A stretch of DNA of 62,877 nucleotides, the filler included, from Dimargaris cristalligena (Eukaryota), in assembly GCA_003614675.1 (NCBI GenBank). It is 3 parts of 3 records of this genome, joined end to end, with 100 filler letters (N's around TTAATTAATTAA, not from the genome) between each part and the next. Parts side by side here need not be neighbours in the genome. Positions count along the whole stretch, not along the records: positions 1 to 20,912 come from ML002682.1; 2 more parts are not named here. One strand, 5' to 3'. The notes under the pieces were generated by a model. That model saw only the letters and a program-made list of their open reading frames with translations, made no database searches and was not told the origin of the DNA. The position numbers were made by a program, and so were the translations under genes. Below, piece after piece: positions 1 to 62,877 of the stretch (its first letter is position 1; each line of letters starts with the position of its first letter).

Positions 1-69
1 CAATAAGGCATTTTCGCCTATTATTATATTAGTCGCTCTGCCACACCACAACACAACACAAATGTGGAA

Positions 70-140
70 GCGCAGATGGTTTAGTGGTATAATTACCGCC
101 TGCCACGCGGTAGACCCGGGTTCGATTCCCGGTCTGCGCA
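70..140 (+). tRNA. tRNA-Gly (anticodon GCC), intronless
   Basis: Acceptor stem GCGCAGA/TCTGCGC plus discriminator A; D-arm TTAGTGGTA; anticodon arm ACCGC-CTGCCAC-GCGGT; T-arm CCGGG-TTCGATT-CCCGG; T-run (Pol III terminator) immediately downstream. Confidence 0.97.
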
Positions 141-1050
141 TATTTTGTTCTAATTTTTTCGTTATGAGATCCTCTGTAACCGTTCATTAAAATGGTATTA
201 TCAACTATCGGGAAATATTACAGGTATCATTTTTCTTCAACTTAACCTCTAATCTTAATGACAGAATTTATGAAAGTTGGTTTTTGTTGGTTTTGAAATC
301 TAATAATTAACCCAGTATGTTAGTAACTGCCTAATGGCGGAATACCTTATCTGTTGTTATGGGTGGCTTTCAGAGTTTTTCTAATGGTCACTTACTCACA
401 ATTATACCACTGGATGTCTATACCTGAAACCAGTGGTGTATATATGACAATATTATTTGAGCCTCAGGAATAGGGCGACTGAACTTCGCTTTGGATTTAT
501 AACATCTATCAAGCAGTTGATATGAAGAACACCAAACACGTATAGGGAAGGTTCACTGTAACTATTGTATTGGATATGAATTATTAAGATATTGGGATTT
601 AGTATTGTTAAAATGTATATAATCGGAATTCCGCCCTCCTGTATACGATTATGAATGAAATGGACCCAGTAAGATATAATTAATTGTATATTTTGAGCAT
701 TTCCAACCAGTCTTACCAACTATGTTCTCCGTATGGCCAAGCACAAACCCCTCTTCCCATATTGAGTTTTCTCTGCATTTATTCCAGTCATTCAAATCCG
801 GCAAATATCCCATGTCCTCCTAAAATGATTGGTTGAATGTTAAATGGTACTATTTTCCCTCTAAACCCACCAAGTCCCACTGTTGCTTGCCTGTGCAAAG
901 AAGCGATCAACACTTGTGAATCGCATGAGCCAAGCTTCACATTAAGTAACTGTAGTAGATCCTCCCAATCTCCACCTTTGAAGCTCTTTGAATCTGGTCC
1001 AATATCGTTTCTCTTTTTTTAAATTAATATATATAGTATTGTTCATAGCC

Positions 1051-1859
1051 ATGCCTCTACCCGCGCGCGTTCGTACTCTAATTAGCGGCCTCACTACCGG
1101 CCAGGGGTCCAACAAGCTCCCCGACAATGTCAAGAAGGTGATTCTCCACTACCAAAGCGGAAGTCGCGTATACGGCATGAGGTAGGTCACAGATTCTAGC
1201 TCTAATGAAGTGGGCGAGGATCCCATATACAGCTATAACCCCCCCCCCTCATTCGCTTACACATATCCTCGTGGTATAAGGCCTCCTCTTGCTCCTCGTC
1301 TAAGTTACAGTTTACCCGAGGACCCTCTCACCCCGGGATAATGTTCTCTGACTGCGAAAGTGCACAAGCCCCCCCTCCCGGCCCCCATGGCCACGCCATG
1401 CCATTGATTACGACAATACCCCGTTAGCCTCTAACCACTACATAAAAAAAATACCAACCACTACGACCCATTATTCTATCTACAGGCATTTTCTCCACCG
1501 GACCCTTCCCCGAGTGCAGTACAATAACCCCAACGTCGAGTTTGAACTGGACCAGCAGAAAACCCCCGTTTTCCCCGAGGTGATTATCCAGTTCGGTAAG
1601 TCATTCAATACCTACATCGAAATTATGCTGTAGCAGCTATTAGAAGGGGTCCAGCACTGGCTATGCCCCATCCCACTTTATCAATTCGCTCGCTAGAACT
1701 ATCTCTCATAAATATACCCTATTGCTTGCTATTGATTATTATTCCCCTCCAGGCGATGCCACCAAATCCGTCGTCAAAGCGCGCATGCTGAATTCCGACC
1801 AACTGTACGAAAAGTTTAACGAGGCCGCCATGCGTGGCAAGGGCGATCTTCCCGCCTAA
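1051..1859 (+). CDS. MRP49: Mitochondrial ribosomal protein, L51/S25/CI-B8 fold (Mrp49/mL61-like), 115 aa; exons 1051-1181, 1486-1595, 1753-1859
   Basis: GT..AG introns splice in frame to give MPLPARVRTLISGLTTGQGSNKLPDNVKKVILHYQSGSRVYGMRHFLHRTLPRVQYNNPNVEFE...; the GxRxFxxxxLPxxxYxNP pattern is typical of this family. Confidence 0.8.
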
Positions 1860-2138
1860 TCACACTCTCCTTCATTTTCCATTTCACCAATATCTTCTGA
1901 TTCCATACTAGCGAATACCAAAAATCATATATCTTAATACATATCGACCGTAGCGATTGGTAATAAATGGGGCTATTTTCTCACTATGACCGGTCATCCT
2001 TCAATAGGTATTCTACCGTACGTACAAATAAAGCACGACAATAAATCGATAAATATACAGATGTATGTATGTATAAAGATTTATTCAACATATGTAACTT
2101 AATTTTCAGTAGCGCATGCAAGCAATGCTATGTCAGTT

Positions 2139-2142
<4 letters not shown>

Positions 2143-2170
<28 letters not shown>
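2143..2170. repeat. (AT)n microsatellite
   Basis: Perfect AT dinucleotide run just 3' of the GET2 stop. Confidence 0.95.
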
Positions 2171-2174
<4 letters not shown>

Positions 2175-2176
2175 CA

Positions 2177-3352
2177 TCAAGCCAATTGGGAAGAGCGGGC
2201 CAGAAAGAGATGGGAAACCACCACGGCCACGCCGGTCAAAAATAGAAGCCAGCAGACGCCGTCGACCAGCAAGCTAATACGGAGCGAGGGCACCTGAACG
2301 CGCATCAGCCGAACGACTAGGGGCTGAATCGCCGGAGGTAGCATGGGGACTGGGATAATAGCAGGCAGCAGAGGCTGGGTCGAAACCAATGACTGGCCCT
2401 GATTGGAACCCAGCCAGGGGCTCACACCGAACAGCCACAAACCCTGGGCCAGGACCAGATACCAGAACAAAGGCACGGCATTATGCCAATCGCCCAGAAT
2501 CTGGGAGGGGGGTTCCTGCAGGAGCGACGCTAGTTTAGACCAGGTATCCCAGTAATCGAGCACCGTGTCGTTGGTCCATTCCACGAAGAGCGCGTACGCA
2601 AAGAGGCTGAATACGGGTACCAAGGCGCCCAGCCAGTGGAGTAAGGGCCACCAGTTCAGGTGGACTGGGGTTCGCGACCGGGTCCGCCGGACCGGTGAGA
2701 CGGGCGTGGACGGAGCGGAAGGGTGGTCGTGGGGCGACGAGGTCGGGGTGGAGGTTGACGATGACCGGGGTTGCTTGCTGCGTAGGGACGGCGAGTGAGG
2801 GGACAGGTTGGAGTCGGACAGATCGGCTAAAGAACTCGTGAGGGATCGGTTGTTGCCTGACCGCCGGGGACGGGGGAGGGTGGCGGCCCGCTGCTCCCGC
2901 CAAGAATCCGGGGTGACTTCGGATCGCTGGTGGCGGAGGGGGGATGAGAAAGTGGCGCTAGTGGCTGCTTCTGGGACCGGAGGGGCGTCGAAAGAGGAAT
3001 CGATCTCCGTCCCGAGCAGAGAAGCTGCGGATTCTTTCGGTCGCCCATTGGCTAGTGGGGTAGTAGTAGTTGCAGTAGTAGTCTGTGGTGGTTTGGCCTC
3101 TTCCGCCAGAATTGAAGCATCCAGATCGACGCCACCAATGTGTCCAATGGGGGGTGGTGGTCCATGGACACTGCCACCCCCATTTTCTAGCCCACTTTCT
3201 TCCGCGGCCGACGCATCGGATGATAGGGAATCCTGGGCCGAGCTTAGCGTGTGCTTAATGCGGGACAAACGGTCGCCGCCACGGGCGAGGATCTTCTGCT
3301 GGCGGGCCTCCCGTCGTCGTCGGAGTTGTTCTTGTGGCGAAGGGGAAGTCAT
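2177..3352 (-). CDS. GET2: GET complex ER receptor subunit Get2 (CAML-like), 391 aa, intronless
   Basis: N-terminal basic Get3-binding motif (RRRREARQQKILARGGDRLSRI), long disordered linker, three C-terminal hydrophobic TM segments. Confidence 0.85.
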   Translation of the reverse strand: MTSPSPQEQLRRRREARQQKILARGGDRLSRIKHTLSSAQDSLSSDASAAEESGLENGGGSVHGPPPPIGHIGGVDLDASILAEEAKPPQTTTATTTTPLANGRPKESAASLLGTEIDSSFDAPPVPEAATSATFSSPLRHQRSEVTPDSWREQRAATLPRPRRSGNNRSLTSSLADLSDSNLSPHSPSLRSKQPRSSSTSTPTSSPHDHPSAPSTPVSPVRRTRSRTPVHLNWWPLLHWLGALVPVFSLFAYALFVEWTNDTVLDYWDTWSKLASLLQEPPSQILGDWHNAVPLFWYLVLAQGLWLFGVSPWLGSNQGQSLVSTQPLLPAIIPVPMLPPAIQPLVVRLMRVQVPSLRISLLVDGVCWLLFLTGVAVVVSHLFLARSSQLA

Positions 3353-4351
3353 TAGGGTGTGTGAGTGTGTATGGGGGTATATGTGTATTTGAGACTTAGT
3401 GGAAGAAGGAACTGGGCTGACTGAATCGGACTAGGAGGGGAAGGTGAGAAACCATATAATATAAGTGAAGGTCGGAAGTGAAACCGAGTCGATTGGAATG
3501 GAACCCGAAAACGGTCAAGTAGGGAACTTATTAAAAGGTCAAAAGGGCAGACAAAGGGCGGATGACGACCAACCGCCTTCCTATGTATGCTTTCTAACTC
3601 AAGGTCACACGGTGGATTGATATCGCTTCATACCAGAAAAAACGCAGTGGCAGGGCAGGAGGTGCCCGCACAGCAGTATCCCCCCCCCTTCACAAGTGTC
3701 AGAGACGCGGGGGGCCCAGTAGCTTGGTTAAGTCCTGAAACAGGTGATCATTGTTTCCTTCCGCCAGATTCCGTCCATCACTATAGGGTCACCACACCTC
3801 AGCTCAGGCGAATTAACCTATGGGCTGAGTTTTAGGTTCCCGGAATCTCGTACTACGCAACTAGCACCATATCAAGATCACCCAAAGTCGGCCAGTTAAA
3901 TTGATATAAATGTGGAATACCGCTGTGGGTGATATTTGGATCCGCTTTCAACATTATTAAGAAGTTTTTTTATTAGTAGTATTGTTATCAGCAACCACAA
4001 TAATTTCCCTTCAGAAGAAGCGACAGATTGAATCAACACATTGGTGGGTGTGGGAGGGTAGCACCGCCGTCGGACCTCAGAAATCGAATCCATAGAGTAT
4101 GGAATATACGTTTACATTGGCAAAGGTCATTTGTACCGGCCATTTACAAATAATAAATAAATCAAGTATACCGCCGGGGGTTGAGGAGTTTCTGTCGTAA
4201 CCGACCACGATATAGTATGTATGGCCGAAAGAATGCATAGTTAAATGGACAGACTGCTAAAGCTGTATGTACACCGGGACGGGCCCTCCCCTCCCCTCCT
4301 CCCTCTCCCGCCGGTTCTTTCTCCACTTCCAACAAAACTCAGTCCGTAAAG

Positions 4352-7228
4352 TTAGGGGTTGGGAAAGATCAGTCGGCGTTTGCGGGGGCTCTCGTAATCG
4401 ATGGGAACATCGTTACCGTGGTTGGTTACGAGGTCGATTTTAGGAGAATTCGGCTTGCTCTTCCATTCCCGAATCAGTTTCCGGAAGGCCTTTTGAATGG
4501 TATTGGCCTAGTAGAGGGATAAATGCGTAATATACGTGGGTGGGTGGGCAATGGCATTAATGACCCAGATTGATGTTGCATTATAATAGGCGATGCAGGG
4601 GCGCACACAGAGTGGGTAAAGCGGCATCCCCGCTCGTACAATATATAGATGATATTGATACCCAAAACCAGCGTGGCTTGTCCTATTACTTACCTTACTA
4701 ACGTCTCGTGTGTAAACGCGGATCGCGAATTCACAAAAATGGACCGGGATGAGGTAGCTGACCGATTCGCGGGAAATCGTAAACGACTGGTAATCGTTGA
4801 ACTTATTGAAGAATCGAATCGAATCGACCGGGTTCTGGGTGTTCTTGCCGTAATTAAGCTTATTCCAATGCACGATGATATCGTCGGGATTCAGATTGGC
4901 CCCATCCTCTTGGTGGGTGGAAATGGCCACCGGGTTAATGGTGGTCTGGAGTTTACGTGTGGGTTGCAGAGTCAGGTAACAGTGGGAGAATATTGGTGTT
5001 AGTAAAGAAGTGTGAACAGTGTAAGAGAATGGGTGGGTTATATAGGTCGAGCATACCAACAGCTGGGCGAATAGCTTCTCTATACAAGTTTAGAATGATG
5101 ACTATAGCGAAACCATATACTAATCAATGTACCAGAGCACACGGATATCGCAAGGGAATTTAAAACGATGATAGCAATGAACAAAGCAGCGTAATAGAAC
5201 CAACTAACGATCTAAATAAAGGGACGACTTTACTTCAGTGAGGTGTTCTCTGAGTTCGCCCGGTATAATGAACTCGTCCACGAACTTGTACAATTGGCGG
5301 CTACGGATGCGCTTGATAAGTTCCCGCGATTCCGCCAGTTCCGGAATGGCAGAGCGCTCCACGTCCCGGAGGATATCATCGGTGAGATAGAGGTAGCGTT
5401 CCGGATCATGGAGGGCCTCGGTCAGTTTAAGGTAGGGCTCCGCCTTGACCAACGCATCGACCAACATGTGTTCAATGGCCCCCTCGACCTTATGGGTGTA
5501 GATTCGTTTGAAGAGGCTGTACCGGGTATGAAACATGTCGTACAGATTATAGACCTCCTTATGGTGGTAGCAGATTTGGTCATCAATGACCCGGCTAGCA
5601 ATCATGAGTCGTGAGCTATCGTAGCTATTCTTCAGACCAAGGTTATAACAGTCCCGGCTCAGGTAGTCGAACTTATCCACGTCGACGCCGTTACGTTGGT
5701 TGGCAATAATGTCAAAAAGGAACCGCTTTTCCTCGAACCGCCGTCTAAGCAGCAAGGGGTTCATATAGCGAGGGGGCACGATAAAAATATACACGGAAGT
5801 GGGGTTAACTAGGATAGGCCAAACGAGGAACAGTGGACGCTCGTAAATAGTCGAGCGGAAGAAAATCATTCAGGGATAGTGTAACTATCTTGAATGATTA
5901 AGGGTGTTCGAGGGGCCGTGCATTCAAGCTCAGGGTGTACAACTTACCCGTGATGAGTCGGTTGGCCGATAATTAGGTCGTTAATGAGGCTGACTTCGTC
6001 TTGGTCCAGGTCGATGTTGTTATCGTCCACCAGGTATTTAAACATCTTCTGCGACCCTTGCTCGTGAGTCCAGTTGGAATTGGGTCTACAACAAGGGAGT
6101 ACGGAATTACATGTAGAATTAGAACACCGAGTGAGCGAATATTAATGGTGAATTCTAAAACCAGAGGAAATAATACCACCCCGCCCCGACCAAAGCGGAG
6201 AAGGGATGGATTCCAGTATTGTAATAGTCACTTTGACGGCGATTAATGACCAGAGCAAGGTCGATAGTTATCTTATAGAGCCTAGACGAAAAACTTACTG
6301 TAGCCTGGGGATGATGCATGCGTCAAACAGATGGCTAAAGGGACCGTGGCCTGCGTGCGGGTAGATTTAGTATATTGTGCACCAAATGAAGAGTTGGTTT
6401 CCATTAGTACTACTGTCGAGCAGCGGGTCTAATTGCTAAGCCCCAGCCATGAGCTGGTACCGCGTTCCGGATAGGGTAGTATGGTTATAGAGGGCCACTA
6501 ACCAAACACCAAGGGTAAATCCCCAAGGGACTTCGTTTCGACCGGATTTGGACCAACTTACCCAAGTCATGACAGAGCCCAGCAATTTTGACGCATTTCA
6601 TGTCCTGTTTGGTGATGTCCAGTTCAGGCTGGCTCTCCTTGAAGCGCCGGATGAGATTTCCAGCGAGATGTCCGACCCCTGTTTAAATATGGATTCGGTG
6701 TTGAGGCAAGGCCAATTGCCATCACTCACTTAGTTAATTAATATCTTAAGTCGGACCAACGTTGGACAGCCCCTCGCAAAATAAAGTAGCACGTGTCAAG
6801 AGGGGGGGCAGGGTTGGTGTACATGTCAACAAAAATAAAGACATAGTCGGTACTACATACCTAGACAGTGCTCGAATCGATTGTGACTAGCCCCGGGGAA
6901 AATAAAGTAGGAGGCACCCATCTGTTTGAGGTAACGCAGGCGCTGGAATTGAGGGGTGTCGATGATGTCCATCGTGAAATTATCAAAGGAAATGTACCCC
7001 TGCGTGTGGTTTAAGGAGCCGGATAATCGGTCATAAGAGTGGTGAATAAGCCATCTGATTCGGAAGGGAGCGCAAGGGGACAAGGCGGTCACCGGGGCCA
7101 ACTAAGCCCATCTAGGGGGAATATGGCCGAGGGTGTATATTGTGCCGAATACTTACATGAATGGGGTCGTTGAAGTTCTTGTCGGACATACCGGCGAGGT
7201 AGGAGGAATAGCCGTCGGAGTCGGACAT
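4352..7228 (-). CDS. SAMHD1-like HD-domain dNTP triphosphohydrolase (no SAM domain), ~478 aa; exons 7228-7157, 6999-6861, 6678-6562, 6350-6299, 6085-5948, 5744-5234, 4945-4694, 4507-4352
   Basis: Eight exons with GT..AG introns join in frame; motifs [60 protein letters not shown] are SAMHD1 hallmarks. Confidence 0.93.
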
Positions 7229-10200
7229 GCTTCTTCTCTGTAGCGGAGTAGCGGGCGGCATAGCTCAAAGGGGGGGGGACGGAAGCTTCTCTGTGTGTGT
7301 GGTGGTGGTATAGCCTAAAATAAAAGCGCGCCCGCACAAGAGGGAGTGAGCACCAATCATGCAGGTCATAATGACACCAGGGAAAGTCAGTCGGCTGCGG
7401 TGTGGAGTTTCAGGGGGGCAAAGCCAGTAAAACTTGCCCTAATAACTAAAGCCGGGAAGTTTTATGCCTAAATAAGCAGCACTGAGCCACCGGAGAGCAA
7501 TAGAAACCCTAAAGCGAATAAGCGAATAAGAAAAGAAGACCCAAGCAGCCAAAAGAAAATACCATCCCTATTCTTATCCTTATCGGTGTAGCGAGTGTAT
7601 GGGGAAAGTCTCCTTCACTAGCCAAGTGACTCGCCAATGTCTGGGCTGGTGCATTGCCAAGTGGGCCTAAAAGACGACGGAGGAATGCACCACCACTTCC
7701 TTCACCTGGGCTAGACTAACAACGCACTCGAACTGGACTTCGGGGGGAAAATGTAGTCGGAGCTAGACCAATCACTAGAGCTTCTCGGATAAAAAACACA
7801 CGGGGTATAGCGGGGGTTACCTGTGGAGTAAAGGTAGCGTACAGGGGACTCGCAATTGAAGGGTTGAATGAGAAACTATCGGAAGTGTCGCGGGCGGGTG
7901 GTAATTGCAATGCAGGTTTAATAAGGAATGCGAAGGAAATGAGAGGACAGGTGAAGAGCAATGTAATCCTTGAAAAGGCGGTGGTGGTAGCAGGGACATT
8001 ATATATATATATATAATGTATAAACATAATGTAGATACAAATATGAAGTGTAGGCCTCCGAGGGGAGCCATGGCGGGGCAACTTGAAGCCCACGGCCGGG
8101 AAAATGTCCCGGACCAGCTGGGGAGACCCATTTTACTTTGTTCATCGGCAGAAAGGAAAAAGAGATATACGCCCAAAGCATACTGTTGGCTGTGGGGATG
8201 GTAATGGGTCGAAGGAGCAATTTTGTTCCCTAGTAGGTGGGATGGAAAAATGAATTCCTCATGGTATTTGGATGGGCTACCATGACATGACGTTGACCAT
8301 GGCTTGATAAAAGAGTTTTTTAGAATAGTGTGAATAATAAACTTGATATTTCCCCATTATTATTTCTATGACACTCCGCTTGACTGTGGGGTTGGAGTCA
8401 ATGAATTAAGCCTATTGGATAAACCCTTTGGTCATACATGGAGGGGTGTCCAATAAAATTCTATCATGGACTTGCTTGGACACACGAAGCCTCCCAATGC
8501 ATATTCCTTTGCCATCTGATGAATTTCGAGGCGAGGCAAAAACCACCAAAGAACGCACACAAGGGAGGGAGGGAGCCACCTGCCTTGGAACAATGTTGGC
8601 GGGATGCATGTCCATCAGAAAAACTGCAGATTAATTAAAATAAGCCAAACTAACAGTAGGGCAAAGTCCTCCTGCCCCCATCCCTACCCAGCCAGTGATG
8701 GAGAGGGGGTGGATACGGAATCTTATTATCGCTGGCCATCCCTAGAAAGGGTTGATGCCTCACTGATAAACAAAGACATCGATAGATTCCCTGATTCTCC
8801 GATTTTTACATGTCCTATCGGCGCTTGCCTTTTAATTTTCTGAAACACAGCAAGCAGACAAGCCATCTATCGCAATGGAAAAATGTATACATTGGCATTG
8901 GTCAAAATGATTGCCACCAACTCCCCCCCAAAAAACATCGTAAGAACAATGTAAATGAATGCCATTGCATAGTATTAAATAACTGAAGCACCAGAGCGGA
9001 GGGAAATTCCGCCCGTCGAGTGTAGCAAGTCCAGCTTTCTTACACATGACAGGGCATGCCGCATCCCCCGTTGGTAGTAGAGCTGGAAGTGGGTCAATTA
9101 ATCAACTCCCATTTATTTTACTTGTTAAACCAAAATCACAATAGCCAAATAAGAGGCCACGTTCCTCGTCGGGTTTTTTATAATAGCAATATTGGCTGGA
9201 ATATGGCGGACCTCAGTTGACAAATAAAAAGTTTACAGAAAACTAGGGTTTGTTATAAGGACCAATCAATCAATTCACAAATCCCAACTAGAACTACTTT
9301 GGAAGCCTCGCCCGGAATCTATACATCCAATAAATGTTATGCGAGGCCAGGCAAGCTACAGATGGAAAGGTACCCGTCGGAGCTGTAGAAGAATAGACAT
9401 ACTATAAGGCTTGGGCTTCCGCATGGAAAGTACCTGCTATTTCCACGGCAGCAGTGAAGAGAACTCCATAGACGCCCGATTGCATTACCCACGCTGCTAG
9501 TCACGTTAACAGGCATTAAGGGTTGCAGTCGGGCCAGTGCTGTGATTTCCGTTTAGGAGGGACTACGAAAGTCACGGAGCTTCCCCATCAGTAACCGTAT
9601 CATTTGGCTTGGCGGCAGGTTAGTTCCCCGTAATTTGAGCAAAATCCGGAAGTGGGATTAGTTTTGATACACTCACTATGGCATGCTGACCGATGGCTGT
9701 CTTTCCGTCGACATTGGCTGCTGCTACTACGGCTCGGGCTGCTTGAACTCAAGGTCCTTCCACTCCAATTGAGCTTCAGAGGGAAGGCTACCTAGGTATC
9801 TTAAAATGGCCTCTGGACAGCAAAGGCTCTATTGGGGCGGTTCTCCCATGCGGCAGGTACAGCCGGGGCTAGGAATCCTTAGCCAGCGGTAGTATGGCAA
9901 GTAAAAAAGCCAAACAATAGCTGGGCCTTTTAACAGGGACGCTCTTGGGGGGCTGAGGGTGGATATCTACGGAATTCTGAGGCCACGGAAGTATTATAAA
10001 TGCCACCCACGAGAAGGTAGGGAAACCGGATGGATACCTGGCCTCTCCATCGAAATATGCATCTACAAATAAGTATATATTGGAAGAGGAGCGGCGTCAA
10101 TCATCACTGTACTATTAAACCTAATCGCATGAACATATATTTATAATTCGGTGGGGCAGCAGGGCGGGCAGGGCCTAAAATCAGGAATTGGGAACTGAAC

Positions 10201-11237
10201 CTTCCGGGGCTGAAATGGGTCATTAATAAATTATCGGACTAGTTTATCCACTCAGAAACATGGGGTTTTAGATTGACCCAGCCAATATCTAAGCAACCAA
10301 AAAATACTAATCGGGGCGAAGAAGTACTTTAGGGGTTGCCGGCTATAATGGTCAAAAGAAAGTCACAATATTTTGGATGTCGTACTTCATAATATAACTG
10401 TACTGACGCGGGTCACGGTTTAGTATGCCAACTTGGATTCTTGCACCTTGGGTTGACTGAGAATATTATTGGAACTAGGTGACCAGGCTAGTCCCAGTAG
10501 CATGTGCTCTGAGCAACAGATATACCGCTTGAGCGTTGAAGGACTATACAGTACAAAAAGACAAAAACTGGCTTGATAAACTAACAACAAATATAGAAAA
10601 CAGACCACCAGCGAGAATTTTCACGAATACGGTTAGGTATTCAATTAAAAAACCATACCGGTCCCTTGGCCGGATGTTGTCCGATGAATTCTCACTTATA
10701 GAGTAACGATTAAAATCGCAGAGTTCTCTATTGGTCTAAATTATCTAAGCACAGCCAGGTTCTGCGTAATGCATGATATTCGTTAATTCGCTGAAAAAGA
10801 GAACATATTCAATTCATATTAGAGCGGTCTAAGGATTCGAATAACTACCCTTGTTTCTGATATACTGATACTCTGAGGGTGTATGGAGATGGCCCAATGT
10901 AACAGAAGACAATATTCAACACCGAATGTTCTACATTTACTGGCATAGTGGAGGTTGCTATATGTGTATATTAACTAAGTTGGTCAATTAGGGAGCTACA
11001 CCACATTATGGGAATAGTAATGCTAATAGTATCGACACAGTACCCCCGCTAGTATTATCGGGGTTTTCATGCGTATATAAAGAGAACCTGCTTTCCCATT
11101 TTTAGAAAACCATCTTAACATCTCATCCACTCACTCATCAAGGTTCATCAATTTTACTACACATTCACTCTTACGAATCACTTCTATACCAACAACAGCC
11201 CCGCTCCTCACTGAGCACCCACCACACCTTCATTGCG

Positions 11238-11584
11238 ATAATTTCCCTCCCTGCCGTTCGCGTCTGTATGGCCCTGGTTGCCATTGTTGCCTGGGGCTTC
11301 CTGTAGAAATTGAAGCACAAAAAACAATTAATGATCAAGGAACATCCAAGAGTCAAAATGGTAATACCAGCAGCAATAGAGCTGGTGAACAGGTTTCTTC
11401 TATAGGCTCCTCTACCCATCCAGTCGGAAAGCCAGTCCAAGTTGTCAGGAATTTTTCAAATCAAATAATTTTTCGATCGAGTGATAATAAACCAGTCGTG
11501 GTCAATAGTTCCCCTGCCAGTCAAGCTGGAGACTCAAGCCCAGCCCATTCTGATGCAGTGATCACCTCACAGCGCGGACATTGA
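11238..11584 (+). pseudogene. Possible decayed gene for a secreted Ser/Asn/Gly-rich protein
   Basis: TATATAAA at ~11074; signal-like stretch IISLPAVRVCMALVAIVA (ATA where a start is expected); after a 1-nt shift, ~95 open codons GLPVEIEAQKTINDQGTSKSQNGNTSS...QRGH*. Confidence 0.35.
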
Positions 11585-14500
11585 TGATGCATTATTCCTG
11601 CTCTAGGTTAGCCAATGGAGCTCCTGACCATCCCGGCGAATACTAAACCACTAGGCGGGCATCTGATGTCACTCTTAGCATTTCTGGCTCAAATGGCCCT
11701 CCCTCCCTCACACCCTTCCCGTAAATCTTCCATCGGACTATAAGTCTTCTTTATTTCGGCGGAATATTCAATATAGCAATGTATAAGTTAAATATTATGG
11801 ATATATTGTAGTACAAATAGGCAGTTTGGCATTCATTATAGCATTAGCATAATGCAATAGATTACAGTAGTCATTGGAAGCCAACTCTTTTATTAATTGG
11901 GACCGGGGGTTAATTGGAAATGGCCGACTAAATAGCAATATCTGCTTCTAAAGGCATTCATCCGACTTAAATTGATAGGTTTAGTTAATTACATTGGGAT
12001 TTCTGCGCAGGAAAATTTAAGCTATTACGACCAGGCCCTGGCCTCGAAAATAATTTGCATTAGGCTGTATTACTCCATAACAACTTGCCACGAAAATACC
12101 ACGTGCTATGATAATCAACTATTCCCACCCTAGCACAAGACCGCAAGGGTATCTTTTACTGTAACTTCAATTTCGATTCAAAGACTCTCCTGGTCTTCAT
12201 TAGAGTTTTACGGATTCCAAAGATTACTTACAGATGCCGTTGCTTACTATTCCTATAAAGTCCACCTTTGTGGACTCGGGTAAGTTATTATAGTGATTGA
12301 CCTCCAGGACAGAGACCGATAATATTCTAAATATACCGTGATATCGACCCCATACGCTCCATTTTTAAGTGCATCATTTCTGAAGTATAAGCAGCATTCT
12401 GAATGGTCGGTAAGGCAACACCATACTTAACAGCTGGGTTGAATCGTGGTAGGCAGACTTAAAATGGGCAAATATCTGCTCTTATGGAGTCCTCTGATAA
12501 TTAAACTATACTGAAATGTGCTTGTGGGCGTCAAAGGGGCAGATTGGCTGGGAATACTTTAGCATGGGGATCGCTGCTTGAGCCAATGGATTTTATTTCG
12601 ATTATAGGCCAACTTGGCAACTCTCCTACAAATTCAGCCCTAGTACATTTTTTCCGGATTCAGCAGCCAAGGTTGGGCCAGCCGTGCAATGGGCCTAGGC
12701 CAGGACTTGTAAATTCATAGAGGCAAGATGCAGCTACATTGACTGCCTTATTTCTTACACTCTTTATTTAGGCTTACCCCATCCCTTATTGACACTTGTT
12801 GAGCATGCCGACCTAAGTAAATAATCAAGTGGTCCTAGTAAAGATAAGGGGATTGAAAGGTAGGAAGGAGTGGTGGATGTATTGCTAAACTGTGACCCAC
12901 CAGGGAATCTACACTACACCATAGATGCGAAATCCTTGGTATAAATTCCCTTGTAATAGAGGAATGAAGAGGCTACACCAGAAGGGGGGCCCGAGTATTC
13001 CCAGCCCAGATCAGTGGGATAAGTCTATAGATGCATCCGTTTCTTTTTAGGTATGGCTGCCGATAACGGGTGCCATATAGCTAACGATGTTGAGCCCAAA
13101 TGCCTCTGCAACAAGATCGCAAGATACCACATTGGCAATTGTCTCTCGGTCACTGATGCGGCTGGATTACTCCATAGGTGGATAAACTATCCCTTAGGAT
13201 TCGCTGCCGTATAAAGGCCTCGAACCATTTGCCTTCCTTTGGGGCTCGGGTCACCCAATTAAATATACTAATGTAAAGGGCCCCATAATGAGACGGAGAG
13301 GCACAGCGGACGAGGGGGCATCAGTTAGCCGATTCGTTAATACGACACGACACTCGGCAGTTACGCATATCATACTTGACCATTATCTATTCATGAAACA
13401 GAGATAATATCTATAAACGAATAAACGCAGGGTACTCTAGCGAAGCCATACCCTGATTTTTCCCCATCCGACTCCTCCGTGTCCTCCCCTCCCGCCAAAA
13501 TTAAGGACATTTGGAATGGCCGCGGGGACTCGAGATATCTATGCACAGTCCCACCGACCTGCCATCCCAGCCCGCGGAATGGGGATGAGGGATTTGTCGT
13601 TCCCTCGTATTCCTTACTAGGTATGCAGCTGATATGTCCATTGACACCCGTCCTATTTATCTAGGGCGATCTGTAAATAGTATTTAGGACATGGAGTGCG
13701 AGCCATACCAGGCTGTCCTGTCCACTCTTCAGGCCGAAAATTGAGCCCCAATGGGCAATACTGTATTACAATACCACTAATAAGCCCATCCCAGACAGTG
13801 CCGTATTATGTGCCTACTTTATGAACCATTAGCGTTCAAAGGAAAGGGGGTGAGGCCGGACCATACTTCATTGGATAGACCCACTTAGAGGGAGTTCTGG
13901 AGGCTTTGTCATGTACTATACAACGATGTTTCGCGATAAGGGCACAATGATACAGGGGGTCTAAATTTCGAACCTGTTGACCATTGCACCACCAGGTGTC
14001 ACCATAGGAAAGGTGATATAGCATTTGAAGGTCTACCTTGGGCAGCGACCAGGGTGAGGGGCCTGCCTGTAATGGCGCAGATTTTCCTGTACTACCACAG
14101 GAAATATTACTACATACCTTTAATTCATACTTGTTATTGAGAAAATGTAGCAGTTGTTTTACGTCTCTTGATTTTCAGATACATCCATAGGGCCCATTAC
14201 CCAACGGATGGGGTGATTTGGCTTAATTGTCCATGATATTGTCGCTCTCTATCACCAATATATGATTTTAACTTATTTTTCTCTACAGCCTCACGCAAAC
14301 CATTAGGGTGGAGCTTCCTCTATTGAACACATCATATCACACCAGTCCTACTTTTGTGCACCGTATAGCCCCGGCAGTGGGAGTTCCAGGGCAGCCACTC
14401 TACGGGGATATAGTTGCATTAATCAGAAAGTATTACAGTATGCGAGGCCATGTAACACCTGGATGCCTGCTGGCGGCCTCCACAGAATAGCAAGTCGCCC

Positions 14501-14911
14501 TACATTCACCAGCCTAAAAGTCAAGTCCATCTATTCCTCTCTCTATCCCGTAATACACACCTGCTTTTCCTAATAATGGGCTACTCTTCGCCGTTCCTAA
14601 CCCCGCTCTACTATCTGACTGCACTCAACTAAACCAACCATTTTCCCCGTCAAATTTTAACGATCCGTATTTAGCTAATATTGGCAAGTGCCCCTATTGT
14701 ACCTATCCATCCCACCCAGGCCATCGCGGGTTTAAATACCACCCCCCCCGCCGTGTTTCAGATAACCGCAACGTCTACCTTTTCCCCTATCCTGTTTTCC
14801 TTCCCCCAGAGGTCGTTTTCCAAATTTCAAGTCCAAGTATCTACGGTCACCGATTTTGCTCAGTAGGCCTTGTGTTTCTGATTATACCTACCCGCTCATC
14901 CCTTGGTCACC

Positions 14912-16469
14912 ATGCGAGTATCCGTCCTTTTTGGCTTGTATCCTCTGGCCCTGTTGGGCCCGATGGTATCTGCCATGCCGAGTAATCCAATGGACAGGTT
15001 TCCTATAGAGCTTCAACAAGAGGTGTTTGGCCATTTACCCCCACTTAGCAAGCTAATGGCCACGAACGTGAACCAAGAGTGGCGGGACATTATTTTGAAT
15101 GACCAGAGAGTCCGTAATGCCAAGGTAAATAAGAACTACACGGCTGATTATAGTAGTTTTTTATTTAGTGCTTAATGATATTAGTTCTCTCAGTGCTACC
15201 ACATCTATTGGATTGCATAATTAAACCTGCGATAGTCTTAGCCAGGCACCATGTTCCTATAGCCAACCCCCCCCCCCCCCCGTCTGGCTACCTCCTATTA
15301 TATAGTGTTTTATTAATTTGAGCTAATGCTAATACCGTAAATCATCATTCCATTCGTAGGCTATGGATGTGTTCATGTCCAACCCTGCTATCTACCCGGC
15401 CGAGGGCTCCAACCGTGCTACCCTGGACAGCAAACCTGGGAATCTTGGCCCCCTTTTTGACAACCTTATGCGCTCAATAGTGGTCAAGATGGTTTACCGC
15501 CATTTGAATCAACTTGGATTCGATGCACTAGGCAACCCCATATCTAATCCGACTCGACCTACCGCCCGACTTGCTTTAAACCCCAAGGTCCCGGAAGCTA
15601 TTAAAGCCTTCAAGCCCGAGCTCGAATGGCTCCATGCGAATCTCATTTCCATCCAAGTGGACGACAGGTCGAACGATATCGTCAACGCCTACTTCCCTGT
15701 CATCAACACCATTCACATAGGTGATTTGACCCACCTTGAGCCATTGGTAAATTACATGTGCACCGATGATTTTGCCCCGACGATGGGTCGCACCCTGGCG
15801 AACTGGATGCCTGAAAGCTATGTCAATTTCTTGAACATTTTAATGTTTGGCACTCAACCTAGGACCGAACCCATATCCGAAGTCACCCACATGGAGCAGC
15901 AGCGAGATATATATTTACCCGAGAATATCAAGCGTGATCTCCGTGTCACATTGATTCAGGCTACCACCTATCTAGCCACCCAGTCGGGTAATTTGCAACG
16001 ACTTAAGGAGATGGCTCAAGCCACGAGCCCATTTGAATTGAACACGGGCAGGGCGAATCCCAATAGTTTGGCCAGATATGATCGAAACATGGCCGCATTG
16101 ACCGCCATTCTTCAAGCCAACGCTCTGCTGGCCGAAGAGATATTAGCCATGCAGCCCCCAACCCTACCCCGACAGGTACTGGGCTACTGTGCCATTAAAA
16201 TGGGGTTCACTACCGAGGAGCATCTCCCCCAAGACTGGCAAAACCCTTCAGAGGAACAATTGAATCAAGCGCTCCCCATTAGATCGATGGTTGGTGATAT
16301 GGCCTGCGCCAGCGAATTGTACGGTTTGGCCACACCTATGATTTTGGGAAAGGACGGAAAGATCTCCCTGCTTTATTATCCTCTGAACGATCATCCGGTG
16401 GCATTGGCTATTCCCACTGGCTTGTCGACCGAGGCTGACATTGATAGACCCCTAAACCCTGCAGATTAA
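14912..16469 (+). CDS. Predicted secreted F-box protein, ~440 aa; exons 14912-15124, 15360-16469
   Basis: Signal peptide MRVSVLFGLYPLALLGPMVSA; F-box consensus MDRFPIELQQEVFGHLPPLSKLMATNVNQEWRDII; phase-0 intron AAG|gtaaat...cgtag|GCT joins the 368-aa ORF in frame. Confidence 0.8.
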
Positions 16470-17912
16470 GCCCAACACCCTGGTGATGGCGTATAAAATA
16501 TTGGCGATGGGGCTCATATGGCCGATGAGACCACCCCTTCTCCTCTTCCTCAAACGCATTTACCTGTGGGTTACTTCGTGCTGCAGTCCGATATCTTCCT
16601 TATTTGTTTTGCATATAAAATTTGGATACAAAATTCACTTATTTTATAAACGATATATGAATGGACAATATTCGCGGATGGTTGTAGTTCTGGTAGTGTT
16701 GTGTTGATGTGGTTAAGAATAAATGCAAATACAGTTATTTATAATGGGCTGTCGGTTTACGTGATTTTTTTGGTGGATAATTATGTTGAAATATGTCTTA
16801 ACGGTGCTATAATAATAACGTGTTATGGACCAACTATATTGGTTTATCTAGTCATTCTTTGTCCTCTCACTGTAACCACTTATAATGTCCTCTAGCTGCT
16901 ATCTTTTCTTCTTAGCTTGATTGATACACATCTCGTGTTTCCAACAAGTACTTCCTCTGCTATACCTAATAGAAGCCAGCCCACCTGGATTTTAAGCAGG
17001 GTAAGAATATTCGATGAATGTAGCTGTCTTCCTTAGACCTTGTAAGCCCATATCATGACATCCGTAGTCCTACTACTTTTGGCATTACAACTCCTATTAA
17101 TCTAATCCTATAAATTGGGGGAGGGTTTTATTTAGGTTGTAAATAACTATTAAATATAACCAGTACCCATAAATTTTTGTTTAAGGGAATAGATGGACCA
17201 GACAAGTCCAATGGAAATAAAATGCCAAAGTCCAAAGATGGGTGCATAGCTGGTTTATAATATAATAGTTGCATGTTAAACTTAATACCTAATTATATGC
17301 ATATAATCTAGTCTCGTTATTGAAGGTGTATTTTATAATACCACTTATATCATGATTACTTCTCTTTGATGTAATTAAGCATTACCTTGTAAAAATTTAG
17401 TGAAAATTTGAATTTATTTGTATACAGCCCAATATAGGTCAGCCAGCCAAGAAACATGACATAAACATGTATACTGTATTGAGTAATGCAGAGCAATAAG
17501 AAAGTTGAAATGGCATTGGAATCGGCAAGCACAAAGAAACGATCTCTGTTTAAGAGTACGCAGGAAATGCTGGTAAATTGGGAGGTTAGACAAACTAGAG
17601 GGTGGCATTTAAATAGGAATATAAGAATCAGTCGAAATTTGGTCATGAAGTCCTTTATCCAAGTCAGGATACCCTTTTCATCTACTCCTTTTCCACCTTG
17701 TCGAATTGGAGAGATAGATAGACCTAGGGGCTGCTACAACGATTAGGACTCTGGTAAGTCTTGTTTTTGATGAATAGGGACTCCTAACCCAGCTCTCCCA
17801 TTGGTTTATTTGTGATGGCTAAGACTGACTAGTGTCAAGGGGTAAGGGAGGTTGGAAATGGGCAAAATGGCTACAGAGGGTGTGGATTGGCTTTTGCTTT
17901 TCTACAAATGAA

Positions 17913-18113
17913 TTACATGCCGCATCTAGCAGGCTTAAGGCTAGGAGACGGCCTAATAGGCATTCTGGTAGGAAAGGGGCTTCGACGCTGAAGCCGATCA
18001 ATTTGGGAATAGACGCTTCCCTGACCGTTAGGCAGCGAGGCTTTGACATGGGCCAGGGTACAGGCCACGACGACCGAGACGAGGAAGGCAATGGTAAACT
18101 TGGTAAGATACAT
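17913..18113 (-). CDS. Small secreted prepropeptide, 66 aa, with Kex2-type site
   Basis: Hydrophobic signal MYLTKFTIAFLVSVVVACTLA(HVKA); LQRR dibasic site; TATATAAA ~150 nt upstream (18261-18270); AATAAA downstream (~17805-17810, minus strand). Confidence 0.7.
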   Translation of the reverse strand: MYLTKFTIAFLVSVVVACTLAHVKASLPNGQGSVYSQIDRLQRRSPFPTRMPIRPSPSLKPARCGM

Positions 18114-20150
18114 GCTGGTGTAGGATAGTGGAAAGGCGGCGATGGATAGTATAGAATGCAGCGTGGGCGGTCAACAGAAAGTGGATTTGAACTACCAGTA
18201 TGGAAATAGAGGCAAAGATGGAATGATGATGGCCTAATTGGTGGGGGGTATTCAATGGTATTTATATAAAACCGGGGCTAAGACCCATAAGGTGAATGAC
18301 AAAGCTTCGGATACAATAGGCGGCCCCACGGCACTTAGGCCAACACTCAATCCGTAGACACTGCTACCAATCAATGGGTTTAGCTAACACTGGCGATTTT
18401 TACTTGATCATCTGAATAAATGAATGACATGAAAATATAGGGGAGCTACCCTTGCCCACCGACTATTATTAATGCTGCCATTCCTTTTGCTTTAGGGGAC
18501 TCGGTATGTGGTAGAGAAACCAACGGGGGAACTCTAATATTTGAATAATGAAGAGCAGGAAAGTAGCTCAGTTGATTGTTGGAAACCGATTGTATTAATT
18601 AATATGATAATCCCTATATCTGAAAATGTGGTCTACCAGAAGCGGTGTTACCCAACAGTATCATTTTGAATGTTAACCCCCTGCTGTCCAAGATCTGCAT
18701 TCTCCCCATGGAACCATCAATACTGAACTAGTAGGTACGAGACATGCCATGCTGACCCATGGGTATGAACTCTGGCGGTCAAGCTTCATTACTCTTCTCC
18801 TCTTCCCCCCAACTCAAATGAGGGATGCCACACAATAAACTTGTCGAACCAAGCATACTTTTTATTTATTTTAAAAAATAATAATAATACTGATACTCCT
18901 ATTCCATGCGTCCGCCATGGCCTAGGCCTTCGCGGTGGTTTATTAGCTAATTATGTCTGTACAAGTGGACAACCCCGCCAATACTCGACTGGCCGGATGG
19001 GACGAGTAGCTCACTTCACCTTTTTACCGAGACTGATAATGTAGAACAAGTAGGTGACTTCAACATAATGGTGGCATTTCCCTTCGCCTGGCTTGTGTTC
19101 TATATCATTATCATTGGAAAGGCATTGGTTTGCACAACATTAGCCCGGCGTCCCTTTCCCTTCACCAAAGCCATGGGTCGTCTAATCATTGGCAGATTTC
19201 TCATGACCTCTGCCCGTTAGGCCGGCGGTCTTAAAGAGATACCAATGATTAATTGGCGTCAGCTTCCGAAAAACAAAGTGACAAAGAAGGGCTGTGGATC
19301 AGACTGGCGCCCTTGAGGCTCATTCATTAATAGATGTGGCATTCTGTCTATGCTGGTATTCTAAAAAGAAGGCACTGTGCCAAGTCTATGGCGGAAAAGT
19401 AGATGAATGGTCAATCCAATCTAGCAGATTTCGTGCATTGTGCCTATACCACGGTATTGTGCTGGGGTTTAAAAATTGGCAGGGTATTGCAAATCCTCTT
19501 TTCCTAAAATAACATGACTAAGTAAATGGCTCAAATAGAATTCCTGCTGCTTCAATTCCTGCCCGCTCTAACAATTGTAGTCCCTAGTGTCCCATAATAT
19601 CAGGTATATAGTGTTTGTATCACTTTAAACGTCCCTTCCTTACTGAGGTCACCAACATTAGAAGTAGTCCAATCACTACATCTTCAACTTATTATAATGG
19701 TGTCTACTGTACAGTGCCACAGCAGAGGTTGGGTGGTAACTGTGCTGGTGCAAATAGACGGAAAGGTGGTATGGCAGTTGTGGTGAGTGAGGCCTTTAGG
19801 GTATAGTCAATAAAGCCATAGCTATGGCTTAAAGCACACCATAATATCCCTCAAGGTAGATAATCCATAGGGCAGATCTGCACACCAGAACCAAGCCAAG
19901 GTTGGTAATCCAGGGCTTGGGACCAGTTTACCAATGCTATTAATCTAATATCCAAAGGTGAAATTAATAGTCACATGGGCCAATTTCCGCCATATTCCAA
20001 TCAGTATTAACATGTGCATGCCAACTAATGAACCACTTTGGGGGTTTTACTGCCACAAATGTCATTGGTAGTGGGATAAGACATACACAAAATTGTAGTT
20101 AACAGAATGAGGCAGACTCCCTTAGCAAATTAAAGGGTGGGTGGTGGGTA

Positions 20151-20718
20151 CATGGTAAAGAATAGTGATGTACTATGTGCTAAGGTGTGGCCTGGGGAGA
20201 GTATCTCTTGCTTCTGGGCTATAGTAGTGGGCCACTCCCTCCCCCAAAGTATCACATACTCATTCTCTAGGTCTGTTTAAACATATATCTACCAATAACC
20301 TACTATATCTTCTTATCTGTTTTTTCTTACCATACTGCAACATTAGCTATTAATAAAAGTTATATCAAATTGGGACTTCAGTACTCACACTAGTTTATTT
20401 CATCTTCAATGTGTTAGAAATATGGATTTGATAGTAAACACAAGTACCTTTGAATACAACTAAAATGTTTTAAAGAAGAGAGAAAGAACCACAAGGGGCA
20501 AGGCTAGATGCCCACAGTAGGTTTTATTGAGTTGGAATTAGTAGTAATAATGACTAGGACAAAGTCCCGGGTATAGAATGATATAGTAAAGATTAGAATA
20601 TAGTCCCGAGTATAGGACAAGCCAATCAGAGTAAAGGAATTGGTGGGACGGGGGAAATGAATTTCCAACACAATGAACCATTTAACTGAATAATACTTGC
20701 TGTAGTGCACTTACCACA
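20151..20718 (+). mobile_element. Possible older, degenerate LTR (with upstream purine tract) interrupted by the copia solo LTR
   Basis: G-rich tract AAAGGGTGGGTGGTGGG (20132-20148) precedes CATGGTAAAG; the segment ends in CTTACCACA (imperfect inverted termini); internal AATAAA; region is CpG-poor. Confidence 0.35.
20412..20670 (-). mobile_element. Solo LTR of the Ty1/copia family found at 61011
   Basis: Reverse complement aligns end to end with 61011-61270; TG..CA termini; flanked by a perfect 5-bp TSD CAATG (20407-20411, 20671-20675). Confidence 0.93.
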
Positions 20719-20769
20719 TTTTTTACCTACTTTTATTTTTAATCTATTTTTTGCACTTATCGGAAGTAC

Positions 20770-20902
20770 GCCCCTGACAAGTGAATGAGCCCCTGCCCCT
20801 GCCCCTGATGAATATAGTCATTTTTCCTCTATTTTCATTAATATAGTATTTTTTCTATTATTATATTTTATACCCTTGACTGTGATGCACCCCTGCCCCT
20901 GA
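20770..20902. repeat. Clustered (G)CCCCTG short repeats at a contig end
   Basis: About six copies of CCCCTG in three groups within AT-rich sequence, next to the gap. Confidence 0.6.
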
Positions 20903-20912
20903 CCGGATGATA

Positions 20913-21012
20913 NNNNNNNNNNNNNNNNNNNNNNNNNNNNNNNNNNNNNNNNNNNNTTAATTAATTAANNNNNNNNNNNNNNNNNNNNNNNNNNNNNNNN
21001 NNNNNNNNNNNN
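20913..21012. other. Assembly linker (N44-TTAATTAATTAA-N44)
   Basis: Exactly 100 bp with a six-frame stop spacer; identical to the linker at 41911. Confidence 0.98.
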
Positions 21013-21080
21013 CTTTTGACCAGTAATATTTACCTCATCAAATGGATTATTCGTTATACAGCCTGGATGAATTTCTGCCA
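21013..21080 (-). mobile_element. Partial copy of 138-bp MITE, truncated by the gap
   Basis: Reverse complement matches the left half of 60775-60912; ends ...GAATTTCTGCCA followed by TA. Confidence 0.85.
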
Positions 21081-22933
21081 TATAGTCCACCATAACTGCA
21101 GCCGAATAGCCCGCACATGTCGGCTAATTTTAGACGGATCCCGCTTGACTCGATACGGCGCCCCGGGTAGTACCTAAACATTACAACACACCGCAAATTT
21201 ATAGTATCCATCCTTCATTGATTAACATAGCCCAGGCAAAGACTCGGCTTAGTTTCTTCGTCGTATTATGTAGAGAGAAGGCGAAGGAAGCATGCGCATC
21301 ACCAAATGGTCAACAGTGGCCCCATTGAGAGGGTCTAAAGACTCTGGGCATGGGAACAAACTAAAACTATTGATCAAAAGAGCGGGAGTAGGGCCATGAC
21401 GAGTCCCGGACACGCCAAGGCAAACAGCATGTGGTTATCCGGTATTGTGAAAGGCCCCACCCATCTCGTAATAACACCCCCAGCCCCGATAGATTCATTC
21501 ACCACATATACCATAGTTATAACAGTACTGAATGAGGAAGGAAATGCCGGAATGCTAAAGATTGAATTCCAATACAACTATGGGCCATCTCCTTACATAT
21601 CGAATAGGTCACTCGCACTCGAGCCATTGTTAAGGCCAAATAAACATTGGATTCGACAGGCTGTGATTGACCCGCCCACTCACCAGTGCTCAGGCGTATG
21701 TGGTGCGCTCAGGTGTAATTAAATATAACCCCCAGTAACGTATGTAACCCGGGACCCTGGTCTGGTCGAAAAAGTCTCAACTGATTATCGTCACCAACTC
21801 CATCTTCGATCTACATGAATAGGGGGTATATAGCATGTATCCGGTCTAATAAGCCTCCCCCGCTTCCAATACTATCCGTTAACCCGCAGGTCAATAGCTG
21901 CCTGAATAGTTGTCGTGGCCTGTTGCAAATAAATAGATTGGCGGGACTTATTCTGGGGCTGGATTACGTACTCCCCATTAAATCTTTACACCACGATTTT
22001 CGCATGACATGTGTCCCTCAATCACTCATACTGCGCGTACTCTCCACATTTGTCAAAAATCCCCTCCCCCATAGGATTAGCCGGCTACCCTTTTGATATG
22101 TGGTTCAGTGAACTGATTTGAAAGATCCCTGACTGGCAGTTTCGACTGTTATATTCAGAACCCGTGTCTTCAATGAGGCGGCCTTTAATTGACCAATCAA
22201 TGCATCATTCGTGGAAAGAATTACCCGTTCATGTGGGAGATGAGATGTGCGAGTACTAACTAGGTGTAGAGGTTGGATGCCCACTATATTTACAATTGGC
22301 ACCGCCACTTATCTCATACCAATGGCTGTCATCAGCTGCCCCATCGGCTTGCGTAATCATAAATATAATCAAAATATCTTTCAGCGACACCGCTGTTCAC
22401 TTTGGTATTGCAATACCCGTATTATATTAAATGGTTGCACGATTCAAGGCATTACCAAAATGTCGATAGTGATATTATTAGTTTATGCAAAAGTCAGGGG
22501 GATAGTATATATCATATATATAGATGGAGTTCATAAATACAACCCTCTTTACGATCTAAGAGGGGCAAACAAAGCACGGTTGATAACCAGTGGAAATATT
22601 AAACATAGCCCAGGGGGGAGATTGGGCAAGCAGTGATCCGCTAATAGGTATAGTGGGACAAACAGGATGTCGCCACTATCGCGCGCACGAGTTTTTAAGT
22701 GGCAAATGACTAAAATGATAAGATAGTTAAATATCAAACAGCCGTAGATAGTTGCTTAACTGGATTTTTAAATTAACGGTCACAATGGATCGCATAGCAA
22801 AGTATATATATATAGATATATAGATATATCACAAAAAAATAAAAACAGGGTAAAAAATGTAATTCAATAAATAATCTAGCCCTCTGTAAACCATGCCATA
22901 GGTAGTCCGTATATCGTTTTTTTAAAAATGGTG

Positions 22934-25900
22934 TTATTCTACAGCCCGTTGACCGACGCCAGGGGGGCTCGCCGAGCCATTGCCAAGATAATTGCCCCCG
23001 CCTAGACTCTTGAATGGAAGTCGCCGTAGTGGGAGCTCAGCGTGCATTTTTTCAAACACACTGGTGGCCAGAGAAAATAGCTGCGATGTGGTTGTGCGTG
23101 CGGTGGATGGGGTAGAACCGTTGGCTGCCGACAGAGTAGCGAGGTCCTTTCTAGGACTACCGCCGGCTCTAGATACCAGGGTGCGAAGAGACGAGGTTGA
23201 CGAGGTAAACGAACTGGACATGGAGTCCAGGGTAGCGTCATCCAGCTCACTATCGTCATGACCTTCACCACTGCAGCCGCCGACAGTTACCATCGACACA
23301 TCATCACGGTAGTCGACAAGAGGAATCCCACTTTCAGTTCCAACCGTCATCATGGCTGCAGTGTCAGAATCCAAGACCAATTCATCGCCGTCGCACAGGA
23401 AGTCCATGTAGTCCTCGCGTTGTTCTAGGAGCAGCACCACGTCGTTAAGGGCTCGAGCGGAAGCAAAATCAATGGGCCGTTTGCTGTTGAAGGTTAGTAG
23501 GCTGTGCGATACACCAGCGTCAAGCAGCACCCGGACCACCTCGACGTGACCCACCCAGGAAGCAAAGTGCAAGGCAGTCATACCATTGCCATCCTGAACA
23601 TCCCCCTTGATACCGTGGTCAAGCAAGAACTGGGTCAACTTGGCCATTCCTAGAATAGCAGCGGCGTGCAGGAGCGTCTGGTTGGTCTTGTCATGTAAAA
23701 GAGTAAGGGAGTTCTCATCTAAAGTAAAGGAGGTCTGAAGCGAAGAAAGGATGGCCAGAACCGCCACTTCGAGGGCTTCCACGTCTTGTTTACGGAAGGC
23801 CGCGCTCAAGTCCTGTAGTAGGCCCATGTGCTGGGGGGAGGTACGGAAATAGCTGAGTGATAGGTCGATGGGACTAGGGGGGGGTAGGGTGGCCGCATTA
23901 TGGAGATCGGTGGTCAGGTCGACCGTATCTACGGACAGGGACCCGAGCGGGGAGGTTGACTGGGGGAAACTGGCCGACATCCCGTTGTAGCCATGCATGT
24001 TGCCCGCCGAGGGTGCGCTCGTTCTGCGGTTGGCTCCGTTGTGGGGGCCACCCTCCGTGGATACAATACGCATGGCAATTTGGCGGGGATCCTCGATCCG
24101 TCCAGTCATTTTGATCCCCACGACCTGCAGAGCTAGTTCCATCAGTTGACGCTCCGTGTCATCCACGTAGGTGAAGATGGGAACCGTATCCTTGTTGTCA
24201 ACCAACGAAGGGAACTCGCCCACGGTGGGTGACTCCCCAAACGAGACCATCACGGGACCGGCTACTGACGACGGGGGTAGGACACACACCATGGTGTTAG
24301 AAGACCAAAAGTGGGTGACTTTAGCAGGAGTATCCCCGAATAAAATCACCAGATTTTCGTGGAACCCAGTGCCGAGTAAGGTGACTTCGGTGCCACCGCT
24401 CACGGGACCCTCCATAGGCACCAGCCGGTCTATACGTGGGGGTCGGGAATCATTCGTGGGGGAAAACTGGGCACTGAATACACTGCTTTGCGGACTAGCA
24501 CTCTGGCTGTTGGTCAACACCTGGGTGATGGCCATGGGGTTGTGACTCTCGTTCAGAAGGGTGAAGTCGGGGATATTCACCGAATTGGCTCCCAGAAAAG
24601 CGTCCTGGCCCGAGCTTACAAAGGGGGAGTAAGAGGTCAGAGGCATACCGGGGTAGGAAGGGCCAACCAACCGATCCGGGGGAGGCATTAGGGCAACTTG
24701 GCTATAAGGGGGAGAGTTGGCCGGAAACCCAGTGGGTGGGGAAATGGATAGAAAATTAGGGGGAAACAGGGGCGTGGAGGGGGGTGAGAGCTGGGCGGCC
24801 AGGAGAGGCGACGGGATCGGGGTGTTACTACACAGCGGGGTGTTCGCAATCGAAGGATACCCGCTCAGGGCAGCCAGAGTATTGCTATCGATGGTCGACA
24901 TCCCCCCGGCGGGTTTGAGGGTGGCGGGTGAATTCAGTACTGAACGACGGGCCTTGGACACGTCATGGCCCAAGTTGATCTCGGCGGGGTTCTTGTGCGA
25001 TAACCGTCCTTCCGGATCATACTCGGCCTTGGGTCGTTTGCGGTCACTCTTGAACTTGGTGGACTTATGGTCATCGGTGATCATAATGGGTGGCGAGATA
25101 CCAGTTGCAATTACATTACCCATATGGTCCTTCATAGTCAGGTAGATGCAGAAGCCCACCTTCTCGGCGTGATGCCGACAGTAGCAAGTGATACGGGCGG
25201 GCAGATGCACCTCACCCTTATGGAATTCCACCAGATGGACGCAATTGAAAATCAGGGTCCGGTGGCGCTCCATGGCAATCCGCTCTTCGTCCCAGTCGGT
25301 TTCCATAGAAGTGTTAGAGTGGTCTCCGGTCGGTGAACCCGGACGACTCTGTGCCGGGGTAGTGCTATTGCTGGCAAAGTGCCGACTGCGATTCTCCTTG
25401 CGGCGCTGGGCCCGTTTATACTCACGCCGGATACAACCGAGGCACACCTCAACCTTCTTAGCAGGATTACTGGCGCAAATGACAGTGGCCTCCAGAGATA
25501 GGGTTTGGTGGATCGGTGGGGTCGGGGGCTGCTCGATAACCTGGCCTTGACGGTTGCGGCCCCGGTCCTTGATTACCGATAGTTCGGGAAGTCGCAAATG
25601 GGGCCAGTGCGTGACGGTATCGCCCTTGCTGTCGACCAATTGTAGGCCCAGCCGAATCTGAGTTTCCACTCGGGACTTAGCCCCATGCTGGGCAACTCCC
25701 AAAACCACAATTTGCATGCTCCGGTTGACAATTTCTTGGACCAACGACGCGGGTATCTGTTGCATAAGTCCGAGAACGCTGGTCTCGCTCATGGTTTCAG
25801 GCTCACCCCGGGCCTTGCGTAGGCACTCCAGGATAACGGCCGGGCTTGCCACGGTATCGCCATAGGATGGGGCCATGGAATCGGAATGAGTTTCGGGTTT

Positions 25901-26398
25901 CTTTCCCCGCTGCTTGGATTCGAGGTTGGAGCTGAGCAAAGTCCCTGCAGTAGCGGAATGACCAGCGGCTTTAGCTGCCGCCAGGGCCTTCAGGGCGCCA
26001 GGTGACCGAAGAAACTGGGAGGTCGACGAATAACTGCTGGGACCACTGAAGCCAGGCGACGAAGCCCGGGTCGGGGAGATGAGCGGTGAGGCCTGGGCGG
26101 ATGGAAACATGGGGGTACAGGGGGAAAATTGGGGGGTCATCATCAGATGGGGAAGGCTGAGAGGAGTGTCCAAGTTAAGCTCATCGAGGGCCGGATCAAG
26201 GAGGGGACTCAAGTCGCCCTGGCCGGTAGACATTGATCCAATAGGCCCCCGGGGAATGGTTGAGGTGGTGTTCGACGCACGAGAAGACGCGGCTGCCATC
26301 ATGGGGGAGAGGAAGGTGCCAAAGTTGAAAGAGTGAATCTCCTCGGAAGAGGTGGTGGAATGCCCCACGGGCTTATCAGATGAATTTTGGGATAGCAT
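22934..26398 (-). CDS. SPT23: Spt23/Mga2-family transcription factor (DNA-binding-like domain, IPT/TIG, ankyrin repeats), 1154 aa
   Basis: KSRVETQIRL, VCLGCIRREYKRAQRRK, RITCYCRHHAEKVGF, PIMITDDHK; IPT domain PRIDRLVPMEGPVSGGTEVTLLG; LMELALQVVGIKMTG; ankyrins TLLHAAAILG and GMTALHFASWVGH. Confidence 0.95.
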   Translation of the reverse strand: MLSQNSSDKPVGHSTTSSEEIHSFNFGTFLSPMMAAASSRASNTTSTIPRGPIGSMSTGQGDLSPLLDPALDELNLDTPLSLPHLMMTPQFSPCTPMFPSAQASPLISPTRASSPGFSGPSSYSSTSQFLRSPGALKALAAAKAAGHSATAGTLLSSNLESKQRGKKPETHSDSMAPSYGDTVASPAVILECLRKARGEPETMSETSVLGLMQQIPASLVQEIVNRSMQIVVLGVAQHGAKSRVETQIRLGLQLVDSKGDTVTHWPHLRLPELSVIKDRGRNRQGQVIEQPPTPPIHQTLSLEATVICASNPAKKVEVCLGCIRREYKRAQRRKENRSRHFASNSTTPAQSRPGSPTGDHSNTSMETDWDEERIAMERHRTLIFNCVHLVEFHKGEVHLPARITCYCRHHAEKVGFCIYLTMKDHMGNVIATGISPPIMITDDHKSTKFKSDRKRPKAEYDPEGRLSHKNPAEINLGHDVSKARRSVLNSPATLKPAGGMSTIDSNTLAALSGYPSIANTPLCSNTPIPSPLLAAQLSPPSTPLFPPNFLSISPPTGFPANSPPYSQVALMPPPDRLVGPSYPGMPLTSYSPFVSSGQDAFLGANSVNIPDFTLLNESHNPMAITQVLTNSQSASPQSSVFSAQFSPTNDSRPPRIDRLVPMEGPVSGGTEVTLLGTGFHENLVILFGDTPAKVTHFWSSNTMVCVLPPSSVAGPVMVSFGESPTVGEFPSLVDNKDTVPIFTYVDDTERQLMELALQVVGIKMTGRIEDPRQIAMRIVSTEGGPHNGANRRTSAPSAGNMHGYNGMSASFPQSTSPLGSLSVDTVDLTTDLHNAATLPPPSPIDLSLSYFRTSPQHMGLLQDLSAAFRKQDVEALEVAVLAILSSLQTSFTLDENSLTLLHDKTNQTLLHAAAILGMAKLTQFLLDHGIKGDVQDGNGMTALHFASWVGHVEVVRVLLDAGVSHSLLTFNSKRPIDFASARALNDVVLLLEQREDYMDFLCDGDELVLDSDTAAMMTVGTESGIPLVDYRDDVSMVTVGGCSGEGHDDSELDDATLDSMSSSFTSSTSSLRTLVSRAGGSPRKDLATLSAANGSTPSTARTTTSQLFSLATSVFEKMHAELPLRRLPFKSLGGGNYLGNGSASPPGVGQRAVE

Positions 26399-28469
26399 GG
26401 TGCCGTTAGTATATAATATCAGCGCGACGTGTTAGAACAAGAGCAAAATGGTATTGACCCGGTGCCGGTAAGCCTCCGGGTTAGGTCACTTAAGCCAATG
26501 GCGGATTTTGGTAAAAGATGAGAAAGGCAGAAGTCGTCAAGCGACTTAATAGAAAATTAAAAGGGATGGACAATAAATGAAAATAGAAAACGAACGAGGT
26601 ACTACTGGGCTCGGTCGGTAGTGTTTCAACCTTAAATAGAGGGGGGTCGATGAAGCAGATATAGGGCCAGATGCCAAAAAAGCGAGTTGAAGGGGGTCAC
26701 TGGACCGCCTGATAAGCAAGGGAAAACGATTATTCCGCGACACGCGGTATAGACCAGAGGTGGAAAGGTCCAAGTACTGGAGGAGGTGTCACAGAGTGAG
26801 CCGTTCGTTGCACAGTTACTATGAACGGTGGTATCACGAATCAACGCTACGCTGGTTGGTTATAGTGGAAAAGCAAAGCTTAGCGTGTGCACCAATATCT
26901 AACGAACGACGTGTTTGTACAGTCAAAACTGAAATGAAGAAAAAAATCAAGGTAAAGGAGTTTGGCAAAAGGAACGCAGATTCACCGTAGATGGGATACT
27001 GATAATGAGCCGATAGTATTGAATAAGGTAAAAGCACGAGTTAAAGGGTACAGAAAATTATGCACGAGGCTTGGGATAGAAGAATGGAGCTAGTGAATGA
27101 GCCGAGTGAGTAGCCAAGGGGTGTTGTTTAAGAACGGGCGGTTTGACACATGTGCAGGGATGAAACAAACGGGGGATCTGTCTGCTGAAGATATGAGGTA
27201 ACGCAGCAATAGGCGGTCGGGCTATTCTCGTCCGGGAAGGATTCGAAACACCGATAGTGCATAGAGTATATTGGCAAAGGTATATATATAAATGAATAAG
27301 TCAGAAAAGGATGATGATCATGAGGCAATTTCGATGGCAGGGTCCCCAGGGATCAAGAGACGATGACCATATATATAGAGCCCATTTCGACCAGGTTACG
27401 TATACTACCGACATATATGGCCGCTGCATATAAAAGGCAGTTGCCATTAGCAACTAAAATCCAGGTAGTGATGGGTGCCCAGTTCCTTGTAAGCAATAGC
27501 ACCCCCTTAGACACTACCCTGGATCTAGCGACCATGCAGAGCACCACATGATGTCATACTACACGCTAAAATTCCGGGGGTGGGGCCTATCCACGTATAA
27601 AAAATAAGGGGGGGGGTAGCATGCGGGTATAAAACCCAGGAGAGGGTTGAAGGGAGGAAGGGATACAGATATGCCTTATTCTGCTGAACCTCTTCCTCTT
27701 AGGCCTTGATGCCGCCCTGGGCATAGACACGGTTAACTTGCTCAGACACACTTCTTCCCGCGAACCAAACCCAGCGGACTGGACGAAGGGGTAGGAGCAG
27801 TGGAGGGTCGAGACGAGTGTCCCAAGGAGCTGTTCGCGGTTACACAGGAAGCAGAGACACCCAGCCTGGTTGGCCTAGAAATATATATGAAACACGAGGA
27901 CCTGGGGACGAGGTAGGGTAGCTTACCTATAGTTCAATTATCGGGAAAAGAAAGGCGGGTAGAAGGGTCAAACAAAACGAGATGGACCAAGAATGAGGTG
28001 GGGGTCGAGTCGAGTCGAGTTTGGATTGGATTGGATTGGCGACTGGGCTGATGTGAAGTATTCAGGGGAGAAGCATGTGGAATACGAGGAAAACTGGCAA
28101 ATAGGCCCGAAAGTAAAAGGCCACGCACGGGGTAGGAAAGTAGAGGGGGCGCAACGACAGATAGTGCGAAAAAATGGACAGAAAAGACAACAGCAGCAGG
28201 GTACCGAGACTAAATACCGATAGACAATAGATAAGTGAATGGATGAAGTGTGTGGTTTTTCAAACAGCGGTATATAATGGGAAACAATGAGAAATCAAGG
28301 ACGCAAAATACGGGAGGATATGTAGGAGAAGTGATGAATAAAGTATAGGTATTATTATACTAAATGTAGGAGGAATGTGACAACATACGAGAGGGAAAAT
28401 GGCCTATTTTGTGAGCAATATCAGAACCGTAGAATTTGGGTCGATTCCAAAGAGAGAGGGGGGGGTGAG

Positions 28470-28477
<8 letters not shown>

Positions 28478-28503
<26 letters not shown>
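28478..28503. repeat. (TA)n microsatellite
   Basis: Perfect dinucleotide run. Confidence 0.9.
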
Positions 28504-28507
<4 letters not shown>

Positions 28508-30296
28508 CTATATACTAAAAACGAGACTGACTACTGACTGAGACTATACAAGCGATTACGATGACTGCGGTGGCAGAAAAAAAAAAGGCGGGGCCGGATT
28601 TTCAGGTGCAAGGTAATATAAATGGCCAGAAAGAGGGGGTTGGCGGTGGAATTTTTAAAATGGTTAAGAGAGGCCAGAAATAGGAGAAGGGGGGTTCGGA
28701 CCAATACCAAGTGGTTGCTTTAACTACAGCCAACTCGGCAATCGAAAACCGTCCGGGTAAGTCCTTTTTTTATGAGACAACCGGAAAGATACCGGTGGTT
28801 AGTAAAGGGCGCTGGTTGGCTGCACGTTGCCGCTGGAGCTGGCGGGTCCAGTCAGAGACTAGAAAAGGCGGGGGTTGAACTGAAGGGTAGTTAGTAAGTA
28901 GTAGGTGCTGTGTGTGTGTGTGTGTGTGGGAGAGTGATATTGATGATAAAATGCCGTGGTGAGTTAGTAGGGTTGCCAGTCTGGTTTGGTATAATAAATA
29001 GAGAGGTTTAAAAGCGGACGGGCTATGGTCCATACACCACGAAGATATTTTGCCAAAAGAGACTGAAGCACGAACGACCGCCGTTTACTTACCTACGATA
29101 AGTGCAACGACAAGTCAAACGGGGAGCCGAGATAGAGACGTGGTGGCTGGAATGGGTTCGGCAAGGAATGCACAAGCGATTAACCATCGGCCCAGAAGGA
29201 AAGAAAAGAGGAGGAGACAAGATGGACGGGGGATGAGCAGGCGCTAATAAGCGACGGACAAAAGCGCATACAGACAAGTTATGCTGAGACCAACGGAGGC
29301 AGTCAACGTTCAAGGTACACACACCCACAAGAACGCATACAAAGCAAAAGTAATTGAGACGATAGATAGATACACGGAGGGGCCAAGGCTCAGCTCAGGG
29401 TCTTCAAGGGTACTCAGTGGCGGGTTAGGCCAAGTGTAGTGGTCGTGGTAAATAGGTGGGCTGGGACCGGAGTTCCTAGAATAACGATGTAATTATTCGG
29501 TACAGTGGGCCCGGTTTAAGGCCAATGGGTCTAGCTAAAGAGAAACCTCTGAGGGTGAAGCGCGACAGGAGGGTAGGGAGTTGTGCTGCAAGTGAATGTT
29601 AGGGGGGAGGCCAAGACAAGCACACCGACTAAATCTAGGGCAATTGGATAAAAAGGAAAAGAACCAGGCGAGTTGCAAATGCGGCAACTTGTTTTGGACA
29701 ACAGGCACATGGGAAGTGGCGGATACAACGGCTGACTAGTTAGTGAGGTTAGGGAGAGTGCGGGGGGTTTATATATGTATAGATAGATAGTTAGGGATCC
29801 AGCAATTGTATAGACCGTTTACTAGTTCGGACTACCTGCCGAAGTAATGCAGCTGCAGAACGTGACCATCGGGGCAGCGTGCCACCTCCGGCCATATCCA
29901 TGAGAAGAACGGATGTATAGGCTACAGAATGGTGGAGATATCCTGACCAAAAGGCCCGAATAGTAGGGTTCAGGACCCGACGGGCTGTGTTTGGTGGGCA
30001 CAAGGAAGCCGAGCTAGAGTGACTAGGACCTGCCACAGACGAGCCACCCAATCGCCGCTTTAGATTCCTCCAGCTAGTGTAATCCCCTGTGTCGCAGGTT
30101 CTTCTAACCCGTCGACTTTGCTGTGAACCATCTCTATCAGACGAACCAAAGTATCCTGTAATATATATATATTCTTTATTAGGGTAGTCCTAAACTGGGT
30201 ATAACAAAACGAGTGCTTGGAAGGCCGAATCTTCCTTAACAACAACGCATGCTGTTGTTACAACTACCCCCTTTACCCAGGCACCTTCTATATGAC

Positions 30297-30344
30297 TATT
30301 ATTATTATTATTATTATTATTACTACTACTACTACTACTATTAT
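30297..30344. repeat. Compound (TAT)n(TAC)n microsatellite
   Basis: Directly visible; explains the poly-Y and poly-I/T spurious ORFs. Confidence 0.95.
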
Positions 30345-33300
30345 CCTCCGCCTGAAACCCTTCCCGCCATATACGGCCGGGTCGGAACTAATCGGATGTC
30401 CGTCCTTGCCAATCCAGTGGAGGGCCCCACTCACTGTCCACCAACGGCAAGATCCGACCCGCCTGGTGCGTTGATGTGTCTAATTAGTCCTTCCCGCATT
30501 TGGCTCCCCCCCTCCCACACCGTACCAAACACCAGTCACTGCTCATGTCGATTGGCTGCGCAGGCGGTACTGTTGGTAGTGTGGCAAAATACCTCTATTT
30601 ATCCACAAGAACCTAACTCTCCAGGAATGAATGGCCCGGAACCAACCCTTACCTTCTCGTGCCAAACCTTAAAAGAAGGAGAGACTATGCCGTATAGAAT
30701 ATTCCCCGAAGCTCACCCAGGCGGGCTTCGCTTTTACATGGAAGATTCGTCATGATAATTAGGTTAAAGAGAAATCGAAACATGGCCACGGCATCCCCTT
30801 TTTCCTGGCTATGCACCCTAATGAATATACACCAACGTAGCCCATGGAAATAGTGCTGTTGAGATACCGCCCCCTTCCCTTCTCTCCCACCTTATCTAGC
30901 CTGAACCCTAACACCACCACTTCCAGCAGCCCCCTCCTCCCACACGCTAGATTATATTACTCGATCCACTGCTTACTGCCGACTATTGGACCAGCACCAT
31001 AGCCGAACCGACCGATAGTGACTAATCTTCCCCCTATCCCGTGGCTCATACTTTAAGCTAGGCGAATCCCCATCGTCTGGCACTAGTTTAGCATGGGTGC
31101 TCAATTAAAATCTATTCGTAGGCCACCTATTACAGTCACACGATCGATTCCTATACTTTAGCCATAGATAATTATAATACAAAAACGAGAAGAAAAAAAA
31201 GACGCACGTACATTCACCCCCCGGAAGGGGGGGGGCTATCTAATGCCATTTCCCCTGGTTTGGGTACGACCCAGGCTAACTGACAGCTGCATAGTTTAAA
31301 GAGAATACTGTAGAGGTGTGGCCCTGTCCAATGTCGAAACCGCTTATCGGCCCATCGGTCAGCGAAACGGGCCTTTTTTAGACATCCATGACCGACACCA
31401 CCCTGTCAAGCGCCTTATCAAAACACCCGACGGGGACAGAATTCGGTGTGTCTATTTCACCAAATCCCTCTCTCAGTCAAAGCCTGGTTAGACACAGCTT
31501 ATTGTGGAGAATAGGATGGGAAAATCACACCAAGCGCTTCTACAGTCTACACGAAACATTGGACATCACGGGGGTTACTCCATCAGCCGGTGCCAGTGCG
31601 CGGTTGGTGGTACGGTTCCAGTCCGCCCTATTGATGCAGAAATGGTGGATATTGAAAGTGATCCGCCCTATTATGTCTTTAGGAATAGACCCACGCGAAT
31701 AACCATCGGGTTTGTCTGAAAGGCGCCATGATCTGGCGGGAGCGGAGAGAGGTGGGTAGGTCCTGAAAGAGAGGGGGGTCATGGATTGGATGAAGAAAAG
31801 TGGCTATGGAACAGTGCTACCTTGCCTTGTCACGCAAATTGCCGGTGGTCATGTCAGAAAATGAAGATAAGACACGAGAAAATGGGAGGTATTGTCGCGA
31901 TGAGGGGCTCTTTCACGGCTGGCTGGAATACGGTCCAGGAACCGCGAATGGCGAAGCCTTGTCGATACCGACAGCCACACTTGGGTAGAGAAGTATAGAT
32001 AAAAAGGACGAAGATAGGTAGGTTAGTATCGGGGAAATTTAAAGTGTGGCCCTAGATGAGTTACAATCCCTCCATAAGTGCATTTTTTTGGCTGGAATTA
32101 ATACATGTCCAAGAACCGCTCTACACATCGATTTACTCGGCTGAATAAATTCGTCGAGACTATCCCCTCCCCCCCGATGCCAGCCAGCTATTTGGTCGAG
32201 GCACCATCCCCTATTGCTGCTCAAGATCATACGCTATCATATTACTGTGGGTCGCCTGGGAGAAAACTTGTCCAAACAAGGGGAGAAGGAACAATACACC
32301 GGACCCACTGACCAGGGTAGGGAAAATGCGGTGGATTGTAGGAAAAAAGTGGGGGGAGGAGGGGTCGTGCCCAAACGATTGGATTTAATTAAATGTTGCT
32401 TATTCATGCCAATCAGCCGAAGGCAAGTATAATAATGGTCCAAGTTACCCCCTACCATGGGTGCAAATAATGACATCAGACCCAAACCCCCGTTAGGGGA
32501 GCTCCATCGGATCCCCCGCACCCTGAAACCACTAGTTGCTTCGCGCCTAGCGCAAGTGACGTCTCCTCAAACACCAGTTGCCCCGACTTGGCTAGATTAG
32601 GCGAGGGACGCCTCTTATCGTGAGTAGCATGTGTAACATTCCCTGTTCAGTCCTTGTGAAATGCTTGCTGTAGTTTTAAACGGTGGCCAGTCGGGCCTGT
32701 GACATGGAGTGATCACATGGTCATATTTAAATGGTGGCATTGGTACGAAGGTGCGCCAGAAGGGGCCATAGAACATACCGGTCTATTCCATCTCTCTTTA
32801 CTACTGCTTATCGCAGCCCTATCCACGGCTGGGAGATTCACAGGTCCAAATATGAGTGGGATAGAACCGTAGGCGTTTCTAGACACCGAAATATACCTAG
32901 TCGATTTTTACAAGTATAGAGAATAGCCCAAAGCGGTTCGATCCCTCGAGATCACGGTTCCGATGGGCCTAGCCTGATCACTCTCGAATGGGTTTGGTTT
33001 ATTCCCTGTATTCGGCTTACTACCGGGTGTAGTCACATTGGTACGCCATAAACTCTGAAATCTTCTATATTTTTAGGAAGATCGTGGCAGTAGAAGGAAA
33101 TGAGTGACATTAGTAGGTACATGAGAGGTACTGAAGATACATATAAGATTTACCTGGATCGTTGGTGATTTATCATCTATGCTGACTGTTCTTGTCCGCC
33201 CAACCATTTTAAATCGAATTGCCTAAATATACTAACCGGTCTGAATATAGTATTAGCATATCCAGGTCCCTCACTAAAAACAACAAAGGGTGAAATCGAC

Positions 33301-34164
33301 ATGCATTATAGCTGGTAACTCAAAATCCCCTAGGGAGATTGGTGTGCAGGCGAACCCAATCAGGATCACTTTACTGAATATAGTGCTTTGGTATTTTTTA
33401 GAGGTATAAAAGGGGTATTACGACATTAAGTCGTAAATTGATTTCGATTTCTCCCATCTCGGCCAACATATTAATGGTGACTTATGGCCGGGGCCCGTGA
33501 TTGAATTCACCGGTTTTTTATAATAGTGTGGTTACAAGATATCACTCTCGCTGATGGGGCTTTGGTGGCGGGCATAGATGATTACCTTATCATTGGTGCA
33601 TAGTGAGGAGGGGGTTCGATGATCGCGATATTACGCTATTCGTGTAATATTAATGAATGGGCTAAGCCGCATTTCAAGTGGGGGGGTTAATTCTTCACCG
33701 TAAGTTGAATTTACCAAAAGCCTTTTGAGGGATAGCTGTTTAATGATCGTTATTTGGGTACAGTGTACCCCCTTTAAGAAACCCCGCCCTAATGTATCCA
33801 CTTCCTTGTTATAGAAGATGTGAGGGGTTCTAACCCCTTGAAACCCAAATGGATGACGGCCACAAGGTAAAACCCCACATTGAAAAATACGCATCCGCCG
33901 TTATAAAGGGGCACCACCTCCACTTGACTAGTTTCAAATCAGCGCAATCCATCAAAGTCTACACGGAGAGTCTCTGGTCATCAAATCGGGGAACATCCAA
34001 TTCACCCCGCTCTTACCCTTCCACCCAAGTGCAACCCTTTGCTTGTTAAACTGATAACTTTTTTCCTACCACCGCATTTTCTTTTCTCATTTGCTTCTAA
34101 TATTTGTTATTTTTAAACCTCGTCTTGATAGCTTAGCTACCCTACTCGCACCGAACTCTCCCCG

Positions 34165-35739
34165 ATGCTCCAGCACTTGGATATGATATTGGGCGCGCCC
34201 GTTGGAGCTCTATCTAATTTCATTGGGCGGCACCGCGGAAAGAAGCATAGTTATAAGTACAAAGGACCCACCCCTAACGCTATTTGGAACAACGGTCAAA
34301 AAATCCGCGGGGTGAATCTAGGCGGCTGGCTAGTTCTAGAAAAATGTAAGTGTGCTTCTACTAATGTGGACAGACTATTCCAATAACTCTTGGAATTATT
34401 TGGTAACCAAAACCGTCGGAGTGAATATCCGGTAGACTAACGGGAAACTAATAATCACTTACTTCAGCATGAGCGTTGTCACTTTACTACCGCTTCTTTA
34501 TTTTCCAGGGATTACGCCTAGCGTATTTCAACAGTTCGACAACACCGCTATGGCAGACACGGTGAAGGATGAGTACACATTCTGCCAGAACCTTGGATCG
34601 GCGGAAGCCACTCGTCAATTACGGGCACACTGGGACAGCTGGGTGACGGAAGATACCGTCCAAACTCTGCACAGCTACGGAATCAACCTTTTACGCATTC
34701 CCGTTGGCCATTGGGCTATCGAACCCTTTGGAAATGAGCCCTACGTGCCCGGTGCCCTCGAATACCTCTGGAAAGCGACTGCCTGGGCGCAGAAATGTGG
34801 CATGAAAGTATTGGTCGATATCCACACCGCCCCGGGTTCCCAAAATGGGTTTGACAATAGCGGCCGCGCAGGCCCAATCGAATGGACGAAGAGCTCGTCC
34901 CACGTGGCGCATTCCCGACAGGTCGTCCAAAAGTTGAGCCAGCTAGTGTACGATTCTCCTTGGCGCTCCACGGTAGTGGCCATCCAGCCGTTGAACGAGC
35001 CGACCAACTGGGGCATTGATATGCACCGGCTTCAATCGTTTTATAAAGATAGCTACAAGGCCATCCGAGCCAAGTCCAAGGATACAACCATGGTCATTAG
35101 CGACGCCTTCATGGATTGGGGCTACTGGGTCAACAGCATCCCCAAGAAATGGACCAATATCGCCCTCGATGTGCACATTTACCACTGTTTTACGGACGAG
35201 TACCTGACCCTCAGTGCGAACCAGCACCTGTCCAAGGTTGCGGAAAATGAAAGAAGGATCGTCGATATGTCTCAGCATATGCCTGTAGTGGTGGGAGAGT
35301 GGTAAGTCGTTGGTAATTAACTTGGTTGTATACCTAGGCAAGGCCGGTTCGGCTTTTAATATAGTAGGACAATTTACAGATTAATGTATATTAATATAGG
35401 TAATATCCCCCTTGATTTGTGTTTTATATCTTCCGCCGCAGGTCGCTGGATACCACCAAGTGCTACGAAAACTATTTTCGAAGCAATTTCATGCAGGATG
35501 ACGAATGGGATAAGCCCAATGCTAAGCGCTACGACTGTGACTGCGGAAAGGAATCGGACCTTAACCAATACACTAATGCCTACAAGAACTTTCTGACTAC
35601 GATGGGCCACTCCCAAACCAGTGCGTATGAAAAGGGAGCAGGCTGGATCTTCTGGAACTTCCGAACCGAATCCAATCCTCCCTGGAACTACATGCTGGCG
35701 GTGGAGCAGGGCTGGATCCCCCGATTCCCCAGTACCTAG
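34165..35739 (+). CDS. GH5 exo-beta-1,3-glucanase (Exg1-like) paralog A, ~423 aa; exons 34165-34345, 34509-35301, 35442-35739
   Basis: IRGVNLGGWLVLEKWITPS, DEYT, HWDSW, RIPVGHW, PGSQNGFDNSG, NEP acid/base, DVHIYH, VGEWS nucleophile, GWIFWNF; both GT..AG introns restore frame. Confidence 0.95.
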
Positions 35740-47200: not shown

Positions 47201-50103
47201 CATGACCTCCGCAGCGATCTAATGGCGACGATAGTTGCTATTGTGGAAGCCAACGAATGGTTAATATATCTATCGTCCGCTGTTCAGTGTAAGGCCGGGA
47301 TTCTGAGGCCAATCAAGGTCGATCATAGGCCTCACATCCGGGCAAGTTGGCAAGAAGGCGGGGCAATCTATTTTTAATTGGGCGAGGGAGGGGGGGTATG
47401 GTACCGGCTAAACATTGTGCCAGGCACCTACCAACGAGAAAAGAGAGGGGGGCACCGAACCCCGAATTGGATTGCCTTCCCCCCATTGCTAACCGACTCA
47501 TAAGATCACTGCAAACATGGATACTAATCTATTCCACTGTCCGACCCACAGTCTAGACCAAGTCTGGCTTGGGTTAAAATGCAAAGAACAAAAAAAAAGC
47601 CTGTCATAATATCAAAAACGGAAACGAGTGCAAAGGAGCGCCAGTATATGAACTGGTGCCGAGATAAATGCGAATATCTTCCAATCACCGCTTACCCCTG
47701 GCTGCACTTTGCTAGACTATATTTTACTTTAGAGGTATTATGTTTCTCTATAGAAACGGAGGCTGGGGCCGAAGTGGGATTTGCATCCAACGAACTGGTA
47801 TTGATTCTCAACCGAAAACCAAGCAAGTGGATAGCTGGCCGACCATCCAAATGGAGGATGAAACACGGAGGTTTCCAATTTTTATGCCCAACATCCGGCA
47901 TCTGGTCTACCATTCATTGTCTTGGGTTTAGGTGTTAGAACAACCCCCACTATGGACAGAGGGTTAGTAATCGCTCTTGGCATTGTTCACATACAGCAAT
48001 AATGCCCAGTCGGGCAAGCATGGATGCGACTCGGTCGTTAAACCACTAAATAAATATAAAAATATATTATAGGGTCACAACTTTATGATTGCATTTAACC
48101 AAACGTGGCCGCCAATTTCGGCTGGCCGAAATATCACACTACTGACGTATGGTCCAATTCCAGTAAACCTGGGCCTGGACAAGGTGCTATCGTAGATTTC
48201 CAGGGCCAAATGACCGTTTCCATAAGGCATAGCACCTGTCATTATCTCCATGGAGTTCAATGAACCGCCCCCCTACTCCACTAGCCCCTATTGACCGACC
48301 CGTCACCAGTGTATTTCCCTCTCAGCCTAAACATGGTTTTAAACGTTCGCGTACCAGGTATGGTTATGATCGACACGCTGACCTTTGGGATATGGTCAAA
48401 TGTAGATTCCATCTTAGTGGTATGGGGGATAGTACTCCCATCCCTTTGTGCATCCTGGGTGCTGCGATGGATGCCACGCCGACTTTGCCCCTTTTGGGAT
48501 AAGGGCAATATCGGTATTCTGTATCAGGTACAGGTAATTAACTAGAACCTGGGCCTAGGTGTTAAAACGTTTCATGGCAAAAAAACAGTATGAAGTGACT
48601 CTTCCATTGGGTTGGCAGGCAAGTATACATTAGGCCGGCCGAAGCAGCTATTCCCCCCCCCCTATATTTGTATGTATTCAAAAACTGGACTCAATAACCG
48701 AGGGGTAAGTTGGGCGAGTAGGAAAGATACACCCCACCCACCACCGACTGTGGACCATAGTAGTCTGAAATACAGCAGCCGCGATGCTCTTGTAGTCAGT
48801 TGACATCAAACCATTTCACGTTCGGGGTGAAATCAAGACTAATGTCAGTGGAGTTGGGATGGACAGTGAGAAGGGGGCATCATTAATGAGCCGCAAAGCG
48901 AATGACAAATGGCAGTGGAGGGGAGTGAACCTGGCAGGCGACATTTGCGGGACTATATTTATACATATTAGTCTTGGGATAGAGGGGAAGAAGACGTAGG
49001 TCGATCCCCTGTCATTCACCCATGATGTATAGGCAACGGGCTGAGAGTCCCCCTCACACGCTAAAAATGGCCCAGCTCAAGCTGCTGCCAAATAGTTTAT
49101 AATCTAGTAATGGGGCAAGGCGGGTGATGGAGAGTGGGAGGGTTGTATGTCGAAGGTGATTGATCCAGGACAATTCCCGAGCCGGGTAACTCGGCAGTTA
49201 ATTTGCGGTGCGTCCCGCAAGGCGGCCCAATCATTCTGGACCATTTGCCCGGTTCTTTGAAGCCATTGCCAGGGGGTGGTTCCGCCCGTCCTCTCTACCT
49301 TGGGGACCATTCGCCAGGCCATACCACACGATTCACGCGCCCCTATAATATATATCTGTCATTGGCCTGAAACACGCCGTGATTTGGTGGCAGCCTGCGT
49401 TGTCGGGATCGCCGTTTCTTTCATCCGTCCTTCTCGTTCACTGACTGTCAACTTAGGCATGATATTGAATACCACAGCTGTTGCTGTCTATAACTGTTTC
49501 TCCTCTGGTTGGCCCTATTCTCACGGAAGTTCCTTTCCTTTATTATCCGCCATAGCATTATACCTCGGTCCCCCCCCACACTCTTCTCCTATTATTTATT
49601 ACTCTCCCTCTCACCCCCTCCTCCTCCACTCCAACCTGATAGGGCGGCCATCCCTAGCCATATCCATATCTATACACCAGCGACCATGATCGCCATGGGT
49701 CGCGCGGCTGTTCCTGGCAAGCCTCTATCGGGTTATAAATACGCCCCCAAGGCCCTGAATAATGGAATCGGCTTTTCGCTTTTACTATCCATACCCTTGG
49801 TTGGGTACTTATTCGATTTTACAATACCTATATAATACCTCTACGTACATGTGAGCAGTGTGTGCGCCATTCTCTAATGGGATTGTCGCTTTGACAGCGT
49901 GAGTTGGCATTATTTTATTCGTAACAGCCTCTCATTCCTATATTATTAACAATATCAGTTTCAAAATCCAACAAACGGGCCAATGCGATGCCTGGATAGC
50001 ACTTCCCTTTCTCTGCCTATTTTTTATATATCTAGGATATATGCGCATAGATTCACATTTACTCTTGTTTACCGGGTCTGGCTCTTTTAAATATATTGAT
50101 TCT

Positions 50104-50105
<2 letters not shown>

Positions 50106-50139
<34 letters not shown>
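50106..50139. repeat. (TA)n microsatellite upstream of the Zn2Cys6 gene
   Basis: Perfect dinucleotide run. Confidence 0.9.
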
Positions 50140-50141
<2 letters not shown>

Positions 50142-50714
50142 ATCTATCGTTCCTCCTTAAAGTGTCCGAAGCCCTCCTCTTGCACTCTCTCAACTCTTTG
50201 GATTATAATATTGATATATACCATTATTTCACCTCGGTTGTGCGAGATCCCCCCTTTTTTTAGAACTGAGCATACATTGATATCCAGTGCCGTTTAATCG
50301 AGTCAACTCTACTTAGTTCCACCGCTCGTGTATTACCCTTCCTCACTTACTCATTGCCGGAAAATACTATTACGACCTAGCCAGACTTTAAGGTCGCACC
50401 ATCTACCTTGACTAACTGCGAGACACTGGCTAACCTCAGTTTGGTAGCAGTGATCCCTTCTCGATCCCATCACCCATTGCCTCATTGGCGAGTCTTTCTT
50501 GGCGCATACTCGCCAACCCTTCTGCCCAGTCCATCTCCTTCTTTGCCCTTCCTTTACGCGCCCCAACCGTTGAGGCACGCCTCACCCCTCTCTACTGGTC
50601 GAGTAGAGTCCCACTTTTTCTAACTGGCGCAGCCCATACAGAACACACCTCTGTTTACGACCACTGCTGGTCCCCGTGGTATATTGCCTACTGCCTAGGA
50701 GGTCCATTGGTCAA

Positions 50715-53141
50715 ATGGCCCAAAACAAGCCTCCTAAACTTCGGCGCGCCTGTGACCGCTGTACCGAAAAGAAGATCAAATGCGATAATCAGCGGCCATG
50801 CGCCGGGTGCATCCGAAAGAACACCCCCTGTCACTATAGTCCAGCCTACAAATCAACCCTCAAAACCATCAAGGTATCCCAGGTGAACCCGGGGTTTAAT
50901 GTCCTGATTCAAACCACCACGTCCCTGCAGGACTCTGTCCCTTCTCTGGCCGCCCAGCCGGAATCCTCCGGCCTAAGGCCTTCGCCGCCCCCAATATTAG
51001 CCCAGAGAGCGGATCTCGGCAGCCACAACTCCCTTTCTCCCCCAGTCATGGGGAGCTCCCCTAATTATCGGTTTCAACACTATGGGCTGCAAAACCAAAG
51101 ATCCCTCGATGCCAGCTATGCCCCAGGGGAATACCACAATCTCGCACTTGATGGCGACCGTTCATCCCCACCCCCCGCCCAGATCATGGCTCTCATTGAG
51201 CGTATCAATGGGCTGGATCTCGCCGCTCCACTTACCACTCCAAACGATCTATTATACCACCCGGAACTGGCCCGCCACGCCATATCCAAATACTACCACC
51301 TTAACTTCCGCTCCGGCGCCAGTCTTTTTTTTGATCACTTTTGGTACTTGGCCAAGCGCAATCAAATACCCCACATTGTATATAACTCTATATTGGCGTG
51401 TAGTATCCGGCACAATTTGGATCTACATAAACTTTCGCACATTCAAGTTCGTAACGTGGTAAGCCCATACATCAGGCGTGCTGAAGATGACCTCATCAAG
51501 TGCAGCGATGCGCCTTCCTTAGAACACCTGGCAGCCATCCATGATTTAATGAGTTGTATATTGTCCAACGGCGACCAAACTCAATACAACGCCTACTCAG
51601 GTAAGACCGATACTGCTTTAATCGAATCGAATCGCGCAGTCTATTTCTATTTTCTCAACGACTCCTCGTTATTAGTGCTGTTTAAAGGCACCTCTATGTA
51701 CTATCTGAGGGCATCATTATGTTATTTAGTCTGTCCAACTTCACAATTTGCCACGCAGTTCCAATGGTGCCACGCCGTCTAAACAACGCGTGTATATATT
51801 GTTATGTATATCCTTCCAATTATATGTGCCCTTTTTGAACCCCCCTTCCCCAATTCCATCATCATTATTTAATTCAGGATTTGCTATCAAGTAAGTCTGC
51901 AATATTGCTACATAAGTTGTACATCAAAAGCCCCATTTTGTACTTTACACGCATATAAGTGGCTCTATTTTCACTCACTCATTCATTTCAGCTATTTAAC
52001 AACCATACGCCCCCCCATTCTGAAATCTCGAACCTTTCTAATTTACTGTTTATCTTACCTATTTAGAATGGCAACCGCACTCAATCTTCGGGCCACCGAT
52101 TCACCGCCGCCCTCCGAGCCCGAACCACCTATTGTGGCTCTTAACCGGGAAATTCGCCGTTCTTTGTATTGGACAATGGTACATAGCAGAAGCCTCATTT
52201 CCCTATTTTCGCTTATTCCGCTTCAGGTCGGCCTGCCCTCCGACGGAGTTCAATTTGTCAACCTTCGTCGCCTAGAATCCCTGGCCCGTACATGCCTAAC
52301 GAGTGGGCAGGATTGGTCGACTATTGCGCCTGTCATCCCCACCACACCCTGCAGCATCTTTAATTGCCCCGAGTCGGAGCAATTGATGGGTCTCATGGGA
52401 CTAGTGGTCGAATTCATTCGGAAACGGTATAGTTGCCGACTCGTTTCCCCTGCGGAGGAATGTGCAAAGGTAGAAGAGACGCTTATTCGCTGGTATGAAC
52501 AGATCACCCCGCTCTACGCCCTGCCCACTTGGGAGCAGGCCCGCCAGCTCGCAGTAGCGCATCCCCACCACCTGGCCGATATTATCCAGCTTCATGCGCT
52601 TTACTACTGTACATACATATTTATCTTTATGTCCCACCCATTTTCCTCCCGTGTGAGTCCGATGGACCATGCCCTACCCGACCCCCAATCGCCACCCACC
52701 CATGGTACCAGGGTCACTCCTATCTCTGGGCAATATTGTAGCTATAATAACCCCTTGCCCTCCGGTGCCGACCAACCGTGGTGTCCCCCCAAACCCTGCG
52801 ACCCTGAAGCCCTTGGTGTCGAGCTTGACTTCCCGGGCCGTGGGATTAAAGTGGCCCAGCGCTTCTACCACGAGGTTTTCCCCCTGATCCGTTTATTGTC
52901 GCCCCGGGTCATTCGTATAGGAACCGGGGTATATCTCCACTGGATTATTTTGATATTCACCCAGGCCTGTTCTTCCAAACCCGCCCCAACGGAATCGACG
53001 TTGTCCTCCTTCCGTCGGGCTATTGAGGAAATGTCGGCGGTATTGGAATCCCTGGGCTGCTACTGGCCTAATCAAAATATTAAACTCTTGCCGATTTTCA
53101 GTTACAACGGGGCTTTTACCCCTTCACCCAAGCGAAAATAG
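50715..53141 (+). CDS. Zn(II)2Cys6 transcription factor with fungal-specific TF middle domain, ~657 aa; exons 50715-51600, 51878-51890, 52067-53141
   Basis: ACDRCTEKKIKCDNQRPCAGCIRKNTPC cluster; spliced SGFAIKMATALNL...REIRRSLYW matches the Fungal_trans GxAxRMAxxLxL...ExRRRxxW motif. Confidence 0.92.
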
Positions 53142-54428
53142 GCCGTTGTAGAGTTGGAGTGTCACCCCTACCTCGTATTTTAGATCACCATGTAACATTA
53201 CCTCTTTTTTCTCCAACCGCATATTTCCATGTTAATCCTGCTATTCTATTTCAATGGTGCATTAATTAAGTAGTTCTCGGACGGCGAGGGTGCATGTGCA
53301 TTACCTTGGTAGGGGGGGGGATTACCGGTACTTTGTCTAATCCCCCGACCTGCCGCGGGGAGGAGGGGGGGTATGCATCCAGCCATTCCTTGCCTTGATA
53401 GTCGTAATATAATCCCACATATAGCACAATGAACGTAAGGGGTAGTCGTCCCCTTTACCTGGCGCTAGGTTGCTTATATATCGCTTAATCGTATTCCATT
53501 GGAGTGGGTAGAGGGTATTATTAATCCCTGACCCTTAGTTAAATTTCGGAATATAGTATTGTAATAACAGGGATCTCCCTCTTTTCTTGGAGCGCTTGAG
53601 CCAAAGGGGGGCTTAGATTTGCACATTATACCTGGTGCTATACTGATGGTTAGGCTCACACGCCAATTAACGAACGCTGATCAACTGCCTGAAACGGATA
53701 ATTGTGCGCGGTGGAGTTAGTTTACTTTGCTTTTGTGATGTGAAAAGGCATCAGTGACAAGGGCAATCCAGCCAAACACACATGTACGCCGACTTAGCGA
53801 TACCCTTGCCTAATAGGGGTACACTATAATTGTACTCCGATAGACAATTGCGACCATAGCGAATGAAACGTAGTATTTACTGCTGCCAGGGAGGTTTGTT
53901 GCCTCCTTAACCAAGGTAAGGTCCGTTCTCTCCTTCTACTAGCCCCCTCCGCTCGCTTATTCCCCCCCTACCTTTACTCCTTTTCTCCCTACCTCTCGAG
54001 TCAACCCACCCTACTTTGGTTTCCTTTAGGGATTAACTAATTGTATCCCCCTCCTATCTCTTTGCTGCCTTCTATTAGTACTTCACCCGATATCCTTATA
54101 GTTCGAACACCCCTCGCTTTCCATTGCGGAGAAATCCCCCCCGCGACTGCCTACCCGCCTATTGTTGCCTTTTCGCTTCGGCTCCGATAGAATCCCACTC
54201 CGAGCGGCTTGGCAGCTCTTTAGTAATACCCCGGTCAATAAACCTGGCGGCTTTTCCTTATCTCGGTCATCCTCCGCTGTTTCTCTTTGTTCACATTTAC
54301 CCCTTGGACCATCCTTGGAAAGACTCCCCCCAATTTTCTTCTCGCCATTCCCAACTCCCCATCACCCAACTCATTTAGTGGAGCTTTGTGTTTTTATTTA
54401 TAGGCATTGCTAGTTGCGATTTTTCAGT

Positions 54429-57013
54429 ATGGCGGCCAAGAATCCGGTATTAAACCCGGCTGCTTCCGGCTCGATGGATGAATCCCGATTCCAGGACATG
54501 GTGCTCAAGGTAAGTCTAATGCCTACTCTTGACAACTTTTCAAACGACACAGAGCGCATATTTATATATATATAATATCCTTTACGCATACTCAAAGTAT
54601 ACTTAGCCAATAAAAGCACACTCACCATTATTTACCTATCCCCTCTACTGGGCTTATTTGTGACTCCGGAATCGACTTAAATCTAACAGTTGGCTTTATC
54701 CCTATATAACATTACTTACTCCCGCAAATAGTTCCAAGAGCGAATTGAAAATCTCCAGGAAGAGAATAGCCAGCTATTAGAAGACCAAGCCAATAAAACC
54801 AAGGTGAGTGGCGGATATACCGATTTAGTAGTGGGTTGTACTCGAAAACATCGGTTGGCAGGTTAACCGCGGGCTAATACTCAATCGTGCAATACGGGAA
54901 ACTAATCTATTGCCTCTTCAATGTAATACCCCCCTGTGTATTCCTAAAATACCTCCTATACATCGGTACCCTCTTTCAGAAAATCCGGTTTTTCCAACAG
55001 GAGGTGTTCGACTCCCGCCAGCAGTATAGCCGGATGGAAAACGAATTCTTCCTCAAAGCCACAGAAATTGAGAAGATCCAGAAGGAAATGGGTAACCTCA
55101 CTCGGGTTCGCCGTGATCTGGCCGACCGTCTTCGGAAGGAGACCCTGCAGTTTGAAAAGGAACGCCAGGAATGGCAGGACCGGGAACTGGAATTGAGCGG
55201 ACAGATCAAACGCCAGGCTTTTGACCGCCGACGATTCACCGTCTCGGGTCCACCCAAGAACCAAGCAGCGACTAATGAGCGGGTGCTGGATGTTTTAGCC
55301 GAAGCCACGGGGGATTCCGGCGACCCACTCCCGAGTAGCGGCGCCTCTTCCCTCACCGATATGGACCGCGATCGCCAGTCGGCCATCCATAGCCGCACCA
55401 TCCGGGCCCAGGATAAACTCGTGCAAGAGCTGCGGGGGGATGTGACTAACCTACAAAGGGGGAAGGTCCAACTCCAGGAGTATCTGGACCAACAGGCGCT
55501 CCGGGTACTGCAACTCGAGAACGAAGCCGGTCAGCTCCGCCAAGTCAACCAATCTCTAATGGAGGACAACGAGTCGTACCAACGGCTGCTACACGAGAAG
55601 ACCATGGACGGCAGCTTTAACTTGGGCGCCTTGGGGTACGACCACTCCAACAGCCAGGACGGTTTGGCCAACCTTGCCGCCGAACTCAGCCCCACGGACC
55701 AAGGCCCAGGATCCCCTGGCCTCTACCCCCAGAGTGCGGGACTGGGTATGGACTTGGCTGCCGAACTGGACCGGGCCTTCATCACTTCTCCGGTCCCAGA
55801 CGATCACCACATTAAGCAACTCAAGCAAAAGGACGATAAGATCGATAAGCTCAAGGCCGATATTAAAAATCTAGAGAAGGAGGTCAAGTCGCACAAGGAC
55901 GAAAGTAAGGCACTTAGCCTGTATATTAACAAGATTCTGAGCCGCATCATGAACAGTGGTATGCTACAGCAGGTTCTGGCCCAGGATTACGCGGGCTCCC
56001 GTAGTCCACCCACTGCGGCCGGGGTGCCTGCCGATCCTACTCCCGACATCCCTGTTGCTGACCATCCTTCAGGCTCGGCTTCAGCGGGCCCTGGTATGGG
56101 CCGGGCTCGCGCCGTCACCATGGCCGATAGGAACACCCCTCGGAATAATTACCTGAGTGGTGACGACGATGACGACGAAGACGACGGCCTGGACGCCATG
56201 ACACGGGCGGCCCGGACCGCGGCCCGCATTCGGGCCCAGAAGGAACAACGGCGCATGTCCGTGGATCAATCCAAGCTACTGGGGACAACCGCCGGAGCCT
56301 CCACCACTGGTGGACCCCCCCAGCTAACCCAGCGACCGGGCCGCTCCAATACTGTAGCCGGCCACCGACCACCCGCCATTCAAACGCAGCGCCAGGAAGG
56401 GGGCGGCGGCCAGGGGTTCCGCTCCGTATTTTCCCTCCTATCGCCCCGGGCCCCACCGCCCCCACCCAGCACCACAGGTGAGAACCCCCCTCCATCGCCG
56501 CCCCCGCCTCCACCTAAGTTTACCCACATGACCCCCGAGACGGCCGCTGCCTCATGGGGCCGCACCATAGAAGAGGACGACGAAACAGACCACGTCGCCA
56601 CGGGAGGGGCTGCGGCGGAGCGGGCTGACGATGTCTTCCACAGCAATCGCCATTCTTCCACTTCCTCATCATACAATCGGGCGTCGATTCAACGACGGGC
56701 AACCACTATTATGTTCACCAGTCCAAAGCCGGAACAGGCTGCTCTTGCAGCTGGATCCAACAACGAGGGGCTATCCGAAGGGTCTTTTGTGGGCGGGAAC
56801 GGACATAGTAATGGAAGTGGCGAAGTGAGCGACTCTCCTCGCCAGCGCCAAATGCGCCGGCATAATTCAGTCAGTACACCCAACCAGCCCCGCATCGATG
56901 CTATACGACAGGGGGACGGCGGTATGGTGGGATCGGATAATAACCCCGACAATTCCTCGGGCTGGAAAGCGGCCTGGAAACGGATGAGCTCGGCGTCACC
57001 CTGGAAGTCTTAG
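54429..57013 (+). CDS. Long coiled-coil protein with Rab11-FIP3/4-like segment, ~728 aa; exons 54429-54509, 54732-54803, 54980-57013
   Basis: Two phase-0 GT..AG introns; heptad-rich N-half; LRQVNQSLMEDNE...LAAEL...ALSLYINKILSRIM; disordered Pro/Ser-rich tail. Gene structure is solid, family call is tentative. Confidence 0.8.
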
Positions 57014-57933
57014 GGACTCGGGACAACATGGAGGCCAGTCAGCATGGTGGTACATTTGTTGCCCTCTTCATTGCCATTCCACACCGCCACTTCCATTCCC
57101 GCCGTGTGCTACTTTGTCTATTATCATGGACCTCCCCTCCACTCGTCCCTGCATTCGTTAGGTTAGATAATACGAGCTACAGGGCACATCATGCACTTCT
57201 CGACTATTATTCTCAAACATCATTTTTGTCATTTTACCTCTTGCTAATATCATATAATTTATCTGGACTCTTTCTTTGGTATCCTTGAACTATCATTTAT
57301 CTGTCATCTTTTTTCATTATTACTACCAATGGGGTTGTGTTTCTGTTATAAACCGAATATCATCTATTTCTTGTACTTGCCAATTATAAGTCGACGATGC
57401 CCCCTCGTCCAGTGATATTAATGTACGCTGTTGTTTGACCATAGCTATTTACCACATCAGGGTCATCCAAGACTAGCCAATGAGGGGAAATCACCCAATA
57501 CATCCAACGCTGGCATCCTACATAGTACCGTTTGGTCTGTGACCGCCGCTGGAATAAAGTGATTAGGGTTTGACCAGAAACATAATGGACCTTTAAAATA
57601 CCGTGTGAATAGCAGCATGTCCAGGCATTCTGGCGACTATCAAGGCCAATAAGAATCGATATCGATACCAATATTTTATTAATAATATATATATATATGT
57701 ATGGTTCTTAGCATTCCACATGAACAAATCATGGCACTCGCACCTGCTAAATATCAAGCAATATTCTAATATATTATATCCAACAAGTTAAGTAAATTAT
57801 ATAAAAACATTTTTCAAAACTATATAGTGGTCGAAGGAAGGAGCACGGGCCTTCCAATGGACTCATACCATAGCACTCTAAACCGATGGCGGTATACGAG
57901 GGAGGGTACAGAGAGGGGAGAAGAACCAATTTG

Positions 57934-59966
57934 TTAGTTTGGTGCTATATTATTCCAGTGCTGAATTCGGTCCTGAACCGACCCGCCGGCGGGGTTGGGT
58001 AAATTGGCTGGCCGGGGAGGCTCTACCCCGTCGCTTACGGGCTTCGGCCCGTTGGACGAAGAGGAGGATACCAGCGCCGCCTGCGCCCGGGCCGCTCTGG
58101 CTAGTTGCAAATCAATTAGCCATTGGGGTTGCTTGGACTGGGTCACCACTGGAAGGGTTGGTGGGGTTGTGGTAGAGACGGAGGTGAAGGGGCCCATGGT
58201 GGCAGGGTCTGAACTATTAGGAGTCAAGTTCATACGGTTTCCAAGTCCGGAAGAGCCGGCGAGAGCCGAGGGGTGTCTAGCCGTCGAAGTAGAAGTGGTG
58301 GTGGTGGTGGTTAAATAGCTGGAGTAGTTTAATTGGCTCACTGGTTTGGCCCAGGGCGCCGGTGCTGGTCCGTTGACCAGTTTGCGGTATTTTTTTAAGG
58401 CATCTTCTTGGGTGAATAGGGTTGGATCAGTCACCATATAGTAGAGGTCCTTCGGTTGGGACTCGTTGGTAAAGGTGTAATCGCCAGGCTGTCCAAGTAT
58501 ATGTTTAGGAAAAGGGGCGAGCAAATTGACAAAGTCCAGGGGATCCAGGGGATTCTGGTAGCCTTGGCGATCAAACCAGTCGAGGGCCCGTTTCGCGATA
58601 CTCGAAGCCTCAAGTTCATTAGGTATCGTAGGTTTCACGGCTGGGCGCAGGAGGGCGGCCGCTTCGTAGCGCTTCCACTGCAGGGCCATGAGGAAAAGGC
58701 CCAACATCTCCAGGGCATCCCACGTACGCGCCTCCAAAGCGCGGACCGAATTCTCATTCTGGATAGCAGCGTCCAACAGCAAAAATTCGTCCAGGGCAAT
58801 CACGTCATTGACCAGAATAGCCGCGCGGATACAGTCGGTCAGAATCATAAACCCCGTCACTTCGGCAATTTTGTCTGCTTCCCCCTCGCCGAGATTAAAG
58901 CCATCGGCCAGGGATTGCCACCGGGCGTGGGCAATATCCACGGCAAGGCCACTTCGGCCTTCGTACACGAGCAGGGGGGAGAGGAACTGGAGGCGAATAT
59001 CGTCGTCTTCGAGGTCCGGGATGGGGATAATCTTTTTGGTAATAAAGGCCTTAGTGTCCGTCCGGCCAGTCGAGTCGAACTGTTGGGTAGGGACAAAAAA
59101 TTGCCAGTCGAAACAGTAAATCAGTTGTATCATTTTATCCAGGGGCCCGGTCTGAAGGAGCTTACGCAGGGACTCGTAGACTTTGGAATCCTGGACTCGG
59201 CTCAGGTATTGTCCAAACACCGCTTCGGACTGGGCGAGGCCATGGACGAGGTTTCGCCGTTGATAGAAAGTTGCAGATACGATGGCAAGTATAGAGGCAG
59301 ACGGTCCGAATAAGGGTTTTAAAAATAAGTACATACAAAAGAGGAGGCGGTTGAGAGGATTGCCATTAAATAGTCCAGAAATACTAGGTAATGAACCAAG
59401 TATGGTCCAACATGAGCCGGACAGGTTTTTAGCATCGAAACCATTTTCCTCCTCCAATCTTAAGACCAGATAATAGCCCAGAGCCACTGGTCAAACCGAA
59501 CCCTTTACCCATCCTCCGTTAAATTTCATGAACAGCTGGCTCTCCCTCTCTGGCCTGGAAAGTAACCCCTAATTTTTACCTCTACAATAAGTTCTTCCTC
59601 CTTTTCCGTGCGATTGTTGCGGTCGAGACTTATCACCTGCGGTAGCCTTAAGAGTTCTATAACCGGTGCAAGAACGTCGGGGAGGTTAAGCGTGTCTACA
59701 GGAAATGCGTATTGGTCACCGTACTCCAATAAGCCGACTTCATCATCGTTGGCCACCTCGGAACCGGCATAGAAAACCCCGCTCGAAAAGGGGCGGCCAT
59801 TCGAATCCGAAAGCGCTTCATCATAGGATGGCAACGCCTTCCCTTCGTTATAGCTGGGGGGATCCACGGAATAGGCGGGGGGCGGAGGCGTTTCACCAGT
59901 AGTGCGCAAAGCACCCTGCAATACCCAAAGGCTAATTAGCCAGATACCGTAGGTGTATTTGGCCAT
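57934..59966 (-). CDS. Predicted secreted orphan protein with three N-terminal PY motifs; simplest model exons 59966-59580 and 59229-57934 (splice sites uncertain)
   Basis: Hydrophobic N-terminus MAKYTYGIWLISLWVLQGALRTTG followed by PPAY, PPSY, LPSY; donor GAG|gtaaaa and an in-frame acceptor cccag|TCC; long downstream ORF with coding-like composition. Confidence 0.7.
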
Positions 59967-60774
59967 AGGGAAGAAGTATAAGCGGGTAAGGGACTACTTA
60001 TAGTGGAGGATATAATGAGTAGGTAGGGGCCGAACGCCAGATAACCGGATAATTTCCGTGGTGGTTTAAAATAATAGCCAAGCAGCAATGGGGAATCATC
60101 CGCTTAATAAAGTAAGGGTAGGCCTAGAGAAAAATGGCGAAATAAAAGACCATTGGTATCAGCGAAAATATCTACCACAACAAACGGATACAGAACAGTA
60201 AGTTTGAGAATTTTATGTATGTTGCTACCCAGGCAAGGATGTCTTTAATATATGCTCACGAAGGACTCGGCAGAAATAAGAGGTACCAAGCAGCGGACCT
60301 TTTAAAATGACAAAAATAAATATATTATAATATGGGCCGGAATGATATAAAGGCAAGATAAAGCCTTGTTGTAAAGTTATTGTCTGGTATCAAGGTGAGA
60401 ACAGGCGACCTCTCTGCTATTTAAATACCATAATTCACTGGCCTTTTCCGCAATATCTGGCTGGTGCTGAGCCCCCCTCTCTCTATATCTCTCTGGTGGG
60501 ATAAATTAAATTAGGCCCTGGTGAGCATTGCATCCAATCATTTCACTGAGGGCAAATATACCCGTGTCTGAGTTAAGGCAGCTAATACGTCTCTACCCCC
60601 ATTTCTTCCACCCGATACTCACCAACCACCTCCGTCGACCAGCCCCTTTAGGAATTGTCGGAAATTCTAATTATTCGCAACTAACGACTTGTGTAGCCCA
60701 ATTATAGACCTGAATGGGTCTAGTCTTCCCGATACCGCATCGACCTATCCTATCACCAACCCACCTCTTTTATA

Positions 60775-60912
60775 TGGGAGAAGTTCATTCAGGCTGTATA
60801 ATGAAAAATCCATTGGATAAGGCCAATATTACTGGTTAAACGTTATTCTCACATATATTCGCCCATACACGTATTGTGTAAAACCTTATACAGCTAGTTT
60901 GAATTTCTCCCA
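60775..60912 (+). mobile_element. 138-bp MITE, TA target site (Tc1/mariner-type non-autonomous element by inference)
   Basis: TIRs TGGGAGAAGTTCATTCAGGCTGTATAA / TTATACAGCTAGTTTGAATTTCTCCCA; TATA on both flanks; four related copies in the window. Confidence 0.9.
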
Positions 60913-61010
60913 TATAATTCCCAAGCATAGAGACGGAGAGAGCCCAGACCTCTCCGGTATACCCACTTGGATGGGGAGCTGTGGATCGGTCAGGTCCGGG
61001 ACCCGCAAGC

Positions 61011-62877
61011 TGTTGGAAATTCATTTCCCCCGTCCCACTGATTCCATCTCTGTGATTGGCTCGTCCTATACTTGGGACTTTACTATAGCCGTTACTATAT
61101 CATCCTATAACTGGAACTTCGTCCTAATCGTTATTACTGCTATTATTCAATTCAATAAAACCAACCATGGGCATCTAGCTTTGCCCCTTGCAGTTCTTTC
61201 TCTCTTCTTTGAATTGTTTTAGTTGTATCTGAAGGCACTTGCATTTACCATCAAACTTATATTTCCAACAGGTTATGAGCCCTGGTGTGTTTCAAATAAA
61301 CTAATCGTTTATACCTCAATCACAATATTCATTTACTATCCATCTACCAAACTGGATACTCATCTATCTACATTTCATTTTGAAATTCATTTATCTAACT
61401 ATCCATCTATTCATCCATCCATCCCTTTCAAGTATCAATCTACCTTACAACCTACTCTTACAATGAGTTCTAAACTTTCTAAACTTAACATCCAACCCCG
61501 TCAGTTTGATGGTGATAACTACACTGCTTGGGCCCTATCTATGCGCCTATACCTGCAATCATCTGATCTTTGGGAGATTGTAGAAGATGGTTACAAACCA
61601 ACCACCACTGATGATCCTAAAGGGAAAGCCTTAAACAAGCAGTACCTGAAGGATGATTAAATGGCTTCATTTATGCTCCATGCATCCATGAATGACCAGT
61701 ATGCGGACTCCCTCGATGGCAAACTGACGGCCAAAGAAATCTGGAAAACAATGGTGAATCGCTTCGCCAAACCACCTACGGCCAAAGTCCTAACTCTATA
61801 CTCTAAGTTATATTGAATCCATCAGGGAAACCAATCCATCTGTCAACTGGCCATGAAGATTCAATCTCTCAATGCGGAACTCAAGAAATACGACCTTACG
61901 AGTGACTAACAACTGACTCTCCTATTTCTACAGGCAGTGGATGAAAGATTCCACTTGACAGTCAGCCAATGGCATACCCGGGACCTGGACTCTTTTGTTT
62001 TCGACAGTGTAGTTCAATCATTTATCGAGGCAGAACAATTCCTGGCCAATCGGGAGGCGACACCGAAAACAATGTTCGAGTCCGCCATGACTGTAAAAAC
62101 TAACCCGGGCAAGTTTAAAGGTAAGAAGGGTAAGAGTAAGGGGGTTAAAAACACACAAAAAGAGGGTGATACCTCATACTGTGCTATTCATAAAACTAGT
62201 GGACACTCCACTGATGAATGTTTTCGAAACCCCCTGCATAAAGGGAAAAAGGAAAGCCAGGCTGAACAAGCCCAGCTAGTACTTAAAATTCCTGAACATG
62301 CACTCAAAGTGAAGGATGGCAAATATCCGAAGTCAACTTGGTTTATTGACTCGGGTGCATCCTACCACTATTGCCCTGATCGTACTTTATTTGATAATTA
62401 TGTACAAGAAACTCGCCATTTAATATTGGCAGATGGAAAAGAGTTATCAATCTTGGGTTATGGGACAGTCAAGCTTGACATCCTAGATCCATCCAATAAT
62501 ACTCGCTGATTAACCCTATATAATGTGGGCCACTGCCCCACTTTGGGTTATAATCTACTTTCTGTACCAGCCAGTGATGAGAGGGGAATTAAATTCACCT
62601 TCCATCAAGGCCGTTGTACCATTCAAGAGGGGAATACTCCCCTTCTCCAAGTCAACAAAATACACTCTTCATACCCTTTTTCAGTTAAATATCCTCATAC
62701 TTCAATGGCAAATTTAGCTATTGAAATTCCTAAACCTCCTTCCCTTTTGGAGGTCCATTATTCTCTTGGCCATATTAATTTCGATACCCTCAAGCAGGCT
62801 GCTAAAAATGGCATCATAAATGTTGACCAAAATTCTCTTTCTGATTATTTTAATTGTGAAGTTTGTATTTCAAACAA
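61011..62877 (+). mobile_element. Ty1/copia LTR retrotransposon, 5' part (LTR 61011-61270, PBS 61271-61282), runs off the window
   Basis: 260-bp LTR with perfect 10-bp inverted termini TGTTGGAAAT/ATTTCCAACA; PBS GGTTATGAGCCC; gag-protease-integrase order. Confidence 0.96.
61463..62877 (+). pseudogene. Copia gag-pol pseudogene with four in-frame stops and no frameshift
   Basis: FDGDNYTAW..LQSSDLWEIV (gag), TAKEIW, zinc knuckle CAIHKTSGHSTDEC, protease WFIDSGASYH, integrase N-terminal HYSLGH..CEVC, all in one frame interrupted by TAA/TGA. Confidence 0.93.

Follow-up and report, generated by a model that had tools for sequence, protein, structure and literature searches.

The Hessian fly (Mayetiola destructor) makes SSGP-71 proteins with a classical signal peptide, the bacterial F-box effectors include VirF of Agrobacterium and AnkB of Legionella, and viral PPxY late domains are parasite-encoded PY motifs that recruit a host Nedd4-type ligase. 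The partner ligases of F-boxes and PY motifs (SCF and Rsp5) are cytosolic, and both the single-pass PY adaptors of Rsp5/Nedd4 (Ear1, Ssh4, Rcr1/2, PMEPA1 and Ndfip) and the beta isoform of FBXW7 act membrane-bound. SSGP-71 is described as an F-box family that binds host Skp proteins, for which a hijack of the host SCF is proposed, and Ralstonia RipG7 as an F-box effector that binds host SKP1-like proteins (PMC4617103). In a secretome prediction for Piriformospora indica, proteins with an F-box are named among the candidate intracellular effectors (PMC3708536). SSGP-71 and the bacterial F-box effectors are the closest analogues of the leader and F-box family considered here. The novelty claimed for this design in a preliminary description of the locus has to be narrowed, as a eukaryotic parasite already has signal-peptide-bearing effectors in SSGP-71, whose F-box is described in PMC4617103, and predicted secreted F-box proteins were noted in the plant-associated fungus Piriformospora indica (PMC3708536). 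If the wider claim set out below is true, fungus-on-fungus parasitism would have its first described set of ubiquitin-hijacking effectors, in which a new target-binding domain is used together with an ordinary Sec leader.

The DNA analysed (the window, 62,877 nucleotides including filler) comes from Dimargaris cristalligena, a biotrophic mycoparasite (PMC6784888). Its order, the Dimargaritales, is likewise called mycoparasitic in PMC9866270, in agreement with the lifestyle that had been supposed. N blocks join three pieces of ca. 21 kb each into the window, and the two genes of interest lie, as previously stated, on different contigs. Gene 1 (14912-16469, + strand) is identical to the annotated 440-aa model P0015 and gene 2 (59966-57934, - strand) to the annotated 560-aa model P0014 (Table 1). 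The shared layout first noticed in these genes is borne out, both encoding a leader, then an E3-recruiting module (an F-box in gene 1, three PY motifs in gene 2) and then a domain without a known family; that the C-terminal domains are also helical is predicted by low-confidence structure models only (pLDDT 33.6 and 37.5). The suggestion of one system of two genes does not survive, the genes being unlinked and their C-terminal domains unrelated (hhalign probability 0.05%), and the two have a common theme but are not a genetic system. Of the mobile-element neighborhoods ascribed to both, that of gene 2 is evident from the adjacent MITE-like repeat, an additional piece of which is found at 21013-21084, and from ORFs at 61223-62872 with the Pfam domains DUF4219, Retrotran_gag_3, Pol_BBD and gag_pre-integrs, which are copia-type gag/pol fragments; for gene 1 the 260-nt copia-like fragment is the only such sign, a Pfam scan of 20 ORFs of piece 1 having given zero matches and thus no transposable-element domain.

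Table 1. Positions of the features of gene 1, gene 2 and their surroundings, counted along the whole window.
Feature	Position	Strand	Description
Gene 1 exon 1	14912-15124	+	71 aa, phase 0
Gene 1 signal-peptide-like leader	14912..14974	+	aa 1-21; MR, hydrophobic core, then VSA/MP
Gene 1 F-box	14993..15106	+	aa 28-65; Pfam PF00646
Gene 1 intron	15125..15359	+	gtaaat ... ctaat ... tag; phase 0; junction as in P0015 and P0001
Gene 1 exon 2	15360..16469	+	369-aa family-specific domain and stop codon; homologues in D. cristalligena only
Copia-like fragment, 260 nt	20412..20670	-	82% identity to 61011-61270, orientation opposite; 3.9 kb downstream of gene 1
Gene 2 exon 2	57934..59229	-	~300-aa domain predicted helical, Ser/Thr/Pro-rich tail with NxS/T sites, stop codon
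Gene 2 intron	59230..59579	-	350 nt, gtaaaa ... cag, phase 0; exon 2 start 59229 in P0014 and P0003
Gene 2 exon 1	59966-59580	-	129 aa
Gene 2 rest of exon 1	59580..59822	-	acidic stretch, aa 49-129; part of P0014
Gene 2 three PY motifs	59823..59882	-	PPAY aa 29, PPSY aa 36, LPSY aa 45; span aa 29-48
Gene 2 hydrophobic leader	59895..59966	-	aa 1-24, MAKYTYGIWLISLWVLQGALRTTG; possible -3/-1 site TTG/ET
MITE-like repeat copy	60772..60915		~0.8 kb upstream of gene 2; 90% identity to 43945-44088
Copia-type retrotransposon fragment	61011..62877	+	truncated by contig end; 5' part recurs in piece 1

In gene 1, position 14912 is the first ATG past an in-frame stop (14879, 10 codons upstream), and the 212 nt ahead of it contain no other ATG. 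The leader of gene 1, MRVSVLFGLYPLALLGPMVSA followed by MP, is divided into n-, h- and c-regions as in a Sec signal peptide and resembles that of the GH5 glycosidase encoded in the same window; it has a -3/-1 site at residue 21. The intron has intron-like codon scores in 3/3 frames, and the second annotation (P0001) has the identical exon junction (RVRNAK/AMDV). No family was found for the 369-aa C-terminal domain in a Pfam scan.

Gene 1, which had been called an orphan, is indeed restricted to its species but is not single copy: when 1.84 billion representatives were searched with a profile, 7 matches resulted, 7/7 of them in D. cristalligena, and these with their cluster mates define a family of 7 loci, 5 of which have full-length models. 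In each of these five the leader precedes the F-box; its n-region is positive, its hydrophobic core has a Kyte-Doolittle (KD) maximum over 10 residues of between 2.07 (gene 1) and 2.61, and a small-x-small site lies at residue 21/22 (VSA, VPA, VSA, VSA and YSA). The leaders were called by the author's rule-based script rather than a trained signal-peptide predictor (positive n-region, h-region of ca. 7-15 residues, small residues at -3/-1), which picked out all five full-length family members, gene 2 and the secreted GH5 control (10-residue KD maximum 2.65, VFA/VS) and none of four cytosolic or nuclear controls (maximum at most 1.15). Furthermore, P0005 and P0013 lack a Met between leader and F-box, so that the F-box is not made without the leader and a wrong start codon does not explain the combination. 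As read from sequence, the leader and F-box design is thus real and kept in 5/5 full-length paralogues, and a species-restricted, expanded family of this kind, which has the lineage-specific and expanded character of effectors, would fit a secreted effector family.

The F-box itself is judged divergent but recognizable. The Pfam model PF00646 scores 22.8 bits with exon 1 of gene 1 alone and 18.9 bits with the full protein (gathering score 20.5), and 13.7 and 14.4 bits with full-length paralogues, 2/5 family members having no match; no family besides two F-box models was found by Pfam at E up to 0.1 in any of the five. A profile built from the F-box stretches of all five proteins, searched against the PDB, retrieved F-box proteins in 16/16 matches at E up to 10 (best E 0.0054), aligned over the F-box and including Skp2, FBXW7, FBXO4, FBXO42, FBXL2 and Dia2. 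Five core residues (P, E, V, W and L) are the same in all five aligned sequences, the P preceded by L or F in 4/5 (LP or FP) and by A in 1/5 (AP), and this core (LP/FP, E, hydrophobic positions and W) is retained although the paralogues are only 25-35% identical.

The leader of gene 2 is shorter, with a hydrophobic core of ca. 13 residues (17 if Y4 and Y6 are counted) followed by one Arg and then Glu, and it could instead be a membrane anchor. The triple PY motif that had been noted behind it, with PPAY, PPSY and LPSY inside 20 residues at 7-9 residue spacing, is evidently not fortuitous, since at least three PY motifs per 25-aa stretch occurred in 3/100,000 shuffles of the gene 2 protein (chance ca. 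3e-5). The remainder of exon 1 gives a clear coding signal, with a score of 0.154 in frame versus -0.53 and -0.61 in the other frames, and the partial model P0003 of the second annotation begins precisely at 59229. Within the intron, no stop interrupts the in-phase frame between 59490 and 59230 (87 codons up to the acceptor), so that a different arrangement of exons, including a further hydrophobic stretch, is possible; as coding sequence, 59451-59230 scores ambiguously. Neither the exons (E up to 1) nor the full protein (E up to 0.1) matched Pfam, and hence no SPRY or RCR domain was matched. The tail with its NxS/T sites would suit an extracellular protein. Word-based searches, the only ones on which this family size is based, give 2 loci, the one paralogue (P0004, 66% identity) having a model that begins with exon 2 and includes neither leader nor PY motifs. 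The combination of leader and PY motifs is shown by a single gene model, and the case for gene 2 is weaker than that for gene 1.

We tentatively propose, at somewhat less than an even chance, that gene 1 belongs to a private D. cristalligena family, composed of a Sec leader, an F-box and a domain of ca. 370 aa, which is exported to hijack the host SCF, and that gene 2 follows the same logic on weaker grounds. A full-length family protein would consist of a cleavable-type Sec signal peptide, some 8 further residues, the F-box and the family-specific domain, predicted helical. The leader would direct it into the secretory pathway of the parasite, and the mature protein, its F-box now N-terminal, would be released at the haustorial interface and pass into the host cytoplasm, where Skp1 of the host would be bound by the F-box while the C-terminal domain, which is variable, would select host proteins for SCF ubiquitination. 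The three PY motifs of gene 2 would be suitable ligands for WW domains of Rsp5/Nedd4-type ligases and may likewise recruit host Rsp5. The gene models, the leaders, the F-box, the PY cluster and the restriction of the family to one species are shown by the sequence data, and secretion, host entry and the binding of Skp1 or Rsp5 are steps that we infer. The exported, ligase-recruiting reading is plausible for gene 1 and possible for gene 2, and the wider claim, that a haustorial mycoparasite exports both a diversifying F-box family and a separate triple-PY protein, turning host SCF and Rsp5 on host proteins, is doubtful.

The proteins might instead be endogenous membrane-tethered adaptors, in which an uncleaved anchor or inefficient leader leaves the modules facing the parasite cytosol, so that SCF or Rsp5 of the parasite itself would be brought to membranes of the ER, Golgi or endosomes; since the partner ligases are cytosolic, this would be the simplest way for the modules to serve the producing cell. 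The PY motifs of gene 2 begin 8 residues past the hydrophobic stretch, a spacing like that of membrane-proximal PY adaptors, this stretch reaches 17 residues by the more generous count and, were 59451-59230 coding, a second hydrophobic stretch would make the PY loop cytosolic. We nevertheless regard such tethering as rather unlikely, because the family leader cores (11-16 uncharged residues including 2-3 prolines, Ser and Gln, with a small-x-small end) would make poor membrane helices and are typical of cleaved leaders, and because the charge lies on the N-terminal side of the core, with a neutral to acidic flank and no basic cluster after it, which disfavors an N-out/C-in anchor. By the positive-inside rule, this charge pattern places the C-terminus in the lumen. 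Furthermore, the 19-residue KD reaches 1.74 in gene 1 and 0.94 in gene 2, the latter below that of a typical membrane helix, and every other hydrophobic segment contains charges.

That the proteins are secreted but act outside cells or in the cell wall, their decayed F-box-like helix bundle and Pro/Tyr-rich stretch serving some other purpose or none, would accord with the sub-threshold F-box scores of the full proteins, the two paralogues without a match and the Ser/Thr-rich tail of gene 2, a tail with NxS/T sites such as fungal wall and mucin-like proteins typically have, and no translocation motif was recognized. The weak F-box, the lack of a recognized uptake motif behind the leader and the low number of cysteines (3 and 2 in the two proteins) also count against the exported reading. 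An extracellular or wall role is improbable, however, given that the F-box core is kept among such dissimilar paralogues, that the PDB matches of the family profile are F-box proteins only and that three canonical PY motifs so closely spaced would hardly arise by chance. Every gene model is a prediction, gene 2 can be split into a 146-aa ORF (59966-59526) and a 466-aa ORF from an ATG at 59334, and D. cristalligena is cultured together with its host (PMC6784888), so that first exons misjoined to downstream ORFs, or contigs from another organism of the co-culture, have also to be weighed. An artefact of either kind is nevertheless highly improbable: leader and F-box of gene 1 share one exon and one open frame, and their pairing needs no splicing, the design recurs in five paralogues, two differently tagged annotation sets share both exon-2 starts, the gap between the two gene 2 ORFs is only 190 nt and the proteins of two differently tagged assemblies are 99% identical.

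Compared with the PY adaptors Ear1, Ssh4, Rcr1/2, PMEPA1 and Ndfip, gene 2 similarly has a hydrophobic N-terminus closely trailed by several [LP]PxY motifs, whereas the adaptors combine a full-length membrane helix and basic residues with cytosolic PY motifs and gene 2 has its short core and single Arg. The helix of ca. 18 or more hydrophobic residues with a basic flank that marks an anchor of the Ear1/Ssh4/Rcr type was not found in gene 2 (19-residue KD 0.94, core ca. 13 residues, Arg then Glu). Viral PPxY late domains differ in that they need no export, the host cytosol being where the viral protein is synthesized. The bacterial F-box effectors (Ralstonia RipG/GALA) resemble the exported F-box family proposed here in an N-terminal F-box that mimics host F-box proteins, but they are prokaryotic, injected by type III or IV secretion rather than led by a Sec leader, and equipped with LRR or ankyrin target domains. 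In Piriformospora indica the F-box and RING proteins predicted to be secreted face a plant host, in contrast to the fungal host of the gene 1 family; both sets are predictions, and no family relation between them emerged from the profile search (1.84 billion representatives). The gene 1 family is not a member of the SSGP-71 or F-box-LRR proteins, none of its five full-length members having an LRR match in Pfam (E up to 0.1), although a similar action is possible. SSGP-71 has C-terminal leucine-rich repeats where the gene 1 family has a predicted helical domain without a Pfam match, its Skp binding is demonstrated where that of the gene 1 family is a candidate from sequence, and it serves an insect on plants rather than a fungus on a fungus. 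Both, however, are expanded, lineage-specific families of a eukaryotic parasite, in which a variable target-binding domain comes after an N-terminal F-box, as described for SSGP-71 in PMC4617103.

The leader plus E3-recruiting module pointed out in the preliminary description was confirmed, and for the F-box gene (gene 1) it extends to a family, being present in all five full-length models. An exhaustive HMMER profile search of 1.84 billion representatives with the gene 1 C-terminal domain returned seven proteins, every one of which carries the name D. cristalligena, and seven loci result once cluster mates are counted. Full-length models exist at five of these loci, namely the annotated gene 1 protein (P0015) and four paralogues with only 25-35% identity to it (P0005, P0011, P0013 and P0012). 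In all five, a signal-peptide-like hydrophobic leader ends in VSA, VPA, VSA, VSA or YSA at residue 21/22 and is followed about 8 residues on by the F-box and then by the common C-terminal domain. In P0005 and P0013 no Met separates the leader from the F-box, so that the two must be translated together; for the same reason M22 or M27 as the true start of gene 1 was rejected as a general explanation. The N-terminus is missing from the remaining two family models (251 and 155 aa); one of them begins right at the exon 2 boundary, which makes an overlooked first exon likely.

The predicted spliced product of gene 1 is identical to the annotated 440-aa P0015. The ATG at 14912 is preceded by an in-frame stop 10 codons upstream, with no further ATG in the preceding 212 nt. 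A second annotation of the gene (P0001) shares this splice junction, yet its model begins at Met49, midway through the F-box, and in the second-annotation counterpart of P0012 (P0010) the latter half of the F-box is missing; because that annotation set cuts or skips parts of the F-box, the leader plus F-box design is hidden in it. By Pfam alone the gene 1 F-box appears borderline, as PF00646 (cut-off 20.5 bits) scores 22.8 bits on exon 1 alone (aa 28-65) and 18.9 bits on the whole protein. A profile of the F-box stretch from five family members matched 16 PDB proteins at E up to 10, all of them F-box proteins and none of any other kind, including Skp2, FBXW7, FBXO4, FBXO42, FBXL2 and Dia2 (best E 0.0054), and at the level of sequence the module is accepted as a divergent F-box.

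Exon structure of the two genes and repeats in their surroundings.
Feature	Position	Strand	Remarks
Gene 1 exon 1	14912-15124	+	71 aa
Gene 1 intron	15125-15359	+	
Gene 1 exon 2	15360-16469	+	
Fragment of copia-like element	20412-20670		260 nt; only TE sign near gene 1, from cross-piece comparison
Gene 2 exon 1	59966-59580	-	129 aa
Gene 2 intron	between 59580 and 59229	-	350 nt
Gene 2 exon 2	59229-57934	-	
MITE-like repeat	60772-60915		0.8 kb from gene 2
Copia-type element			1 kb from gene 2; runs to contig end

The predicted product of the PY-motif gene (gene 2) is likewise identical to its annotated protein, the 560-aa P0014, and a partial model from the second annotation (P0003) starts exactly at 59229. 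The in-phase frame before the exon 2 acceptor is open for 87 codons, and its codon score of -0.06 is not exon-like yet lies above that of a clear intron (-0.8), so a different exon structure is possible. PPAY, PPSY and LPSY lie at aa 29-48; a cluster of three PY motifs in 25 residues appeared in 3 of 100,000 shuffled versions of the whole protein, and in 1 of 100,000 when the mature part of exon 1 was shuffled. Word-based searches, with the single sequence and with a profile, found only P0003 and one paralogue (P0004), whose model lacks the first exon; species restriction is less well tested by such searches than by the exhaustive HMMER search used for gene 1. An ELYS-like or nucleoporin helical domain, weakly suggested for gene 2 by an ESM Atlas match of 0.85 (below the trust line), was dropped, with no Pfam backing at E up to 1.

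The preliminary description had also joined the two genes in one system. They are unlinked, and kinship of their C-terminal domains is rejected by an hhalign probability of 0.05%. Neither domain had a match in the PDB in sequence searches with whole proteins or profiles, no usable match for gene 1 was found in the ESM Atlas, and no Pfam family besides two F-box models was found in the full-length gene 1 family members. AlphaFold2 models of both domains, from 3-sequence alignments, reached pLDDT values of 33.6 and 37.5, at which fold matches carry no meaning. The C-terminus of P0012 reads ...PPPPANW..., that of three other members of the family is APPGFQL, and gene 2 (57934-58030) and its paralogue share a conserved C-terminal ...EPPRPANLPNP...; these short proline-rich ends are shared or alike, which may be chance.

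Each of the two leaders combines a positively charged start with a hydrophobic core and a small-x-small site, as judged by simple rules rather than by a trained predictor. Across the gene 1 family the cores comprise 11-16 uncharged residues, including prolines, Ser and Gln, with positive charge on the N-side and no basic cluster behind; the leader of a GH5 glycosidase in the window is very similar, and no such leader is present in four cytosolic or nuclear proteins of the window. Orientation is predicted by the positive-inside rule from the charge flanking a hydrophobic core, and the N-side charge therefore suits either a cleaved leader or an N-in orientation; in both cases the family F-box would lie in the lumen, which has no Skp1. 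A P450-like N-out anchor, by which the F-box would stay cytosolic, fits these leader features poorly. That the proteins are tethered adaptors serving the parasite's own ligases we regard as unlikely, if the most serious of the alternatives. The gene 2 N-terminus, with a core of about 13 residues and a 19-residue Kyte-Doolittle value of 0.94, resembles a leader more than it does a membrane helix, a weaker case than that of gene 1.

Secretion of proteins whose modules are idle or used otherwise is considered improbable. That the design is an artefact of gene models or source is very doubtful: the same order recurs in five of five full-length models. We lean, with somewhat less than even confidence, towards a gene 1 family of secreted, host-side SCF adaptors, with gene 2 possibly an analogous Rsp5 recruiter. 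The hijacking of host ubiquitin ligases proposed in the preliminary description is to this extent supported in part, as a prediction from sequence. Its guess of a parasitic life style was right, because the Dimargaritales are described as a mycoparasitic order and D. cristalligena is counted among the biotrophic mycoparasites in the accessible portions of the respective papers (PMC9866270; PMC6784888).

The window is made up of three pieces, each about 21 kb long (1-20912, 21013-41910 and 42011-62877), with N blocks between them. Near-identical proteins in the databases carry the name Dimargaris cristalligena, and the fungal genes of the window include an SPT23/MGA2-type regulator, a Zn2Cys6 factor, Clp1 and two GH5 glycosidases. 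The latter (34165-35745 and 37910-39178, both +) are separated by about 2 kb on the middle piece; the first seems to require introns, and the second, with its clear signal peptide, served as a positive control. Pfam gave no match at E up to 0.001 for three long open frames, at 54878-57010 (+, 711 aa; 0.9 kb from the gene 2 3' end), 2180-3430 (-, 417 aa) and 51873-53138 (+, 422 aa).

Both genes had been assigned to TE-containing neighbourhoods, which holds for gene 2, with its MITE-like repeat and copia-type element, whereas gene 1 has only the copia-like fragment. No TE domain was found near gene 1 in the 20 piece-1 ORFs scanned, nor were tandem repeats near the gene or repeats within piece 1. 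At 43945-44228 lies a palindrome of about 284 nt (70-nt arms, 86% complementary) with partial copies at 60772-60915 and 21013-21084, on two pieces and in one case at a contig start, and together these look like a MITE family. The regions around gene 1 (8400-14900 and 16500-20400) hold no open frame longer than 167 aa, 16 ORFs tested there gave no Pfam match, and GC downstream of the gene is lower (0.40-0.44), a setting that looks gene-sparse.

Effectors of biotrophic mycoparasites in early-diverging fungi seem to be barely described. The main text of the genome paper searched (PMC6784888) contains none of the terms 'F-box', 'effector', 'secreted' or 'ubiquitin', no literature linking Dimargaris with F-box was found among the main texts searched, and nothing relevant to PY-motif effectors appeared among the matches listed. 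For Sympodiorosea, the accessible part of the source discusses ordinary F-box genes under selection and holds nothing more on F-box. A leader plus F-box family offers a tangible point of attack, with Skp1 as the known partner on the host side, so that how one fungus tames another from inside becomes reducible to simple tests of binding and localisation. Parasite and host, both of them fungi, have ubiquitin machineries that are nearly the same. A further question is how the parasite escapes the action of such proteins of its own; routing through the secretory pathway would be one possible answer. Predicted secreted F-box proteins have been reported from the fungus Piriformospora indica, according to the accessible part of that paper (PMC3708536). 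Although the gene 1 family, without LRRs and with only the F-box models of Pfam, belongs neither to that family nor to the SSGP-71 or RipG7-type families, its functional design appears analogous to that of SSGP-71 of the Hessian fly and of bacterial F-box effectors such as RipG7, as these are portrayed in the accessible text of PMC4617103.

Follow-up and report, generated by a model that had tools for sequence, protein, structure and literature searches.

Legionella AnkB and Agrobacterium VirF are bacterial F-box effectors. Proteins of this kind carry an F-box near the N-terminus together with a target-binding domain, contain LRR or ankyrin repeats, and are delivered by type III or type IV injection, with no Sec signal peptide, to join the SCF complex of the host. 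Canonical cytosolic F-box proteins, which have no signal peptide, act in the cytosol or nucleus of the cell that produces them, and those of the FBXW and FBXL classes have WD40 or LRR repeats after the F-box. RipG7, of the Ralstonia RipG/GALA group, binds Arabidopsis SKP1-like proteins, according to the available text of one paper (PMC4617103). The closest system that we found is the SSGP-71 family of the Hessian fly, Mayetiola destructor: in the available parts of two accounts, most of its genes code for a signal peptide together with an F-box that binds a Skp1-like protein of the host, and the F-box is missing from some members (PMC10317074, PMC4617103). A comparative study, in the portion available, remarks that material tying F-box domains to pathogenicity in eukaryotes is lacking (PMC8146833).

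Here we describe a gene of Dimargaris cristalligena, a haustorial mycoparasite belonging to the Dimargaritales, that lies in a 62,877-nucleotide stretch of DNA (filler included; assembly GCA_003614675.1), the whole of which we call the window. The accessible part of a published account states that Dimargaritales parasitise other fungi by means of an appressorium and a haustorium (PMC9866270). The gene and its paralogues resemble SSGP-71, as far as the available descriptions of that family go, in forming a lineage-specific, multi-copy family of a parasite in which a signal peptide is followed by an F-box (five Dimargaris members have both), and one member, P0012, may parallel the SSGP-71 proteins that have lost the F-box. 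In contrast, SSGP-71 is described in these sources as having ~13 LRRs after the F-box and 426 members, whereas the Dimargaris family has an unrelated all-alpha domain with no LRR in that place and ~8 loci seen so far; unlike SSGP-71, it is also set in a parasitism of fungus on fungus. The two families have no sequence relation beyond the F-box. Because the C-terminal LRR is absent, the Dimargaris family counts, judged by its sequences, as an analogue of SSGP-71 rather than a member, and would at most work in the manner of one. With the bacterial effectors it shares the plan of an F-box near the N-terminus and, on our reading, delivery to the SCF of a host; it differs from them in being eukaryotic, in having an intron and a Sec-type signal, and in that an ankyrin likeness is not supported. 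The best overall explanation of the combination of a Sec-type signal peptide, an F-box and an all-alpha domain is, in our view, a family of secreted adaptors for the host SCF, to which we give a probability of roughly 0.45.

The features of the gene are collected in Table 1. Splicing of 14912..16469 gives a product of 440 aa. The intron has a GTAAAT donor, a TAG acceptor and two branch-like CTAAT motifs ~25-35 nt 5' of the acceptor, and contains a run of 15 C residues (15267-15281). When the intron is retained, the reading frame meets a stop at 15173-15175, and for this reason the mechanical ORF list breaks the gene into two pieces, 14912..15175 (87 aa) and 15363..16469 (368 aa), a split that the preliminary description of this locus had rightly noticed. 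The gene structure, coordinates and phase-0 intron that it proposed are likewise confirmed by translation and by two comparisons: the same splice junction (...RVRNAK/AMDV...) is found in P0003 (H4R33_003608), a D. cristalligena protein model with 99% identity, and the paralogues align over the exon 1/exon 2 junction with no gap. No paralogue was found in the window: a tblastn search of it with both exons returned only self matches, all other matches having E values of at least 2.2, and tblastn of five paralogues on the window revealed no extra downstream exon.

Table 1 Features of the gene and of the DNA around it (positions in the window)
Feature	Position	Strand	Basis
Exon 1 (71 codons)	14912..15124	+	ATG at 14912 to GT at 15125; 213 nt
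Intron, GT..AG, phase 0, 235 nt	15125..15359	+	Junction in P0003 and ungapped paralogue alignment
Exon 2: 369 aa and stop codon; family-specific, mostly alpha-helical domain	15360..16469	+	Translation; null searches of Pfam and PDB; AF2 model of paralogue P0013
Leader/promoter stretch, ATG-free, pyrimidine-rich	14579..14911	+	Sequence; putative promoter or 5'UTR
TATA-like element TTTAAATA in leader	14731-14738	+	Read from sequence
Signal-peptide-like N-terminus, residues 1-21	14912..14974	+	MR / VSVLFGLYPLALLG / PMVSA, predicted cleavage VSA/MP
F-box domain, residues 28-65 (RFPIELQQEVFGHL...VNQEWRDII)	14993..15106	+	PF00646 match

Public annotation of this gene is incomplete. Of the two public protein sets of D. 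cristalligena that our searches met, one lacks it and the other has it in truncated form, as P0003, which with 392 aa starts at Met49, inside the F-box, and so comes without the signal peptide. The full architecture is thus in neither set, and the sole model begins at Met49, which is a lesson for annotation. Absence from one set and truncation in the other might also be taken as signs that there is no functional gene here, only a paralogue in decay or an open frame that arose by chance. We consider this highly improbable, given that both exons are intact across 440 codons with canonical splice signals, that only two substitutions are visible over the 392 residues shared with P0003, the protein of another strain, and that the window copy has the best F-box score of the family. 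The architecture itself, a signal-peptide-like N-terminus, an F-box and a C-terminal domain, is very probably real.

To identify relatives, phmmer was run exhaustively over 1.84 billion representatives with exon 2 as the query (E ≤ 0.001). It gave nine matches, eight of them from D. cristalligena, which correspond to ~8 loci with 23-99% identity. The ninth, P0011 (1686 aa, from an ENA record), was rejected as a relative because its match is spurious: it has an internal repeat that matches query residues 13-78 repeatedly at ~30% identity. Six members are full-length, namely the window gene, P0005, P0012, P0013, P0014 and P0015, where P0013, P0014 and P0015 are fuller models of clusters matched by phmmer. 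Five of the six have a signal-peptide-like N-terminus and an F-box-like segment together with the same C-terminal domain. Among the proteins searched, then, the family is multi-copy and restricted to D. cristalligena. Lineage restriction with expansion is typical of effectors.

The first 21 residues of the window protein consist of a short n-region, an uncharged hydrophobic run and a segment that ends with Val at -3 and Ala at -1, followed by Met-Pro; at the predicted site, then, both -3 and -1 carry a small residue and +1 is not Pro. To score such N-termini we devised a rule for this analysis, which is not a trained predictor and has four criteria: the first 6-7 positions contain a basic residue and none that is acidic; the Kyte-Doolittle mean over 10 residues is 2.0 or more; 17 or more residues in a row are uncharged; and a (-3,-1) site falls somewhere from residue 15 to residue 26. 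In the window, 251 ATG-started frames have a length of 60 aa or more; seven of them pass, and these include the window gene and a GH5 enzyme. All six full-length family members pass, and all three N-terminally truncated models fail. P0005, P0013 and P0014 start with MRS... and have the sites VPA/QP, VSA/KP and VSA/QP, respectively, after residue 21, so that a cleavage-like V-x-A stands at this place in four members; P0015 starts with MVTKVR... and has the site AYS/AN. The rule and this conservation among paralogues uphold the claim that a 21-aa signal peptide, or at least a signal-peptide-like segment, is fused directly to an F-box. We rejected a mitochondrial presequence on reading the sequence, since just one of the first 28 residues is basic and an amphipathic pattern is absent, and an HDEL or KDEL retention tail is found in none of the six full-length members. 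The protein of the window gene probably enters the secretory pathway and is cleaved and secreted.

The position of the start codon decides whether this segment is translated. The ATG at 14912 is the first in any frame since 14576 and follows 335 ATG-free bases, and an in-frame stop lies 11 codons 5' of it, at 14879. Its context (caccATGc, with A at -3) is the best among five in-frame ATGs, and tblastn places residue 1 of P0005, P0013 and P0014 at nucleotide 14912 (E 8e-7 to 2e-5). The window copy, unlike its paralogues, has in-frame Met codons at positions 18, 22 and 27, and the preliminary description had named transcripts starting downstream, with one of these as the start codon, as the outcome that would make this a cytosolic F-box protein. 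For the family this does not hold: P0005, P0013, P0014 and P0015 share this N-terminus from residue 1 onwards and lack any Met in the stretch that links the signal peptide to the F-box, which means that translation of their F-box must include the signal peptide. A shorter product of the window copy would still be compatible with this comparison.

Such a product is one form of a wider alternative, that the gene product is an ordinary F-box protein at work in the cytosol or nucleus of the parasite itself, made either from Met22 or Met27 of a shorter transcript or with an N-terminus that is translated without import into the ER, for example as a weak membrane tether. Translation from Met27 would give MDRFPIELQQ..., a typical N-terminus of an F-box protein, and the public model of the gene omits the signal peptide. 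Lineage-specific F-box expansions are also frequent in fungi; the available part of one report counts 31 orphan F-box genes in Choanephora (PMC5238444). Against this stand the four paralogues in which the F-box comes only with a hydrophobic N-terminus, and the n/h/c pattern with its V-x-A site, which is kept at 24-39% identity, unlike a UTR. The long ATG-free interval and favourable context at 14912 also weigh against it. Also against it are a hydrophobic core of ~14 residues, too short for a membrane span, and the distribution of charge, a lone N-terminal Arg and no net positive charge beyond the core, which under the positive-inside rule would put the C-terminal side across the membrane. We hold a cytosolic protein of the parasite itself to be distinctly unlikely, and prefer a secreted one.

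The F-box that had been read in exon 1 was recovered by a Pfam scan. PF00646 matches residues 28-65 over HMM positions 2-39 of 43 with 22.8 bits (E 8.2e-5), above the curated gathering cutoff of 20.5 bits, and PF12937 (F-box-like) matches the window protein with 17.1 bits, under its cutoff of 24.3. The columns that do not vary in an alignment of five members hold P (in LP), E, V, W and L, and fall on F-box consensus positions. A profile built from the F-box region of these five members retrieved F-box proteins as 16 of its 18 matches among PDB sequences at E ≤ 10, with Skp2 (0.0046) as the best, Fbxw7 (0.011) next, then Fbxo42, Fbxo4, FBXL2 and Dia2, all aligned on their F-boxes. The likeness to FBXO-type proteins, as in the F-boxes of Skp2, Fbxw7 and Fbxo4, lies in an LPxEL...W pattern, which in Dimargaris stands at the N-terminal end of the mature protein. 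By these profile matches, the F-box of the window gene is genuine.

In the rest of the family the F-box is less distinct. Three of the four full-length paralogues with both modules have sub-threshold F-box or F-box-like matches at the equivalent place (P0005 13.7, P0014 14.4 and P0015 12.8 bits), P0013 has no Pfam F-box match, and an F-box in P0012 is without support (hhalign E 0.62). UniProt labels three paralogues 'F-box domain-containing'. In an AF2 model of P0013, helices at residues 33-42, 46-51 and 56-79 occupy the places expected for an F-box (pLDDT 55-66). The isolated 50-aa F-box gave a model of low confidence (pLDDT 65, pTM 0.27), for which Foldseek returned one row (E 9.2) and VIA a best Z of 3.7, with no F-box among the matches listed. 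Since the paralogues fall below the Pfam cutoff, with P0013 giving no match and P0012 unsupported, the F-box may be decaying in the family.

This pattern would also be expected if the proteins were secreted, or resident in the secretory pathway, and the F-box-like segment were a relic or a structural cap that does not bind Skp1. The helical domain alone would then do the work, either beyond the parasite or within its ER or cell wall, and ubiquitination would play no part. In keeping with that, the signal-peptide-like N-terminus is the most uniformly kept part of the family, present in 6/6 members including P0012, where the F-box is unsupported; the third F-box helix of the P0013 model runs into the helical core; and we know of no partner for an F-box in the ER lumen, elsewhere in the secretory pathway or outside cells. 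A relic is harder to reconcile with a window copy that exceeds the curated Pfam cutoff, with invariant columns that coincide with F-box consensus positions, and with a family profile that retrieves solved F-boxes so specifically. We judge it unlikely, and a functional F-box in a secreted protein remains our preferred reading.

The composition of the mature proteins also bears on where they act. In the six members the mature parts have 2-4 Cys each and no second hydrophobic segment. N-x-S/T sequons are scarce: five were observed in the six mature parts against 14.8 expected from shuffling (P ~0.001, a value that is overstated because the paralogues counted are related), and the window protein alone has none against 3.0 expected (P = 0.03). 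Nine long ORFs of the window, taken as controls, have 29 sequons against ~27.9 expected. Selection against sequons needs exposure to the ER lumen without glycosylation, so their depletion fits a protein that is first secreted and then cytosolic. Sequon scarcity and low Cys content are consistent with a secreted protein that works in a cytosol, as a soft pointer, and they suit a cytosol better than the extracellular space in which a protein with a relic F-box might act.

Exon 2 encodes the part of the protein that would select substrates. It matches no Pfam family and no PDB sequence at E ≤ 10, and neither WD40 nor LRR was matched by Pfam in the window protein or in any paralogue. Sequence and fold searches thus agree with the early observation of a 369-aa domain with no WD40 or LRR pattern, and this sets the family apart from the FBXW and FBXL classes. 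The AF2 model of P0013, made from a family alignment of 12 rows, has a mean pLDDT of 67.9 and a pTM of 0.66. Its core (residues ~61-280) is predicted to be all-alpha with pLDDT 80-94, the N-terminal 27 residues are disordered, and the third F-box helix continues into the core. Foldseek of this model against the PDB gave nothing at E ≤ 0.001 (best 0.27, TM ≤ 0.15); a wide VIA-align search gave no Z of at least 5, the best being PEX15 (Z 4.1, rmsd 5.8, 136 aligned), and no LRR or solenoid match; the ESM Atlas gave no usable match. Because the mean pLDDT of the model is only 67.9, this null result is no evidence of a new fold. An ankyrin likeness of the C-terminal third was considered and is not supported: the family profile reaches a whole-sequence E of 0.011 with the ankyrin region of Kidins220, where per-domain E values are at least 12, and hhalign against the ankyrin repeats of an SPT23-like protein encoded in the window gives E 0.26 and a probability of 0.2%.

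The simplest explanation for a conserved signal peptide that directly precedes a conserved F-box is that the protein is delivered into another cell, as an F-box has no partner known to us outside cells, and that other cell would be the host fungus, because D. cristalligena is a haustorial mycoparasite. Skp1 is highly conserved in fungal hosts. We propose that translation starts at the first ATG, 14912, and that the 21-residue signal peptide would direct the protein to the ER and be cut off after VSA. The mature protein, with its F-box ~7 residues from the new N-terminus, would be secreted, most plausibly at the haustorium, and would then reach the cytoplasm of the host fungus. There the F-box could dock on Skp1 of the host, which is conserved, and the helical domain at the C-terminus could present host proteins to the SCF ligase of the host so that they are ubiquitinated, which would make the protein a mimic of an E3 adaptor. 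We know of no uptake mechanism in the Dimargaris group that carries a secreted protein into a host fungal cell. By analogy with the systems described above, Skp1 binding combined with host entry and hijacking of the host SCF is a tentative proposal, somewhat short of an even chance. More tentative still is the full picture, in which adaptors secreted at the haustorium redirect the host SCF through a previously unseen all-alpha substrate-binding domain.

To our knowledge, the effectors of biotrophic mycoparasites are almost unknown. A literature search, whose coverage left out most subscription journals, found no description of a secreted fungal F-box effector or of a Dimargaris F-box family. 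From its sequences, the present family is a plausible new family of fungal effectors. If its members do act as adaptors for the host SCF, they would be the first family of E3-mimicking effectors described in a fungus and the first in a parasitism of fungus on fungus. If they are secreted and bind Skp1, hijacking of the host SCF would have arisen independently in bacteria, in a gall midge and in a zygomycete-grade fungus, and the family would give access to the means by which a fungus with haustoria reprogrammes a second fungus.

The position of the intron between the F-box and the C-terminal domain had led to the suggestion that exon 1 is a shuffled cassette, providing delivery and Skp1 binding to different partners. 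Our comparisons do not support exon shuffling, because the N-terminal module never occurs in a relative without the shared C-terminal domain: in P0005, P0013, P0014 and P0015 the F-box-like segment, of LPKEL type or APDEV type, is followed by the C-terminal domain common to the family. The paralogues expected under that idea, with exon 1 joined to a different exon 2, did not appear in word-index searches, which are weak evidence. Among longer proteins, exon 1 matched one of 25 candidates, P0003, and the profile of the F-box region matched three of 2632 candidates, all of the same family; residues 1-48 of the window gene were found in no database protein by such searches. Two annotations of one distant paralogue offer a further view of the junction. 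P0009 reads ...GW/AEEAFF where P0015 reads ...TNK/AEEAFF, with a skip of 30 residues that ends exactly at the position homologous to the acceptor of the window gene. This coincidence suggests that the intron position is old and common to the family, and not a recent seam of shuffling.

Within the C-terminal domain, conservation is highest in a block that spans positions 150-196 of the F-box family profile and lies, in the window's gene, in exon 2 around AIKAFKPELEWLHAN...AYFPVINTIHIGD. This block weakly matches residues 179-227 of the Hsp70 chain 6zhi_A, in its C-terminal helical part (E 0.013, 17 bits), a match that could be due to chance; Hsp70 was absent among the matches listed by our fold searches (Foldseek against the PDB and VIA-align wide). 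Three D. cristalligena paralogues, P0005, P0013 and P0014, share a conserved C-terminal tail ending in GEAPPGFQL. The window's F-box protein lacks this tail, and a tblastn search of the window with five paralogues found no exon for it 3' of the gene. We also observed several homopolymer C runs in the non-coding DNA within and around the F-box gene, two of which are listed in the table with other features of the window.

Features of the window outside the F-box coding exons
Feature	Position	Strand	Details
C8 run	14743-14750		Upstream of F-box gene
C15 run	15267-15281		Within F-box gene intron
Short ATG-started frame	18113	-	66 aa; classic signal-peptide-like N-terminus MYLTKFTIAFLVSVVVACTLAHVKA (home-made rule)
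SPT23/MGA2-type frame	22937-26431	-	1165 aa; SPT23/MGA2-type DNA-binding domain, IPT/TIG domain, ankyrin repeats
GH5 open frame 1	34436-35302	+	'Cellulase' family, PF00150
GH5 open frame 2	37874-39175	+	'Cellulase' family, PF00150
CLP1 gene	39426-40974	-	mRNA cleavage/polyadenylation factor; two ORFs
Short ATG-started frame	42335	-	68 aa; classic signal-peptide-like N-terminus MKLLSALALTLATIGTLNMAHA (home-made rule)
Zn(2)-Cys(6) transcription factor frame	50607-51779	+	
Retroelement Pol fragment	61910-62506	+	Beta-barrel

A gap of 2.5 kb separates the two GH5 frames, which share a strand. By our home-made rule, the start at 37910 in the second frame, MLHFSRSVTLLAVTLAISGHVFA, resembles a signal peptide. 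These two frames may encode secreted glucanases of this mycoparasite. The two short frames could likewise be first exons of small secreted proteins, or such proteins in their entirety; the one at 18113 lies just 1.6 kb 3' of the F-box gene. The SPT23/MGA2-type frame is of the membrane-tethered transcription factor type. The CLP1 gene is presumably split by an intron near 39864-39936.

Follow-up and report, generated by a model that had tools for sequence, protein, structure and literature searches.

Rsp5 is the fungal ligase that governs nutrient transporters and endocytosis, and several groups of described proteins resemble in part the one encoded at the locus reported here. NDFIP1, NDFIP2 and yeast Bsd2 (PF10176) carry three tandem PY motifs in a disordered N-terminal segment, as does our protein, and its motif order, PPxY, PPSY, LPSY, agrees with that given for NDFIP1 (PPPY, PPSY, LPSY) in the text of PMC11355008. 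Alpha-arrestins (ARTs) are soluble two-module proteins that pair a substrate-binding domain with PY motifs, and for them ligase activation is expected only upon membrane recruitment (text of PMC5892558). In that account by Mund and Pelham, soluble proteins with several PY motifs bind Nedd4-family ligases but do not activate them until they are tethered, clustered or polymerised. PY-motif mimicry of Nedd4 adaptors by viruses is established: the herpesvirus PPxY proteins HSV UL56, VZV ORF0, HCMV UL42 and HHV-6/7 U24 are described as binding and redirecting host Nedd4-family ligases (texts of PMC5849660 and PMC11998485), and viral late domains count among such adaptor mimics as well (text of PMC10159163). 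A secreted protein of Toxoplasma, GRA35, recruits host ITCH at the host interface via the C2 domain of ITCH (texts of PMC10936166 and PMC13370926).

The organism studied here belongs to the Dimargaritales, haustorial mycoparasites mainly of Mucoromycotina (text of PMC6899921), and Cokeromyces recurvatus serves as the culture host for another Dimargaris species (text of PMC3734964); by these two accounts the haustoria of the parasite develop in Mucorales. The text of PMC9866270 deals with proteases, secondary metabolites and CAZymes, and the literature searched gave no protein-delivery route across the Dimargaris haustorium. Nor did that literature, largely open-access main texts, yield a fungal effector with PY motifs; published secretome tables could already include these genes as secreted. 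The family described below is real and conserved and, within that scope, undescribed.

The window, meaning the whole stretch of Dimargaris cristalligena DNA that was analysed (62,877 nucleotides), consists of three contigs end to end (C475, a second contig and C478), with N runs at 20913-21012 and 41911-42010 marking the joins. In C478 lies a gene, here called the PY gene, with the following structure and upstream neighbour:

59580..59966, minus strand: exon 1 of the PY gene, 129 codons for a signal-peptide-like N-terminus, the PY linker and the first helices of the core
59230..59579, minus strand: intron, 350 nt, phase 0, GTAAAA...CAG
57934..59229, minus strand: exon 2 of the PY gene, 431 codons plus stop
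61463..62877, plus strand: Ty1/copia remnant with DUF4219, Pol_BBD and gag_pre-integrase matches and in-frame stops, cut by the contig end

The reading frame opens with the ATG at 59966, and joining the donor GTAAAA at 59579 to the exon that follows the CAG acceptor preceding 59229 gives a 560-aa product. The deposited protein RKP36273.1 is the identical 560-aa product with the same splice, a model that may itself derive from prediction alone. A GTAA donor and an AG acceptor stand at aligned phase-0 positions in all five genomic copies of the gene, around introns of 282-350 nt whose sequence is unconserved and whose G+C is below that of exon 1. Furthermore, in the AlphaFold model a single confident helix (121-140) spans the exon junction. 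The initial annotation had warned that exon 1 might not be joined to the downstream ORF; the shared intron, the deposited protein and the helix across the junction all indicate that it is, and a two-exon gene making a 560-aa protein is well supported by the sequence. The donor of the PY gene is weaker than the GTAAG of its paralogs, a search of the final 110 nt of its intron by eye showed no canonical branch point, and the deposited models of the paralogs splice differently. The intron also holds a donor-like GTATGT at 59336, with 87 open codons ahead of the acceptor. An additional internal exon, or a different acceptor, that would bring in a hydrophobic stretch was considered and rejected: the middle frame is not opened by any usable phase-0 acceptor, the stretch is unconserved, and in two paralogs the acceptor TAG is an in-frame stop. 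The Ty1/copia remnant lies 1.5 kb upstream of the ATG. Converging on the PY gene is a plus-strand gene at 54878-57013; its coiled-coil product weakly matches Rab11-binding FIP (E 0.059) and has a tail rich in proline.

The PY protein shares with Rsp5/Nedd4 adaptors its [LP]PxY motifs, which are conserved and predicted to be accessible, and its two-module layout is a motif array plus an interaction scaffold. The spacing between motifs 2 and 3 is, we presume, also alike between the NDFIP/Bsd2 proteins and this one. Unlike them, however, the PY protein lacks the PF10176 domain with its three membrane spans, has no membrane span elsewhere and no sequence homology to them, and it carries a signal-peptide-like start in front of the motifs and a soluble helical solenoid behind. 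It differs from the alpha-arrestins in its all-helical core, its N-terminal PY motifs and, again, its signal-peptide-like start. The herpesvirus adaptors are membrane proteins made inside the host cell, whereas the PY protein would need secretion and then entry into another fungus; its folded domain is large, and it lacks a membrane span. GRA35, in contrast, is a vacuole-membrane protein, and the text of PMC10936166 mentions no PPxY or PY motif in it.

The motifs PPPPAY, DPPSY and LPSYDEAL, which the initial annotation had placed within residues 27-52, are confirmed, the segment 59966-59811 of the minus strand encoding residues 1-52. The linker contains the following sites:

59871..59882, minus strand: PY motif 1, PPAY (29-32) within PPPPAY (27-32), the least conserved site
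59850..59861, minus strand: PY motif 2, PPSY (36-39) within DPPSY (35-39), aligned with PPGY and PPEY in two of four paralogs
59811..59834, minus strand: PY motif 3, LPSY (45-48) with an acidic, helix-forming flank to residue 52 (LPSYDEAL, 45-52)
59721..59732, minus strand: decayed fourth site, LLEY (79-82); LPEY, LPTY, VPEY and LPKY in the paralogs

Three [LP]PxY motifs in a 65-residue linker were rare among 20,000 composition-keeping shuffles (p = 5e-5), and the background in 89 long ORFs was 17 such motifs in 42,021 residues (0.4 per 1000), with no triple. Because the shuffle test was picked after the motifs had been seen, we give more weight to conservation. Across the genome, DNA patterns for two or three motifs, which ignore frame, occur at control level (180 vs 184; 37 vs 35; 83 vs 257). 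Among 30 of the 37 triple-motif matches that were read, four lay in one stop-free frame, and only that of the PY gene stood behind a signal-like ATG start, as judged by eye. The pattern of LPSY plus acidic residues had 10 matches in the genome against 4 for the control; this form also occurs in two other PY proteins of the organism and in its own Bsd2, which has LPSY plus acidic and PPY and is encoded by a separate gene. One of the two other proteins is GRAM-like (E 0.09 for GRAM) and has a pair of PY motifs; the second is a protein encoded at L159:208-1395 (+, contig C936), which has LPSY plus acidic and PPAY near its N-terminus, a hydrophobic span near its C-terminus and no Pfam match, and is a candidate endogenous Rsp5 adaptor.

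The genome contains five copies of the gene, on contigs C478 (the PY gene), C870, C82, C1467 and C1483, each matching both gene halves side by side. A sixth member, P0004, 64% identical, is recorded for another assembly and was not found in the one analysed. The linkers of the five copies hold 3, 3, 2, 3 and 2 PxY sites, of which 3, 2, 2, 1 and 2 are strict [LP]PxY; three strict motifs are thus found only in the C478 copy, the paralogs having 2, 2, 1 and 2. When exon 1 is aligned, all five copies agree at P46, Y48 and Y82; the fourth site keeps its tyrosine throughout and its proline in four of five. Between distant copies silent sites are saturated (pS 0.74-0.83) and pN is lower (exon 1, 0.40-0.54; core, 0.31-0.46); that the PxY sites are conserved in spite of this saturation indicates that they are being kept. 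The sequence comparison indicates that exon 1 is coding and under purifying selection.

Two of the copies are irregular. The C870 copy (L013:3720-4091, minus strand) has three PxY sites in an open frame and lacks a signal peptide, its N-terminus being polar in two assemblies; the DNA upstream has a short hydrophobic frame without an ATG, which may be a decayed signal peptide. This copy adjoins an XRN2-like gene, and one deposited model fuses both. In the C1483 copy (L016) the reading frame is broken by shifts towards the close of exon 1 and within exon 2; this copy is either a pseudogene or an assembly error.

Residues 1-88 have pLDDT <50 in the full-length AlphaFold model, and since this segment is modelled as disordered, the motifs are likely to be accessible. 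A complex prediction of linker residues 22-92 with WW1-3 of Cokeromyces Rsp5 scored 0.01 (mark 0.34), a run that used no alignments and had a disordered partner, so that its score weighs neither for nor against binding. The PxY sites might also be kept for a reason other than Rsp5: they may bind a different WW protein or another reader of proline, serve as tyrosine sites for sorting or phosphorylation, or belong to an extracellular protein with some other ligand. Constant across the sites are P-x-Y and an acidic flank: at 12 of the 13 the tyrosine is followed by D or E one, two or three residues on (by eye; the exception is one LPTY). The leading residue of the motif is V or S at three of the 13. 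LPSYDEAL might also be read as a tyrosine-based sorting signal. However, the other 10 sites fit the strict [LP]PxY form, the flanks match those of the organism's own PY proteins, and five of the 11 WW matches found in the genome belong to its two Rsp5 paralogs (L143:388-3027, plus strand, and L142:58-2295, minus strand, the second with two WW matches only). We consider a non-Rsp5 reason distinctly unlikely.

Behind the linker the protein consists of a folded core and a low-complexity tail:

58372..59229, minus strand: helical solenoid core, exon-2 part, residues 130-415; the domain begins at residue 90 in exon 1 (59699-59580)
57937..58371, minus strand: Ser/Thr/Pro low-complexity tail, residues 416-560, with two short helical motifs, 498-517 and 547-557

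The core modelled alone reached pTM 0.76 (AlphaFold, 7 alignment rows), and pLDDT is 70-87 across most of 90-390. The model is a helical solenoid with flexible loops, all-helical except for three short strands. An arrestin beta-sandwich is absent, in keeping with the all-helical model and with no arrestin Pfam match, and no catalytic fold was found in the model or the fold searches. In agreement with the initial annotation, which saw no later transmembrane span, the best 19-residue Kyte-Doolittle window is 1.68 (257-275); D, R and D are among its residues, and in the model it forms one of the helices of the solenoid. Fold searches returned nothing more specific than generic alpha-solenoids (the best at Z 8.7, with rmsd 4.5 and 176 aligned), and the ankyrin leads in Atlas were all <0.9. 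A Pfam search of the full protein gave no match, the tail likewise, and the protein has no PF10176 domain, the genome's one PF10176 gene (Bsd2) lying elsewhere. Pfam, PDB sequences (one tag artefact), Foldseek, VIA and Atlas revealed no named family or fold, and such blanks are no proof of a new fold. The only relatives in a word search were three D. cristalligena proteins, and a profile search of 1.84 billion representatives found seven proteins, six of them from D. cristalligena; the seventh, a shark WxxW-repeat protein, was rejected as a short-word artefact. None of 166 pattern matches in metagenome contigs was confirmed. As judged from these searches, the PY family is species-confined, divergent and multigene, without known domains.

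The tail contains a P-x-W-L-I-x-L-Q-x-x-R helix and a terminal V-x-x-x-I-x-x-aromatic helix (58125-58066 and 57978-57946, minus strand), both of which recur in P0004 and in the copy on C870, while the one on C82 terminates in polyproline. The two motifs may resemble actin-associated linear motifs.

A secreted protein that binds host Rsp5 need not be an adaptor. The array might be a WW decoy that blocks host adaptors and so stabilises haustorial nutrient transporters, or it might control only the ubiquitination, sorting or turnover of the effector itself while the solenoid does the work. The solubility of the PY protein suits this explanation, since soluble multi-PY proteins bind without activating (PMC5892558) and no membrane span is available as a tether, and several herpesvirus PY proteins are described as relocalising and depleting Itch (text of PMC5849660). 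A pure decoy, however, has no need for a conserved 325-residue folded domain, and the core is more conserved than the linker (dN 0.40-0.71 vs 0.57-0.97). Such non-adaptor roles seem to us rather unlikely.

Residues 93-107 looked F-box-like, which prompted a search of the genome with PF12937; this gave 65 matches at E up to 1. At least 35 of the 64 matches read, picked by eye, belong to genes in which a signal-like N-terminus beginning with Met is followed by a linker and then a degenerate F-box (loci L087, L091-L093, L098-L105, L109-L111, L113, L114, L117, L118, L120-L127, L129-L132, L137, L139 and L140). One signal-peptide F-box gene lies in the window:

14909-15172, plus strand: signal-peptide and F-box gene, its F-box above the Pfam cut-off

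In 28 of the 35 a phase-0 donor follows 2-20 codons past the F-box match, and most then have a second frame of 250-450 codons; the second exons fall into 11 clusters. Since the Skp1 on which an F-box acts is cytosolic or nuclear, a signal peptide ahead of an F-box is sensible mainly in a protein that enters another cell. These genes are candidate SCF-hijacking effectors on the basis of their predicted layout, and with 35 of 64 matches in them, secreted ubiquitin-ligase adaptors look like a strategy of the parasite. No account of secreted F-box proteins in Dimargaris was found in the literature searched, largely open-access main texts.

The PY gene resembles this set in its signal-like start, low-complexity linker, L-x-x-L-P helical segment, phase-0 intron and second exon of ~300-420 aa. 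It differs in that the PY family fails both the Pfam F-box and the genome F-box profile, and that the linkers of the 35 F-box genes are nearly without PY motifs: they hold one [LP]PxY in 1,095 residues, which marks PY arrays as special to the PY family. An F-box at residues 90-129 of the PY protein is unsupported: the segment has no Pfam F-box match, does worse than shuffled sequences against a profile made from 34 of the genome's F-boxes, gives an hhalign probability of 3%, and is modelled as the first helices of the solenoid. It is possible that it is a decayed F-box remnant. The core showed no homology to the second exons of 10 of the 11 clusters. The second exon of one gene, L099 (contig C654; 1411-1767 and 467-1345, minus strand), is colinear with the core along its whole length, with 222 aligned columns of which 21% are identical (E 0.011). 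This likeness, z 3.2-3.9 vs shuffles, is the best of 33 and was chosen after the fact; its global alignment score dropped from 16.9 to 0.5 upon trimming, and L099 has no close relative to deepen the profile. As a borderline lead from sequence, L099 may be a remote relative of the PY family core. On this basis one could imagine the PY family as a ligase-switched branch of a secreted adaptor arsenal, in which the F-box decayed, a PY array arose in the linker, and a similar helical target-binding domain came to recruit host Rsp5 instead of SCF, a history that we regard as doubtful.

The N-terminus of the PY protein bears on whether it is secreted at all:

59910..59966, minus strand: putative signal peptide, residues 1 to ~19, n/h/c layout by eye, cleavage site not fixed

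The initial annotation called a predicted signal peptide here, and the evidence is mixed. The n/h/c layout is present, and the 9-residue hydrophobicity of 2.44 falls in the range of the 35 signal-peptide F-box genes (1.49-3.03). Similar N-termini occur in three of the four paralogs, so that four of five copies have a basic or neutral n-region, a hydrophobic stretch of 10-12 residues and no acidic residue before position 25-27, with 9-residue hydrophobicity of 1.72-2.44. In contrast, an improvised profile built from the 35 N-termini of this genome scores the PY protein at -0.8 and the paralogs at 0.3, 2.3 and 2.1, against 0.7-36.2 (median 6.9) for held-out members and a 99th percentile of 3.4 for internal windows; this profile, crude and family-biased, gives the signal peptide no support.

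That poor score would suit a protein that is not secreted and acts as an adaptor of the parasite's own Rsp5 ligases, its N-terminal helix being an uncleaved membrane tether on the cytosolic side. Such a tether would provide what PY arrays require for activation (PMC5892558), and the two Rsp5 paralogs in the genome, the C870 paralog without the N-terminal segment and the presence of only two cysteines in the PY protein point the same way. However, the hydrophobic stretch is too short and polar for the membrane anchor that the initial annotation had named as the competing possibility: the 19-residue window is 0.94 in the PY protein, too low for an anchor, and 0.94-1.54 across the four copies, and the paralogs have small-residue, cleavage-like sites after the stretch. 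A housekeeping adaptor like Bsd2 is conserved and can be recognised, whereas the PY family is confined to one species, and its exon layout is common to the signal-peptide F-box genes. An own-Rsp5 adaptor thus appears improbable to us.

We hypothesize that the PY protein is a secreted, lineage-specific effector, an adaptor that recruits host Rsp5 after its solenoid has engaged a host target, and we hold this tentatively, at a little short of an even chance. The two-exon gene would give the 560-aa protein, which its N-terminal signal peptide would direct into the secretory route and to the haustorium; entry into the cytosol of the host mould would follow, as the many signal-peptide F-box genes suggest. 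After cleavage, the disordered N-terminus could offer three or four PY motifs to host Rsp5, which in Mucorales has three WW domains, a docking step suggested by motif form, spacing, disorder and conservation. The solenoid would then bind a host protein or membrane complex, so that the array is tethered and clustered and the ligase is switched on beside the target, which would be ubiquitinated and removed or re-sorted. The earlier proposal of a secreted adaptor mimic steering host Rsp5 stands in part. It is made plausible by the haustorial lifestyle, the motifs conserved under silent-site saturation and the many signal-peptide F-box genes; against it, soluble multi-PY proteins do not activate untethered, and one paralog lacks a signal peptide. 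Because of this behaviour of soluble PY proteins (PMC5892558), the adaptor model needs the solenoid or tail to be docked on a membrane or polymer.

The molecular control of host fungi by biotrophic mycoparasites is almost unknown, and a secreted Rsp5-docking protein would supply a concrete mechanism for it, one that is testable in baker's yeast because the WW domains of Rsp5 are highly conserved. If the ligase switch were true, the PY protein would be the first fungal effector mimicking an Rsp5 adaptor and a natural case of degrader re-wiring between E3 classes. The dozens of signal-peptide F-box genes suggest, in turn, a large-scale hijack of host ubiquitination by proteins that cross the haustorium.
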